In this document: positions 1-64,000 of the stretch, piece after piece
How positions within the stretch are numbered: position 1 is the first letter of the stretch
Layout: each line of letters opens with the position of its first letter
Assembly (NCBI RefSeq): GCF_038025025.1
Contig: NW_027117340.1
Span: 1,488,001-1,552,000, forward strand
Origin: Phyllosticta citribraziliensis
Taxonomy: Eukaryota
Direction: 5' to 3'
DNA length: 64,000 nucleotides
Program-made: the position numbers and the translations under genes
Notes under the pieces: generated by a model
What the model was told of the DNA's origin: nothing
The model's input: the letters and a program-made list of their open reading frames with translations, nothing else
The model's database searches: none

Positions 1-1380
1 CTGCAGCTGCGCCTTGATATACTTGCCCGACTGATAGGCGTTTCGTCCGTAAACGCGATCCTCGCGATCGCGACCCTTGAACAAAGCCCCAGCTATTCTC
101 TGGATGCCCAGTGGTGAGATGACGCCCCAACCCCACAAGATGAATCCGCGGCTTGCAGACCCGATGCGGTGCAGCAAATCTTCGTGCATCGGATCTACCA
201 TCATGATGCCCGTGACTTCGCGCAAGTGTCGTGACGAAAAGATGCGGCTCGTGATGCTGCCGATGCCGGCCGAGACTAGGATCCAGGGGCCCTCTTCACC
301 TGCACGAGCTAAAGCCTCGGACAGCGCGTCTGCAGACATGCCAGCCGAATGTGGAGATGGGGCATTGTCTGACCAAGCGTAGCCCGGACGATCCCAGTAA
401 CAGAAGCGAGAGATGGTGTTGTTTTGCCGGGCGCTGTAGAGCCAGTGCTCAAAGTTGTATTCGCTGGGATGCTCCCCGGCTTCGAGCAAGATGGTTGGGT
501 TCTTGCGCTCATTTGTATAAGTCACATTGCCGACGCATGACAAATGGACTGCGTACTTGTCGCCATCGACTAGATAGCGCTCACCAGGCATTTCGAGTGT
601 AGCATCGCGGGCGCGAATGATGAGCGTCGCAGTCATCAAAATGGCAATGATGACGTAGATGGCCAGGATGATGGTCGAGACAAAGACAGCGAACCACTCG
701 CGAAGCGAGCGCCGTGACTCTGGTCTCCCAGTGAGACGTTCTTCTTCTTCCGCCTTGCCCCACGCAACAACTCTGTCGGCGATGACGCACCAGATGGCGA
801 CCACGACGGCCCAGACCACGGACGCAATGCCGACCCAGCCCTCCTCGAGACGGATGCGCTTCGCGGCCAGTATGAGAATCATGTCGGCAAGGAGTATCAG
901 GGCTATCAGGGCGGCCGATGTGCGCATGGCGGCCGAAGGTGTAGCGAAGAATAGGAGTGCGACCAAAAGGTTTCCCAAGGTAAGGGTTGTGTAGGAAAAG
1001 TCAAAGAAGCCGGAACCGCGCGAGTGCAAGCCCGGGGGCGAGACGAAGATTGACACCAACAGAAGCACCCACCATAGGAAGGTAACGACGAGGATTAGGA
1101 CGGTCAGGTAGCGAGTGAAACGAACGCTCCATAGGTTGTAGGGCGAGACCTGGGCGTGTGTCAGAAACGATCTTGTTACATGAGAGCGGAAACTTGCAGC
1201 AGGATCGTTGGGGTCCAAGTAGCCATCAGCATGCCGCTGGCGCTGCGAGCCCAGAAGTCGTGTATTCTCATCTGGCTCGCGCGACTCGTAGGATGGTCGC
1301 GAAGATTGGCCATGGGTGGCATCGGACGGCTCATTGTTGTCGTCGTCGTCGTCGCGCTTGGTTCCCCAGAGCGAGACCAT
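1..1380 (-). CDS. Multi-pass membrane protein with C-terminal alpha/beta-hydrolase-like domain (DUF2417/YNL115C-like); 3' end runs off the window
   Basis: Manual translation from ATG at 1380: MVSLWGTKR...GYLDPNDPA, intron 1197-1150 (GC-AG), then VSPYNLWSVRF, several hydrophobic helices, PTILLEAGE...FCYWDRPGYAWSDNAPSPHSAGMSADALSEAL...GPWILVSAGIG. Open to base 1 with no stop, so the ORF track misses it. Confidence 0.8.
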   Translation of the reverse strand, partial: MVSLWGTKRDDDDDNNEPSDATHGQSSRPSYESREPDENTRLLGSQRQRHADGYLDPNDPAASFRSHVTRSFLTHAQVSPYNLWSVRFTRYLTVLILVVTFLWWVLLLVSIFVSPPGLHSRGSGFFDFSYTTLTLGNLLVALLFFATPSAAMRTSAALIALILLADMILILAAKRIRLEEGWVGIASVVWAVVVAIWCVIADRVVAWGKAEEEERLTGRPESRRSLREWFAVFVSTIILAIYVIIAILMTATLIIRARDATLEMPGERYLVDGDKYAVHLSCVGNVTYTNERKNPTILLEAGEHPSEYNFEHWLYSARQNNTISRFCYWDRPGYAWSDNAPSPHSAGMSADALSEALARAGEEGPWILVSAGIGSITSRIFSSRHLREVTGIMMVDPMHEDLLHRIGSASRGFILWGWGVISPLGIQRIAGALFKGRDREDRVYGRNAYQSGKYIKAQLQ

Positions 1381-2269
1381 GGCGGCTCAAGTTGAGAGAA
1401 GGCTTGAGCAGAGTTGGGTGGGGGAGACGAGGAGAATAGAAGTGGATGGATATTTCCAAGATCCGGATTGTGATGGAAAAGTGGTGGTGGACGGGATGGG
1501 ATTGCACAGCAGCAGGGAAGCTGACAAGGCCTGGACTCTGTCACAACGTCATGGCTGCAGAGGCCCCAAGCCACAAGCAGCCTGGCGGCGCCATTGATTG
1601 TTCGCGTGCGGTGCGTCGGGAATGAAAGACGATGATGGTGTCGAGCAGCTGAGCACGACCAACGCGTGGGTCGCCATCGCCATCCCTGCGCCCATCGTCT
1701 TCTCCGCATTCTGCCCGTCGAGTGCCACCCCCTGCTCAGCACCCCACTGCAAGGATGCCCTCCGCCCTCCAGTCTACAACTCACCAACGACAACAAACCG
1801 CCCAACCCCCAGGCCTGCTGACGGCATTGCCTCTCACCGCATCCCCAGTCGAAAAAGCCACCGGGACGCCTCGTAGATAGCCTCCCGCTCTGCGTCAGCC
1901 CGCCAGGCCAATCGTTGTCCTCGTCCAAGACCATGAGCCCGCGAGCGCATCATCTACGACATACACTCTGTAACCCCATTGCCAAGTCCACCCTCTCCAG
2001 CCAAGCCTCACCGTCGTGTCAAACGCCAAAACGATGAAGCTCCAGCTAATATGGCTTGTTGAAGATAGCCGGTCTTGGAGCTTGGCTCGCAGACCTGGCC
2101 ATGCTGGTTGTCCCGGAGCAATATAAACAATGTTCCCTAGACGCCGTCTTTTTGTCAAGCGACGGTGCCTCTCTAGGGTGGTTTGTTCTAGACGTGCCAA
2201 GTCCTTGTGCTGCATGTCGTATTTTCTCTTTCCCATCAGTCTTTCCCATTGTCTCGTCAGTCTCCTAGA

Positions 2270-4162
2270 ATGATTCAAGACCAGACATCAAACACCTTGT
2301 CCTGGAGCCCTGACAGAACGCTCCCGAGTCTAGTACTTTCTTCGTCTCTATCTTCACAAAGCACTTCGGGGCCATCGTCGACCAGAAGCAGGCAAGCTCG
2401 CAGAGACTCGAGGCCGCAATTGCAAGCCTCGTCGTCTAGTCCCACGCCTTCGACGCCTCCAACGACGTATCCGCCATCAAGCGATGCTTCGAGCTCTACA
2501 GACTCGTTCAAGACGGCCGATTCGCTACCATCACCAGCCGCTCCATCTCCTGCCTCGACTACCATATCACATGCATCTACATCTCCTGAATCCCAATCGC
2601 CCTCGCAGGCCGACCCACCTTCCGGGAGAAACAACCTCCTAGGTTCAAGCTTAAATCTCAACAAACCCCTTCCCATCCTCCCGCCACCCTCACGGCCACC
2701 ATCCAGTTACGGCTACGGACCTTTTGTAGCAGAAACAGCACCGCCGCCGCCAGCCTACACACCCTTTGATCCTCACGCCCTCCTCTTTCACATATCCTTC
2801 CCCTATATCTACGCCAGCAGCAATGACGCCTCGTCGGCACCAACTCCTCGCTACCAAGTCTCCCTCTCGCACACTCGAGCCGGCCGGCCGCACCAACTGG
2901 CGCTGCGACGGCTGACAAGAAGCGAGAGCAGGCGCGTCGCGTTTGCCAGTGACGGCAGCAGCACCTCTCCAACCGCTTCGACGTCAGCGCTGGTTCCGTT
3001 CGACAACGACCTGACGCTGTACACGGCGACGTACTACTCACCGCGCGCCGCAGTGCCCGAGATACGTGGGTGCAAAGCGTCGACTGTGGCGGGACGACTC
3101 GTGCCGAGCCCCGCGTCCCCTTTTGCCTTGGCAGCGGGACGCAGCTGGAAGGGCAGAGGGGCGAGCTGGGAGCTGTGTCGGTTGACGCGAGAGAAGACGG
3201 ACGGTGGCGGGGAAAGAGATGGTCGGTGGGAGTTTCGAGAAAAAGAGGCATGGAGGCGCGATGTCGTGTTTGCGGCAACGGAAAGGATGGAGAAGGAGAA
3301 GAAGAAGGGGGTGTCAGGGGGAGGTCGTGAGCAAGAGGAAGAATACCGCCGAGTCAGGCGTAAAGGAAGTCTGGGGATGAGTTTGCGGCGGGGATTGGGG
3401 ATGGCGACCGCTCCAGCGACTACGACAACGATGAGAATTGCCGCCGCCGGGGAGCAGCATTGCCGCTACGACAGCAATGAAGATGCGATCGAGGACGCCG
3501 AAGAGCCCTCGCAGACGCGCCGCCATCACCACGGCATCTTCGAATGGCGCGCGGGCACCGTATCGCTCTCCTCGCCATCTCCTCCATCCCCATCCCAGTC
3601 TTCAACCATGGCCACGACCCCCGTAGCACCCAGCCAACTGGTCGCCACCTCTGGAGCCATCACCACTACGAAGACGATCCCGATCAACTTCCCCGTGCAT
3701 GCGGCAACGGCGCCGCCCGCTACCTCAGCCAACGAGCCACGAAGCGCCGGGATCGACGCTGATGTGGAAGCGCAGGGTAGCAGCAGGAGGAGGGCGGGTA
3801 CGACAAGCACCGCGACGATGACCGGGACCAGGATGGGGATGGGCATGATGAGGCGCCGGCCTAGCAGCACGGCCCTAGCCCTCCGCCGCGTTGCGAGTCG
3901 CGTCAGTCTGCGGACAACAGACAACATCGTTGACGACACTGCCACAGACCCAGACGCTCCTTCTTCAACGCCATTTATGAAAAGGGAGAGAGAAAGGGGC
4001 CGACAGCGGAAGATGCACCAGACGTCGACGAGGCGTTGGTTGCGTCTCGAGCGGCCATTGGAGCGGCGGGCGCTGGATGCGCTGGTTATGGCGTGGGTTG
4101 TCAGTGCGTGGATGGATATGGATGGGCAAGGCCCGGGGTTGGGAGAGGACGGGAGCGATTGA
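2270..4162 (+). CDS. Hypothetical protein, Ser/Pro/Thr-rich and low complexity (~630 aa)
   Basis: Long uninterrupted ORF, first ATG at 2270. Globular-looking blocks (PPAYTPF...PRYQVS...LALRRL; GIFEWR; RRWLRLERPLERRALDALVMAWVVSAW) are separated by low-complexity inserts. Confidence 0.65.
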   Translation: MIQDQTSNTLSWSPDRTLPSLVLSSSLSSQSTSGPSSTRSRQARRDSRPQLQASSSSPTPSTPPTTYPPSSDASSSTDSFKTADSLPSPAAPSPASTTISHASTSPESQSPSQADPPSGRNNLLGSSLNLNKPLPILPPPSRPPSSYGYGPFVAETAPPPPAYTPFDPHALLFHISFPYIYASSNDASSAPTPRYQVSLSHTRAGRPHQLALRRLTRSESRRVAFASDGSSTSPTASTSALVPFDNDLTLYTATYYSPRAAVPEIRGCKASTVAGRLVPSPASPFALAAGRSWKGRGASWELCRLTREKTDGGGERDGRWEFREKEAWRRDVVFAATERMEKEKKKGVSGGGREQEEEYRRVRRKGSLGMSLRRGLGMATAPATTTTMRIAAAGEQHCRYDSNEDAIEDAEEPSQTRRHHHGIFEWRAGTVSLSSPSPPSPSQSSTMATTPVAPSQLVATSGAITTTKTIPINFPVHAATAPPATSANEPRSAGIDADVEAQGSSRRRAGTTSTATMTGTRMGMGMMRRRPSSTALALRRVASRVSLRTTDNIVDDTATDPDAPSSTPFMKRERERGRQRKMHQTSTRRWLRLERPLERRALDALVMAWVVSAWMDMDGQGPGLGEDGSD

Positions 4163-4522
4163 GTGTGATTGAGAGACTGATGGATAAAGGGAAAGCAGGC
4201 GGACTGCTTGCATGGATATGATACCCGGTTGTTGTTTGTCAGTCATATGGCCATTCACTCACGTAGGTATGAAAATGGTACCACTTTGGCGCTAACCGGC
4301 GTCGTGTCTGCAAACGCAGGACAAATTTGCGGTTTGGACAATGCTCAAAACTTTTCGATCTCCACCATGGTACTGTAGCATTCCATGCTTTTTCAACCCG
4401 ACCGGAAAGAACAGGGAATGATGCAGCCCAAAATAACGAAACCATACAGGGGTATCACAATGCGCCAGAGCTCCTCCCACGTTATACCTCGATCATTCCT
4501 TGCGCTGTTCCAGCCCACAGAC

Positions 4523-5464
4523 TCAAAGCTCCAGCAGATTGACGGTGGTAGAACGGGTTGGAGGACGCTGGAAGATGTCGTCCTGGGTGATGGGCCGATC
4601 TCCATTATTAATGACGACTGCTTCGCGCCTCACACGCCGCCGGGCAACCTCCTCGGACCTGTCGCGGCGCCGGCGAGCCGACACGGTCAGGTTGCGCGTA
4701 ATTCGCGCGTGCTGGTCCAACAGAGCGCCATCCCAATTGTCATTGTCTTCGTCGTCATCTTCATCGTCGTCGAGCTCCTCGGGCGCGGGCGCGTTGCGGG
4801 GCAGCAACGGAAACGTGAGCTGGACCGACGTCGAATCGTCCGCTTCCGCGGCGGCGTCGCGGTCGCGGTCCTCAACAAAGGGATAGCGCGACGAGGGCTG
4901 CATTTCCCAGCGGCCGTGCTCGTCTGGCTCGGATGGCAGCACCTCCCACAGCTGGCGCGCCTGGTGCACGGCTTCTTGGTGGCGGACGTGCTGGCGCTGG
5001 CCGCGGGCGTCCCACTCTTCGAGGTCGACGCCGTGGGTTTCGCGGATCATGGTTATGGCGAGCTCGGCGGCGCGCTGGTGCGGCGTGCCCGGTGGCTGGC
5101 GGGCGTCGTTGAGGAGGGCGCGGATGTTGGCCGTGTCGCTGAGGAAGCGGTTCGTGAGGATGACGATGGCGGCTTTGCGGACTTCGAGGTTTTGATGTGT
5201 TGTGGCTAGCATTCCAAGTGAGGAGAGGGGAATATCTAGTAGGGGCTATGTCAGCGGACTGGTAGGGTATTGGTGGTCCGGTGTGTTGATACCTTCTTCT
5301 GTGCCTTGCGAAACAGCGTGAGGCGGGTCAGGATCTTCTGCGACCTCGGTGTCGCGGTAAATGGTGTGCAGCCCAAAACTGACGCCCCGCACGACAAGTG
5401 CGATGCCCACGCCCAGGCCGAGCATCAGCATGGCGTCGGCCATGCGAGGGCTGAGAGAGGACAT
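4523..5464 (-). CDS. Hypothetical fungal protein with N-terminal transmembrane helix and acidic patch
   Basis: ATG at 5464 (MSSLSPRMADAMLMLGLGVGIALVVRG...QGTEE). Intron 5292-5236 (GTATCA...CTGAC...TAG) joins in frame to DIPLSSLGMLATTHQNLEVRKAAIVIL of ORF 4523..5212. Confidence 0.65.
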
Positions 5465-6730
5465 GTTGGGGTGTTGAAAAAGCGAGCCTTGGTCCAGGCG
5501 GCGCGGTTTGGGATCATGACGTTTAAGCAGTGGTCTGTGCGGAATAGGGCTGAGCAAGGATTGGCGCGGGGCTCGCGGGGACCTATTCCTTGCGCTCCAT
5601 CCGATGTTGGACAGCAGCCCTGGAACTAGGCAGTTTTGCATTTGCACGATGATTGGTCGTAAGTCTATATCTCTCTCAGTTCAGTCCTGCTCAAAATTCC
5701 TCACATGCACAGGAAGAACACGACGATAACGACATCGAAGCGCTACAGGGATGTGGACAAGTCATGCCAGGTCAGATCATGAGCGACACGTCGAATGCCT
5801 ATTCAGGAGGAGGATGGACCCTTGTGTATCATGGCACAATCAGAGTATCCCGCTGCATTTGCCATGTTGTTCTAGATGGAGGCTGGAGGTTTTTATCAAA
5901 CCAAAAAACCACTACAAAGGACGCGCAATTCGACGCAGGGACGAAATACCCATGTAGCGGTACGTACCCCCAAATATAGCGGCCGTTGATGATGAGCGAC
6001 TCGACACTGGTCTTGCGCTCGGTTCATCGGATGGCACAACAGATGGTCAGGTACAGACGGCGGATGCAGCCCAACGGATCAAATTAGGTTTCCTAGTACG
6101 AGGGCTAGTTCCTGGATCCAGAGGCGGGGAGGGCGTCAAGGCGAAGGATGCCGTGGGTCGGCCTCAGCAATCTGTCGGACTTTAGACTGACGCCTCAAAC
6201 GATTGTGGCCAGGAGTCGAGGTTGGAAAAGTGTTGAATGACAGAGGAATGCCGCGCTCGGGCGGAACATGTTACAGCGGGCTTGTCGACGGCGATGGGAA
6301 ATGAATCTCTCCCTTCCTGCCCCTTGGCCTGAGCGTGTGGCACGTCGCTCGGCGGCTTGTGTAGTGAGGTGTATTCGTGGCAATCCAACCCTTGGGTTAG
6401 GTCGGTCGTCGGCTTTGACATATGTATGGATGGGTCGGTTGGCTGGTTGGTTGGTTTAGCCGGATGATTGCGTGAGCAGACCGACGAAACCTCCGGAATC
6501 GCCAAAACTAAATCCTGGCCGCTGCCCTATCGATACCCCGAACCATCAACATTCGCCTTTCGCCCACGGTTCCCGCCCCAACATCACACTCATCATCTGC
6601 TCATGAGTGTGCCTTGAGCTCTCCCCTCTGCGACCCGTCTTAAATAAACCACGTCTTCGCCACTGCGCCTCTCTGCCGTACCGACTCTTTGCGCCATCGC
6701 CTTCGCCCTCGCTGCGTGCGCGCGACAGCC

Positions 6731-8551
6731 ATGGGCCTCTCCAAGACGAACAGGATTTTGATCCTGCTCGCCATTGACTCGGCCTTCTTTCTGCTTGAGC
6801 TGATCGTCGGTACGTTTGGTCTTTGGCCCCTCGACAGCAGCGACTGACCCTCTACAGGCTATGCTGTGCACTCGCTGGCGCTGGTGGCGGATGCTTTTCA
6901 CATGGTCGGTTACACCGAGACGTTGCGCCGCCGTGACATCACACTAATTCTGCGCAGCTCAACGATGTCCTCTCTTTGTGCGTAGGACTATGGGCCGTCC
7001 GGGTCGCAAACTCCAAGACAAGGTCTCGCATGTATACTTACGGCGTAAGAAGTTTGTGTGCCTCGTAACCGCCGTCGGCTAACTGTGCCCCAGTTCCAAC
7101 GCGCCGAAACCTTGGGAGCCCTCGTCAACGGCGTTTTCCTCGTCGCCCTCTGCCTTTCGATCTTCCTCGAAGCCATTCAGCGATTCGTCGAGCCCCAGGA
7201 GGTTTCCAACCCCAAGCTCATCCTCATCGTCGGTTCCTTTGGTCTCGCCTCCAACATTATCGGTCTCTTCCTGTTCCACGACCATGGTCACAGCCATGGC
7301 GGCCACAGCCACGGAGGACATGCCCATTCACATAGTCACGACGAGCTCAGCGCGGCCGAGGAAGGACATGGACACACACACGATCCCGTCACCGACGAGA
7401 GCGGCAACGTCGCGGACGTTCTTCCTCAAAACAAGATTGGCAACTGGCCTCAGAGCAAGAACATGAAGAGGAATTCTGCTGAAGTTGAGGATGGTTCCTC
7501 GTCCACAAGCCACCAGTATCGCCGCCACAGTCGCTCAAGGTCCAGGGTGGACGACTTCCCCATCCATCCCGCTTTGTTCCGCAACGAGATCATCAATGCT
7601 GCGCGCAGGGATGACAGTGATTCTGAGGATGCTGTCGACGAGGACGGCAACCCCAGCGAGAATTCGCCGCTGTTGAACAAAGACCCCAAGCGTCACAGTC
7701 GCCATTCCCACCGCCGCTCTCAGGACGTGCACGCTAGCCACAACCACGCAAAGCCCAAGGATTCGGGCTCTGGTGGACATGGCCACTCTCATGAAGATCT
7801 CAACATGAAGGGCGTCTTTCTCCACGTCTTGGGCGATGCGCTTGGAAACGTCGGCGTCATTGCATCTGCGCTCATCATTTGGTTGACCCCATTCTCATGG
7901 CGCTTCTACTCGGATCCAGCCATCTCGCTCATCATCACCGTCATCATCTTGTGCTCTGCGATCCCTCTCTGCAAGGCTGCGTCGCGCATTCTGCTCCAAG
8001 CTGCTCCTTCGTCCATCAATGTTGAAGATATCCAGGATGACATTGTTCAGCTCCCCGGCATCATCAGCTGTCACCACTTGCACGTCTGGCAGCTCAGCGA
8101 CACCAAGCTCGTCGCTTCTCTCCACGTCCAGGTCGAATTCGACTTCAAGGGCCAGGGATCTGCACGCTACATGGAACTGGCTCGTGCCATTAGGAAGTGT
8201 CTCCACGAGTATGGCATCCACAGCTCTACCATCCAGCCCGAGTTCTGTCTCAACGAAGAGCACGACCACATTGGCCGCGACGGATCCGGCGACGACAGCT
8301 CCTGCGACGGCGACCGCAATGGCCATGCCAAGTCAGCTCCCATCACCAAGCAGACCAGCGCCACGGGTAGTCTCCGCGGCGGCCAGGGCAGTAAGGATGA
8401 TCCAGAGGCCTGCTGTCTGCTGGACTGTGGGGATGCCTGCGGCGACGGCAAACAATGCTGCCCTCCCAAGACGCCACCAGCAGAGGGATCTCAAGACTCG
8501 TGCACCACACAGAATGGCAATGGACACAGTGCCAATGGCCACAGGCACTAA
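6731..8551 (+). CDS. ZRC1: Cation diffusion facilitator (CDF) zinc/cobalt transporter, Zrc1/Cot1-like
   Basis: ATG at 6731; introns 6810-6857, 6905-6957 and 7045-7093. Motifs SLALVADAFHMLND, RAETLGALVNGVFL, His-rich loops, LNMKGVFLHVLGDALGN, HHLHVWQL, HSSTIQPEF and a Cys-rich tail. Confidence 0.93.
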
Positions 8552-9016
8552 ATTTTCAAATCCGCTGTCCAGGACCGCAATCAATCAAAAAAGAATTTCC
8601 TTTGCGGTTAGCTGCGCTGTCGATTGCGAAGATTCCTGTACCATCACACATCACCCAAACGAAAAAATACCTGCCCGGCTACCGCGGCAGCATCGCCGCA
8701 CCGGAGCCCCCCGAACATGACCACTAGGCCTACTGCCTACCCTTTTCCTATCGGCGTTGTCTTTAAACGGATGCTTTCCAATATGCTCGTCTTGGGCCCC
8801 GCGCCCCATTTCCTATCTCTCTTTTCTTTTCTTTTGCTCTGTGGAACGGTAATAATGCTGCTTCTAGACACCCAGGCCTTTTCCTAGTCCCTCTTTAGTA
8901 TCCCTGTGCTTCACAGCCGTTGACTGTGCTGCCACTCAGTACATGTCACTGCAGAAACAGTAGTGCATCCCACACTCCCTTTTGATCCGTTATTGTACTA
9001 TACCGGATTGTATTGC

Positions 9017-9102
9017 ACGTATGCATGTACGTATGTACGCATGTATGCGTCACACACACACACACTCTCTCTCTCTCTCTTTTCTTTCTCTCTCTCTCTC
9101 TC
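9017..9102. repeat. Compound microsatellite: imperfect GTAY-type repeat, (CA)n, then (CT)n
   Basis: Reads gtatgcatgtacgtatgtacgcatgtatgcg, cacacacacacacac, tctctctc... in the convergent region between the CDF and myosin genes. Confidence 0.85.
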
Positions 9103-10204
9103 TGCCTTTTGTCTGCCTTACTTAATTGTCCCAGCTCCTATTCCCCAAAGCACCTTTTAAACCTTGTTATACTCCCCCTTTTCCTCTCTTGTTGTACTGT
9201 TTCCGTACACGGTGTGTCTCTACAGTCGATGATGATGTTGTTGTTGCGCGAGCAGTGGCAGTAGCAGCGAGAGAAGCGAGAGGCGAGGCGGCGGAAGTGG
9301 ACCGAGAAAAAGCGCAAATTATATGAGTTGAGTAGCTGTGGGCGTTGTTGGCGATGGTGCGTATGGATGAAGCAACGAGTTGAAATCGAGTCGATCTGAA
9401 TTGAATTGAATTGAAGTCCAGCATGTATGCCTGCCTGCCTGCCTGTCTATCTACCTGCACCTTGTTCTGTCGCCAACTGTGTCGCTTTCCCCATCAAAAG
9501 GTCTTGGAAATACTGGTTGCCAGGTAGAGAAACGAGTCTAGCCGCGAAAGACTTCTCGCCCAATCCTTGCTTTCATCAAGGCCCAAAGCTGGGCGACAAT
9601 GGTTGTGACACAGAATTTTGAGTCTCCAAGCTCCCACACTGAGTGGCCCAGCTCGTGATTTTCTCCTTGGGAATGCTCTCAACAGCGAAGTATTCACGCA
9701 ATGCTCGGTTGCATCTCTCAATTCTTGATTACCAATTTACCATCTCACTCGTCCCTGCTAATCACATCGAGTGCCGTCTAAGCCCAAATACCGACCTTAC
9801 CTGCCTGACTGCCTCTGCGTACATGCTAATAACTCAACCCTCCCCCTTTGCAGCCTTGTCGACCAGAGCCGAGCTGGTATTTGCCTGCCTGTCTGTCTAC
9901 CAGCGTAGCAGCAGCGCCTTGGGGCAGCCAACCAGCCAAGCAAACAAGCAAACACCCGCCCTCCATCGACCATCGATCAGACCACCTTCCTCACGACCCA
10001 GTGCCGCGCACGCGTGCCACGGCACGACATGGTAGCCTCGCTCTCGCTCGCTATCGCAGAAAAGAGGAAGCGAAGAAGAACAAAAGAGGAAAAGCTGACA
10101 GAACCAAAGATCAAAAGACGGGAAAACTCTTCCGTGCCTACTATCCATTTCCCCTTCCCCTATGCTCGAATCGCGCACCGTAATTTCACACGACTGCTCC
10201 AAAC

Positions 10205-13200
10205 CTACCAATCATTGTCATCTCCATCCGCACCCTTGCGCATCGCCGCCTGTCTCGCCCTCAACGCCTCAGCCAAACCGCCCGCCATGCTGCCTCCACC
10301 ACCACTACCAGCACTCACGCCGCTATCCCTCGGCTGCGCAGGCGCAGGGGGAGGCGCCGGTTTGCCCTTTGCGGCGGGCCGCTTGGCCGGGGGAGCGGGA
10401 GGAACGGGTTTGCCTTTTGCTTTTGCGGCAGCGGCGGAAGCGGTGCCGTTGGCCGCGTTGCCGTTGGTTGGGGTCGGCACAGCGCGCGCGGGTGCAGCGG
10501 GCGGAGGGGGCGGCGGCGCCGGTCTGGCCGCGGATACGTGCTCTTCGAGGTAGGCCGACGGCGCCCAGCCTTGAGCGCTGTTGTCGAGGCGTTTGGCCAG
10601 CCACCAGCCTGTTTGATTGACAAGTTAGTTTCTTTCTTCCTGTCTTTTGCGGGGAGGTTAGGACACCGTTTGGGAGACCAGACTTACCATTGTTCTCTTT
10701 TTGTAGCACCAGCACAACTTCGTCCTTTGAGACGCTGAGTTCGCCGCTGGTCTGGCCGTTGAAGTCGTATAGCGCCTTGTACGTGGGTTCTTTTGGCGCG
10801 GAGGGTGGAGCAGGGGGCGGCGGAGGAGGCGGCGGGGCCCTTGACGCCGAAGAGTCTGGACGTGCTGCCGGGGCGGCACCATTGGAAAGAGCTGCGACGG
10901 GTTGGGGTTGAGGGACGGGCCGCCTGGAAGCTGCGGCTGCTGCAGCTGGTGCTGGTGCTGGAGCAGGAGTCGGCTTGGGACGATTGGCCAGCTTCGAGGG
11001 ACCGCCGCCAGGACCACCGGGGCGCAGTAGTTTGCCCTTTGTAATGGGCTTGGCTGCTATTTGCTTGCCCTTTGGCGTGGGCTTCGAGACTGAGTTGGGG
11101 GCTTCGCCAGGGCTGGTGTGGATCGTGCTGCTCTTGTAAACGTCCAGGTAGTACGGAACCTGAGGATCCTTTTGCGTCTTGACCGAAACGATCTTGCCAG
11201 GCTTTTTGTTGTAGTCAACCGTGGGGCCAATTTTGAGATCAAAAGTGCCGCGGGTCGCGTTTTTCAGATGTGTGAAAAATTCCGTCTTGAAGTAGCAGTG
11301 AAGTAGAGGGTCGGGTTCTTGAGGAGAACCGACACCCAGCGAGAACCAGTCATCCTTCAAGTTGGAACAGCTGACAAATTTGATAGCCCCGAGACCTATC
11401 GTACGATCAGCGACGATCTGGACCTGCTTGTTGATCATGGCCTGCTTGATGAGGTAGACGCTGTTCCTAGTCAACACCAAGGACCGCGGCTCAGGTTTAC
11501 TCGAGCGCCCGAGCTTCGAAATCAGGACCTCAGCCCTGCAAGAGAACAAGACATCTCCGTTCTTGATTCCGACGCTGTTGGCAATGTACGCTCCAGGCCC
11601 ACTGTCGCTGTTCATGTAGAGATAGTCGCCCAGGAATCGGCGGTAGCCGACCAAGCTATAACGCCGCCTCTCCTTGCGGCCGCCGAGGATTTGGTGACCC
11701 TGGTCTCGCCACTCGATGAACTCTTTGCCGCCGGTAAGCTTCCTCCAGAAGCGCTGGATACGAATGGCACATTCGGTTCGGTAGCGGAGGTAGTTGCGCC
11801 ATGCTCGTTGGATCCTGATGGCCATGTTGTGCCAATAGCGATCGCGCATCGTCTCCAACGCAAAGAGAGTCTCGGGGGTCTTGATAAAGACCTTTGTGAC
11901 TCCCATCTGCCACTCCTCGGGAGGAATGTTGGTGTCTTTCAAAATTTGTCGAGCTCCAGTCTGATAGTCGCCCGTCCATGTGTATTCACCGGCATAAGAC
12001 AGCCTGGGAGATAGCAGGAAGAAACGCTCAACAAACTTTTCAAACGTTTGACGCGAAGCAAAACCAGCCCGACGAATTCGGACGTTTTCTTGAAGACCGA
12101 GGTACTTGATTTGATGGAGAACGTTTCCAACATTGTATTCAGAAGGAGACTTGTTTTCATTCGGCTTGATCGTGCGAATGTACGATGGCGATGCTTTCAT
12201 TAGTGTAGCGACAAGGTCATTGGCAGAGGCCTTGATCTTGTCACCAGCCGTAGGCGGCCGGCGCTTGTTGTCCTGGTCGACTTGGTGCGGGAAAATAGTG
12301 TGGAGGAACTGGTTCTGACTGACCGCCACCAGGTTCAACAGATCCTTGAGCAGCTGATCCTTGTTCTTGTCCGTCATGCCCTGGACGGCGTATTCGACGT
12401 CTCCGGCATAGTGCTTGACGATAAACTGCCCCTGGCGAGCCTGGAAATTGGGATTCGACGCGAGGGCATTTAGACGCTGGACAAAAGTATTGTCGGCTGC
12501 GGTAGGGTCTGCGTGGGCTGTGGCGCAAGCATCGTTGAGAGCGGCAAAGACACCAGGGGGCCTCTTTTCTTCAATCAATTCACAGACAACCTTGTTATCA
12601 AAGTACTTGATAGGTGTCCACTGAATCTGCTCCCTGGCGTATTCCTCTTGTTCCGTCTTCAACGTCAACTGAATGAAAATCTGCTGCAGCTTTTCATTCA
12701 CATAGTTGATGCACAGCTGCTCAAAGCTGTTGCGCTCAAAGATTTCAAATCCGTAAATGTCCAGAATACCAACAGACTGGGCGTGTCCACCACGAGCCTT
12801 GAGCGACTGGTTCACTCTCAAGACAATCCAGTCGAACATGTTGTAGTAAATGGCCTTGGCGAGTGCATCCCGGACCGCGCTAGCCTGCGCTCTGTTTAGC
12901 GGGACGTCATACACCGAGCCTCGCCGACCACCCCTGCTAGTTTCCATCACTCTTTCTGTCAAAGCCTTGTTGACATGGGCCGACTCGACTTCCAGGAGAT
13001 AGGCGACGAAATCGACGACGGATTGGTCCGATATCGCCGCGTTGCCCTCGTCGTTTTCGATGAAGGTAATGTTGCCGAGCCATAGCACGGCCGACAGCAT
13101 GCGAAAAAGGTTATCTTGCTCGTCTTGCGTCATACCGACAGTGCGCATCGCACTGAGCACTTCTTGGAAATCCCCGAGGTCGTCGATGCCATCGACATCG

Positions 13201-14127
13201 TAACATTGCGATTTGCTTGTGTAGGTGTATGATTGCGGAGGCTGTACGCCAAACAGCTCGCGATAGTTTTGCGGCGCCGACTTGGTGAACTGATAGAAGA
13301 TGTGGAAGTTGCGCTCGTTCTTAATCTGGCCTACAACTCTTGACTTCTCCAGCAGGTAGTTGTTGATGGTGGCACCAACGGGTTCTCCTTGCGGGTTGAA
13401 CTGGATTTCGAGATATTTGCCGAAGCGCGACGAGTTGTTGTTCCTCAGCGTCTTTGCATTTCCGAATGATTCGAGGAGCGGGTTGGTCGCCAGAACCATG
13501 TCCTTAGTCTCTTGGATCGACGAGTTGGAGCCCCCCGATACGTTTGCAATGTACTGCATTATGCGCTTCGCCGCCTCCGTCTTGCCTGCTCCCGACTCGC
13601 CGGAAATGATGATGCACTGGTTCTCCTTGTAGGCATTCATGTTGTAGTACGACGACTCGGCAATGGCAAAAACGTGCGGAGGCATCTAGAAAACACCGTC
13701 AGCGCCCAATGCGATTGAGACACGTCCATACTCACCTCCAATCTGTTTTTGCCCTTGTAGCTTTCCAGCACCTGCTCAGTGTAAATGCCCAAGTCACGGA
13801 AGGGATTGACCGAGACCAAGACATGACCAATATAGGTGTAGATTTCGGCATTTTCGAAGCGCTTCTTCAGGTTATCGTTGATGGCCTCGTTGGAGATTTT
13901 GCTGATGAGGGTGAGATCCGACACTCCCACCTCCTTCTTCTTGGTCGTTTCGAAGACGGCCTTCTTGGCGAAGCCGCCCTTTCCACCTCCGCCGCCTGCG
14001 GCGGATTGCTTGGAGGCGCCGGCGTCCTTCTTGCGCCCTGCGCGCTTGGTGACAGCCTTGGAAAGTTAGTACGGATTGCGGACAGGTGGTCGTTGGGCGG
14101 GGGCCTGGCGGTCGAGGTAATTACCAT
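10205..14127 (-). CDS. MYO1: Class I myosin (MyoA/Myo3/Myo5 type)
   Basis: Exon 1 contributes only the ATG (14127-14125). Introns 14124-14057, 13735-13686 and 10687-10609. P-loop [36 protein letters not shown]-site [12 protein letters not shown] motifs, TH1, Pro-rich region, SH3 (ALYDF...GWW) and acidic terminus DDNDW. Confidence 0.97.
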
Positions 14128-14754
14128 GGTGGGTCCAAAATGCGCCCTGAAGCGCCGTCAAGTTCTGGTCAGGCAGACGGCAGCTGGGCGCGATGCGGTG
14201 TGGGTTGGACAGGCGGGAGCGGAATCCAGGCCTGTGCAGTCGGGAGGGAGGATGGAGAGGGTATCGCAGGAACGGACGGGTTGCAACGAGAGAGAGTCGA
14301 GGGTGATGGACCAAGGGTGATGTGGTTGGGTACGGAGGGCCAAATGAATGGGGACGAGCGGACGTCACAGCGTAGGTAGGGCAGCGCGGGCGTGAGTGGG
14401 TCCTGCGACTGGAAGCAAAGGTGAGGTGTGGCGGCGTGGCGGTGCATGGATTACGCGCAATCACTCCCAAGCCCCAGCCCCAGCCCAACTCTCACGCTTC
14501 ACTGCATTTTGACGACGACTTGGCATACAAATACTGCTGCTGCCTTTGGTTACAGTAGTTCCTAGGTATCCGCCATCCGAAACGTCCCCTCCCCGCCTGT
14601 ACAGCTTCCTGCTCCGCCCACGGTCTCCAAAACGCCGCATTGAATGCCTCGGTGCTGCTGCCCAAGTCCCGAACTCCTCCGCTAAATGAGCGCAATAATC
14701 GACGCCAAAGAAAAAAAGCCGAGAAAAGACCAACGTCATCTCCAATCCCGATGC

Positions 14755-17440
14755 CTAGACACCCCGAGGATAATCGCCCCCACTGCGCCCAACCGTGATC
14801 CAATCCTGCTTCTTGCCGTCGTCGAGTTGCGGCCCGTTCCACTGGAGCCGATCCGACGACCGTCCAAGCCCGCCTCCACATATCCAGGCATCAACCACCA
14901 TGACTATGAAATCAAGCTTTTCCTTGAGGAGATTTGCTGACGCAAGCGCCTTGATCTCTGCTCCGTTGGCTCCCTGAGCATGCAAAAGAGTCCGCAAAAG
15001 ACACGTCAAAACGTTGCGCTGCCTGATGTATTTGAAAGGAAGCTCTCCAAACTCCGAAAGGTGCTGCGTGGCCTCGAGCGAGAGGCACGTAAAGTTGCAG
15101 AAACAACCGTCTGCTGAAAGTACCAGCTTGGTGTGGTCTGGAAAGTTGAACTGCATGACCGTCAGCACCGCTTCAAAAACGTCACTGTCGCCAGAATACG
15201 AACCTGAAAGGAGCCGTCCGCAAATCCCCAAATCCCCACACTGCCCAGCCGTTGGTAAAACCTAACAAACATGGGCATTTCTTGCTCATCCTGCTCCGTA
15301 TCGTTGCCGACATACTGCTGGCAGAGGTATTTGCCAAATTTGGCCCACAGGATGCCACAGGTCCGTCTCCGTTCTCGCGAGAGCTCCGTCGTGTGAATCC
15401 CGTCGTCACCACAATCTGTGAGGTACGTCATGGGAACTTTGTCCACCGAGCTCGGATCTTTGGAAAGGGATTGCAAATGTTGGAACCCTTTGCGGACGAT
15501 TACATGCGTGACCGGATCACGAGAAGTCGCACTGAGTAGGCAACCGACGTTCCCATCCTCGAGGACGTAACCGACGCCGTGTTTTCTCGAGTAATCGACC
15601 CATTTAGCAACAAACGGAAGTTTGTATGCGCTATTCGGTTTCCTACCAGGAGTAGACCTGCCGGCAAGGGCCCGGGCAATGTTGTCGCGGAATGTGGAAA
15701 CGCGCTCCAGAACCGACGTTGGGTCGCTGCAAGGCACTTCTGAGGACGCAGAAGACCGGGGCGCTGAAGATTTCGGTGCTGAACGTGTTGGGATAGGCTC
15801 TAGAGAGTCGATTCTCTCTGTTCCTTTTCTCTTGGATGGAGGAACGGCCTTTGAAATGGGTTCCAAATCTTCCACTTCTTCCTCCGACGGAGACCTGGCA
15901 GCTCTCCTTCCTATCACAGGTCCTGTTAAGGCAGGATTGGGCTTGACTTCTTTGGACGGCCGCGGGGGCCGTTGTGCACTTACAGTCCGTACCGCCGCCT
16001 GGGTACTCCTGGTCCGCTTGGGTCTTTCCAAAGCCTCACCCGTCTGGAGCGGTTGCGGCGCAACATTCTCTTTGTACAGACCCAGCCTGTTGCCTCTGGT
16101 GGGTGGCTTGTTGAGCGCCGACTGTTTCCTGTCGTTCGCATTGATCTCGGCAAGATATGCTGCATCCTCTTGCGACGATTCCCGCTCCTCTGCGATTTGG
16201 CTCAAGCCTCCGCCAGTGGCATCTTCCCAGTCGTTACGGTCCGGATACGGTACGTAGACCACGTCCGATGGTATCGGCACCACGGGCTGACGACCCAACG
16301 CGAGCTCCTTTTCGCAATCTTTGACGACCGAGCGAATTCTTTTTCCGCCAAGAAGTGGAAATATTTTTCCAGGGGCGTATTCACCAACTCCCGACTCTTT
16401 GCATATCTTGAACCACTCGTCCGTATATCCCCTGGACCTCGTCGACGCTGACAGCGATCTGATGGGGAATTTCGGCGCACCACTCTTGTATTTGGCGTCC
16501 AGTCTTGGCGGCATGTATCCAAGCTTGAAGAAGTCGTGACTGACAATCAGATCAGGGCTTGGGCGGTCATCCTCGTGCACGAGCAGCGATCCTACGAGAT
16601 CCTTGAGCTCTTCGCAAACGTCGCTCCCGATTGTTCCCTCTGGCCAGCTATATTCTCTGTTCTGGAGTTTTCGGTAGATGTCCTCTCGCTTAGGTGCGTG
16701 GAAGGGAGCCCTCCCAATGGCCAGAGTGTATGCGATGATGCCGATTGCCCAAAGATCCACCTTTTCGTTGTGGCCATTGCCCCCCTTGTCCAGGATTTCC
16801 GGGGCCAGATAATTCGGTGTCCCGCACATGGTTGTCCGCCTTGCCCCTAGATCGTTCTGAGACACAAGGACGGCTGCGAGACCAAAGTCGCCCACCTTGA
16901 TGTTCATGTCGGAATCGAGGAACAGGTTGCCCGTCTTCAAGTCGCGATGGATAATGTTACGGTGATGCAGATACTTGACGGCGCCGCAAGTCTGGATCAG
17001 AAATCGCCGTATTTCGGGCATGGTGAAGAACTTGCGCTTCTTGAGCATGTCGGCGAGGGAGCCGTTTTCGCATATTTCGAGGACGACGTAGGTGCTGCTG
17101 TAATAGGAGAAGGCGCGGTAGAATTGGACAATGTTGGGATGCGACAATTTGGAGTGAATCTGGAGCTCCGTGACAAACTAATGACCGGCTGCGTTAATGA
17201 CGCTGCATCTCAGCAAGCCTCCAATTGAGAGAGGTTTACCTTTTGCGCAAGCTTGGCGGGCTCCATTTTGGATTTGACGATTTTAAGGGCAACTATCCTG
17301 CCCGTGGAGCGGCCTTGGTCGAGCACAGTTGCGCGGTGGCATATGGCGAAGCCACCCTTGCCCAACTGTTCAGCGGTATCATACTCGTAGCGCTGGGGCT
17401 CCCGCACCCGCGAAGGCGGCGGATCAGCGTGGACAGACAT
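14755..17440 (-). CDS. CDC5: Polo-like Ser/Thr kinase (Cdc5/Plo1/PlkA family)
   Basis: Probable ATG at 17440; introns 17239-17178 and 15203-15151. Motifs LGKGGFAIC, ALK, HRDLKTGN, GDFGLA, TMCGTPNYLAPE and polo-box FVAKWVDYSRKHGVGY...FQFNFPDHTKLVL. Confidence 0.93.
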
Positions 17441-17522
17441 TTGGTGATGGTGTTGTGGCGGAGAAGGGCGCGGGTAGCGGGACGAGACAGCATGAGAAAA
17501 CAGAGCGGGTGGGTTGATCGCT

Positions 17523-17530
17523 GTAAACAA
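17523..17530 (+). promoter_or_regulatory. Candidate forkhead (Fkh2/Sep1) binding site GTAAACAA upstream of the polo kinase
   Basis: Exact GTAAACAA lies 83 nt upstream of the kinase ATG, in the divergent polo-kinase/OPA3 spacer. Confidence 0.4.
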
Positions 17531-18061
17531 CCGCCGCATAGCAACCGGGCCGCTCACCGCCCTCGGGCAGCTGCCACTCCGCAACGGACGGCAACGGAAC
17601 TGCAACCCAAGTCGTGGCCGGTCCCCGGATCAAGTGAATGTTTGGATTGCTGAAGATGGGCGCTGTGGTATCGTCGTGTGCTAGCTTCTGCTGCTGATGG
17701 AGGAGGACTTGGATCCGTCGGCCAAAGTTTGCTCGCCCCCTTCTCGATGCGCCTTCTGCAAATCGTCGTCGCGTCGCGCCTGGCAGCAGGAGAGACCGGC
17801 TACCTCAAATGCTGCATCGGCGCTTTGGCACGGCACCCACGGCAGTAATGCAGGCCCGAGCACGCTCCGTCAGACCCAGACCCGGACCCGCAACCACGAG
17901 CTCCCACCATGGCGCAGCGTCAGCGACAGGCTTCAAGGCAAGGACCGACTGTCTTGACTCAATCGCCTAGAACCCTGTCTGACGACTTCATGGCCTGCTA
18001 GAACCATTCTTCAACATCCAACCCCGGCGTGCACCGAGTCCCTCCACCAGCCTCAGCAGCC

Positions 18062-18855
18062 ATGTCGCTGAGCCTCAAGATTGGCTCGCTGTTTATAAGG
18101 ACTCTGGCAAAACCGATTGCTGTCAGTGATGTCATCCTGGTAAAGCTTGCATTGTAGCTAACCCATTGCCCCAGAACACCATCAAGCGCAATGCCCGCGA
18201 CCACGAAGCCTTTCGCCGACGATGTGTCCAGCTCGCTCAAGGCTTGCACCGGCTAGACGTGCGGTGGCGCGTCGGCCTGCTCCAAGACCCGGTCGTCATC
18301 GAGAAGCAAATACAACGGGAACTCAAGGAAGCCGAAGCCAAACGCCGCGCTGCCCAAGGCCCAACTGTCAAGACCGAAGCGGAGGCCAAGGCGGACGAGG
18401 AAGCACTCAAAAAGACAAAAGAGCAGCTCATGAAGGAAAAGTCTTCGAGGCCCGTCAAGGTGCGGCCGCTGTCGGAAGCCAAGGCTATTGACATGGGGGC
18501 CACCTTCATATCCGAGACGTTCATGTTCTTGGTTGCCGGTGCCGTCATAGTATTTGAACAGTGGAGATCGAGGAAGAAGGCGAGCGGCCGTCGGGATGAG
18601 GTAGACGACAAGCTTGAGGAGCTCCAGAGCAAGAACCAGGAGCTAAAGGACGAAATCCTCGCGCTGAAGACTCAGATTGCCTCCGTACTTCCTTCAAACA
18701 GCGCCAGGGAAAACAAGGGACCGGCCGTCGAATCGAAATCGCGGCCAGCCAAGACAGAAGAACAGCCTGCAGCTTCTGATGCCTCTGAGAGTAAAACCCG
18801 CGCAGAAGCTAAGCCTGCAGACTCGAAAAATGCCGGATCTGCTCAAAAGCCATGA
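18062..18855 (+). CDS. OPA3: OPA3-like mitochondrial protein
   Basis: MSLSLKIGSLFIRTLAKPIA, intron ~18122-18174, then NTIKRNARDH...VRPLSEAKAIDMGATFISETFMFLVAG...EQWRS followed by a coiled coil. Confidence 0.9.
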
Positions 18856-19339
18856 CAACTCGATTTCTGGATACGCAATTGCACCGACCGACGTCCCTCT
18901 TCGCGTTCAACTATCTCCTCGATACCCGAATTGATCGCGCGACAACACGCGCTGTAGAAAACCTTTTAGAACTTGGGCGTTTGTTGGCAAAACTTGGATT
19001 TTCGTGTGTAATATCTGTCTTTGTATATTGGACCAAAGACTGGACATGGCTCTCAGAGCGTCTCATTTTGTGACAGAGCTCTTATCATGTAGAGAATCAC
19101 TCAATCCGTGCCCTAAGCATCTGACACATGAAGCAGTGTAGGTTGACCCATGGAAGCCGCGTTGACGGTAGGCCACGTGCAGACACGAGAAGCATTTCCT
19201 AGAAGACAGCTTGTGACGAACCGTCAGGGCTGCAGATATCTTACCTTCGCCTGGCAGTTCACACTCTCCTTCTACATCCTCACTGCCCAAGTCAGAGAGC
19301 CACAATCCTAACTACTCAGAGCTTCACCCACAATCCACC

Positions 19340-20147
19340 ATGTTCTGCAGCAGTCTTCGACGCCGTCCGTCAGCTGCCTCAGTCATCCCGGTTGTCACAG
19401 CTTCGACCGGCTGGCGTCTTCAGGGTACGTCAAAATGACGCTCATCAGCAGTCAGCTTGCTCACTCCAGCCAGAGAACGCACTTGAGACCCATGATCTTG
19501 CCGTTCCCTTGCCATCCCAACAAGGCCATCTCCTGGTCCTGCTCCTCTCGCCTCGATCGGTGAAAGCGGACCGCCTTCCATCCACACTCGAGCGAATCCA
19601 TCGCTTTTCGACCTTGAACGGTGGCACTCATGCGGTCATTCTGTTCTTGCTGCACCCTGACGAGGCCCAACGTCAGAGCATCCAACTCACGACTGAAAGA
19701 ATCACGGTCGTGCGTCCCGGCCCGTGCCACGGATCCCATGCTGCCATGGATGCCTACCACCGCCTGAAGGGAGCGTTGGACGACAGCTCGAGCTCGACCC
19801 CGCCAATCCTCCCAGTCCCAGCGATCTCAGGATTGGAGTCACTCTTGGGATCATATATGCGCCACCTCGAGAATCCGCAACCGACTCGTCCACCCAGTCG
19901 CCCTCTCAGCGAGGCAGCACTCGACATTCTCCCGCACTGCACCGCTGGCATCGGACCTCTCCCAGGAGACGCAGTCATTGCCTTGACAGACATGTTTCCT
20001 AGTCTGAAGGACATTGCCGCTGCAGCAACGGCAGACCCGAATGATCCTGCATGCCGGGAGGCCTGGGGAAAGATGGTGGAAGAGATGGGAGAAGAGAATG
20101 CGCAAAACACCATCGACTTTTGGCGCACCGAGTGGGTTGCCGAGTAG
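19340..20147 (+). CDS. Conserved fungal protein; candidate Spo16/ERCC1-like (inactive XPF fold plus helix-hairpin-helix). 5' structure uncertain
   Basis: ORF 19392..20147 contains LLVLLLSP...ERIHRFSTLNGGTHAVILFLL...PILPV...LDILPHCT...LTDMFPSLKDIA...MGEENAQNTIDFW. A possible first exon from ATG 19340 joins via an intron starting GTACGT at ~19425. Confidence 0.55.
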
Positions 20148-21060
20148 CATGCTGGCGAGGAAGTTTGATAATTTCTCAATTCCACGGACATTGGCACAGG
20201 GCCATGGTGGGAGTCGAAGCTATGAAGAATATGCGCAAGTCAACCGATGGAGGAACTGGTCAAGGCCATGATGGAAGTTCAGGTTGAAGTGGGAATTGAG
20301 GCTGTGGACAGGAGTCAAGGGGAGAGGTGCTGGACAGGGAAAACTGAGGGTAGCCAATGAGATGCGTGCAATTGAACGTGTGACGTGGGGGTTACGGCGT
20401 TTTGTTGGTGGTGCTCGGTGAAGTAGAGCCTTGTGCCGTTCTCATTCCAAAGTCTGGGAGCCCATCAGCTGGATTAGACGTGCAGGTGATGATTCCGAGC
20501 ATGAAGTGCCAGACTCAGAGCAAAATGCCCGCGTGAAGCGTTCGGTTGGTGGGCTCCCGTGGTTCCTGTGCTCGTCACCGCCTCACGTGGACCGGCCCCG
20601 GTTGGTTGAGCCCGTTTAGGCAATGCGTCATCGGAGTTTCCTCTGTGCCGAGCGAACGGAATGGCCCGCGCGGTGGATGCGCGACTGGACTCTTTCTACC
20701 ACAAGCTAGCCCACCATTGCTCCAAGCCGCCAACCCAACCTGCACGCCCATACTGACATCGCTACTCAGCGGTCTCTCGCGCATGTACGGGCCCTTGAGA
20801 CTGTCCAGTTAGGGTCGCCACATCCTTTACGCCGGTGACCTCTGTCGCTTTCGACGTCCGGATTCGTTTGCCAGCCCTCGCACACGTCCACACTGCAAGC
20901 TCCAGCACTCGTCAAAACCGCTGCCTCTTGCCTGGCCGAGCTCCGATTCTGGGGGCACATGTCATCCAAAGGCTGACTTTACTCTTTCTTCTCCTATCGA
21001 GACCCTCGTCGCAACGACGTGTGCGCGTCGATCACCACTCTCGACTCCTGTCGCATCGCC

Positions 21061-24000
21061 ATGAATCCAGCGAATCGCGAGAGCTGGCCTCCATCGCATG
21101 CCCAGGGTGGCGCTGGTGCATCTCAAAACAATGAACAGGCGCAGGCGCACGCTTCCCGTCCTATGGGTGGGTTTGGGTAAGCGCTTCCTCTACACACGGT
21201 CAGCTGGGCAGACGCAGCCTGGAGTTTGGATGCTGCAAGACTCGACATCCACACTGGAGCTCGGCAGCTCTTCATGTCATGAAGCTAACGTCGTTGTCCT
21301 GCAGCTCAAACCCTCCCAACCAACAGCCTCCGCAGCAAGTTTCTGCGCAGGGTGGCGGAACTGTCCTTCCTCCTCCCAACGGTAAGCAAAATTGAAGCAC
21401 CACCAGCTATGTTGTTGCATATCCAAATCAAGTCCTAACACCGTCTTTATCCAGCGCCCTTCTTTTCGCCGAATCAACAGTCGGGGCACAACCTGCCCGG
21501 TCTCGCAGGTCTGAACCAATCGTCACAAGCTTCGCCTGCGCAGACGTCACGGTTAACACCCTCCTCTCAAGACCCAGGCGTCGGACCGCAGGCACATCAA
21601 GCCGCGCCGCAAGGGCCTGGATACTCCCTTCCCGGGATCGGTCAAATACAACAGCAGCAGCTGGCCCACGGATCACAGGAGAACACGGAGCGGGGGAGAG
21701 ACATTAGGGACGACAGACGTGCAGAGGAGGCGGTCATGCAGGAGCATCGGGATCGCGAGATCCAAGAGCGCCAGCAAGCCGAGCAGGCCACGCACGAGAA
21801 CCACGCTGGCTCTGTCCACCTGCATCAGCCAGTGGCTGTAGGGCCACAGGTGCGTGCCATGCACGGCCCAAACGGCATACTGGGCAACTCGTCTCAAATG
21901 GGGCCAAACTCCCTCCCATCTTCCATGGCTGGGCCGAACGGACCTGCCGCCATATTTGGCTCTGGTCCTGGTCAACAACAAAATGACGGTGGTCCTCGCA
22001 TGCAACACCCAGTTCAGGGAGCCCAACAAAGCCTCATGGTGCCATTTGGAGGTCCTCCGGGCATGCAACAGTCCTTGGCTATGGGACAAGGACAGCAGCC
22101 CATCCTGAATGTGAGTTGAATCTGCATGCTTGGTTGTGTACAGCCCATACGAGCAAGGTACTAATTTGTCAAAGGACGCGTTGAGCTACCTCGATCAAGT
22201 AAAAGTTCAGTTCCATGACCACCCCGATGTGTACAACAAGTTCTTGGACATCATGAAAGACTTTAAGAGTGGAGCGTGAGTCACCCTTGACACCGTCGTG
22301 AGAAAATTGCTGAAGTGCGAATGGCAGAATTGATACCCCGGGTGTGATCGAGCGTGTTTCGACGCTTTTCGCGGGACATCCGAACCTCATCCAAGGCTTC
22401 AACACGTTTCTTCCACCGGGTTACAAGATTGAGTGTGGAACGGGCGGCGACCCGAATGCAATCAGGGTCACTACGCCAATGGGAACCACGGTGTCTTCGA
22501 TGCCTGTCCCTCGTCCGCTTTCAAATCCTCGCAGTGTGCCAGTCAACGGCGATGGCGCAAATAATGCCGAGAAGCAGTTTTACGAGGCAAACTCTCGCGG
22601 GCCCATAGCGGCGTGGGCCCAGCAATCATCGACTCAGCAACCTCAAGCTCAGCAGCAACCCCAGCAACAGGGGGCAGGTGCAGCGGACGTTTTCAGTCCC
22701 AGTCGCCCGGTTGGACAGGCTCACTTTCCTCCTCAGCAAGGTCAAAGCAACCAAGCGCCAATTTCTCCGGACATGCACGTGCGAGAGCAACAACAAGCTG
22801 CAATGACTGCTGCCGCGCTTGCGCATCAACAAGAGCAGAGAGGTGTGTCCCAGTTGAGCAACGCTGTATCAGCTGCGACGGGCATGCTGAACAGGCCTGA
22901 CCTTATGTCTGCACCAGGTGGAGTCCCCAACCAGATGGGAGGCCAAAACATGAACGGCGTTGGCCCCATGGGCCAGCAAGCTGGCGCACCAGCCGGGCTG
23001 GACAAGAAGGGTCCTGTCGAGTTCAATCACGCGATAAGTTACGTGAACAAGATCAAGGTGCGTATTGAGTTGGAATTGAAATGCTGATGAAGCTAACATA
23101 CGAGCTAGAATCGCTTCGCGACCCAACCCGACATCTACAAGCAATTCTTGGAGATACTCCAGACCTACCAGCGGGAATCGAAACCGATACAAGATGTCTA
23201 CGCTCAGGTCACTCAGCTCTTCAACTCGGCCCCTGATCTGCTCGAGGATTTCAAACAGTTTCTGCCAGAATCCGCTGCTCAGCACCGAGCAGCTCAGGCA
23301 AGACAGCAAGCGGAAGAGCAATACATGTTCAGCAATGTCCGCGGAGAGCCCGGTGGAACTCCTCAAATGCACCATACTCCCAGGAATGAGCAGGGTCCTG
23401 GGCGTTTGCCTCCTGTTGGCAACTTCGCTCCCACTCCAAGCGCAAGTCGCGACAACAAGAGAAAACGGGGTGACAGACAGGGGACTGTAGCCAGCTCAAC
23501 AGTGATGCCGACTTCTATGCCAACGGATGGACCTGCTGGTGGTCAGAGAGGTGGTCTCCCATTGGGAACTGGCATGGCCAAGGTAAGTGTCTTCTTGTTT
23601 GCTCTGACTGAACGCACGGATCAACTTCACTCGGTTTCCCTGCTTTGCTCTGCTTTGCTCTGCTTTGCTCTGCTCTTCATACAACTCCTTGACTACAAAC
23701 GGCCATCTTTACCCACCTTCCCCGAGCCCTCTCACCTCATCTTTCTTCGCGTACACTTCTCATGCCATGCAAGGCTGTGGGCTGCCTGGTTTACTAGACT
23801 TCCAATCCCCCGTGTCCCTTAGCTGCATTTACAGCAGCTCAATCATCGCTAATGCATTTTCCTTCAAAGCGACCCAAGCAACATGGTGCCAAGCAACCAG
23901 GCATCGCCGATGGCCCAGCCGTTTCTCCGACGTTGACTCCTGCTCCACCGGAACCGTTGCCGCCTACGACGACGCTCGCCGCGCAGTCCGACGAGCTTGC

Positions 24001-26554
24001 CTTCTTCGACCGCGTCAAGAAGTACATCAGCAACAAGAACACCATGAACGAGTTCCTCAAGCTGTGCAATCTCTTCTCCAACGATCTCATTGACAAGTCG
24101 CTACTGCTGCACCGTGCGCAGTCCTTCATTGGTGGTAATCCCGAGCTCATGAATTGGTTCCGGAAATTCTTGGAATTCGAAAAGGAAGAAGACAAGCTTG
24201 AGAACCGTCCCAAGCCTCCGAGTGGCCGAGTCGCTCTGTCCAATTGTCGTGGTCTGGGTCCAAGTTACCGCCAGCTGCCTCGTGCGGAGAAGATGCGGCC
24301 TTGCAGTGGTCGCGACGAGCTGTGCCACTCGGTCTTGAACGACGAATGGGCTTCTCATCCAACCTGGGCTTCCGAAGACAGCGGGTTCGTGGCTCACCGC
24401 AAGAATCAGTTTGAAGAAGGCTTGCACAGGATTGAAGAGGAGCGCCATGACTACGATCATACCATTGAAGCATGCGTGCGGACCATTCAACAGCTAGAGC
24501 CCATTGCTCAGCAGCTCATCAACATGAGTCCCGAGGAAAGGATTGCCTTCAAGCTTCCGCCCAACCTAGGCGGCCAGAGCGAGACCATCTTCAAAAGGGT
24601 CATCTACAAGATTTACAATCGCGAGCGGGGTAATGCAGTCATCGAGCATCTCTTTGCCACACCCTATACCGTCATTCCAGTCCTCCTCAATCGTATGAAA
24701 CAAAAATTGGAGGAATGGAAAGCCGCTCAGCGAGAGTGGGAGAAGGTGTGGCGTGAGCAGACCCAGAGGATTTTCTGGAAAAGCTTGGACCATCAGAGCG
24801 CTAGCGCAAAGGCCGCCGACAAGCGTCAATTCCAGGCTAAGACCCTGCAGAACGAGATTCAGGTCAAGTACGAAGAGCAGAAGCGCCAACGCGAGGTGCA
24901 AGGTCTTCCCGTGCCAAAGTATCAGTTCGAATATTCCTTCGGCGATGTTGATGTTCTTCTGGATGCCTCGCGATTGCTCCTGATGCATGCGGAGAACAGC
25001 AACTCTGCCGAATCCCACCGCCTCTACACGTTTGTCAAAGAGTTTGTCCCTCTCTTCTTTGGCTTGGACGCACAAAAGTTTGACCACGCCATTGGGTCTC
25101 CACAATCCGACTACACAGATGACGAGATGGGTGGAACTGAGGAACCTTCGCGTCGCGGATACAAGGTGAATGGGAAGAACCAAGATCTCCGCCGTGGAGT
25201 TCTTGACCCCGGCCGGAGCGGCAAGACTTCTCGCAAAGACGCCGACGACAGCGTCGCCTCTGGCAGCCGCGGTAGCACTCCCGAGGCGGGGTCAGCGGGC
25301 GACGAGGAGATGGCAGATGACGCAGAAGCTCCGCAGACCAGCAATGTTAACTCGGATCGTTGGCTGGAGCACCCCATCGACGGCAATATAATGGACGTCC
25401 AGGACATCGCCCCCGACTGTCCTTACAGGCGGGATACGTATAACATGTACTGCAACCTCCCGATCTATTGCTTCTTCCGGATGTTCGTCATTCTCTACGA
25501 GCGCCTGGCGAATCTCAAAAGAAATGAAGACCAGGTGCATGAGCTCGTCGAGAGGGCGCAACAGACCAAGCCTGCCCTGGATCTCAACCTCATTGACAAG
25601 CGTCCTGAGGACTTCTTCCGCGACACCTCACCGACGGCCAACTTCTATCAGCAGGTCTTGGAAATGTTCATGGACCAGATCAAGGGTGAGATTGAGCTCG
25701 GGCAGATTGAAGAGACGCTCAGACGGTACTACCTCCAAACTGGGTGGCAGCTCTACTCATTTGACAAGCTCCTCAGCTCTTTGGTAAGGTTTGCGATCGC
25801 TCTTCTCAGCAGCGATTCCAAGGACAAGACCTACGACATCTACCAGCTCTTCCGCAAGGACCGTGCTCTGGAGGAGACAACTCACGACGCTGAGCTCAAC
25901 TACCGGAGGACAGTTGAGAAGTACTCGAAGGATGGCGACGTATATAAGATCATTTATGTGAGTCGTGCCTTTTCGGTTGCATTGATCACTTGCTGACGTG
26001 AGCAGAACAAACCGAACTCCATTGCTCGCGTGATGATCTTCAAACGCGAAGAACCCACCTTCGATGCTAAACAGGCCAGCCATGAGCAAAAATGGCGAGC
26101 CTATCTCTCATCCTACACCCGCATCGCTCCAACTGAAGGCGTACCTCATGGTCGTGTTCGGTGGCCGGTCCTTAGACGGGACATTCCTGGCGACGACGAA
26201 GACCATGAGGAACGCTTCGACGAGATCAACCGGAGCCAAGAAAGCCTGGTCATCCGCATCAGTCTGGAAAGGTTCCACATCGTCTTTGAGCCTGGCTCGT
26301 TCGAGTATTTGGTTAAGAACGACCGAGCGCGCAGCGGTGGCAAGGACGGCGCGGCCGAGATGGAGCAGGTCAAGGAAAACCGGTCCAACTTGGCTCACGA
26401 GAAGCTCGTGATGAACAACGCTTGGATGAAGGACCTTGATAAAGACGTCGTCGACTCCCGGAAGGCCAAATTCGTGAAGCTGGTTGAGTCTGGCTCCAAA
26501 GCTGCGGATGGCGAGCCGAAAGGAGACGACGACGTCGAAATGACGAGTTCATGA
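21061..26554 (+). CDS. SIN3: Sin3 transcriptional co-repressor (PAH1-3, HDAC-interaction domain, Sin3 C-terminal domain)
   Basis: ATG at 21061 and about seven introns (starting near 21177, 21382, 22111, 22276, 23058, 23583, 25957). Motifs [10 protein letters not shown]...[37 protein letters not shown]...[14 protein letters not shown]...WASEDSGF and KSLDHQ. Confidence 0.96.
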
Positions 26555-27100
26555 GGTTGGGGTCAAACAGGTCGCTTGTTGTATTACATGATGACAATGG
26601 GCGTCATGGGCGTCGGCGGGCACATGAGGCATGGGTGGTGGACTGCAAATTTACGGCGACGATGGATCAGGATTGATTGGCTGGTTGATGGGAGTCTTCT
26701 TTTTCTTTATCTGTGTGAATTTCACTATCCCCTTTTGGTCCCCACCCCCGTTTCTCCAGATCCCTTGTCCAGGTCTTTTTCACGCCTTTTCTACTCGAGG
26801 TGGCTTGAACCACGGCCTGGGTGGATGGACTGGCTGTAAAATACTGGGTTCGGTTTTGTCTGCGCGTCTGACGCCCAATTGTTTGCACGGGGCGTTTGAA
26901 ATTCAACGATGCATCTGGTAGGTACCGTGTGCCATATTTCGAGTTGCAAGGTTAGGTAATGTAAGTCATCCTGGACTTTGCTCACTGCACAGTTTCTCCT
27001 ACGGCCAATTTCAAAGCATTCGGGTGAGAGATTTCATTGGAGTAGCTTCCGTGGTCTGGTAGTGAGGTTCCTTCAAATCGACCTAGCTTCCTGGTGGCCC

Positions 27101-27285
27101 AGTGACGTCACTAAAGCGACGTCCGGTCCCGTCGGGTCCCATTGATCGGTGGGTGAAGTGGGTCCGGTGACTCTTGACGCGTCTCCCGGGCCCGGACCTC
27201 GTCGCGTCTTCCGGCCATCCCGTTCTTCACGCGAAGGACCCAATCGAGGCCGTCTCTACACTTTTCGCATCTTTTCCTTCGCGTC
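27101..27285 (+). promoter_or_regulatory. MutL-gene promoter with CRE palindrome and MCB-like boxes
   Basis: AGTGACGTCACT at 27101-27112 and ACGCGT at 27177-27182. Further CGCG cores lie at ~27203, ~27230 and ~27280, all within 240 nt of ATG 27340. Confidence 0.5.
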
Positions 27286-27339
27286 AATCATTTCGGCATG
27301 GGACCCTCTTAGAGGCAATCGTCCAAGTCGACCGGAACC

Positions 27340-30300
27340 ATGGCGGCCTACGATGCTCTGACGCCACCAACTACTATGCACGCTTTGCCGCCTGAGACCA
27401 GCAGTGTCCTTACATCCGCACAGCTTCTGACATCACCAACGGCCGTCGCCAAAGAGCTCATTGACAATGCCCTCGATGCCCACGCAACGTCGCTGGCCCT
27501 CGAAATCTCGGCTAACACCATCGACCTGATCCAACTTCGTGACAATGGCCACGGCATACCCCCAGCCGACCGCCCACTCGCTGCGCGACGCCACTGCACG
27601 TCCAAGATTCGTTCCCTCGCCGACGTGGCGCGCCTCGGAGGCACGAGCCTAGGGTTCCGCGGCGAAGCGCTGGCCGCGGTGGCCGAGAGCGCAGGAACGC
27701 TCCAAATCATCACACGGGTAGCGGGCGAGACGGTTGGAGCTGTCATGGAGATTGGCAAAGATGGCGAGCTCAAGGGGCAGCCGGGCCACAAGAGCCATCC
27801 GGTGGGGACAACGGTGACGGCAAAGCGCTTTTTCGATAGGTTTCCCGTTCGCAAACAGGCGGCGTTGAAGCACGCGGACAGATTCATCGGACAGATCAAG
27901 AAACTGATGATGGCGTACGCTATGGCGAGGCCGGAGGTGCGGTTTCAGCTCAAAATCGTCAAGGGAAAGGGCAAAGCCAGTGCTGCCAGGGGCGACTGGG
28001 TCTACGCGCCAAGTCCTGGAAAGACTTCTATGCAGGACGCCTGCTTGAAGGTCTTTGGTGTTGGCTGCTCGAACCAGTGCATTCTAGTGGTGTCTGAAGA
28101 TGAGGGCTTCGTGGTCGAGGGCTTGGTACCGAAAACGGACAGTGATGCGACCAAAATTGTCGGCATCGGGCAATTCGTGAGTGTTGACTCGAGGCCGGTT
28201 GCTACATCAAAAGGAACACTGAAAAAGGTCGCCGAACTTTTCAAAGAGCGGTTGAAGAGCAGTGGAAAGGCTTTTGAAGGTCTCAGGGATCCATTTCTGC
28301 GCTTGGACATCAAGTGTCCGCCGGAAGCCTACGACCCGAACGTCGAGCCGGCAAAGGATGACGTCTTGTTCGTGGACTCTGGCCTGGTCTTACGGGTTGT
28401 GGAAACCTTTTTCAAAAAGGCTTTGCCGGATAAACAACAAGAAGAACTCACGCAACAACTCTCGGAGACTGCCGGAGATTTCGAAATGGACTTGCTTGAG
28501 AGCCTCCCTTCGCCAGATACCCCTGGGCTGAGGAGATTACCGTGGCAGGTGGACATTTCAAGGAGCCCATCTCAAGAGCAAACACCTCCGAATGGCTTCA
28601 CACTTCCGATACGTTCTGACCAGAGTACCAAAGCTCCAATTGTCGTTCCAATTGATCAGGACGAAAACATGGATGAACATATGCAGGACGAAGCGATGTG
28701 CAGAAAGGGATTCATAGTCCCGATACGATCAGACTATGGTATCGACCCCTCAAAGCTTGTTCTCTTCGACCAGAGCAAAGAAGTGGATGAACTCAGCCTT
28801 CTCTATGAGCGCCAGATCTTACTGGGCTCCCGTGTGGCAACGCCGTCCTCTGAATCAAGCCACACCATTGCCGAATCTGACCACTGTACTCCAGAACCTA
28901 GTGCTGACGACGGTGACCCTTGCAGAGCTGAAGAGCAAGATGGCATCAGTGATCGACCCCTGAAAAGAAGACGGACCTGGAAATTTAACATGTTCGACTT
29001 CGACATGGAAGATCATCCACAGGAGAATACTGTCTTTCCGGGTCCGCCTGAGCCTCAGGAAGTAGACATGGACGATGTTGGAGGTCAGAACAGTGGCGTC
29101 GTTCTGTCAAATCCATGGACGATGGCCAAGATGAACACGCCTACGACGAGGAGTAGTCCAGTCTCACTTCTCTCACAGCGACCAACGCCCTTAGGGGAAA
29201 GGTCGCCAGCGCGAGTGAATGCTCCACCTAACACACCAAGATTTTCCTCCCCGCTGAGAAATGTACAGCTTCCAAGTCCAGAAACGTCATCGCCCCCCAA
29301 GCAAACTGATCATGCTCGAGACGACTCCGAGGTGGAGCAAAGCATCAGACGTTCTCGACGGTCTTCGGAAACCCCACGTGAGCATCAATCCATACGAGTG
29401 TCACCCTCAAGCCCTGCTCGACCAGGAAATCAGAACAGTGGCTTTCAGCCCACGAGCGGCTTCGTGGCAATCAACCGTCCCACAAACAGAACTGATATTC
29501 GCAATGACAGCTCATTACCAACTCAGCAACAGCAACCAGAAAATCGCCGGAAGCGTCCTGCTGGCCGCGTGAACAAGCCTTTTAAGTCCCCAATTGTTCA
29601 CCAAAATCCCACAATGTCAGCAACCACGAACTCGAGGCGAGCAGGCAAACGTGTAAATCCCCAATCTTTCGTTCCCGAATGGCAAGGCAACGGCATGCGT
29701 CACAACTCTGCCGATGGTCCAGATCCCATCTTTAACGATCCTGAGAGTGAGCCGAATCATGACATTCGGAACTTCATGACTGAAAGAATGAGAGGGCGCC
29801 AGGCTCCCGCAGTCACACCGCCTGTTATAGATCAGAATTATACTTTTGATCAAGTACCGCAGGTTGCAAGACAGACGAGGAACTCACTGGCGGCTGCTTC
29901 ACCACTGAACTCGACAGATTCAGATCACCAAGAAAATCGAACACCCCTGAGCGAGGCCCAAAGCCCAAGGAGAGTATCCGACAGAACAGAACGACCGCAG
30001 AAGCCTGACGAATCATCAGCCCAACACGGGCAGCGCCTCGGAGAACCTTCACCACACGCACAAGGTCTCCCAACGCGACAACTACGACCTCGCCCTGCAA
30101 GTAACAACGCAACCACAGAACAAAGCCCTTCTGATGAAGACCGTGGTTCCACGTCTGCCCGTCGTTCTTCCAACCGCCGCCGTAAACGCACCAGGACCAA
30201 GTCGCGCACCGCTCACGTACCACTGCAGCGCACCCCCAGCGGAGCGCGATTGCAAAACCTGCACCTCACGCTGAATTCTGGCAGTATCTCCAGCATCGCT

Positions 30301-30615
30301 GCTGATTTGCGGAGACTTGACCCGCAGCTCGATTACCCCGACTATACGCAGGATGCAGAAGAGGCATACGACTGTTTCGCGCGCGAGGAACTGCGTCGTG
30401 CCGATCCAGACACTGTGACGGCGCTGGCAGCGAGACTGAGAACGTGCGTGCAGAAAGTTGGGGCGAAGGAAGACCGTGGTGTTGTTGATGTGGAGGTGTT
30501 CGAGGAAGTGGTTGCAGCGGCTTTGTCGCGCGAGAGGAGGGAGGAGAGTGAAGAGGGCGCTTCTGGTGAGAGCGTTGGAGCGACAGAGGATGACGAGATG
30601 ATTTTCATTGACTGA
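27340..30615 (+). CDS. MLH2: MutL-family mismatch-repair protein, Mlh2-like (no endonuclease motif)
   Basis: GHKL ATPase motifs KELIDNALDA, DNGHGI, TSKI, SLGFRGEALA and GTTV; transducer domain YDPNVEPAKDDVLF. A long disordered region follows, with no DQHA(X)2E(X)4E and no Mlh1 FERC terminus. Confidence 0.8.
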   Translation: MAAYDALTPPTTMHALPPETSSVLTSAQLLTSPTAVAKELIDNALDAHATSLALEISANTIDLIQLRDNGHGIPPADRPLAARRHCTSKIRSLADVARLGGTSLGFRGEALAAVAESAGTLQIITRVAGETVGAVMEIGKDGELKGQPGHKSHPVGTTVTAKRFFDRFPVRKQAALKHADRFIGQIKKLMMAYAMARPEVRFQLKIVKGKGKASAARGDWVYAPSPGKTSMQDACLKVFGVGCSNQCILVVSEDEGFVVEGLVPKTDSDATKIVGIGQFVSVDSRPVATSKGTLKKVAELFKERLKSSGKAFEGLRDPFLRLDIKCPPEAYDPNVEPAKDDVLFVDSGLVLRVVETFFKKALPDKQQEELTQQLSETAGDFEMDLLESLPSPDTPGLRRLPWQVDISRSPSQEQTPPNGFTLPIRSDQSTKAPIVVPIDQDENMDEHMQDEAMCRKGFIVPIRSDYGIDPSKLVLFDQSKEVDELSLLYERQILLGSRVATPSSESSHTIAESDHCTPEPSADDGDPCRAEEQDGISDRPLKRRRTWKFNMFDFDMEDHPQENTVFPGPPEPQEVDMDDVGGQNSGVVLSNPWTMAKMNTPTTRSSPVSLLSQRPTPLGERSPARVNAPPNTPRFSSPLRNVQLPSPETSSPPKQTDHARDDSEVEQSIRRSRRSSETPREHQSIRVSPSSPARPGNQNSGFQPTSGFVAINRPTNRTDIRNDSSLPTQQQQPENRRKRPAGRVNKPFKSPIVHQNPTMSATTNSRRAGKRVNPQSFVPEWQGNGMRHNSADGPDPIFNDPESEPNHDIRNFMTERMRGRQAPAVTPPVIDQNYTFDQVPQVARQTRNSLAAASPLNSTDSDHQENRTPLSEAQSPRRVSDRTERPQKPDESSAQHGQRLGEPSPHAQGLPTRQLRPRPASNNATTEQSPSDEDRGSTSARRSSNRRRKRTRTKSRTAHVPLQRTPSGARLQNLHLTLNSGSISSIAADLRRLDPQLDYPDYTQDAEEAYDCFAREELRRADPDTVTALAARLRTCVQKVGAKEDRGVVDVEVFEEVVAAALSRERREESEEGASGESVGATEDDEMIFID

Positions 30616-31413
30616 GGCTCAGGGCTTGCTGCGAGTAGTGTGGCTACGTGACGGTTTTAAGTGCTGTAGGTTTGTTTGCTGGCTGATACTTGCAGGTTTT
30701 GTACGGTGCTATGTTGCTGACAGGGCGGTCTGGTCTATTTGCTCTTCTTCCAAAACCAGGGCGTTGCAGCGTGTTGGCTCTGGACACTTCTGCTATTTTT
30801 GCTCTTCGCTAGATACCACATTTTTTTTTGCAAAAGGTATGATATTGCCTCAACGTGGACCTTGTCGGTCTTCCAACTCTCACGTCGGTACCTTACCTGG
30901 TCGTCCCATCTCGAACATTTCTTTCTTCTCGACTTGCCGAAAGGCACTTTGAGCTTTGTCTTCCAGTCTTTCTTTGTTCATTGATGATCACATTCTCATC
31001 TCCAGCGCCCATTTCGATCGACACATGGACAAAAGGCTTGTTTACCACCATCGACCTTCCTAATCGGGTCATCAATAGCCAACGCCCACATCGTTCTCTA
31101 GAATCCAGAACGCTACCCGTCTTTGTGCGTTCTGCGTGTCATGCATGCACTTCGAGGTGAGTTCTATTTTAAGCATCGTTACTTTTCAGCATGGCTATAA
31201 AGCGATGATCCTGTCAGGGCATCTACTTGTCTCTTCTTCATCTTCACCGATCTTCGTCTGTTATCGACAGTGAGCCAGTTGACTGCTCCTCTGCCTACCT
31301 TTACACTCATTTCAAACCCCACACACTCTTTCTGCTGCAGTAAACAAGCTCCACAACCTCGACTTGACAAAGCAAGACAGACCAAATTACACACTCCATT
31401 TGACCAAGCAAAC

Positions 31414-31878
31414 ATGTACACCAAAGCGCTCATCAGCGTCGCTCTCGTCGCGCTCGCCGCGTCCGTATCGGCCGCTCCCGCCCCTGCTGCCGACGTTGTC
31501 GTCCCGGGAGACTACATCACGGAGGACGCCGCGCCCGCGCTCCCGCTCAACACCACCGACGCCGTCAGTGGCGAGGAGCAGCACACGCACGACAAGCGCA
31601 CGCCGCCTATCAAGCTGTACTTCTGCGACAAGCAGAACTGGAAGGGTCGCTGCATCGAGAAGCAGTTCACGCCGGGCTACTGCTACAACCTGGGCAACGC
31701 CTGGAACGACCAGATGGCGTCCGTCGGCCCTGAGCTGTACGGCGCGTGTACGCTGTATGACACCAACTACTGCCGTGGCAAGTCTGTCAGCATCTTCAAC
31801 CCTGGTACCCCCAACTTGGGCGCGTATGGAATGGGCCGCCGCGTCACCAGTCTCAAGTGTTTCCCGTGGTCGCCTTGA
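31414..31878 (+). CDS. Small secreted Cys-rich protein with beta/gamma-crystallin-like domain (effector or killer-toxin-like candidate), 154 aa
   Basis: Signal peptide MYTKALISVALVALAASVSA and a pro-region ending in Kex2 site DKR. The mature region LYFCDKQNWKGRC...CYNL...WNDQMASV...CTLY...C...VTSLKC has 6 Cys. Confidence 0.75.
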   Translation: MYTKALISVALVALAASVSAAPAPAADVVVPGDYITEDAAPALPLNTTDAVSGEEQHTHDKRTPPIKLYFCDKQNWKGRCIEKQFTPGYCYNLGNAWNDQMASVGPELYGACTLYDTNYCRGKSVSIFNPGTPNLGAYGMGRRVTSLKCFPWSP

Positions 31879-32545
31879 TAGCTGAGGGACGGGATGATCT
31901 GTTTGGAGAGGAGGGAAGATGTGGCGTTTGTCTTTTGGCTTGTTGTTGAAATTGGGGTCTTTGGCGCAAGAGGAGGATGTTTGTGAGGATTTGTGTTCTG
32001 CCATTTTGTGAGCAAATGAGAAGAGCATTTAAATAGAGAATTGCATGCTTCCTGCTTCCATCATTTGAGGGCTCTCCAAAGTGCTATACTTCTTACCTGG
32101 CCTTTGGGAAAAGGTGCTCTCTGAGCGGTCCTTTCAGAGACTTCGAGGACCTCGGATTTCGTATACTCAGGGGGCACTGGTGAAGTTGGTGACTGATCTT
32201 TGACCTTTGCCTCTAGCGACAGTGTAATATCCTCAGATGAACATGCAGAGGCGTGAAGCGGCCCCCCAAGCACGTGGACCTTTGATCCGCGCCATTCCAC
32301 TTACGGAAATCTGGGTAGAAAGGACTCCACGAGGCCACGAGGAGCCTGCGCCTGCCTCCGGCGACACATCTTCCGTCGCTAGCGCGCTCGCTTAACGCTC
32401 TCACGAACTTGCCTGTATTTAATCGTCGTCGACGGTGTTGTGCTGTCAACTCTTCACCACATCCCTCCGTCCTTTCTGGATTCGGCCCCTTGCGCTCGAA
32501 GCCTTCCGTTCGCTCACCCTCTCACCGAATCGCTCACTTCCAAGC

Positions 32546-33556
32546 ATGAAGCTGTGCATGGTTCTCGCCTTGGTCGCGATGGCGCTTCCGGCCATCGCTG
32601 ATTCTGCGTTCAACACTGTCACCTCTGACTTGACCCTGCCGTCCCATGTCATCGAAAATGTGGTCACTCCTTCTGAGCTCTTCCTCGCTGGCATCGTCCC
32701 CGACACGTCTTCCCCTGGTACCGAATCTATGCTTGATCAGAACACCGAAGATGGTAAATCGCCTCACCTCACTCAGGAGCTCAAGCTGACGCATGTTCAA
32801 GGCAAGATCCTCAGCTTCTCGCCTATTCCCTCGATCCAAGTTGCGGGCTTGCTCCAGTTCAAGGGCCTCGGTCAAGTCTCGTCTGCTCCTGCCATCCCCA
32901 AGCGCGACGAGATGTCTTCCATGAGCGCCGACGGTACCTCTCTGCTCGAGAACTCGACCACCCTGACCACGCTCTTGGCTGCTGAGAACGGCACGACTAC
33001 CACCGTGGCGTCGGCAACCTGGGTCGACGTGGCCGTGACTCCCACCGCCTCGAGCAGTGCCGCCGGCAAGCTCGTCGTCGGCGTTGGCCGCCCAGACACC
33101 CCGACCACTCTCACCCATACCGTTTCAATGACGATCGGATGCGGACCAACCAACACCTTGGCCTTGGAGACTGTGACGGCGGTGTACAAGCACATGACGA
33201 CGGCCTTCTGGACGCTCTACTACCCAGGCATGAAGCAGGCGATGCTCATCTCGACCGCGTCCACCAGCACCTCGACCACCATGTTCGAGACCTCCTCCTT
33301 CAATGACTCGTCGCTTACGACTGCTCCCATCGCCGCGTTCACGGAGGAGCCCGTTGTCCTCACCACTGTGGGCATGGACCCGATCTACACGATCACGGTG
33401 GTCCAGGAAGGCACGTTCAACGTCGAGGGTGGACGTCGCATGCACTGGGCGACCACTGCGGAGGAGACCATGACGGCGTCGGTCTGGCCCTTTTCGGCCA
33501 GCAGCGTGACCATTCCAGCTGTCGCGACTTTCCCGGCTGAGACGGAGACGGCGTAA
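32546..33556 (+). CDS. Secreted Ser/Thr-rich protein of unknown function
   Basis: Signal peptide MKLCMVLALVAMALPAIA, Thr/Ser-rich body and strong coding-type C-ending codon bias. Probable in-frame 48-nt intron at 32754-32801 (GTAAAT...CTGAC...AAG). Confidence 0.7.
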   Translation: MKLCMVLALVAMALPAIADSAFNTVTSDLTLPSHVIENVVTPSELFLAGIVPDTSSPGTESMLDQNTEDGKSPHLTQELKLTHVQGKILSFSPIPSIQVAGLLQFKGLGQVSSAPAIPKRDEMSSMSADGTSLLENSTTLTTLLAAENGTTTTVASATWVDVAVTPTASSSAAGKLVVGVGRPDTPTTLTHTVSMTIGCGPTNTLALETVTAVYKHMTTAFWTLYYPGMKQAMLISTASTSTSTTMFETSSFNDSSLTTAPIAAFTEEPVVLTTVGMDPIYTITVVQEGTFNVEGGRRMHWATTAEETMTASVWPFSASSVTIPAVATFPAETETA

Positions 33557-34150
33557 AGAGAGTCTGGTGATGGATGTCTGAGGTACTTTGATTTGTCCCA
33601 GGTGGGCCTTACGAATGGCGGTTAGCTAGCTTGCTGAATGGAGTAACAACGTAGGTTTCTTACGTGCCCAATTCTGATGCTACGTGACTGGATGTCAATG
33701 TGCGGGGTCTTGTGGCCTTGAGGAGCATTCCTGTCTCCTAGCATTGCCTGATCAAGGAGCTTTCGTACTTACTGATATTTCTCGACGGTGCAAGGCGTGA
33801 ATGCTCCAAGCGGTTTCTAGGTATCATTGGGGAACATGAGATGAGTTGAGAGTAGCTGAAGAAAAGAAAATGAGCCACTGAGGCTATATGCACTGCAGAT
33901 GGGGTCTATGAGTCAAGCAGTTCTCTCAATTCCCTCGGCATTGAATTGACGCTGTCTACCCGTAATCAAGACTCTACTACATCACAAACAGTCCCTGACC
34001 TACCTGTCCCCTACCACTTCCAGCAGATGAACCTATTCAACACGAGGTTCGTCACTCATCGACAGCACGGCCCTGTAAAAATTCTAAATATCTTCAGCTG
34101 TCCGATCCACCCGACCCACCATATCCATCAGCAGCACCAAACACGCAAAA

Positions 34151-34925
34151 TCAAGACTGGAAGCGAGCTGGGTAGTTTGCGTCGCCCATGCGCGGCGGGG
34201 GCTGCTCGCAGGGGATGGAGCCGTTCTTGAGCTGCTCGTGCTTGAGGCGTTGCGCCTCGTAGTTTTCGCGCTCGTAGTGCTCGACGACCTTGGACAGGTC
34301 GATGTTGAAGCCGGCGGGGACGTTGAAAGGGGAGCCCGTGTTGAACATTCTGGATAACCAAAATCAGCAACGCTTCCTTCGCTTTCTTCTTCTCGTTTTG
34401 ACAGTGTCTGGTGGTGAATGGGACGGCGGTGTTTGCTGAGCACGTACTCGGGCGTCCGCAGGGTGTGGTAGCCGTGGGGCTTGGAGTTGAAGAAGAGGTT
34501 CTTGTCGAAGCCGGCCTGCGTCTGGAAGCGCGTGTGCAGAACGTGGTCGGCCAAGTTCTGTTCCTTCCAGTCGCCGTAGTAGTCGATGGTGCGCGTCAGC
34601 CACGGCAGCTTGCCCTCCTTATCTGGCTGCGCCAGTTTGTGTATGCCCCAGGAGACGGGGATGAGCCCGACTACCAGCCAGAAACCTGTCTGTTGCGCCA
34701 CGCGCCGTCAGCTATAGCTCGCCCCCTTCCTCTGCTTCCTTCCCAGGGGTATGTCTGCGCAAGGGCCGAGTGGGAACGGGGACGTACGCCAATGGGCTCG
34801 TCGGCGGGGACATCATGGTGGGCGTGCGAGGAGTGGGAGTCGTGAGCGAGGCGGCGGGGTTGGCGTGCGAGCTGCACACGGACAGTCTGCGCAGCTCGAG
34901 TGGCGTTGCGGCGGACGGCGAACAT
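34151..34925 (-). CDS. nuo-17.8: NADH:ubiquinone oxidoreductase 17.8-kDa accessory subunit, mitochondrial
   Basis: Presequence MFAVRRNATRAAQTVRVQLARQPRR; introns 34787-34690 and 34447-34350. One transmembrane helix, then QAGFDKNLF...PEMFNTGSPFNVPAG...DLSKVVEHY. Confidence 0.85.
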
Positions 34926-35457
34926 GATGCCTTGGAAGTTGGTGATGCCTCCAATGGCCAAACGGGTGAGGTTGGAGCTGGCGGTGACGCTATTCGTCGG
35001 GTGTCGTCGACGGGGCCCCGGATCGGGCGCATCACGGGCCGAAGCTCGGGCCAACTCGAGGTGGAATTTCGACCGCTCACGAGGCTCTGAATTTGCATTT
35101 CATCAGCATCAACTCCATCTGAGCTTTGAAGTCGCCGAGCATCCCCCGCAAAATTCTTCTGCTTCCACTTGATCTGTCTTTGCAATTTCGTGGCCCCGGT
35201 GAACGGAGTATCCGCATGGTTGGGCTTCGGAAAGTTTCAGCCCGCTGTCAATGTCTGCACCATCAGCCTCCACCGAAATCACCAAAATCGTCACATCCTG
35301 ACCAAATCTACGGCGGCCATGACCTCTCCGTGGCACTTGCGAATGATCACCAAAATCCGGGGTTCTCCATTGAAGATTTTGTTTGGCCACGGCTAAATCC
35401 AAACACCAAACAGAAAGCGCGCCATCCCAAGAATAAATATCCAAATGAACGGCAAAC

Positions 35458-36595
35458 TCAAGCAACAGCGACAGGATTTCCCGCCGTTGCGCCCACGGCC
35501 TTCTCAATGCCTTGTTTCTTCTGCGACTCCTTCCACTTCTCAGCCCTCCCGTAGCTCTCCCGATAGCTCCCGCCAACAGCTTCCTCGACCGTGATTGGCG
35601 GGTACTTGGCCTGTTCGTCTTCGGCCTTGCAGTTGGGCAGACAATCAATGACATAATCCGGGTTTCCCGAAAAGAAGACCGGAATGCTGTACCGCTCCTT
35701 GCCGGAGCGGTTGATGACGCGGTGCAAGTTGCTGATGTAGCGGTCGTTGCTCCAGCGCATCATCAGGTTGCCCAGGTTGACGACAAAGGCGCCCGGCACG
35801 GGCATGACGTCGAACCACTGTTGGACGTCTTTGTCCCAGACCTGGAGGCCGTCGACCTCGTCTTGCATCAGCACCGTCACGGCGCCAAAGTCCGTGTGCG
35901 CACCGATGCCGCGCCGCAGCTTCTCCTCGCCGTCGCCCTTCTCCGTCGGCGGGTAGTGCAGAAGGCGCATTGTGGCCACTGCCCCGTCGCTGAAGCGCCC
36001 GAAGTAACTCTCGTCAAGATCCAGCGTCAGCGCCAGCACTTTGAGAATGTCCTTGGCCAGCGACACCACGGCGTGGTAGTAGGACATGCACGTCGTCTTG
36101 AAATCCTCAACTTCTGCAAGCAGCTCCTCCGAAGGCCATGCGTTGGGGCCTGAGTTGAGCTTCTTGTTCACGTGGTAAGGGTGCGTCTTGGGGATCTCCT
36201 CGCCAATATAGAAGCCCTCTTTCAACTCGGGCAGCGTGCCCTCTTCGAGGATCTGAGAGCGGAGCAGCTCGTAGCCGCGGTTCCAGGTGTTGAGATCTAT
36301 CAACACATCAGCACCGCATGTTGCATTTTGCATGAAAACGTGATCTGGCAATACCTTTCCCCACGCTCTTCTTGACCTCCAATGGCAAATCGAAAAAGCG
36401 CTTGTTCCACTGCATGACCTTCTGCTGCAGCTCAACGGGCACGGGGTGGTTTATGATCTGGAAAAACCCATTATGCAAGCAGCAGTCGCGCACCTGGTCG
36501 ACTAGCTTCTTTTTGGCCGCCAGGTCCTCCGAGTAGAAGACTGAGAAGTCGAGCAGCGGCGGGCTGCGCGCGGTGTTGGGCTCAGAAGACGCCAT
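35458..36595 (-). CDS. hxnY: 2-oxoglutarate/Fe(II) dioxygenase (IPNS-like); HxnY orthologue by context
   Basis: ATG at 36595; intron 36354-36297. Motifs PLLDFS...NGFFQIINH, HTDFG (HxD), SNLHRV and ERYS (RxS). First gene of the hxn-like cluster. Confidence 0.8.
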
Positions 36596-37855
36596 GACGA
36601 TGACGGTGCGTATGAAGGTAATGTGCGTGCTACAGCAGTAGAAAGATGGTACAAGCCAACTGAATTCCGGTCAAATCCGCGTCAGGTAAAACAGCTCGAA
36701 GTTGTTGTCTCGTCCGTCCGTCGTCCTAGATCGTTTTTCGCCGGACTGTCGCCTTGATATCCAACAAACGGGAATGAATACCAGCACGCTCGCACTTATT
36801 TGACCACACTATTACCCAACGCGTGACTGATCGGTCTCCCATCATTGAACTGGCCAGATAGTCGGCCGCGCTCGCGCGTTCGCTGCTGTGTCAGCAAAAC
36901 GCAACCCACCTTCAACCTGACCCCTGCACACCCATCCATTGTTGTCCACCTCGAGATACGCGACACCCCTGCTCCTGCTGCTCCCCGCAACACAGGAACA
37001 CGGCGCGCTCAGCAGCAGAGGCGGCCAAGAGTGGGATGAACTCGAGCACCCTCCACCCACCCTTTCCCCGCCCCCATTCTTGATAGCCCTAAGCAGCCCG
37101 CATCCGAGCTTGGGATCCCGGCCACCCTCTCGATGCTTGGTCCCTGTTGAGCTAGCAAACTCGCTTACTTCTTAGGGCAGTTGCCGTAAGTGGCAGCTGT
37201 TTGCTCGCGATCTCATACGGTTTTCCTGAGACTTTCTGTTCAATTTTCGATCCTCACGTCTCGGTCATTGCGCGAGACGAGACGAGACGAGATGACGCAT
37301 GTGCCGCGATTGCCGTGCGACCTTGAATGTATCTACATGTACTGGTACCTCCAGGGGTACCGGCTTGGCGCCTCCTATGCCTCGCGAGGTATATTTGTGA
37401 CGAACCTGGGATTTGGTTGTCTTGAGCAATTCAAAGATACTCTTTTGACTTCTCTCTATTTGGCTCCCAAGGCCATATGCTCCTCGACTGGCAGCGGGCT
37501 ACCGAATGGGAGTCGGATCGGTGGGCTAGCCGATGACATCGTCGGCTAGGGAATGGACTGGAATTTTGCTTCGGAAGAAGGGTCCATTCGACGAGGTGCC
37601 TCCGGCAGGGAGAACAAGCTCTCCGCGGAAGAGGTCCTTGTGGCATTCAATGAAGATTTGCTAACACTCTGGTCCGTGAACTCAGGAAAGTGACAAATAG
37701 AGGGGTGCTTGATTGAAGAATCTTTTGATCGTCGCTATTGACTGATATTTTGGTGCCGTTTAATGTCCGAAGCCATGCTTCAAGAGAGAAAAGATCTAAA
37801 ACCCGACCCGTCCTCCATGCTACATGTAGTCTCCAAATAGCAAAGAATTGTCTAT

Positions 37856-39230
37856 CTATGCCGCAACAGTCTCCTCGTAGGTAGGATAGTCAACGTAGCC
37901 CTTCTCAGGAGGATCCGCGCCGTAGAAAGTCGACCTGTCATACTGATTCAACGGAAGCCCGTCGGCCAGTCTCTTTGGCAGATCCGGGTTCGCAATGAAC
38001 CAGCGCCCGAAGACAATCGCGTCGCCATAGCCCTCTTCGACCGGCACGGTGCAGTTTTCCCTGCTGAACCCGCCGGCCGTCAAGAATTTGACACCGCCGT
38101 TGGCCAGAATCTTGGAGAATGGCGCCAGCGAAGGCTTGTACGAAGCCTCCTTTCCGCGGGTGGCTTCCGCCTCGACGCCGTTGCCGTTTGCATTGTAGGC
38201 GGCCAGCGCGTCCATCTTAGCCTGGTGGTCGAGAACCTCGTCGAATCGCGGCTCGACCATGTGAACGTAGGTCAGTCGCTGCGGCAGCTGAATGATGCGT
38301 TGGCATAGATAAGCCCAGTGTGCGTTGGGATCACTGTCGCGTGTGTCCTGGAAGTAATTATAAGGGGACAGGCGGATGCCGACGCGTTCGGAGCCAACTG
38401 CTTCGCACAAGGCCGAGATTACTTCGAGGGGAAAGCGGCAGCGGTTCTCGATTGAGCCGCCGTACTCATCGGTGCGCAGGTTGACATTATCGTGGAGGAA
38501 TTGGTCCAGGAGATAGCCATTGGCGCCTGCGGTCGTGTCAGTTGAGTACGAACAGCCCTTGCAGATTGAAGCTGACCGTGGATTTCAACACCATCGAAGC
38601 CAGCCTCCTCGACTGCCAATTTGGCAGCAAGAGCGTATTTCTTGGTGATGTCGTGGATTTCCTCAACCGTCAACGGCCTCGGGGGCGTTGCCTCAAAGTC
38701 GCTGCCGTCTGCTGCCTTTCCCTTGATGGGAATATCAGAAGAGCTCACAGGCGGTTGGCCGGCGAGGAAAGTGGCGGGAGAGGCACGCCCGGTGTGCCAC
38801 AGCTGGCAGAAGATGTAGCCACCTTTGGCGTGCACAGCATCTGTAACTTGTTTCCATGCAGCCAATTGAGCTGGATCGTACACACCCGGTGCGCCGGGAT
38901 ATCCACAAGACTGGGGGTTGTCAGAGTTGATATTGAGGCGCAACCAATTCGACTCACGCGGTGGTAAATCTCAGTTGCCTCTGCGAGGAGAAGGCCGCCT
39001 TTTGACGCGCGCTGTGCGTAGTATTGCACGTGTAGGTCAGACGGGGCGTAGATTCCGTCGCTCACCTTGCGACCACGGAGACGCGTCAGAGGGGCCAGGA
39101 CAAGGCGGTGTTCAAGCTTAATCTTGCCAAGCTCGAGCGGCGTGAACAGGGCGGAATCTTTGAGAGGAGCAAATTTCGAAGCACCATTGGCGCTGCCGTT
39201 GGTTTTTGAAGAGCCGTTGGTGACTGTCAT
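37856..39230 (-). CDS. hxnT: Old Yellow Enzyme-family NADH:flavin oxidoreductase; HxnT orthologue
   Basis: ATG at 39230, two introns. Motifs [57 protein letters not shown] and STFY. Transcribed divergently from hxnS, as in A. nidulans. Confidence 0.85.
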
Positions 39231-39386
39231 GGTGGGCGATGGATGGGAACGACGCAAACAAGGTGGTGCAGGACGAAAAACAAGGGCGACGCGACGTTGA
39301 AAAATAAGGGCGGCGCCATTCCGACATTTGAAGACGGCCAATGGCAGGCTAACGTGAGCAGCTACACCAAACGCCCCTGGAACGGA

Positions 39387-39414
39387 GGATGGGATGGGAT
39401 GGGATGGGATGGAT
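39387..39414 (+). repeat. (GGGAT)4 pentanucleotide repeat; G-quadruplex-forming motif in the hxnT/hxnS bidirectional promoter
   Basis: ggat gggat gggat gggat gggat ggat gives four GGG tracts with 2-nt loops at 39391-39408. Confidence 0.75.
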
Positions 39415-39657
39415 AGAGTGGGCGAGGAGTGGGAGTCGGATAAGCGCGGTATCCGTAATGGCTCGGCCTTGAATGGCCGGCCGGTGCAACGCGGCTGTCG
39501 CACCGCACATTAGCTGCTGCGGCGTTCAGGGAGGAGTCGTACGCATTGCCACAAGGCCTGGCCTGGCGCCTTTTGTTGCTTCAAAAGAAGTTGGACACCT
39601 TATCGCGTTGCGAGGAAGCGCGTCGTGTTGTTGCAAACGAAGAGACCTGGACGGACC

Positions 39658-42600
39658 ATGTCTCCCTTACCAAAACCACCCCTTGCTGCGACGAGACCCG
39701 CTACCGACGTCTCCGCCGCTGAGGCTCTCACACCTCTCATCCAAACCACCTACACCTCTCCCACTCTCCGCTTCTTCCTCAACGGTAACAGAGTTGAGCT
39801 CGACAATCCCAACCCTCACTGGACTCTTCTCGACTTCATCCGCGACTTCCATGATCTCAAGGGCACAAAGCAAGGTTGCGCAGAGGGAGGCTGCGGTGCC
39901 TGCACCGTTGTCCTCAGCTCGCCAAAAATCTCCAAGAGAACGAAAAAGATAGAGTACCTCGCCGTCAACGCCTGTCTCTTCCCCCTGGTCGGTGTGGACG
40001 GCAAACACATCATCACCATCGAGGGCATCGGAAACGTCCTCAACCCACACCCTTTGCAAGAGCGCATCGCCAAACTCCACGGCTCGCAATGTGGCTTTTG
40101 CACTCCCGGAATCGTCATGTCTCTGTATGCCCTTGTGAGGAATGCGTACAATCCAGAGACCGGCGAGTTCCACCTAAGCGAGCATGAAATCGAGGACGAA
40201 GGCCACCTCGATGGAAACCTCTGCCGCTGTACCGGTTACAAACCCATCCTCCATGCGGCCAAGACGTTCGTCAGGGAGGACCTGAATGGCCGCTTGGCCC
40301 CGAGCACCATCTCTTACTCCAAGGATGATGCTTTCGATCTCACCGAGATTCCGCGGGGCGGCTGTGGATCGTCCTCTTCAGGGTCTTGCGGCAGACCCGG
40401 AGGATGTTGTAGAGACAAAAGTCCTTCGAGTAGTAGCAGTGGTGCTGAAAGCGAAACTGTGAAATCGTCGTCCTCGTCGTTGACTGAACCGGACTCGTCA
40501 TCTGCGACAGCCAGTCTTGGCGATGACCAAGAAGTGGACGCTGGTCTGACAGGCGCAGCCTACGCGAAACCAATGAAGTCCAAAGAGACAAAGGAGGAGG
40601 GAACAAAGCCAGAAAACACCAAAGCACAAACGACCCTAGACGCAGCCCCTGCTGCTACGAAACATGGGGTTCCACATTATATCTTCAAGCCTTACCAACC
40701 CAACACGGAGCTCATCTTTCCGCCGTCTCTTTGGAAGCATTCGAACGCACCCCTCTGTTTCGGCGATGATAGAAGGTTATGGTTCAGGCCAGTCACGCTG
40801 GAGCAACTTGTACAGCTGAAGAATGCGTATCCGTCCGCGAAGCTCGTGGGAGGTGCCAGTGAAGTGCAGGTCGAAGTCAGATTCAAAAACTCCAATTTCG
40901 CTGTGTCTGTCTACGTGTCAGACATTGAAGAACTCAAAGAGACCAAGTTACCCCAAACGGATGCCGAGTGGGATTCCCTAACTGAACTGTACTTGGGCGC
41001 GAACGCTCCTTTGTCTGAACTTGAACATGTGTGCAAAGTCGTACACAGCAAGCTCGGCCAAAGTGCCTTGGGTCTAAAAGCCTTGAGAAAGCAGCTTCGG
41101 TACTTTGCCGGCCGCCAAATTCGCAATGTTGCGTCTCTGGCTGGTAACGTTGCTACTGCCTCTCCTATTTCTGATGGCAACCCAGTTCTTCTAGCCGCCC
41201 GCGCGGACATCATCGTCCAAACACAAGAACAAGGCTCAGTCACTCTTCCCATTTCCAAATTCTTTGTCGGATACAGGACGACTACGCTGCCACCTGATGG
41301 AGTCATCACGCACATACGCATTCCCCTTCCTCCGGCAAACGCCAAAGAGATTACTAAAGCCTACAAGCAGGCCAAGAGAAAGGACGACGACATTGCAATC
41401 GTTACTGCTGGATTCCGCGTCCGCCTTGACGAAAGCGGCAATGTAGAAGACGTCTGCTTAGCCTATGGCGGAATGGCACCCACGACTGTGGAGGCCAAGA
41501 AGACGCAGGAGGCGTTGCTCGGGAAGAAGTGGTTTGAGTCAACGACCCTCGAAGCTGGACTAGATGCGTTGGTGACCGATTTCAATCTCAGTTACACTGT
41601 CCCAGGAGGCATGGCGCATTACAGACGAGCTTTGGCGCTTTCCTTCTTTTTCCGTTTCTGGCACGAAGTCGTCGCAGAACTTGGAATTGGCTCGGTCGAC
41701 AAGGACATCATCGAGGAGATCCACCGTGAGCTTTCCACCGGCGCCAGGGACGACTATAACCCGCTGGAGCAGCGAGTCGTTGGAAAACAGGTACCGCACC
41801 TGTCCGCTCTGAAACAGTGCACTGGAGAGGCAGAGTACCTGGATGATATCCCCCGTCAAGACAGAGAACTTTTCGGCTCGTTGGTACTCTCTGCGAAAGC
41901 CCACGCAAAGATTGCCGACATAGATTGGACGCCGGCCTTGTCCATGCCTGGTGTAGTCGGTTATATCGACAAAAAGAGCATATCGGCAGAGGCTAACATG
42001 TGGGGATCCAAATACAAAGATGAGCCATTCTTTGCTGACGGCGAAGTCCTGGCGCATGGCCAAGTTGTTGGCATGGTTTACGCAGATACGGCTTTGCATG
42101 CCTCTGCCGCGGCCAAAGCAGTCAAGATTGTCTACGATGATCTCCCAGTCATTTTGACCATCGACGAGGCAATCGAGGCCGGCAGTATGTACGAGCACGA
42201 CAACCAGCTCCGGAAAGGAGCTGCCGTCGCCGGCAAGATGGACGAGGCCTTTGCAAAGTGCGACCGCATCTTCACTGGCGTCACACGGGTTGGCGGCCAG
42301 GACCACTTTTACCTCGAAACCAATGCTGCTCTGGCGATTCCATCAAAAGAGGACGGATCGATGGAGGTCTGGTCGTCGACACAGAATACCATGGAAACTC
42401 AAGAATTTGTCAGCCAAGTACTTGGAGTCCCCAGCAACCGCATGAACGCACGCGTCAAGCGGATGGTAAGTACTCCCCCCTGCTCGGAGGCAGCACCAAG
42501 GAGCATTCGCGCGCGGCGCCCTCCCCCCCTCTTTTTCTTTCTTTTTCTTTCTTTTTAGAGGCACATTGGAGCTAATACGATCTATAGGGTGGGGCTTTCG

Positions 42601-44379
42601 GAGGCAAGGAGAGTCGAAGTGTGCCATTTGCTTGTTATTGTGCCATTGCCGCCAAAAAGGAGGGTCGGCCAATCCGTGTGATGCTCAACCGCGATGAAGA
42701 CATGGCAACTTCAGGGCAACGCCATCCAGTGCAGGCGCGCTGGAAAATCGGAACGACGCACGAAGGACGGCTACTCGTCATGGACGCAGACCTCTACGCC
42801 AACTCAGGCTTCTCGCAAGACCTGTCGGGCGGCGTCATGGACCGGTGCTGCACGCACCTGGACAACTGTTACAACGTGCCAGACGTGTGGATCCGCGGGC
42901 GCCTCTGCAAGACGAATATCCATAGCAACACGGCTTTCCGCGGCTTCGGCGGGCCGCAGGCAATGTTCATCGCCGAGCAGATGATGCATGCCGTGGCCGA
43001 GGGACTTGGCCTGGATGTCGATGAGCTGCGTTTGCGTAACCTGTACAACATTGGGGACCGCACGCCGTTCCACCAGCTCATTGACGACGACTGGCATGTG
43101 CCAACGATGCTGAAGCAGCTCAAGCAGTCGAGCGACTACGAGCAGCGCAAGGCCAACGTCGTGGCCTTCAACGCCTCCCACCGCTGGCGCAAGCGCGGCA
43201 TCTCTCTCGTGCCCTGCAAGTTTGGTCTTTCGTTTGCGACTGCGATCCATCTGAACCAGGCCGGCGCATCAGTCAAGGTGTACGCTGACGGTAGTGTGCT
43301 GCTACATCACGGGGGCACTGAGATGGGCCAGGGGCTCTACACCAAAATGTGCCAAATTGCCGCGCAAGAGCTTGGAGTCCCTCTCGACGCCGTCTACACG
43401 CAAGACTCGCAGAGCTACCAGACGGCCAATGCCAGCCCCACGGCTGCCAGCAGCGGCAGCGACCTCAACGGAATGGCCGTCAAGGACGCCTGCGACCAGC
43501 TCAAGCAGCGGCTCCAGCCGTATTGGGACAAGTTTGGACGCGACGCTGCATTCAAGACCATTGCACACGCGGCCTATCTCGATCGCGTCAACTTGGCGGC
43601 TAATGGCTTTTGGAAGATGCCTCGCATTGGATACATTTGGGGCACGTATGATGCGGAGAAGGCCAAGCCAATGTATTACTATTGGACGCAGGTACGTGTA
43701 GTTCACGAGGAGTCGAGAAGCTTGTATGCTGCTTGACTGCATTCGCTTCGGGCGAAGGAATGCTCCCTCGTCCCCTGCTTTTGCTCTTTCCCCTGACCCT
43801 GACCGCAACGCTAATACGCACTAGGGCGTGGCCTGCTCCGAAGTCGAGCTGGACCTCCTGACGGGCGCGCACACGGTACTGCGCAGCGACATTTTGATGG
43901 ATGTCGGCCAGTCGATTAATCCAGCCATTGACTACGGACAAATCGAGGGCGCCTTCATCCAGGGCATGGGCCTCTTCACGACCGAGCAGTCGCTCTGGAC
44001 AACGCGCGACGGCGCCCTCGCCACCGCGGGCCCAGGCACCTACAAGATCCCGGGCTTTGCAGACATTCCGCAAGTTTTCAACGCGGGCATGCTGCGCGTT
44101 GACGAGAACGGCGAAGCACTCACGTGGAACAACTTGCGCAGCGTACAGAGCAGCAAGGGTATTGGCGAACCGCCACTGTTCTTGGGCGCAACCGTCTTCT
44201 TTGCGCTGAGAGAGGCCGTGAGGGCTGCGCGGATAGAGAGAGGCGTCACTGAGCCGCTCGTGCTGCATGGACCGGCGACGGCAGAGCGATTGCGTTTGGC
44301 AGTCGGCGATGACATTGTCAAACGGTCCGCAGTGGAGAGGAAAGATGGCGAAAGGGCATTTTTTGTGGAGGTGGCGTAG
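39658..44379 (+). CDS. hxnS: Xanthine dehydrogenase paralogue: nicotinate hydroxylase / purine hydroxylase II (Mo-cofactor, FAD, 2x[2Fe-2S])
   Basis: ATG at 39658; introns 42466-42587 and 43692-43824. Motifs GCAEGGCGAC, QCGFCTPG, NLCRCTGY, GGAFGGKESR, TAFRGFGGPQ, GTEMGQG and KGIGEPP. Carries FATAIHLNQA, the HxnS-type motif, rather than the HxA-type FTALFLNQA. Confidence 0.9.
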
Positions 44380-46084
44380 TTTGACCAACGTGTAAGTTTT
44401 CATTCGTGGCGAGCGTGGGCATTGGCTGTGTTGTGGTTTGCCATTTTGACAAGGAAAGGCGTGGGTGCTCCTAGACTGATCGGCACCGGGTTACGCTGTG
44501 AAGAATGCAACTCTTGTTTTTCAGCCTGCTGCATGGCTGCATGGGACACCTCGCTTGTCGGCCGTGACGGATTCGGCAGACGACGGCGATAGGTCTCGAG
44601 ACGCGGTTGGTGATGGGGACAAACAGACTCGCGCCTCAAAGTCGATATCACAGCCGTCTCATCACACAACGGTCGCTTATCGAGAGGAGTCACAGCGATG
44701 TGGGCTCGCTGCGGTGCTGGGACAAAGAGTTGAGTTTATCGACGGGGGGCGTGGGCCGCTCCGTGGCCGTCGTGTCCCGCGGATCATCCATCTGATATGG
44801 GTCCGTCCGTGTTCGTTTTGCGAGGGACTTGGGCCATCCGGTCGATGATTGACGGGCGACGGGCTATCAGATTCTGGATCCAGCAAACAATGGTCCATCC
44901 AGGTCCTTGTGCAGTAGTGTGTACCTAGCTGTCGGAGATGAGCTTGTTCGCGGTCCGTGTCGGGTCGATTGCTGCGCCGTAGCGATGAATGGCGATTGTG
45001 TTGATTACGAATGGCCACAGGGCGTTGGATCGATGTTTAGGTTCAGTCCGCAACGCCATCTGCATGGCCGTGTTGGTGGTCATGACTGGCGGGTGGTGCA
45101 TGAGGTGTTTGCGACGGGAGAAGGCGACGCTGGGAGAGGTCGAGCAGTAGGACGTGTTGTTGCATGAATGCTCCGTCGTCGAGGTGAGATGGATGGCGGC
45201 AGAGGGTGGGCCCATGACGCTTTTTCCAGTACGTACAAGATACGGAGGTCGGGGATCGGGGTGATTGGTCGACAGGCGACGCCCAAAGCGGCAGCTCCGC
45301 CAGGCCACTGCGACCCCGCCCCAGCCGACAGCCTTCGGATATCAAACCCAACCCAACCCTCCACCTCGTCCTAACCTTCTCGGCGAATTTGGCCAAATGC
45401 CGTGCCACCAACGCGCTAAAGACGCCGTTATCCATCCTATCGCCGCCTGTCATCTCGCATCCACCTGCTGCCCGCCAGAGCAATCGGAGTCGTCCGTCGC
45501 CTGACCGCCCGCGCCCTCGACCCTCTCCAACTTGCTTTTCTGAATCCAGCAGCTTATTCCCGTCTCGCGCTTCCCTCGACCCGTTCCCGGCCAAGCACGA
45601 GGTGAGGTGGTGGACGTGGACTTCGTCACCCAGCAGCAGCTCTTCATGTATGCCTGTCGTCTCCACTCTTGATTGAGCCCGTGGCAGAGCGACAGGCCGC
45701 GCAGCCCACGCCCAAGACCAGCACGGCCGTCGGATCGTCGACGCCGAAGCCGAAACGCGCTCGTCGGCCGCGCGCCATGGCCAGATGCGAACACCACGGC
45801 CATCCCTGTGCCATGAATGGCGACATGCCGCTCTTCCAAGAGGGGTTGCGGAGAACAGGTGCAACCGTGCGTGCCTGACCTGGGGCCCTGCGGCTCCCTC
45901 TGGACAGGGTCTACCAGCACAATTTATGGCCGACGTCGCATCACCCCGATAAGACCAGTCAACCCCAAGTATCCACTGCTGTCCTGCTGCGCTGCTCTTG
46001 AACCTACATCGCCTCTCCTCTGTGAACTGTCTCTCCAAGCCATTGAATCGCTCGTCTGCCGACATCGCCCTCCCCCACCTCGTC

Positions 46085-49000
46085 ATGCGCAGAGCCTCGT
46101 CCGCCACCGGGTCCACGGACTCGCAGAGATCCCACTCCCGCAAAAAGAGCCTCTCTGGAGACTCCGCAGTCAAGAAGTTCGCCTGTGGTTACTCGGGCTG
46201 CGGCAGGAGCTTCACGCGATCGGAGCACCTCCAGAGACACTTGCTCAACCACACCGAAGGAGAAAGCACTTGTGAACGATGCCGTGCTCACTTCAAGCGC
46301 AAGGACCTGCTTGGTAAGCTCTTTTTGACTCGTGGCCAACAATGAATAGAATCAATTCGTGTAACGACATCCCATTCTCACACGTGGGAGCCCACGCTGC
46401 TTATATGTACACTTTTCAACCTTTTACTTTTTACATTTTGTCACCGGCTGTCAAGAATGGAGTGCATTGTTATTTCCGTCGTTAAGGCTGTCAACATGGA
46501 CCAATACACATCCCACTTTTTCAAGTTGCACCAAGCCTCTGGGACGCGTTCCACTAACATGGATCCAAGAACGGCACATGCAACGTCACCGCCAAAAGGA
46601 CGAAGAAGCTGGTGGCGAAGGTCATGGCGTCCTCAACACCAGGAAGCGCATGTGGAAGGACGTGGACGGCAAGATTGTTACAAAGCGTCCCAACCTCGGC
46701 AGCGGTTCTCAACAAGGCTCTCCCAGAGAGATCCAGCACGAGTCGCCTGCGCCAGCTGCGTCCATTGAAGACGACGCGCGAGACTTTGGCACTGAAATTC
46801 CGATCTCGCCTCCTATTTCCAGCAACAACTCGAACTCCTCCGAAACCTACGAGAGGAGAGCATCACACGCCACGACTGCTACAGAGCTGGCCAGCGATGA
46901 CTGGGTCTTTCCCCCGCTGGCTCTGAGTCCTGGTCACGAATCATCAGAGTTGTACCAAGACCCGGAGACGCTGCCCCAGGAGACGGAGCGGTTCTGGGGC
47001 TCAAACGAGGGGCTTTCGTCGTCTACTGCGATAAGCAAAACATTCGACGACGTACCCTACGACGATATTTTCAACCCTGACACTGGTATGTTTTGAACAA
47101 TTCCAGCAGCGGACATGCGCGCTAACTCCTCGACAGCAAGCTCCTTCAACATGCCCTTTACCACCATGAGCAACTACAACTGGCTGTTTGACTTGGATCT
47201 TGCCACGCAGCAGTCGTTGTCGACATCTCCAGACTTGTTTGCCCCAACGCACGTACACCAAGCTCCTGAAAGTCAAGCGTCCACTCATACCTTGGAAATA
47301 GGATTAAACAGGAGGCATACGCCAGCTGTCAGTGATCTTGCAACATCAACGAACGGAAGAGCCATGAATGCAACGAACCAGTCCCATTACGCCATGATAC
47401 CCGAGCTGAGCATGGAAACCGGCATTTCACTGCCTCCGCTAGCCCCGCAACGAACCATCGCAGATACCAGTCCACCACTTTCCAGCGTGACTAGGAGCTC
47501 AGTCGCCAACGGCAGCGAGTCCTTGAGAGCCAACGAAGCCAGAGGCTCACGCAAATCGCTCGCCCCGACCCAGGGCACCCCCGACATGGACTTTGAGCGG
47601 CCAATGTCGACCCTCAATCGATCTGCAATGTTACCAGTAATAGATGAAGCTACGAAAAATAAAATTGTCGATCTGATTGATGCTGCCAAACCCGTCACCC
47701 CGGATGGGTTCTACATTTCGAGGAGCCACCCTCTCCTCACGCTTCCCTCTCTACAGACGTATAGCAACATGTACTTTACCCGCTTCAACACTGCGTATCC
47801 GCTCATCCACCAGCCTACCTTTGATCCTGCCAGTGTCGAGCCTCTGTTGCTTGTGTCTGTCCTACTCATCGGGGCCACATATTGCGAGAAGGACGCGCAT
47901 CAAATGGCCGTAAGAGGGAAGCCCATATTGTGAGTTTTACGCTAATGCGGTCAGGTATGCATTCACGATGTACTACGGCCTCACATTTTTGCTCATCCCG
48001 GCTTCAACGCTAAGCCAGATCTTTGGGCCTTGCAGACCATTCTTTTGGTGGAATGCTTCGGCAAGAGCCGCGCGGGCCAAAAGCAGCACGACATGGCTCA
48101 TCTTTTCCACGGACTTTTGATCAACCTGATTCGACGGAGTGACTGCCAAACTGTCGGTTCGTCAATTCCTGATCCTTCTTCGAACAGTCTGGACTCGGTT
48201 TGGAAACACTGGGTGATTGCCGAACAAAAGAAGCGGTTAGTACCTAGTAGACATGAAAATAATTTGAGGCCTTTTGCTGACTGTAGGCAGGCTCGCTTAT
48301 TTGTGTTTCATGTGGGACGTCCAGCACGCAGTGCTTTTCTGCCAGTCCCTTTGCATGTCAGCGTTCGAATTGCGGTCGACATTACCGTGCCACCAACAGC
48401 TTTGGGAAGCAGATTCGCCAGACACGTGGTACAGACTTTGGAAGAAGCACTCTCGTTCTCCTCTGTTCTTGAGCACGCTGAAGACGTATTTGGTCACGCC
48501 CAAAGCAGTATCATCGCCAAAACATCTGAATGCGCTGTCAAGAGTGCTGATATTGCATGGACTGATGTCTATTAGCTGGGATATGAAGAGGAGGGATCAG
48601 ACTTCGCTTGGTGAGTCGGGTTGATCGAAATCCTCCTGGAAAATCTAACAGGCACACTAGGACTGGTCAGCAATATCCCACTTGGAGACTGGAAGGCTCG
48701 AATTTCAGCGTCCTACGAAGCTTGGCTGTCCGACTTTGAGGCTTACTGCGCGTCGTACATTTCGCGCTACTGTCCAGACCACCAAACCACGGCTCCGTCG
48801 TCCATCCAGCAAAGTCTCCTAAACGAGTTTCGTCTCTTCGCCACCGCTAACACCGCCATCTACCACGCCGCTCAGTTCCATCTCAACGCGGAGTTTCTCG
48901 ATATCCAAATTTACGCCGGCGCTCGACACATTCTTGGCCGTCCCGTGCAGCGCGCAGACTTTGTTCGGTCTCAGCGCGTCGTCAAGAAGTGGGCAGCGGG

Positions 49001-50078
49001 GGCCGCGGACTACGCCAATCCGTCGACCAGTAGGAATGCAGGAGCCATAAATTCTGGCAAGACGGCCAACATGAGCAGTAACGCTGCAAAAGCTGCCTGG
49101 CACTCTGCGGCCCTCATCCGAGATGGGGCGACGCGTCTGCGCGATTGGGACACTGGTGGCTTGTTCCACTACCCTTGGTGCTTGTATCTTGCCTGTCTAT
49201 GCATCTGGGCTTACTGGCATGCAAAGCCGCGGGACGAGATACAACCGACTTCGTCTTCCAATAGACGCGACTCGCTCCACGCATCTGCCAGCGGGGCGTG
49301 GGAAAAAGACACTACGACAAGACGTTTGCGCCAGCGCTCTCCCTCTCAATGCCAGCCAGTCGACCCGGACACCGAGTCCCTCGATGGGCACGGCCAAGAT
49401 TCAGACGAGGAGCCAGACGACGACGACATTGATGACGATGCGCCCATCTGGAACCCGGCGTCGGAAATGCACGCTTTGCTGAGAGCCATGATTGCTCGGC
49501 CGCCTCCTCCCTCGTGTCCATCCAGGCCAACTGCCAGCAACACCAACAACAGTACCAACACGACTGCACCGGCGACCTCTTCTTCGGCTTCGCAGACCCA
49601 GGAGCTCCCACTGTCGCTTCCGCGCATCAAAAACATCAAGCGCAAAACCGCCGGCTTGACGGCCGTCGTCGCTCACGCTCTGAGCCGCGTCCGCTGGGCC
49701 GTCGTCCACGACGGCATGATGGTGCTGCGCGGCTTGGTGCCTGGTCGCGTCGTCGGTGGGTTGGGCGGCAGCGGGTTGGGAATGGGGCTGGGAGCGTCGC
49801 CTGCAGCTGCTGCTGTCACCGCGACGGGCGGCGGTGCTGCGATGAGTGGAGGATTCAGTGGTGGTGGTGGTTCTGGTCATTCTGCCGCTGGTGGCGAAGC
49901 CGCTGTCTCTGCTGCGGCCATGGGCTTGGCTGGATTGGGCGCTGGCCACGCTGGCGGGAACGGTGGTGCTGTGTTTGGTGCCGATGCTGCGGATGCTGGA
50001 GGGGTTTTGGGACTCGGTGTCAGTGTCGGAATGGATATGGATATGGGTCTGGGCGGTATGGATATTGGCGGTGTTTGA
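46085..50078 (+). CDS. hxnR: C2H2 zinc-finger plus fungal-specific transcription-factor domain; HxnR-like pathway regulator
   Basis: Two C2H2 fingers, CGYSGC...HLLNH and CERC...ERHMQRH. Introns 46314-46569, 47086-47136, 47910-47954, 48236-48290 and 48611-48660. Motifs NPDTASSFNMPFTTMSNYNWLFD, YFTRFNTAYPLIHQPTF, FGKSRAGQKQHDMAHLFHGLLINLIRRSDC and VRWAVVHD. Confidence 0.85.
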
Positions 50079-50516
50079 TTTGTCGGTTGTTCCTTGTTGA
50101 TACGTGCTTCACTTATTTTGGGATTCGACGACGATGAGTACGGCAAATACGTGTTGAGGATCTATGAGAGCTTGATCATATGACTGATTGACATTCACCA
50201 CCTCGATTTTGTGTCTTGTGAGACCCTAGAAAAGCGACTTAAGTGGAAACATCATCGAATAGGCGGGGAAAACGATCGATGGATGGATATGTACGTGACA
50301 AGACTTTTCCTGTGTGTTCCAAAGGCTACGTGATACAGCGTGGTGAAATCCACGATTTTTTGCGCATACTTTCCCCTCTCTCCCTTCAAGGGGGTTGAGG
50401 TTGAAGTTTGAATGCTCCCTGTTACTTCCCTCAAGATGCACAGATGCCATGGAATACCCCAGTGCAGTGGGCGTCGAAAGAAGGGAGACCTCCTGGCAAC
50501 ATGAGCACATCTAGGG

Positions 50517-50618
50517 AGCATTCATTCGCTGCTGTAGCTACGGTGAAGAAGCATTCATTCACCACTATCACTGCGCTTAGGAAGCAGTCGTTCATTGCCG
50601 CAGCCCGGCCCAAGAAGT
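50517..50618 (+). repeat. Degenerate 33-bp tandem repeat (~3 copies)
   Basis: Units begin at 50517 (agcattcattc), 50550 (agcattcattc) and 50583 (agcagtcgttc), with a partial unit at 50616. The period is exactly 33. Confidence 0.6.
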
Positions 50619-50919
50619 CTCATTTATTTTGACACCCACTTGAAGCTCATGAAAACTTACTTCCTATCCAAGAGGGTCTCTGCATTGTATGTGCTTGCCA
50701 AGTCTAGTCGACGAGGCTTTTTTAGAAGAAGCTACCTATTGGCTCCCTTGCCATGCCCATGCCCATGCCCATCCATGCCTGTTTGTTTCCTTTTTGGTCC
50801 CGTAACCCCTTCAGCTACTTCTATCCAACCAGCAAAGTTTTGAGTCCGTCCGTCCGTCTTGTCGTGTTGTACCCCATCATCCATAGTTCATCCTGCAGAG
50901 TGCCAGAGTACTGCTCGCA

Positions 50920-52495
50920 CTACTCATCAACCTCGCCCTCTTCCAGCTGCTCGAAAGGCTCCTCCCCACGGCTCTGAACCCTGACGTAGTCAAAGCCCCA
51001 CTGCGTGCACCTCTCCTTGACGATGTTCCAATACTTCTCCTTGTCTTGGTCGTTCCTAAAGTCGGCCTCAGTGGTGGTGTACTCCAGCGCGACGAAGCGG
51101 ACGCGAATGCGGTGCGTGACATCCTTCAGCTTGCGGAGGAATGCACGCTCGGCGTCAGAGCGGGCCAGGTACTTGGGCATGGTGCGCCTGTAGATGGTGT
51201 TGGACCAGCCCATGGAATCGTGGTAGGCGGGGAGGCGCATGGGGAGAACAAGAGAGCGAGTCACGAACGGGGAGACTTGGATGTCGAGCTCGCGCAGGCG
51301 CTTGACCGCAAGGAGGTCAGTGAGGGCGGTGTTGAGCGACCTCAGAAGCGGGTCACGAGAGTTCTTCGCGACCTGGAGGCCATGGGCCTTGGCGGATTGG
51401 TAGACCCAGCCCGCACGCTGTTTGTCGGAGTTTTTGGAGAAGTGCCAGGACGGCATGTGGATGGTGACCTTGCGCAAGTTGGACATGTTGTGCTTGCCGA
51501 TTGTGTTCAGGAAGCACTGCAATCCAACGATGCCATACTGGTCGGGGAAGATGAAGTGAGTCTTGTGGTAGAGCACTTTGAGGCTCTCGCGAGAGACGGC
51601 GCGGGACGTGGTGAAGAGGCCGACACCGCGGTCATAGCGGGGTGGCTTTGTGAAGAAGTTTACAACTTGTCTGCCTCTCTTGTTTCTGGTGTAGACCCTA
51701 CTTCGCTCAGAGGGTGCAAGGTGGAACTGATTGCGAACGAGGAACTGATTGCCAAGGTTGGGGATGCCGCGAGCAAATTGATCTTCCGCGTACGGGAGGA
51801 GGCGATCGAACATGCGGGCTGGTTCCACGTCGACGAGAGCAAACTTCCATATTTCGTCTCGGAGCTCGCGTGGCAGGCGGAGGAGCACAGACTCTTCAAA
51901 GTTCTGTGGCCGTTAGCAATGCTATCCCACAATTGATCAGGAGGAGGCTTGGACTGACCCTGAGCTGAACAGCCCTGTTGACGCGGCTGAACCAGCTATT
52001 GAAGTTCATGGGGCGCTGCCAGAATGATGAAAGAAGCTTGGCTTCTCCAGTCGCAGAGTGCTCATCAATACTGTCGGAGAATACGGTCCGCAGTTTGCAG
52101 AGACGGTCGCGAAGGTCTTCTCCCTCATCCATGACGATGCTCCTGTAGGGCATGATGGTTGTACCTTCGCAGTAGTCGAACGACGAGTCGGGGTTCGGCT
52201 TGAGCAGGCGCGGCCAGTCCTTGTCGCTCATCTCTCTCTTGAAAACGAGCACCTCGAGCGAGTTGTCCTTGTCTCGACGTTTGTACTGGGCCGTGTGGAT
52301 CGCGTCAAATAGCTGAAGATCGATGTGCAGACCCTTTGCTCTCAACTTGAGCCCATCTTCGGCGAGCTGGACCTTGACTTTGTGGGTAGCGAACCTGGTG
52401 GACGGCACGAGCGTTAGAAGGCAGAAGTTGCGGTCGACGTATGTGGTGCTGGAGTTCTGCGCCCAAAGGATGCGATGTTTGCTCGTAGGAATCAT
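50920..52495 (-). CDS. Hypothetical ~506-aa protein: N-terminal p23/CS-like domain fused to an F-box-like motif and an uncharacterised C-terminal domain
   Basis: ATG at 52495: ILWAQNSS...RNFCLLTL...DLQLFDAI...LVFKREMSDKDWPRLLK. Intron 51958-51904 (GTCAGT...GCTAAC...CAG) joins in frame to NFEESVLLRLPRELRDEIWKFAL...LFTTSRAVSRESLKVLYHKTHFIF...FLNTIG. Confidence 0.65.
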
Positions 52496-52652
52496 GCTGA
52501 GGCAGGCCGTGTGCCTTAGCTGGCGCTTTTGCGAGATGGGAGTGGACCAGTTGACGACTCGAGATGAAGAGAAGAGGTCGAGGTAGAGGAAAGATGGGCG
52601 ACGGATTTCAAAATGAGGCCGCAACCGCCACGGCGATTCTGCGGTTGTCTCA

Positions 52653-52995
52653 TGGTATCCGCAGCCTCGGTGACGACACCATGATTTGGTGGTTTTCCAT
52701 GAGGCGGGAGCAGTCGGGTTGCCGCACCTTTGAGCATCCAGGGCCTCGGCGACGACATCATACTTTGGTATTTCCCATGGGCGGACGGAGACGCCATATC
52801 GCATCGCATCGCATCGCATCGTTGAGCGTCTGCAGCCTCGGCGACGACATTATATTTTGGCGTTTTCCCAAGAAGAGGCGGATTGGAGCACTGCACCGTG
52901 GAGCATCCGCAGCCTTAATATCAACATTACATTTCTGTGTTCTCCCATGAGGTAGAAGGAGTCTCCGCAACATTGAGCATCACACGTAATAACAT
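52653..52995. repeat. Degenerate tandem array of ~77-bp units (4 full copies and 1 partial)
   Basis: Approximate core GAGCATCCGCAGCCTCGGCGACGACAT...TTTGG...TTTCCCATGAGG at ~52653, 52732, 52824 and 52901, partial at 52975. The second unit is expanded by (GCATC)4. Confidence 0.75.
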
Positions 52996-55144
52996 TCTTC
53001 TTGTCCTCGGTCATTGAAATCATTTTGATATGGCTGTGAAAGATGAGCTTAAGCCTTAAAAATGGCCCCTCTTTGGCAGGTTTCGAGGTTTGATATTCTT
53101 TCCAACCCTTCTTATTAGGCCACATGCTGAGAGCGCGTTTACCCTACCTGCCGGTGCACAGCAGTTGGCAGACTATCAACAACCGGGTGGGGTGCCTTCG
53201 GAATCAGTAGTCGTCTTATTGTCGGCAAGTGTGGGTATGGAGAAGTGAGTTCGCGCGCTGCGTGAACTGCTGTTATAGGTCCAGAGGTCTAACAGCTATT
53301 AGAGCTGACTGACAGTTAAAAATAGCTGCGTAAGTATGTAGGCTTCTGGAACCCACCTTCTACTAATAAGCGTCGACATCTGTCGGCGTTGCTGAGTAGT
53401 TAGTAAAAACAGGGGGTAAATAGACACATGCAAAGATGACTGGCGCCGATAGCAGCCCGCTGACTGTTGTCGGCCGACAAGGTAAACGCGCTCTAACATG
53501 AATGCGAAAAGGGAGTCACACTGGCCTGAAATCCAGCACTTTCCGCAGCAAGTACACGGGAGCATCGCATCTTATGAACTCACGTTGTTCACTTTCCGAG
53601 ATTGGCAAGTGCTTACCCCTGCTCAAAGTTGGTCATGTCGACTGAGACGCAATATGGGGACCCGGGTCAACATTGAAGAACGGACACCGACTTTTGTCTT
53701 GCGGAGACGCTTGCACCCTTGCGCGGCTTTACCCGAGGTCATGGAACCGAGCGCATGGTGGACATGGGAAAAGTGCGTAATGTGGATCGTACGTACGCAT
53801 GCCTCGCCGGAACCCAGGGCAAGATTGGAGTGCTAGAAAATCACCGTGTTCGGCGAATCTCGAGGGCAACTGTGGTCGTACAAGCGAAGTCCTGCCATTA
53901 CCGCGGTGCACCATTTAAAGTGGGCGAGCACGAAGCCATCTCCAACAAAAGCCACGCGCTGAGGATCTTCGCCTCGCTTGGAAAGCGGAGGGCTACACGG
54001 GGAACGACCTGCAAATGGCGATCCAACGGAAAATGCAGGGTTCAAAGTGTGGAGGAGTGCTTGGACCAGACGAGCATGAAGAAAGAAAAGAGACTGGTCA
54101 GCCATGGGGCTCGGGCTCGCCGACGACGGGGCTTTTGGGACTTTTTCCCACCGTTTCGACACTGTTTGGCAGTTCTTTTTCAAGCCCGGAACCCGAATCC
54201 CTCGAAGCTGTACAGCACAAGTCAGTCCAAATGCCGCCGAGTCAGGAATCGAGGGTTGCAGAGCGAGACGCAGAATGGTAGCGAGCCGTTCAGTAAGGCT
54301 GAAACACGACGCTGGAGAAACCGGCCTGCTATTTGGCCGGATGCGCCGGCTTGTCGAGGAGGCGGCGAAATTAGTTGCCTTGATCTTGTGAGGCAGCCAC
54401 AGTAAAGATGAGAGGGTTGCGATCTTCGTTGGAGTAGAGTCAGACCTGTGGTGTTGCATGACCTTGAGAAGACGACCTCAACACTGCCTCCATGGCCCGC
54501 CTGAAGACAGCAGCAGCTCAACGCAGAAAAGTCCGAGGAAAAGAAGAAGTTCAAGCATCCAAGACGGCGACATGTCGGATCCTCTGGCGACGCTTTGGGC
54601 GGCACGCGGTGCTACCCGTCCGACGGCTCCCGTAAAGGGCATGTTGACGTACACTGGAGCTGAACGTTGCGAGTGATGTGCACCATCCGACACCGACTCA
54701 ACTCGACCAAAAAAAGACTCCATGGCAAGCGCTAGCCTAGCCGACGGCGCGCTTGGGTGTGGTCGAGGAGCGCTCGGCTGCAGCACTACCAGAGCATCAG
54801 ATCAGTCGTCGTTGTAGCGTGCGTGGGAGACTAGCATCCGGAAGTGGGGGAGCCAACGGCCGCCACACCACCCACCCCTGGGCGCCTCCCGTGAGCCTCT
54901 GCTCTGCCTCAAACTCCTCCCCAATGACGGGACCTCTCTCTGCTGCTTGCGACCAAAAAAATTCTGGATCGCAATCAGGCCACCCGCGACGGCATCCTTG
55001 AACCACTGTGTGTGCCCCCCCTGCTGCCTCCAACTCCCCCCATCGCGACTCCTCGGTCTTGAAAAACGCCAGTCCGATCATAATGGCCACTCCCACCACC
55101 ACTCTTCCCACTCTTCCACCACTGTCTACGTCCTTTTTATTGCA

Positions 55145-57381
55145 ATGGCTCCGCATATCTGGGGGCTGATCAAGCGCAGCACTCCTCCAAGGTTCCTCAA
55201 AATGTCCCCCAGCAGAATTCCGAATGGCGAACTCAGAGAAGGCAGCGTCGACATCTTGCAAGCCGATATTCCCTACGTTCCTGGTTCATCCCATGGCCCT
55301 ACACACTCGAAAAGCGAAGTCCTCGTCGTAGGCGCCGGTCCGGCCGGCCTCATGCTTGCGTACGCCTCCCTGGTCCAAACTCACGTGAAATTTGTCCGAC
55401 TAATTCTACCTCCAGAGACAACCTTGCCCGCTTTGGAATCAAGGTGGAAATCATCGATGACCGGCCAGAGCGGACCCTCACGGGAAGAGCGGATGGCCTT
55501 CAGCCGAAGTCCATCGAAACGCTGCGCCAGATGAGGATTGCGGAGCCCCTTCTCCGCAAAGGTGTCAAAGTCTTTGACATATGCTTTTGGGTAGGCGCTA
55601 GCCGAGATTCCTTGGTTTCCGAACACTGACAACCGCCAGAGATCATCATTGACGGAAAAGATGCACAGAGCGGGGAGAGAGGTGCACTATCCGCAAGAAA
55701 CAGTAGATTTGCTAGATCCCTACATCCTGCTCGTGCACCAGGGCATGATTGAGCAGCTCTTCATCAACGATCTCCGGGAAAGGGGAGTAGACGTGCAAAG
55801 AAACACGGCCTTTATGGACTTTGAGTATCTTTCGGGCAAGACGTCACCCATTCAAGTCACGTGCAAGGCCGACGTGCAGCAGCAAAAGAGGACGATGAAT
55901 ACGCACTACATTGTGGGGTGCGACGGGGCGCACTCACAGGTCCGCAAGTCGATGCCCGGCGCGCAGCCGCTTGGAGCGTCCTCGGACGCCATCTGGGGAG
56001 TCTTGGACGGGCAGATAGAGACGGACTTTCCGGATCTCTGGTCCAAGGCCGTCATCTACTCGGAGGAGGCGGGGTCGGTCCTCATCATCCCGCGTGAGCG
56101 CAACCTGACGCGGCTGTATATTGAGCTCAAGTCCGAGTCGAGAGGGAGCGCGTCCAAGGACGAGCTCACGCGAGAGGTTGTCATGCAGAGGGCTCAGGAG
56201 ATTATGCATCCATTTTTCCTCCGATGGAAGTCGGTCGGTGAGTCGGTTTGGGGAAGAGGAGACGAAGAAATTTACTAACGGGAGGATTGCAGAATGGTAC
56301 GGCAGGTATCAAGTGGGCCAGCGCGTGGCGACCAAATTTGTCGACGACAGGGGCCGAGTGTTTATCGCTGGAGATGTAGGATTCGCCGTCGTTTATGCTT
56401 GCCAGGGGACAAAGCTCACCAATTGCACAGGCCAGCCATACGCACTCGCCAAAGGCCGCTCAGGGCATGAACACGTCGCTTCACGACGCCTGGAACCTGG
56501 CCTGGAAGCTCAACCTCGTCATCCGCAAAATCGCAAAGCCCGAGCTGCTGCACTCGTACGAAGAAGAACGCCGCAAGATTGCCCAGGACCTCATTTCGTT
56601 CGACTATGAGCACGCCAACGCCTTTGCCGCGGGCGACTCGACGGCGCTGGCGCAGAATTTCATGAAGAATGTGCGCTTCATCAGCGGCATAGGGGCCGAG
56701 TATGGCCAAAACGACCTCAACATTGCAACAGACGCCATGGGCTGCGGCGACCTGCGACCCGGCTGCCTGCCCTCGCCGGCCAAGGTGACGCGCTTCATTG
56801 ACGCAAATCCAGTTGACATCCAGCTCGACATTCCGACATTGGGCCAATTCCGCATCTACTTTTTTGCAAACGACGCGCTGCGCAGCCGACCCTTTCTCGA
56901 AAAGGCGTGTTCGGCCGCCAACAGCAGCGCCAGCTTCATGGGCCGCGTGTCGGCCGCCGCCAACGCCAGCTACACGCTGCAACCGCCCGTCGCGGCGCCG
57001 CACGACGAATTCGTGTGTCCGGAGCGCTACACGCCCATCTCGTGCCTATTCACGTTTGCGCTCGTCACGCGCATGGCCAAGAGCCGCCTCGAAATCGCCG
57101 ACCTGCCCCAAGTGCTGCGAGACTCGCCGTGGACCATTTATCTCGACAACGTCGCAAACATGGACACGCGCAGCCTGTCGTGCACCGACAAGTGGCTAGG
57201 CGCAAACACGCTCGACGCCGACCAGGTGGCCATTGCCGTCGTGCGTCCCGATGGCTACGTCGGCACCATCAAGGTTTGGGATGACGGCACCACGAGGGAG
57301 AAGGGTGCCGAGGCCATGCGCTTCTTGGATGACTACTTTGAGCGGTTCCTGACGTGCGATTTGCCCGGCCAGGCATACTAA
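55145..57381 (+). CDS. hxnV: FAD-dependent phenol 2-monooxygenase-like enzyme; HxnV orthologue
   Basis: ATG at 55145 (or 55202), four introns. Motifs [68 protein letters not shown] and a C-terminal thioredoxin-like domain with VVRPDGYVG. Confidence 0.85.
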
Positions 57382-58618
57382 TTACATGGATTTAGATCAA
57401 GAGGGGGACATGCATAAAGAGAGAGCATGAATCTTTTTTGGCAGAAAGAAGGCGAGGGCGTTGATGGATTTGACTACCTATCTAGCAAACAGGCAGGCGC
57501 ATGATAATGACTCAAGATTTGTTTCTTCCATCAGAAGTGGGGATGGGCTGGCAGATGGTCGAATTGCATGGTTGGCCATTCTCACAACAGACCCGAGTGG
57601 AATAGGGAGAGAAACATGTGGAAAACTTGTTTGATGGTCTGACGGGTCTACTCCAGAAATTCAATTCATGACTTCACTCCCATAATCTCGCCGCGATTCT
57701 TACGTCTGACCACTCATCTTCCACCTAGAGCAGTCCACAACCCCCGAGAGCCTTACATCCTCTTCCGTGCCTGTCTCAGCAATGAGCCAATCACCATCCC
57801 TTTTGCATATGCGGGGTCCAACACAGCGCTATGCCAAAAGGGGGTGGGAGCTATGGCCACCAACCCTTGACCTTATCCACACTCGCCCACTTTCTTCTCC
57901 CCCACTCTAGACCGCCTCGCCCCATGAAGAAGTCTGACCATGTCGCCGCAATGCTGTGTGATGCCGGGGAAAAGTGGCCATGGGCGATGCGAGCAGATAC
58001 GAGGCCAACATCGCACGGCGGGGCGGGAGCGCGGCGTCGAGAACCCGAAAGAAGACGTGGGCGCGAGGAGAGAAAAACTGTGTTGGATTAGAAATTGCTC
58101 GGGCACAAGCGAAGGGGGCGTGCAAAGCGGGCAGCTGGGCATATATGTCGCGGGATAGATTTTCCTTGGGTAGATATATAGACCTGAGGTGTATAGTTTG
58201 GCAGTAGGTGCGGAGGAAGATGGGCGCATGGACGGCACGGCGTCTGGCGCGCAGTTTGCGTGACTAAGGCGCGTGTGTGAATGGTGAGTTGAGTGCGGAG
58301 GGAAAGCAAGCAAGCAGCAGAGATCGGGTTGGGAGATACGACGCGGGAAGAGAGGGAGGCGGTGTTTGATTGTCATGGAGCTTAGTTGCCTTCTCCACAA
58401 TCAGCCGGTGCGCGACGAGCTGGTGCATGGTGGGGTTCTTCTTTTCTTCCCTTTTACATATTCTAGCAACCTGCCTACCTGCCTTGGACCTCACTGCTCA
58501 ACTCTCTGCTCGTCTGCTTGTGTTTGCGAGGAAACGATTGACTCGACTCCGTCTTTCACGACTGCTACGAGGCTTATTCATTCGTCTCCACACAAACTTT
58601 TGCAATTGAACCTGAACA

Positions 58619-59664
58619 ATGGGCAAGAAGCGCGTTTTGGTCAGCTACGGCGTCGACATTGACGCCGTCGCCGGATGGCTGGGATCATATGGCGGCGAGG
58701 ACTCGACCAGCGACATTAGTCGAGGTAAGCAGCTCTCCGCTTTGGCATGGAATGCGCGCTCATGACGCTCCCCAGGCATGTTTGCCGGCACAATCGGCGT
58801 CCAGCGACTGCTCAAGCTCTTCGACAAGTACAAGATCAAGGCGACGTGGTTCATTCCGGGGCACAGTCTGGAGACGTTCCCGGAGGACTGCGCGGCCATC
58901 CGCGACGCCGGGCACGAGATTGGGCTGCATGGCTACAGCCACGAGAACCCCAAGGACATGACGCTGGAGCAGCAGCGCGACGTGTTGGACAAGACGTACC
59001 GGATGCTGACCGAATTCGCGGGCAAGCCGCCGCGCGGCAGCGTGGCGCCGTGGTGGGAGGTTTCGCGCGAAGGCGCCAACCTGCTGCTCAGCTACGGCAT
59101 CGAGTACGACCACTCGATGAGCCACTCGGACTACCAGTGCTACTGGCTGCGCACCGACGACCAGTGGACAAAGATTGACTACTCGAAGCGCGCAAAGGAC
59201 TGGATGAAGCCCCTCGTCCAGGGAAAGCCCACGGGCATTGTCGAAATCCCTGGGTCGTGGTATATCGACGACCTGCCGCCGATGATGTTTATCAAGGACG
59301 CCCCCAACAGCCACGGCTGGGTCAGCCCCAAGGTCGTCGAGGAGCTGTGGAAGGACCACTTTGACTACTTCTACCGCGAGTACGACGAATTCGTCTTTCC
59401 CATGACCATTCACCCGGACGTCAGCGGAAGGCCACACGTGCTGTTGATGCATGAGAGGTATGTTGTTCTCGGCGCAAGCGTGCCCGCATGCGAGCTGACT
59501 TTGTGAATAGAATCATCGAGCACATCAACAAGCACGAGGGCGTCGAGTGGGTGACAATGGAGCAAATGTGTGATGACTTCAAGGCGCGGAATCTGGTGCC
59601 AGAGGGCGCTCTGATGCCGGCTCCTGCGGGCGAGATGTTGAAGAAGCCGCCGGTGGGAGTTTGA
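58619..59664 (+). CDS. hxnM: Polysaccharide-deacetylase (CE4)-fold C-N hydrolase; HxnM cyclic imide hydrolase orthologue
   Basis: [36 protein letters not shown]; introns 58725-58775 and 59458-59510. Motifs [32 protein letters not shown] and [10 protein letters not shown]. No signal peptide. Confidence 0.85.
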
Positions 59665-60162
59665 TGGCGTGGTGGGCAATGAGCTGGCAGAAATTGGGAA
59701 ATGGCAGACAACATGACATGACGGCCCGATTTCATTGCGTCCGATGGATGTGTTTACTCCCTCAGAGTGACTGGTACACAAATAAAAAGAATGATTGTTA
59801 GGTGCAGAGTCGGCACGCGTCCGGCAACCACTTCTCCTCCCACCTTCAACCCTGGTCACCCCACTTCTCTGTTCGTCCCGGCGAGTCCGTCGACGTCTCA
59901 ATCGAAGCCACCACTTCCTAGCTCCAAGCTAGCAACCCTACCTATCAACTCTTGTGCCGTAGACGTCGGAACGCGGTGCTACGTTGCCATGTCCTCTCCC
60001 ATATCAAGTCCGCGCTCCATCGCGGTCATGCTTCAAATACCATCTGCCCAGGACACTTGAGCCTCGCATTTCGCCTTTTTCTTTTGCTCATCTGGGAAGA
60101 CTGGTCTCCTTGTCTGCTTGTTCGAGATCCGTTCGTAAATTGTTTGCACAAGCACCGTCGTC

Positions 60163-61755
60163 ATGTCTTTACCGCAAGCCCGCGCACCTCCAGTCCTCGA
60201 GCAACAGCATCGCGCCCCGGATGAACGACTCGACGTATTTCGCTCTGCCCATCCCCTGCCCTTAGACTGATAACTGACTTTCCCCAGATCATCATCATCG
60301 GCGCGGGCCTCGGCGGCCTCTGCGCCGCCACCGCATTGCTCCTCTCCGGCCACAAAGTGACGATCCTCGAGTCGGCAGCGGCGCTCTCAGACGTCGGCGC
60401 CGGCATCCAGTGCCTGCCCAACTCGGTGCGCATCCTCAGGGCGCTGGGCCTGGAGCCGCACCTGGCACCGCACCTGACGACGCCGCGCTGCTGCAACATG
60501 CTGTCGTGGAAGGGCGAGGTGCTGGCCAGCCTGCCGTTCAAGGCGTACGCGGACCGCATCGGCGGCGGCAGCGAGTTTTGGGACTTCCACCGCGCCGAGC
60601 TGCACGCCGCCCTCGTCGCGCGCGTCCTAGAGCTGGGCGGCGCTGTAAGGACCGGCTGCCGCGTCAAGGACGTCGTGTGCTTTGACGGCGACCTGGGCGA
60701 AGGCGGACTGGGACCGGACCAGAGCGCTGCGGAAGCGGTGCTGGAGAGCGGCGAGCGGGCGCGCGCAGACATCGTCGTTGGCGCTGACGGCATCAACTCG
60801 CGGTGTCGAGAGATAATGCTAGGCCGGCCGGACCCCCCGGTCTTGACGGGCGATCTAGCCTACAGGCTGCTGCTGAAGACGGAGAAGATGCTCGAGGACG
60901 ACGAGCTGAGAGACTTGGTGCTTGATCCGCAAGTCAACTACTGGCTGGGTCCAGACATGCACGCAGGTGTGTTTTCTCCTTTCCGTCCCATCCAAACACC
61001 CACCCCTGACGAGCAAATCAGTGAACTACATCCTCCGCGGCGGCGAGTGGTTCAACATGGTTCTCTTGGTTCCGGACGACCTGCCTCCCAACGTGTCCAT
61101 CTCGCCCGGCTCGATACCAGAGATGCAAGCCCCGTTCCGCGACTGGGATCCGCGCATCCCAAAGCTGCTGGCCCTCTGCGAATCGGTGCACAAATGGCGG
61201 CTGTGCATCCGGCCAACGCTGGAGCCGTCGTGGTCGCACGCGTCGGCCGCCTTCACGCTGCTGGGAGACGCCGTGCACGCGACGCTGCCGTACCTGGCCA
61301 GCGGCGCGGGCATGAGCTTCGAAGACGCCTGCGTGCTGGGCCTCTGCCTGGGCCGCCTGTCCAGCAGCACCAAGTCCGGCAAGGCGCGCGCGCTCCGCGT
61401 CTACGAGGCCTGCCGCAAGCAGCGCACCGAGGCCGTCGTCGCGCGCGGCAACAAGCAGCAGTTCCTGTACCACGTGCACGACGGCCCGCAGCGCGACGAG
61501 CGAGACGCGCTGTTTCGCGCGTGGAACGGCGTCGAGGCGCGGCGGGCGCGCGGCGAGCGCGTCGACCCCGCGGCCGAGGGCTTGGAGCAGGGCAGCGACC
61601 CGTTCCCCTGGCGCCAGGGCGGCGTGGGCGATTGGCTGTTGACGTACGATTGTTGGGATGACGTGGAGAGCGAGTGGGCGAGGGATGTCGAGGGGGAGAA
61701 GAGGAAGATGACGGAGATGGAGCAGGAACAGGAAGGTGATAGGGCGAAGCTGTAG
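60163..61755 (+). CDS. hxnX: FAD-dependent salicylate-hydroxylase-like monooxygenase; HxnX (6-hydroxynicotinate monooxygenase) orthologue with PTS1
   Basis: ATG at 60163; introns 60235-60287 and 60967-61021. Motifs IIIIGAGLGGL, VGAGIQ, DIVVGADGINS, TGDLAYR and LLGDAVHATLPYLASGAGMSFED. C-terminus is -AKL. Confidence 0.85.
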
Positions 61756-62618
61756 CAACGTAGGTACGGTACACGTCATGTATTGCGAGATGAGATTTAG
61801 GCCGGGATCAAGGGGAGACGGAGAAGTTAGGAGAAACAAAACAGCAAAAGGAAAAGCAGTAAAGCAGTACATACATCCAGAGACAAAATCCTCCATGACC
61901 GAGAACAGGAAAGCAGCCAAGTCAATCACGATGCCTCAGTACGTCAACCTAGACGAAGATTGTGAATTCCACAAGAGCCATGGTGCAAGCCTCGCTCGCA
62001 CACTACGTAGATACATTTACAGTCATCGGAGCTCCGACTCGTATCAGCGTTCATTATCGTGGCCGTCCATCCGTCAACTCATTCGTCCTTAGTCAGTCCA
62101 TACCAGTCCATAACTATACCATACCATACGCCCATGCGTCCATCCCCGATTCCCAGCGACCAAATCGCACGAGTAGCCGGGCCAGCTAGCTACCTCGTGC
62201 GTCCTTGCATGCGTGTCCACCAGAAAGCCAATCAAGTCCAGCTGAGACCATGTATTCTGGTGTTTGGTGGCGGTGAAATAGACTCGCGGATGCGCGAGCA
62301 AATCGCAAGGCGGCGGTGTCTCGATGAATTGTTGAATGGTAATGGTGTCGTTATCGAGGCAGACAGGAAACAGTGTGCCTTCAAGGCGCAAAAACAAACA
62401 AAACAAACAAACCATTCGAGACGTCAGATGCCATAAAGGCCTTGGGTAAAAAGCAGCAGCAGCAGCAGAGCAATGTAGAAAGTGGTAGACGAAGACGCTT
62501 CAAGCGCGCTCAGCAACTTTGCAATAAAACGACAACAAACCGCCGCTATGTGGAACTACTTGCTCTAGAGGACGAATCGAATAAAAATCGTTGAGACGAA
62601 GAGAAAGGAAATAGTGAT

Positions 62619-62640
62619 TGGTGGTGGTGGTGGTGGTGGT
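62619..62640. repeat. (TGG)n trinucleotide microsatellite within a repeat-rich intergenic region
   Basis: tggtggtggtggtggtggtggt. Nearby are (AAAC)n at ~62392 and (CAG)n at ~62452. Confidence 0.8.
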
Positions 62641-63628
62641 CTACACATTAACAACTAGAAGTACGTCCGCCTGCTGTTCTGCCCGATCGTCCACTCGTCC
62701 GCCCACGCACCACGTCATCCTGCTTACCGCAGCTTCGAATCCTGGAAAGCAGGGCGGGAGGCGTAGGCAGATGTGCCGGGCTGTCGTCATCGTCGTGATG
62801 GTGGTATCTCGTCGTGATAAAACGGGAGAAATGCAAGAGCTCATCCCATTCCATCCCACCCATGTCGAGCCCGTCCAAGCCAGTCCAGTCCCAGCGAATG
62901 TCGAGCGCTCGAGTATCTGGTACCGTGGCTTGTCAAGAGATACGGGTGGTCTGGTTGGTCTGGCTCGCCCTTTGGCAGTGGCATGTGTGTGGCCGGTGGA
63001 CTGACTCGCTGACCGATTGGCTCGCGGGCGAGCAGTGGTAAACTGGAAGAAAGGAGACAAAGAGAGAGTGAGAGAGCGAGTGTGAGAGTGTGCGAGTGCC
63101 GCGCGTACTACCAAGCGGAATGGTGGTATGGAATTTTTGACAGAGAGAGGAAGAGAGAGAAGAGGGAGAAGCGGAGAAAGAGACGGCAAACTGACAGAGG
63201 CGGCGTCGATAGAAAGTGACTGTAGTAGAAACCCCGAATCCGTGCGTCGAGACAAACTCTCTCGAGCACATGCTTCCCAATCCTCCGTCCATCCCGTCCA
63301 TCCATGCATCGTTCCGATGTCGGCGAACCCCCGAATCCTTCCTGGTCGGTAAATATCGAACCAAGCCAGATGATTTTGACACGAAGTGAAAAAGGTGTAA
63401 AAGTTTCAAAATCAAAGCAAAGAAAACAAACTTCAAGGGGTAGTAGAACACAAAAAAATCCGCCGGTGACGCCTTGCTATCAAAACACAACGCTCAGGAT
63501 GACCCTTTCTTCTCTCCAATTCTCTTCTGTACATTCCGTCATTACGCCCTTGCTCGAAAGGGAAAAAGGAGAAGGGGAATTAGCTGAAGCCAACTGCGAC
63601 TTTTTTCCTTTCAAGACATCACTATCGA

Positions 63629-64000
63629 CTAGAGGCGCTCTTGCCCCGGGTTGTCCAGATTCCCCAGAATGTGTTCCGGCGGTATACGGTTCAAGTTGGT
63701 GTTCTTATCGCCCATGGACGTAGGCGCAGGCATATAGCCCTCTTTTCTACGACGTATACGCTCAGCAATGATGCCGGTCACGACAATGGCCATTGTTAGC
63801 CCCAGGGCGATGGCCAGAGCGACGAGTACGACCAGACCCAAGGCCAGTTTGCCACCTGCAACATGTTAGATAGGCATGAGAGTTCGATATGTTGGACACT
63901 CACCGTTAGACTTGAAGACGTTTTGCGGCTTCTGGACGAAGATTTGGGACAGGCTGCCTTGATTGTTGCCTTGTGTCGACAGTACGAAGGGAGAAAATTC
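63629..64000 (-). CDS. RAX2: 3' end of Rax2-like cell-polarity/bud-site marker (type I membrane protein); 5' part lies outside the window
   Basis: EFSPFVLSTQG...GSLSQIFVQ, intron 63903-63856, then GGKLALGLVVLVALAIALGLTMAIVVTGIIAERIRRRKEGYMPAPT...RIPPEHILG*. Confidence 0.75.

Follow-up and report, generated by a model that had tools for sequence, protein, structure and literature searches.

Do the seven enzyme and regulator genes at positions 35458-61755 of this 64,000-nucleotide stretch of Phyllosticta citribraziliensis DNA (the window) form a fungal nicotinate catabolism (hxn) cluster, or are they generic paralogues? We hold with considerable confidence that the locus is the orthologue of the Aspergillus nidulans hxn regulon, carrying seven of the eleven known genes in one 26-kb cluster. 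Orthology is read here from published signatures and linkage, and on this basis the assignment of the seven genes as hxn-type rather than generic is supported. The locus covers ~26 kb and both ends are exact, positions 35458 and 61755 being the final stop-codon bases of hxnY and hxnX, respectively. The gene order is hxnY(-), hxnT(-), hxnS(+), hxnR(+), a spacer with a DUF7730-family ORF(-), hxnV(+), hxnM(+) and hxnX(+). A sequence-only reading had proposed these classes, coordinates and order, and all were recovered, the seven enzyme and regulator classes by Pfam and the C2H2 finger. Its placement of the locus between nuo-17.8 and rax2 was not corroborated, with no Pfam family on ORFs of at least 70 aa in the flanks (33.6-35.45 kb and 61.8-64 kb).

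For the molybdenum hydroxylase, residues distinguishing HxnS orthologues from HxA have been published (Amon 2017, PMC5746545). The gene hxnS (39658-44379, plus strand; exons 39658-42465, 42588-43691 and 43825-44379) encodes a nicotinate hydroxylase-type enzyme of 1488 aa, with Fer2, Fer2_2, FAD_binding_5, CO_deh_flav_C, Ald_Xan_dh_C and MoCoBD_1/2 matches over 39514-43733 (plus strand), and bears all five HxnS-versus-HxA signatures. Specifically, it carries FATAIH, which comprises an Ala insertion and a His replacing bovine Phe1013, together with Pro where the bovine enzyme has His954, Ser-Gly in place of Val1081-Ser1082 and Ile in place of Phe417. The pattern FATAx[H/Y] is present in 114 of the 120 best homologues and was unmatched in the other six. 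The HxnS residues are thus present and those of HxA absent. Both hxnS introns are removed in X1 contigs with 0 mismatches. Exon 1 is 93% identical to that of P. citriasiana, placing the host among Phyllosticta-like Botryosphaeriales. In exon 3, the listed differences between the window and another fungus, the relative represented in the RNA libraries labelled plant metagenome, lie mostly at third codon positions (26 of 31), indicating constraint. The predicted generic annotation is indeed found, as the HxnS orthologue of the closest relative is publicly named 'molybdopterin binding aldehyde oxidase/xanthine dehydrogenase'.

Divergent from hxnS lies hxnT (37856-39230, minus strand), which encodes an Old Yellow Enzyme ene-reductase of ~425 aa in three exons, the second intron boundary being approximate. 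Its Oxidored_FMN match extends over three ORFs (37859-39509, minus strand; profile positions 2-271), and its nearest solved structures are OPR1 (1.4e-49) and OYE1 1oya (2.4e-41). The two start codons, at 39230 and 39658, are 427 bp apart, and the divergent hxnT-hxnS pairing occurs in 23 loci, 17 of them non-redundant.

The gene hxnX (60163-61755, plus strand; FAD_binding_3 at 60225-61752, plus strand) has two introns, with joints taken from RNA contigs, and encodes a 494-aa decarboxylating FAD monooxygenase of the 6-hydroxynicotinate 3-monooxygenase type. Its PDB neighbours are 8gsm, 8x38, 8r2t and NicC (5eow/8uiq), among which 8gsm and 8x38 are the closest solved relatives (2.1e-40 and 5e-30 with exon 2). 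HxnX is ~42% identical (estimated by eye) to such 4-hydroxybenzoate and vanillate decarboxylating hydroxylases, ahead of bacterial NicC. The tree nevertheless sets it apart from the representative nearest 8gsm: the window protein falls in a 17-row set (SH-like support 98) with 7 of 7 hxnS-linked homologues, and 8gsm scores 355 bits to a representative outside this set versus 297 bits inside. The tree (FastTree, 132 rows, 206 columns) left out 26 of 150 representatives with fewer than 175 residues covered, and 2 duplicate loci. In addition, the protein ends in Ala-Lys-Leu, in agreement with the conserved PTS1 that has been reported for HxnX (PMC9304392).

The gene hxnV (55202-57381, plus strand; FAD_binding_3 and Phe_hydrox_dim at 55084-57378, plus strand) encodes a phenol-hydroxylase-like FAD monooxygenase of the 2,5-dihydroxypyridine hydroxylase type, of 654 aa, with four coding introns whose joints come from RNA contigs. 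Aligned to 3-hydroxybenzoate hydroxylase (MHBH, 2dkh), HxnV keeps Lys247, Leu258, Ile260 and Tyr271, the same residues as reported at those positions in A. nidulans HxnV (PMC9304392). Upstream is a transcribed leader (53088-55201, plus strand) holding a 172-nt intron (55008-55179), seen in record 4 of the X1 contigs, which spans 53088-55007 and then joins 55180; no ORF with a Pfam family was found in this leader. The gene hxnM (58619-59664, plus strand; Polysacc_deac_1 at 58766-59503, plus strand) encodes a 313-aa CE4-fold enzyme of the cyclic imide hydrolase type, with two introns whose joints are likewise RNA-derived, and it matches HpPgdA (3qbu), the stated closest structure of HxnM, over 232 residues (E 1.2e-97). 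The gene hxnY (35458-36595, minus strand) encodes a 2-oxoglutarate/Fe(II) dioxygenase of ~359 aa, with a 2OG-FeII_Oxy match at 35461-36450 (minus strand; E 5.5e-25) and a partial DIOX_N match; its probable exons, 36595-36355 and 36296-35458, rest on an intron read by eye. Homologues of all three occur in hxnS-linked loci, at 46-62% identity for HxnV, 64-79% for HxnM and 55-65% for HxnY (in L036, L044, L051 and L052).

The regulator gene hxnR (46085-50078, plus strand) encodes two C2H2 fingers and a Fungal_trans domain (Pfam, 47097-48572, plus strand) in ~1150 aa, with at least six introns and approximate boundaries between 47955 and 48660. One finger lies at 46184-46252 (plus strand; Pfam E 1.1e-6) and the second is interrupted by a 256-nt intron. 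RNA contigs give the joints 46312/46569, 47084/47136, 47248/47302 and 47909/47955. The third of these removes a 53-nt GC..AG intron (47249-47301, plus strand), is seen in contigs from all four RNA runs and shifts the reading frame, so that a stop follows 11 codons on; with the intron retained, the long ORF stays open.

For S, R, V, M and X there are spliced contigs that match the window exactly. In these genes, 15 of 15 listed GT/GC..AG introns are absent from X1 contigs, with 0 mismatches in pieces of up to 1920 nt, and removal of the RNA-supported introns leaves complete ORFs, except for the 53-nt hxnR splice, which truncates its ORF. Three RNA libraries labelled plant metagenome contain spliced contigs that are 90-95% alike and come from a relative. 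The contigs establish the presence of transcripts, as distinct from growth condition or expression level.

The grouping of these genes exceeds chance. Among 68 metagenome loci fetched, 55 span the signature motif (46 of HxnS type and 9 of HxA type). Among those of 14 kb or more, 18/18 of HxnS type and 0/7 of HxA type hold at least one homologue of the window T, R, V, M, X or Y (tblastn E<=1e-8), the seven HxA-type controls being near-duplicates, probably from one organism, with an effective n of 1-2. The synteny comparison finds the window's neighbour families recurring around HxnS-type genes in other fungi, and HxnR homologues adjoin HxnS-type genes in many metagenome loci. One such locus, L012, contains X, MFS, R, T, S, V, N, M and W.

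The genes also have a promoter element in common. Conserved across fungi, CAAGAGTGG(G/A) marks hxn promoters, and its GTGGGG fits the predicted HxnR site GHGGGG (PMC8478523). Specifically, the exact 9-mer CAAGAGTGG lies at 37026-37034 (plus strand) and 45663-45671 (minus strand), 431 and ~420 bp upstream of the start codons of hxnY and hxnR, respectively; two adjacent copies lie at 55099-55114, within the hxnV leader region, and the 7-mer core AGAGTGG (context TAGAGTGGGGG) lies at 57902-57908 (minus strand), 711 bp upstream of the hxnM start codon. In the bidirectional hxnT-hxnS promoter (39231-39657), a (GGATG)5 run occupies 39387-39412 and is followed by an element copy, AGAGTGGG, at 39415-39422; this window copy, AGAGTGGGCG, deviates from both published consensus forms. 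Of 18 non-redundant T-S spacers, 16 contain a single, central AGAGTGG, whereas no 7-mer exceeded 8 after shuffling. Over 268 kb from 12 loci, the 9-mer has 14 copies versus 2.0 expected (maximum 6 in 300 shuffles), nearly all between or upstream of hxn genes; within the window, DNA upstream of hxn genes (7.5 kb) accounts for 6 of 14 matches (binomial P 0.003).

The spacer between hxnR and hxnV contains two minus-strand ORFs. The inserted ORF of the fungal DUF7730/2EXR family (50920-51912, 330 aa stop to stop) matches Pfam DUF7730 below the gathering score (E 1.4e-4) and DUF7730 clusters in the ESM Atlas at a score of 0.96; its frame has no start codon, so an upstream exon is possible. The second, putatively coding ORF (51896-52849, 317 aa stop to stop) gave no match usable for family assignment in Pfam and ESM Atlas searches.

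The eleven-gene A. nidulans regulon (Amon 2017; Bokor 2021, 2022) includes the same seven protein families with the published diagnostic residues, and resembles the window in G-rich promoter sites fitting the predicted HxnR core, a PTS1-type HxnX end, divergent transcription of hxnS and hxnT, and a regulator that combines two C2H2 fingers with Fungal_trans. Whereas A. nidulans has three clusters (1/VI, 2/VI and 3/I), the window has one locus in another order, which joins Y, T, S and R (1/VI), V and X (2/VI) and M (3/I) as the sequence-only reading had claimed. Further differences are the DUF7730-family ORF between hxnR and hxnV, the absence from the window of the X-W, P-Y and V-N promoter pairs, and the lengths of HxnS (1488 aa versus 1396 in A. 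nidulans) and HxnT (~425 versus 388). One-locus hxn clusters are the common state outside Aspergillus and have already been described for Pezizomycotina (Bokor 2021, PMC8478523), so the locus represents no new arrangement principle. Like the window, other Pezizomycotina one-locus clusters join members of all three A. nidulans clusters, keep the S-T couple and contain unrelated 'additional genes' (PMC8478523). By contrast, those of Cyphellophora europaea and Hymenoscyphus repandus hold 11 genes (PMC8478523) against seven here, and the divergent couples M-W and V-N, reported there to be widely conserved, are missing from the window, where V, M and X are co-directional. The main text of Bokor 2021 makes no mention of Phyllosticta, Botryosphaeria, Macrophomina, Neofusicoccum, Guignardia or Pleosporales.

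Metagenome locus L036 (24.5 kb; X, M, N, V, T, S, R, Y) resembles the window in having the same seven genes and no hxnW, a T-S-R core of equal order and orientation, and an unrelated insert, there His_Phos_2. Unlike the window, it keeps hxnN, divergent from hxnV, and has X-M-V on the opposite side of T-S; among the best 120 HxnN-like matches, those nearest to its amidase carry Pleosporales names. The Pseudomonas putida nic cluster (NicAB, NicC, NicX and others) has the same first two steps, C6 hydroxylation by a Mo-enzyme and NicC-like decarboxylative hydroxylation (HxnX versus NicC 5eow/8uiq, 1e-21 to 2e-22), and the authors of the fungal work consider the two routes convergent. The fungal hydroxylase is a eukaryotic XDH paralogue, unlike that of P. 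putida, and the fungal route reduces the ring and has a CE4 imidase open it by hydrolysis, whereas P. putida cleaves 2,5-dihydroxypyridine oxidatively.

Could the enzymes instead take other substrates, aromatic or heterocyclic, as in a 4-hydroxybenzoate, vanillate or phenol route alongside purine hydroxylation, with hxn likeness at class level only? Among solved structures, X is closest to the 4-hydroxybenzoate (8gsm) and vanillate (8x38) decarboxylating hydroxylases, which have their reaction type in common with HxnX, and V is closest to phenol hydroxylases; A. nidulans HxnS also accepts hypoxanthine (PMC5746545). We regard this reading as very improbable, given the HxnS-specific residues of S, the place of X inside the hxnS-linked clade, the Lys and Leu in V at positions aligned with Arg and Met of phenol hydroxylase 1pn0, and the recurrence of the same seven families, with an HxnR-type regulator, around HxnS-type genes. 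The grouping with non-hxn paralogues that would contradict the sequence-only reading was accordingly not seen in the S signatures, the X clade or the recurring neighbours.

A decaying or partial remnant, which without hxnW, hxnN and transporters would not let the fungus use nicotinate as a nitrogen source and would serve pyridine detoxification or nothing, is a less remote alternative that we still consider unlikely. Four of the eleven regulon genes, hxnW, hxnN, hxnP and hxnZ, were not found within the 64-kb window, nor was an MFS transporter; hxnW is required in A. nidulans. The protein database searched includes two Phyllosticta proteomes, and no Phyllosticta name appears among the best 120 HxnW-like or the best 120 HxnN-like matches, the former also including no name from Botryosphaeriales or Pleosporales. 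Furthermore, the frame-shifted form dominates among hxnR contigs, and partial hxn gene sets are common (Bokor 2021, PMC8478523). Decay is nevertheless difficult to reconcile with intact ORFs, spliced transcripts of S, R, V, M and X, hxnS divergence mostly at third codon positions, and retention of the element in the upstream regions of Y, T/S, R, V and M. Other proteins are partly redundant with HxnN and the transporters in A. nidulans (PMC9304392). As for hxnW, the gene may sit in another part of the genome, or the fungus may bypass its step.

With the locus read as an hxn regulon, we infer its substrates, its induction by nicotinate derivatives and the binding of HxnR to the element from homology to A. 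nidulans; the pathway outlined in the sequence-only reading agrees with that of Bokor 2022 (PMC9304392). HxnS would convert nicotinate to 6-hydroxynicotinate, which peroxisomal HxnX, with its C-terminal AKL, would decarboxylate and hydroxylate to 2,5-dihydroxypyridine. HxnV would then yield 2,3,6-trihydroxypyridine, the ene-reductase HxnT would saturate the ring, HxnM would open the cyclic imide to alpha-hydroxyglutaramate, and an amidase encoded elsewhere would release ammonium. The two-finger C2H2 activator HxnR would drive the genes via CAAGAGTGG(G/A). To our knowledge, the A. nidulans pathway gives no step to HxnY either. What is distinctive here is the absence of hxnW, hxnN, hxnP and hxnZ from the window. 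With no hxnW there and no HxnW-like matches under related fungal names, a shortened route is conceivable, and nicotinate catabolism in this fungus may skip the 5,6-dihydroxypiperidine-2-one step.

Seven hxn-type genes were placed at 35458–61755 by stop-to-stop open reading frames (ORFs) and Pfam matches, in DNA whose G+C content ranges from 52 to 63% (2-kb steps). On the minus strand, Pfam identifies hxnY, encoding a 2OG-Fe(II) oxygenase, and hxnT, encoding an Old Yellow Enzyme (OYE) in three exons with its start codon at 39230. On the plus strand, Pfam and RNA joints define hxnS (39658–44379), whose 1488-aa product carries the complete xanthine-dehydrogenase-type domain series; hxnR (about 46085–50078), a Fungal_trans factor with a C2H2 finger in the first exon and at least six introns; hxnV (55202–57381), a phenol-hydroxylase-like flavoenzyme of 654 aa; hxnM (58619–59664), a CE4 hydrolase of 313 aa; and hxnX (60163–61755), an FAD monooxygenase of 494 aa with the C-terminus AKL, presumably a PTS1 variant. 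The ORFs and Pfam matches reproduce the gene order and orientation proposed in the sequence-only reading, and both of its cluster ends, 35458 and 61755, are exact stop codons; its names for the flanking genes, nuo-17.8 and rax2, found no Pfam support. The region left of the cluster (1–33 kb) holds ordinary housekeeping genes, including those for DUF2417, a cation-efflux protein, myosin I, a protein kinase, OPA3, Sin3 and a MutL-type protein.

Contigs from one RNA run, X1, match the window with zero mismatch and lack all of the listed GT/GC..AG introns (15/15), so X1 derives from this strain or from one almost identical to it. The RNA comparison covers hxnS, hxnR, hxnV, hxnM and hxnX, and the ORFs of hxnS, hxnV, hxnM and hxnX are complete when the RNA joints are applied, while the hxnY and hxnT models were read by eye. 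The automatic splice search was wrong or ambiguous for hxnY, hxnT and the middle of hxnR, where boundaries were set by eye or left open (hxnR 47955–48660). In addition, three RNA libraries labelled plant metagenome (X5–X7) contain spliced contigs of the same five genes, 90–95% alike, from a related fungus. In hxnS exon 3, 26 of the 31 listed differences between this relative and the window fall at third codon positions, as expected for a constrained gene. The depths of the contigs do not rank the genes, and the transcript data are used for the presence of spliced transcripts only.

The residues of the molybdenum hydroxylase distinguish HxnS from its closest generic paralogue, the canonical xanthine dehydrogenase HxA. 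The available portion of Amon 2017 (PMC5746545) lists as HxnS-specific an Ala insertion within FTAL, together with His at bovine Phe1013, Pro at His954, Ser-Gly at Val1081-Ser1082 and an aliphatic side chain at Phe417. Exon 2 of the window gene encodes FATAIH, with the one-residue insertion and the Phe-to-His change in the alignment with bovine XDH, which also places Pro at His954 and Ser-Gly at Val1081-Ser1082; the alignment with rat XDH places Ile at the Phe417 position, rat and bovine numbering being uncertain by one residue. The HxA reading does not fit, as the protein has neither the FTAL-Phe motif nor His at bovine position 954. The pattern FATAx[H/Y] is present in 114 of the 120 best HxnS database homologues, the other six giving no pattern match.

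Gene linkage was examined in 68 metagenome loci fetched with an alignment of 16 homologues. The motif is covered in 55 of them, 46 of HxnS type and nine of HxA type (L014–L020, L040 and L055), the latter reading F-TAI[F/W]. Among loci 14 kb or longer, tblastn detected homologues of window hxnT, hxnR, hxnV, hxnM, hxnX or hxnY in all 18 of HxnS type and in none of the seven of HxA type, a weak control in that these seven resemble one organism sampled repeatedly. The divergent hxnS-hxnT couple, with start codons at 39658 (plus strand) and 39230 (minus strand), recurs in 23 fetched loci. Two metagenome loci illustrate other arrangements: L036, with the order X M N V T S R (His_Phos_2) Y, and L012, with the order X MFS R T S V N M W. 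The His_Phos_2 gene of L036, a Pleosporales-like locus, lies at 19081–20858 between hxnR and hxnY and is another additional gene within such a cluster.

Among solved structures, those closest to HxnX belong to fungal enzymes that hydroxylate 4-hydroxybenzoate (8gsm) and vanillate (8x38) with decarboxylation; membership in the 8gsm-like 4-hydroxybenzoate 1-hydroxylase group was considered as an alternative. Because bacterial NicC ranked only fourth or fifth, we used exon 2 to search a library of representatives at 50% identity and built a FastTree phylogeny from the window protein, 124 of 150 representatives (at least 175 residues covered) and seven non-duplicate hxnS-linked homologues; the 8gsm sequence is not among its rows. 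Window HxnX falls in a 17-row clade (SH-like support 98) that contains all seven hxnS-linked homologues. The representative P0138, outside this clade, scores 355 bits to 8gsm, versus 297 bits for P0128, inside it. The clade shared with hxnS-linked sequences speaks against the 8gsm-like grouping. The AKL terminus fits the PTS1 that the accessible part of PMC9304392 describes as conserved in HxnX. HAVNY, a His-x3-Tyr pair extending across the second intron, may correspond to NicC His211 and Tyr215.

The remaining proteins agree in type with their assignments. HxnV keeps Lys247, Leu258, Ile260 and Tyr271 of 3-hydroxybenzoate hydroxylase (MHBH) in the alignment with 2dkh, outside which Asp75 and His135 lie; these MHBH positions are cited for A. 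nidulans HxnV in the text available of PMC9304392, and phenol hydroxylase has Arg and Met where HxnV has Lys and Leu at the first two. HxnM matches HpPgdA (3qbu) with an E value of 1.2e-97 over 232 residues and is of the CE4 cyclic imidase type. HxnT is a classical OYE whose relatives include an OYE-family N-ethylmaleimide reductase. HxnR combines two N-terminal C2H2 fingers with a PF04082 fungal-specific transcription factor domain; its last exon (48615–50078) adds a long Gly/Ala/Ser-rich low-complexity tail, bringing the protein to about 1150 aa. The HxnS residues, the linkage, the HxnX tree, the HxnV residues and the HxnM match support, at the sequence level, the interpretation of these genes as hxn-type rather than generic paralogues. 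Their probable orthology to the A. nidulans Hxn proteins is read from the published signatures and the linkage-labelled sequences.

The first exon of hxnS is 93% identical to its database match in P. citriasiana, 86% in P. capitalensis and 72–76% in other Botryosphaeriales, after which the matches are many proteins under Pleosporales genus names. Phyllosticta belongs to the Botryosphaeriales, Dothideomycetes, by taxonomy look-up. As foreseen from the sequence, public records name HxnS relatives generically, as aldehyde oxidase or xanthine dehydrogenase. A literature search on Phyllosticta and nicotinate found nothing related.

The cluster is reduced relative to the eleven-gene set of A. nidulans. 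No Pfam match to adh_short, Amidase or MFS occurs among the 158 ORFs of the window. With cluster-linked exons of hxnW as tblastn queries, the best E value in the window was 0.017, and a profile of 70 HxnW-like proteins gave a best E value of 3.3 against its six-frame translation. Weak matches of two HxnW queries at 53369–53449 (E 0.70 and 0.017) were considered as a possible hxnW relic and dismissed as noise, the 70-sequence profile having no match there. For the HxnN amidase and the MFS proteins HxnP and HxnZ, the window had no tblastn match better than E 0.003 to cluster-linked exons taken from L036, L012 and L051. As hxnW and hxnN are missing from the window, the M-W and V-N divergent couples, widely conserved according to the consulted part of Bokor 2021 (PMC8478523), are absent, and hxnV, hxnM and hxnX are co-directional.

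The absence of hxnW extends to L036. A word filter on names found no Phyllosticta, Botryosphaeriales or Pleosporales names among the best 120 HxnW-like proteins (62–100% identity), which carry Leotiomycetes, Eurotiomycetes, Sordariomycetes, Pezizomycetes and several Dothideomycetes names. The best 120 HxnN-like proteins include many from Pleosporales, plus Saccharata and Lasiodiplodia, and the same filter found no Phyllosticta name among them. Since HxnS-like and HxnN-like proteins of Pleosporales and Botryosphaeriales are plentiful in the database lists, this distribution suggests, as a lead and not a proof, a lineage-wide loss of hxnW in the two orders. One 901-aa protein of Periconia digitata (P0406) carries both Amidase and Polysacc_deac_1 domains and probably reflects two neighbouring genes, hxnN and hxnM, merged during annotation, not a genuine fusion protein.

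The hxn promoters share a sequence element. Of 18 non-redundant hxnT-hxnS spacers, 16 contain AGAGTGG and 13 contain CAAGAGTG; in 100 shuffles the highest count was 8 for any 7-mer and 5 for any 8-mer. The site in these spacers is single, central and mostly in hxnS orientation. The 9-mer CAAGAGTGG occurs in 14 copies, versus 2.0 expected, in 268 kb from 12 loci, and is also found in the loci upstream of hxnR and hxnV and of the Y-P, V-N and X-Y pairs (element loci L002, L011, L012, L036, L044, L045, L046, L051 and L064). In the window, copies of the element lie upstream of hxnY (37026–37034), in the hxnT/hxnS promoter (39415–39422), upstream of hxnR (45663–45671), twice upstream of hxnV (55099 and 55108, together 55099–55114) and upstream of hxnM (57902–57908), and none lies upstream of hxnX. 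Of the 14 matches in the window, six lie in the regions upstream of hxn genes, which total 7.5 kb (P 0.003). Immediately next to the copy between hxnT and hxnS, at 39387–39412, is a perfect (GGATG)5 microsatellite.

By these counts, CAAGAGTGG(G/A) is a mark of hxn promoters across distantly related fungi. The element contains GTGGGG and fits GHGGGG, the HxnR site that Bokor 2021 (PMC8478523) predicted by a zinc-finger code, noting that none had yet been established by experiment; an experimentally determined HxnR site was not found in the accessible portions of the HxnR literature either. CAAGAGTGG(G/A) is a candidate HxnR site that would extend the predicted core by five 5′ bases. Within the reach of those sources, it provides the first cross-species support for a site so far only predicted, and makes the regulon directly testable.

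The transcripts reveal further features of the regulator and of the right-hand genes. Contigs in each of the four RNA runs, related species included, lack a 53-nt GC..AG intron of hxnR (47249–47301). Its removal shifts the frame, leads to a stop after 11 codons and leaves a protein of about 296 aa with zinc fingers only, and its retention gives the full-length factor; the splice could yield a short isoform or be a case of regulated unproductive splicing. The X1 contig of hxnV reaches upstream at least to 53088, some 2.1 kb before the start codon, and the leader (53088–55201) contains a 172-nt intron before the start codon and no ORF with a Pfam family. Possible readings of this leader are an extended 5′ UTR, a non-coding RNA lying upstream of the gene, or two transcripts that overlap. 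In X5, a single 4663-nt spliced contig of the related fungus (record 8) runs across hxnV, hxnM and hxnX (window 56431–61644), and a single X1 contig runs across hxnV and the start of hxnM. With co-directional genes, such contigs could come from read-through or from neighbouring transcripts that overlap, and one contig over several genes is no proof of a single transcript.

The spacer between hxnR and hxnV contains two minus-strand ORFs, examined with Pfam and Atlas: a DUF7730/2EXR-family ORF without an in-frame start codon (50920–51912) and an ORF with no family or detectable relatives (51896–52849). The two (50920–52849) may be parts of a single gene separated by an intron. A CS/p23-type domain considered for the second was dropped, as nothing in Pfam or Atlas matched it. 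Unrelated additional genes within hxn clusters are already described in the part of Bokor 2021 (PMC8478523) at hand. RNA cover is nearly nil in X1 (depth 1.5–10) and nil in X5–X7 at 50.6–52.6 kb, and nil in X5–X7 at 52.6–54.6 kb, gaps that are uninformative. Between hxnS and hxnR, a 381-aa minus-strand ORF (45043–46188) has no Pfam family and was treated as a chance ORF in G+C-rich DNA.

To our knowledge, nicotinate breakdown in fungi has been elucidated in a single species. By analogy with A. nidulans (Bokor 2022, PMC9304392), and with all substrates assigned by homology, HxnS would form 6-hydroxynicotinate, peroxisomal HxnX would form 2,5-dihydroxypyridine, HxnV would form 2,3,6-trihydroxypyridine, HxnT would reduce the ring, HxnM would open the imide to alpha-hydroxyglutaramate, and an amidase would release ammonium. 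A. nidulans HxnN is itself partly redundant, and 5,6-dihydroxypiperidine-2-one (C5H9NO3) is there an over-reduction product that HxnW re-oxidises and the physiological inducer, as far as the available text of PMC9304392 goes. We tentatively consider, as an unlikely though chemically plausible reading, that Phyllosticta, and perhaps all Botryosphaeriales and Pleosporales, use a shortened pathway without HxnW. HxnT would then reduce the single C=C of the diketo tautomer of 2,3,6-trihydroxypyridine (C5H5NO3) to 3-hydroxypiperidine-2,6-dione (C5H7NO3), the HxnM substrate, reaching it directly and bypassing 5,6-dihydroxypiperidine-2-one. The plausibility comes from atom count: one two-electron reduction would give the HxnM substrate, and A. 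nidulans goes two hydrogens further and returns via HxnW. This shortened route draws on the absence of hxnW from the window and L036, the lack of Phyllosticta, Botryosphaeriales and Pleosporales names among the best 120 HxnW-like proteins (other Dothideomycetes being present), the atom balance and the N-ethylmaleimide reductase kinship of HxnT. If it were true, the A. nidulans inducer compound would be gone, and HxnR would need to sense another metabolite.

The single-locus clustering emphasized by the sequence-only reading is present here but is not new, being published as common outside Aspergillus in the part of Bokor 2021 (PMC8478523) available. The known picture of the pathway is unchanged by these results. 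The locus is a reduced hxn cluster of seven genes from an unstudied lineage, and spliced transcripts back hxnS, hxnR, hxnV, hxnM and hxnX. It shows the hxn gene set in a plant-associated Dothideomycete lineage and corrects generic public annotation, and its reduced gene set raises the question of whether the HxnW step and the A. nidulans inducer are dispensable.

Follow-up and report, generated by a model that had tools for sequence, protein, structure and literature searches.

A spliced gene joining a p23/Sba1-derived CS domain to a DUF7730/2EXR domain in the hxn cluster of Phyllosticta citribraziliensis, and the same fusion in two families of the Botryosphaeriales

Results

The window, a 64,000-nucleotide stretch of a Phyllosticta citribraziliensis contig, contains between positions 35458 and 61755 seven recognizable hxn genes (hxnY, hxnT, hxnS, hxnR, hxnV, hxnM, and hxnX) of a cluster for vitamin B3 (nicotinate) breakdown. 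Their Pfam domains are as listed for hxn genes in the sections of PMC8478523 used here, and orthology was judged from domains and clustering only. Genes resembling hxnN, hxnW, hxnP, or hxnZ were not seen in the 32 scanned ORFs or in ORF lists extending 8 kb past the window. As shown in Table 1, the gene described in this study is flanked by the hxnR-like and the hxnV-like gene, which agrees with an earlier reading of the sequence alone (here called the sequence-only reading) that had placed it as an insertion in the middle of the cluster. The last exon of the hxnR-like gene (49071-50078) ends in a long Gly/Ala-rich low-complexity tail.

Table 1. Features of the hxn cluster and of the fusion gene (positions within the window)
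Feature	Position	Strand	Description
HxnY-like	35458-36450		Pfam domain set
HxnT-like	37856-39509		Pfam domain set
HxnS-like	39514-44379		Pfam domain set; divergent from hxnT, as in the conserved couple (PMC8478523, section used here)
hxnR-like	45817..50078	+	C2H2 fingers and Fungal_trans; convergent with fusion gene
MITE-like element	50465..50641	.	177 bp, outside the gene, 280 bp downstream of the stop codon; terminal inverted repeats of ~27 bp beginning with CAG
Fusion gene, coding part	50920..52495	-	506 aa
Exon 2	50920..51903	-	328 codons; aa 180-506, DUF7730/2EXR-family domain
Four strand-plus-helix units	50977..51558	-	aa 295-488, putative substrate-binding body; AlphaFold secondary structure
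Possible second half of an interrupted F-box	51562..51618	-	aa 275-293 (LFTTSRAVSRESLKVLY); weak alignment, helices 275-278 and 280-293
F-box-like first helix	51832..51894	-	aa 183-203 (LLRLPRELRDEIWKFAL); hhalign and AlphaFold helices
Intron	51904..51958	-	55 nt, phase 0, GT-AG; donor GTCAGT, acceptor CAG, branch site CTAAC 13 nt from the intron end
Exon 1	52495-51959	-	537 nt, 179 codons; aa 1-179, CS domain, eroded p23 tail, short linker, conserved pre-helix segment; codon GC profile
Conserved segment RPxxFxxW...VxRxxxL	51959..52024	-	aa 158-179; alignment with Botryosphaeriales orthologues; continues across the intron into exon 2
Eroded p23 tail	52169..52198	-	aa 100-109; alignments and motif count
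p23/Sba1-derived CS beta-sandwich	52199..52480	-	aa 6-99, ILWAQ to WPRLLK
Four to five degenerate direct repeats	52644..52981	.	spacing 74-92 bp; located 5′ of the start codon, in a region that occurs once in the genome
hxnV-like	55145..57381	+	FAD_binding_3 and Phe_hydrox_dim; divergent from fusion gene across 2.65 kb
HxnM-like	58766		Pfam domain set
HxnX-like	60225-61755		Pfam domain set

The two ORFs of this gene had been proposed to be joined by the intron into about 506 codons, and the proposal held in every coordinate. The joined exons encode a product with a single terminal stop that is letter for letter identical to the database protein P0001 of P. citribraziliensis, which forms a cluster with one member and is labeled as an uncharacterized or "CS domain-containing" protein. 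Because 57 in-frame GT/GC-AG cuts are possible within the gene region and the match to a database model is no independent proof of splicing, other support was sought. Similarity to P. capitalensis continues through the joint (RAVQLR-NF in P. citribraziliensis against RAIELR-NF), and the intron position is common to the Lasiodiplodia and Neofusicoccum orthologues, with the intron-unaware ORFs P0034, P0036, and P0046 from these clusters running into Val-Ser at the same codon. The Logan ORF P0045 contains both parts in one frame and is three residues short at the joint.

Two public runs, X1 and X2, contain the stretch; neither is recorded as RNA, and X1 was taken for RNA by guess. Letters 49 to 158 of X1 contig 6 (158 nt) match 51959-52068 with 0 differences, beginning exactly at the edge of exon 1. 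The bin depths of this contig (4.47, 5.40, and 4.84) equal 48, 58, and 52 letters at a depth of 9.4 over 101, and its coverage includes 51898 and leaves out 51853. Its first 48 letters are therefore assigned to the start of exon 2, since an unspliced contig would have given 9.4 over the intron bin. By this depth arithmetic, and with X1 as RNA by guess, contig 6 appears to be spliced at the 51958/51904 joint, the place at which a splicing check had been advised. X2 record 12 spans 51805-52716 without a gap, as expected of DNA, and X2 record 10, which is ~83% alike, contains both parts at the same spacing.

The frame of exon 1 is open for 108 further codons upstream of 52495. The codon GC of this extension (0.55/0.56/0.62) is non-coding-like compared to that of the CS part (0.55/0.36/0.76). 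Translation therefore probably begins at the ATG at 52495, and codon GC also led us to reject an alternative start farther upstream, at 52819. Exon 2 has its own ATG at 51813. Nine of 16 coding differences in relatives, a biased subset (40 of 392 rows), were synonymous, against 22% synonymous sites, corresponding to a crude ratio of about 0.23.

The likeness of the N-terminal part to p23/Sba1, noticed before from motifs, was borne out. Yeast Sba1 was the sole match of exon 1 in a sequence search of the PDB at E ≤ 10 (E = 0.0062). A CS profile built without P0001 assigned 46.5 bits to this protein, the best of 500 shuffles reaching 5.0. The fold check that had been recommended for this region recovered the CS beta-sandwich of the p23/Sba1 co-chaperones. 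The p23-specific WAQ...WPxL signature is also present, L10, W11, A12, Q13, W94, P95, L97, and L98 being invariant in eight aligned rows. A motif count confirmed the reported lack of the p23 segment K-x-D-F/W-D-K-W: DFxxW, the Hsp90-binding tail, is absent from P0001, in which an F-D pair lies five residues nearer the core than in p23 and Cys stands in place of the Trp. For yeast Sba1, F121 is described as required for binding to Hsp90 and W124 for inhibition of the ATPase in the sections of PMC7864943 and PMC11053944 used here. Lacking DFxxW, the P. citribraziliensis protein is no full member of the p23 family, and by its sequence it is probably the member of the fusion family least likely to bind Hsp90.

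The absence of the p23 motif and the acidic tail is correct for P. citribraziliensis but does not extend to the fusion group. All 12 Botryosphaeriaceae records (9 full-length, 3 exon 1) contain DFxxW at the same offset as the p23 protein P0021, and all 12 have a linker of 226 to 293 aa with 24 to 27% Asp/Glu, compared to 62 aa in P0001. The Neofusicoccum exon 1 matched Sba1 with E = 6e-14 through the DFxxW motif. As 12 of 12 records keep both elements, we interpret their absence in P. citribraziliensis as a later loss. A separate normal p23 gene is present in the same genome on contig C7, and the CS core of P0001 is 28% identical to its product. In a CS tree of eight rows, the P. citribraziliensis branch had a length of 2.4 against a median of 0.15; one origin of the fused CS domains obtained a p-AU of 0.48 and a grouping with the own p23 a p-AU of 0.21. 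Since the tree does not place this long branch, the CS part by itself is also compatible with two independent fusions.

Exon 2 matched the Pfam families DUF7730 (PF24864; E = 1.7e-4, 19.9 bits against a cut-off of 27) and 2EXR (PF20150; E = 2.4e-3, 18 bits against 24.8), in both cases below the curated cut-off; the orthologues P0004, P0005, and P0032 exceeded that of DUF7730 with 29.6, 31.6, and 27.8 bits. The nearest Atlas clusters were DUF7730/2EXR clusters (score 0.96), one neighbor cluster being 93% 2EXR and 76% F-box-like_2. At E ≤ 1, DUF7730 matched 24 and 2EXR 22 of 35 aligned relatives, and F-box-like_2 touched 4 of the 35; the canonical F-box families PF00646 and PF12937 were not among the 18 families matched by these relatives. 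No NCBIfam family was matched. From these profile comparisons, the exon 2 region belongs with DUF7730/2EXR and has no canonical contiguous F-box. The P. citribraziliensis genome contains 15 DUF7730 matches, and some DUF7730 genes occur as close neighboring pairs (G000:C11:248581-251224 and G000:C4:276978-279481).

The second part had been read as starting with an F-box-like sequence, which proved right for its first helix. The motif LLRLPRELRDEIW is present and equals the first F-box helix only. When the DUF7730/2EXR family was aligned by hhalign with 25 F-boxes of the own genome, helix 1 matched over 19 columns (probability 81, E = 1.2e-5), and the Leu-Pro plus helix 1 typical of canonical F-box proteins was found. 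A contiguous three-helix F-box (~45 aa, over the Pfam cut-off) was not found in P0001. The gene is absent from the 37 F-box-like (PF12937) matches of its own genome, and on a profile of 25 of these P0001 scored -0.7 bits, under the best shuffles (7.2). Residues 277 to 293 aligned weakly, and in the right order, with F-box columns 31 to 48 (hhalign score 12.0, a value reached by 2 of 60 column shuffles), three other regions scoring 6 to 10.5 against the F-box profile. The AlphaFold model (pTM 0.61) has helices at 185-188 and 191-202 (pLDDT 80 to 93), a low-confidence insert of ~70 aa that separates the two F-box-like helical parts, and units at aa 295-488 mostly with pLDDT 74 to 93 with dips. 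The match of helix 1, the ordered second half, and confident helices (185-202 and 275-293) flanking a poorly modeled insert make an interrupted F-box with a repeat-like body behind it a plausible structure for the C-terminal part. No F-box chain was among the listed PDB fold matches of the whole model, which were occupied by the CS domain. A viral library gave F-box or LRR rows at low probability only (0.07 to 0.54), and the DUF7730/2EXR family profile found nothing among PDB sequences (best E = 1.4).

Among 1.84 billion representatives, 25 non-self matches were obtained, one with both parts (P0005 from Lasiodiplodia), 2 with the CS part only, and 22 with the C-terminal part only. Neofusicoccum and Diplodia were found when the C-terminal region from Lasiodiplodia served as query (3 matches among 2565 candidates), and cluster look-ups added L. 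hormozganensis and N. ribis. Both parts are present in P0005, P0032, and P0033 (Lasiodiplodia), in P0040 and P0042 to P0045 (Neofusicoccum cluster), and in P0041 (Diplodia). The idea of a one-off chimera had to be abandoned: the suggested search of other genomes found the same architecture in three genera of Botryosphaeriaceae, with which the P. citribraziliensis protein shares an orthologue group. Phyllosticta belongs to the Phyllostictaceae and Lasiodiplodia, Neofusicoccum, and Diplodia to the Botryosphaeriaceae, both families of the Botryosphaeriales. The carriers represent a group of tree-dwelling fungi, and a spliced gene joining a p23/Sba1-derived CS domain to a DUF7730/2EXR domain is shared by four genera in two families. 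Word-seeded searches (exon 2; alignment A1) recovered only P0001 despite existing relatives and therefore do not bound the range of the fusion outside the Botryosphaeriales.

In a quick phylogeny built from 22 rows of the C-terminal domain, the nine Botryosphaeriales rows fell on one side (SH-aLRT 83), with a Phyllosticta group (97) and a Botryosphaeriaceae group (98), and with Saccharata apart. As domain order, joint, and intron are all shared, the data are most simply read as one fusion event that predates the separation of the two families. A CS domain was found in none of 15 other DUF7730/2EXR family proteins tested; a CS remnant in the Saccharata protein P0006 was ruled out, as no domain matched. 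Seven annotated Phyllosticta records, four from P. capitalensis and three from P. citricarpa/paracitricarpa, all of them database models, are without a CS domain, be it through loss or through truncated models, so this domain may be dispensable. The identity of the P. citribraziliensis protein to other Phyllosticta homologues is 39 to 45%, compared to 53 to 57% between Botryosphaeriaceae genera. The P. citricarpa and P. paracitricarpa proteins P0003, P0030, and P0031 have 270 to 273 aa, lack most of F-box helix 1, and show gaps in conserved motifs; UniRef names them HNH nuclease proteins, a label that Pfam did not support.

Discussion

The explanation we propose is an old fusion of p23 with an F-box-like protein in the Botryosphaeriales that would serve as an Hsp90/SCF adaptor, is eroding in Phyllosticta, and is a passenger in the hxn cluster. 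Taken as a whole, it is held tentatively, being slightly more apt to fail in some part than to hold in all. In all probability the fusion arose before Phyllostictaceae and Botryosphaeriaceae diverged, when a copy of the p23 gene came to lie ahead of a DUF7730 gene and the ordinary p23 gene was retained. With its p23 core and DFxxW tail, the ancestral protein would be expected to dock on the closed, ATP-bound Hsp90 dimer. The C-terminal part, an interrupted F-box with strand-helix repeats, might bind Skp1 as an SCF substrate receptor, and this receptor might either present clients held by Hsp90 or itself be kept folded by Hsp90. In P. citribraziliensis the grip on Hsp90 seems to have eroded, as judged from the lost Trp, the shortened tail, the short linker, and the long branch, so the protein of this species most likely acts simply as an F-box-like adaptor, its CS domain being vestigial.

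Compared to p23/Sba1 (yeast Sba1, PDB 2cg9; human PTGES3), the fusion proteins have the same WAQ start, CS beta-sandwich, and WPxL end, and those of the Botryosphaeriaceae also the DFxxW tail and an acidic stretch; they differ by continuing into a 330-aa DUF7730/2EXR domain, and the P. citribraziliensis protein differs further in the loss of DFxxW and in its diverged core. With DUF7730 and 2EXR proteins they have in common the LPxExR helix, the insert, the motif LLxVSRxVxxEAxxxLY, and the strand-helix body, whereas the CS domain sets them apart, as do, for P0001, scores under both curated cut-offs. The fusion resembles Sgt1 (TPR-CS-SGS) in a predicted combination of a CS domain for Hsp90 and a Skp1-reaching module on one chain. 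According to the sections of PMC2556094 used here, Sgt1 binds Skp1 via its TPR domain, next to the site of the F-box and competing with Cul1, and Hsp90 through the sheet face of its CS domain. In contrast, the fusion has a CS domain of the p23 type, a type that contacts closed Hsp90 through a C-terminal strand, and its proposed contact to Skp1 is F-box-like; the ancestral fusion would, like Sgt1, connect Hsp90 with SCF, but through different surfaces. CS domains joined to unrelated functional domains are also known from USP19, Ncb5or, CacyBP/SIP, and CS-PTPLA proteins, as seen in the fold matches, and USP19 is described in the part of PMC4726498 used here as tying Hsp90 to ubiquitin handling. 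These proteins have other partner domains and are widespread, whereas the present fusion was found only in the Botryosphaeriales. CS fusions as such are common; this one is narrow in distribution, and its function is predicted.

Judged by the listings of open-licence literature, the architecture of a p23-type CS domain with DUF7730/2EXR has no description, in agreement with the sequence-only reading, which did not recognize it as described; nothing was found for DUF7730 and no 2EXR title on fungal proteins. The fusion proteins are already in databases, mislabeled "hsp20-like chaperone" or "prostaglandin E synthase 3," which hides their architecture. A p23 module with an intact motif and an F-box-like domain on one chain would directly link late Hsp90 client handling to SCF turnover, a design different from that of Sgt1. 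The orthologue series is a natural experiment, the motif being intact in Botryosphaeriaceae and eroded in P. citribraziliensis, and the CS domain missing from other Phyllosticta models. The strongest form of this idea is a single-chain triage adaptor of the Botryosphaeriales in which p23 sits on closed Hsp90 and an interrupted F-box recruits Skp1-Cul1, with DUF7730/2EXR by extension a hidden F-box class with split helices; we rate this form as unlikely. If it were true, late-stage Hsp90 clients would pass straight to an SCF ligase, and the members of the large, unstudied ascomycete family DUF7730/2EXR would be F-box proteins with a variable insert interrupting the three helices. Should Skp1 binding hold for this part, the many ascomycete DUF7730/2EXR genes, with 15 matches in this genome alone, might be uncounted F-box proteins.

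A specialized Hsp90 co-chaperone or scaffold outside SCF, in which the DUF7730/2EXR body has some binding partner besides Skp1 and the LPxExR helix forms a structural part of that fold, would accommodate the missing contiguous F-box, the p23 signature and acidic linker of all 12 Botryosphaeriaceae records, and the many unrelated enzymes fused to CS domains (Ncb5or and USP19 among the fold matches, a CS-PTPLA cluster). The significant match of helix 1 to F-boxes, the second half in the right order, and the co-occurrence of 2EXR and F-box-like_2 in one Atlas cluster speak against it, and we consider it an unlikely reading, although one with appreciable weight.

Doubtful, too, and rather more so, is the view that the gene is decaying in Phyllosticta and that the P. 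citribraziliensis copy is transcribed with little or no function. The long CS branch, the loss of DFxxW, the short and gapped P. citricarpa/paracitricarpa models, and the low identity to other Phyllosticta homologues argue for it. Against it stand an intact frame of 506 codons with coding-type codon GC, the retention of both parts at equal spacing in the ~83% identical relative (X2 record 10), the synonymous excess in the biased subset of 16 sites, and the likely spliced contig.

Recruitment of the gene to the hxn regulon, where it would control turnover or folding of HxnR or the Hxn enzymes, is improbable. The gene does lie between the hxnR-like and hxnV-like genes, and a position divergent from hxnV is the usual place of hxnN in the sections of PMC8478523 used here. 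The HxnR and AreA consensus sequences GHGGGG and HGATAR each occur twice within 1 kb upstream, but neither occurs in the first 500 bp, and these predicted sites equal the window background of 1.4 and 1.3 per kb, respectively; the true hxn promoters of this cluster are no richer in them, which makes the counts a weak test. The same sections report that sporadic unrelated inserts are common in hxn clusters and that the one tested, nfsA, is not nicotinate-regulated, and their account of the A. nidulans regulon of 11 hxn genes lists no CS or F-box-like domain. The fusion gene resembles these additional genes (nfsA, pfdB, sphingoid kinase, phosphorylase fusion) as a sporadic non-hxn insert and differs in that they are enzymes, none of them listed there with a CS or F-box-like domain. 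In our preferred reading of the gene as a passenger, its location looks incidental, and nothing ties it to nicotinate use. That two separate genes, or a gene-calling artefact across a chance intron-like stretch, underlie the locus is close to refuted, because despite the many possible cuts and the own ATG of exon 2, sequence conservation extends across the joint, both families have the intron at one position, P0045 reads through both parts, and one contig appears spliced.

The MITE-like element past the stop codon has at least 48 matches in the genome (among 40 scored of 94 candidates). One copy, L006, has a perfect 8-bp target duplication, from which we presume the element to be of the hAT type. 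Mobilization of the fusion gene as transposon cargo found no support, as a MITE flanks the gene on just one side and the sequence 5′ of it occurs once in the genome. The direct repeats upstream of the start codon include an (ATCGC)x4.8 microsatellite. Two nested pairs of imperfect inverted repeats (53130-53153/53471-53494 and 52950-52970/53699-53719) lie between the fusion gene and hxnV, and an X1 contig of 6123 nt matches this single-copy region from 53088 onward without a difference at a depth of 1331, the gene contigs having depths of 8 to 21.
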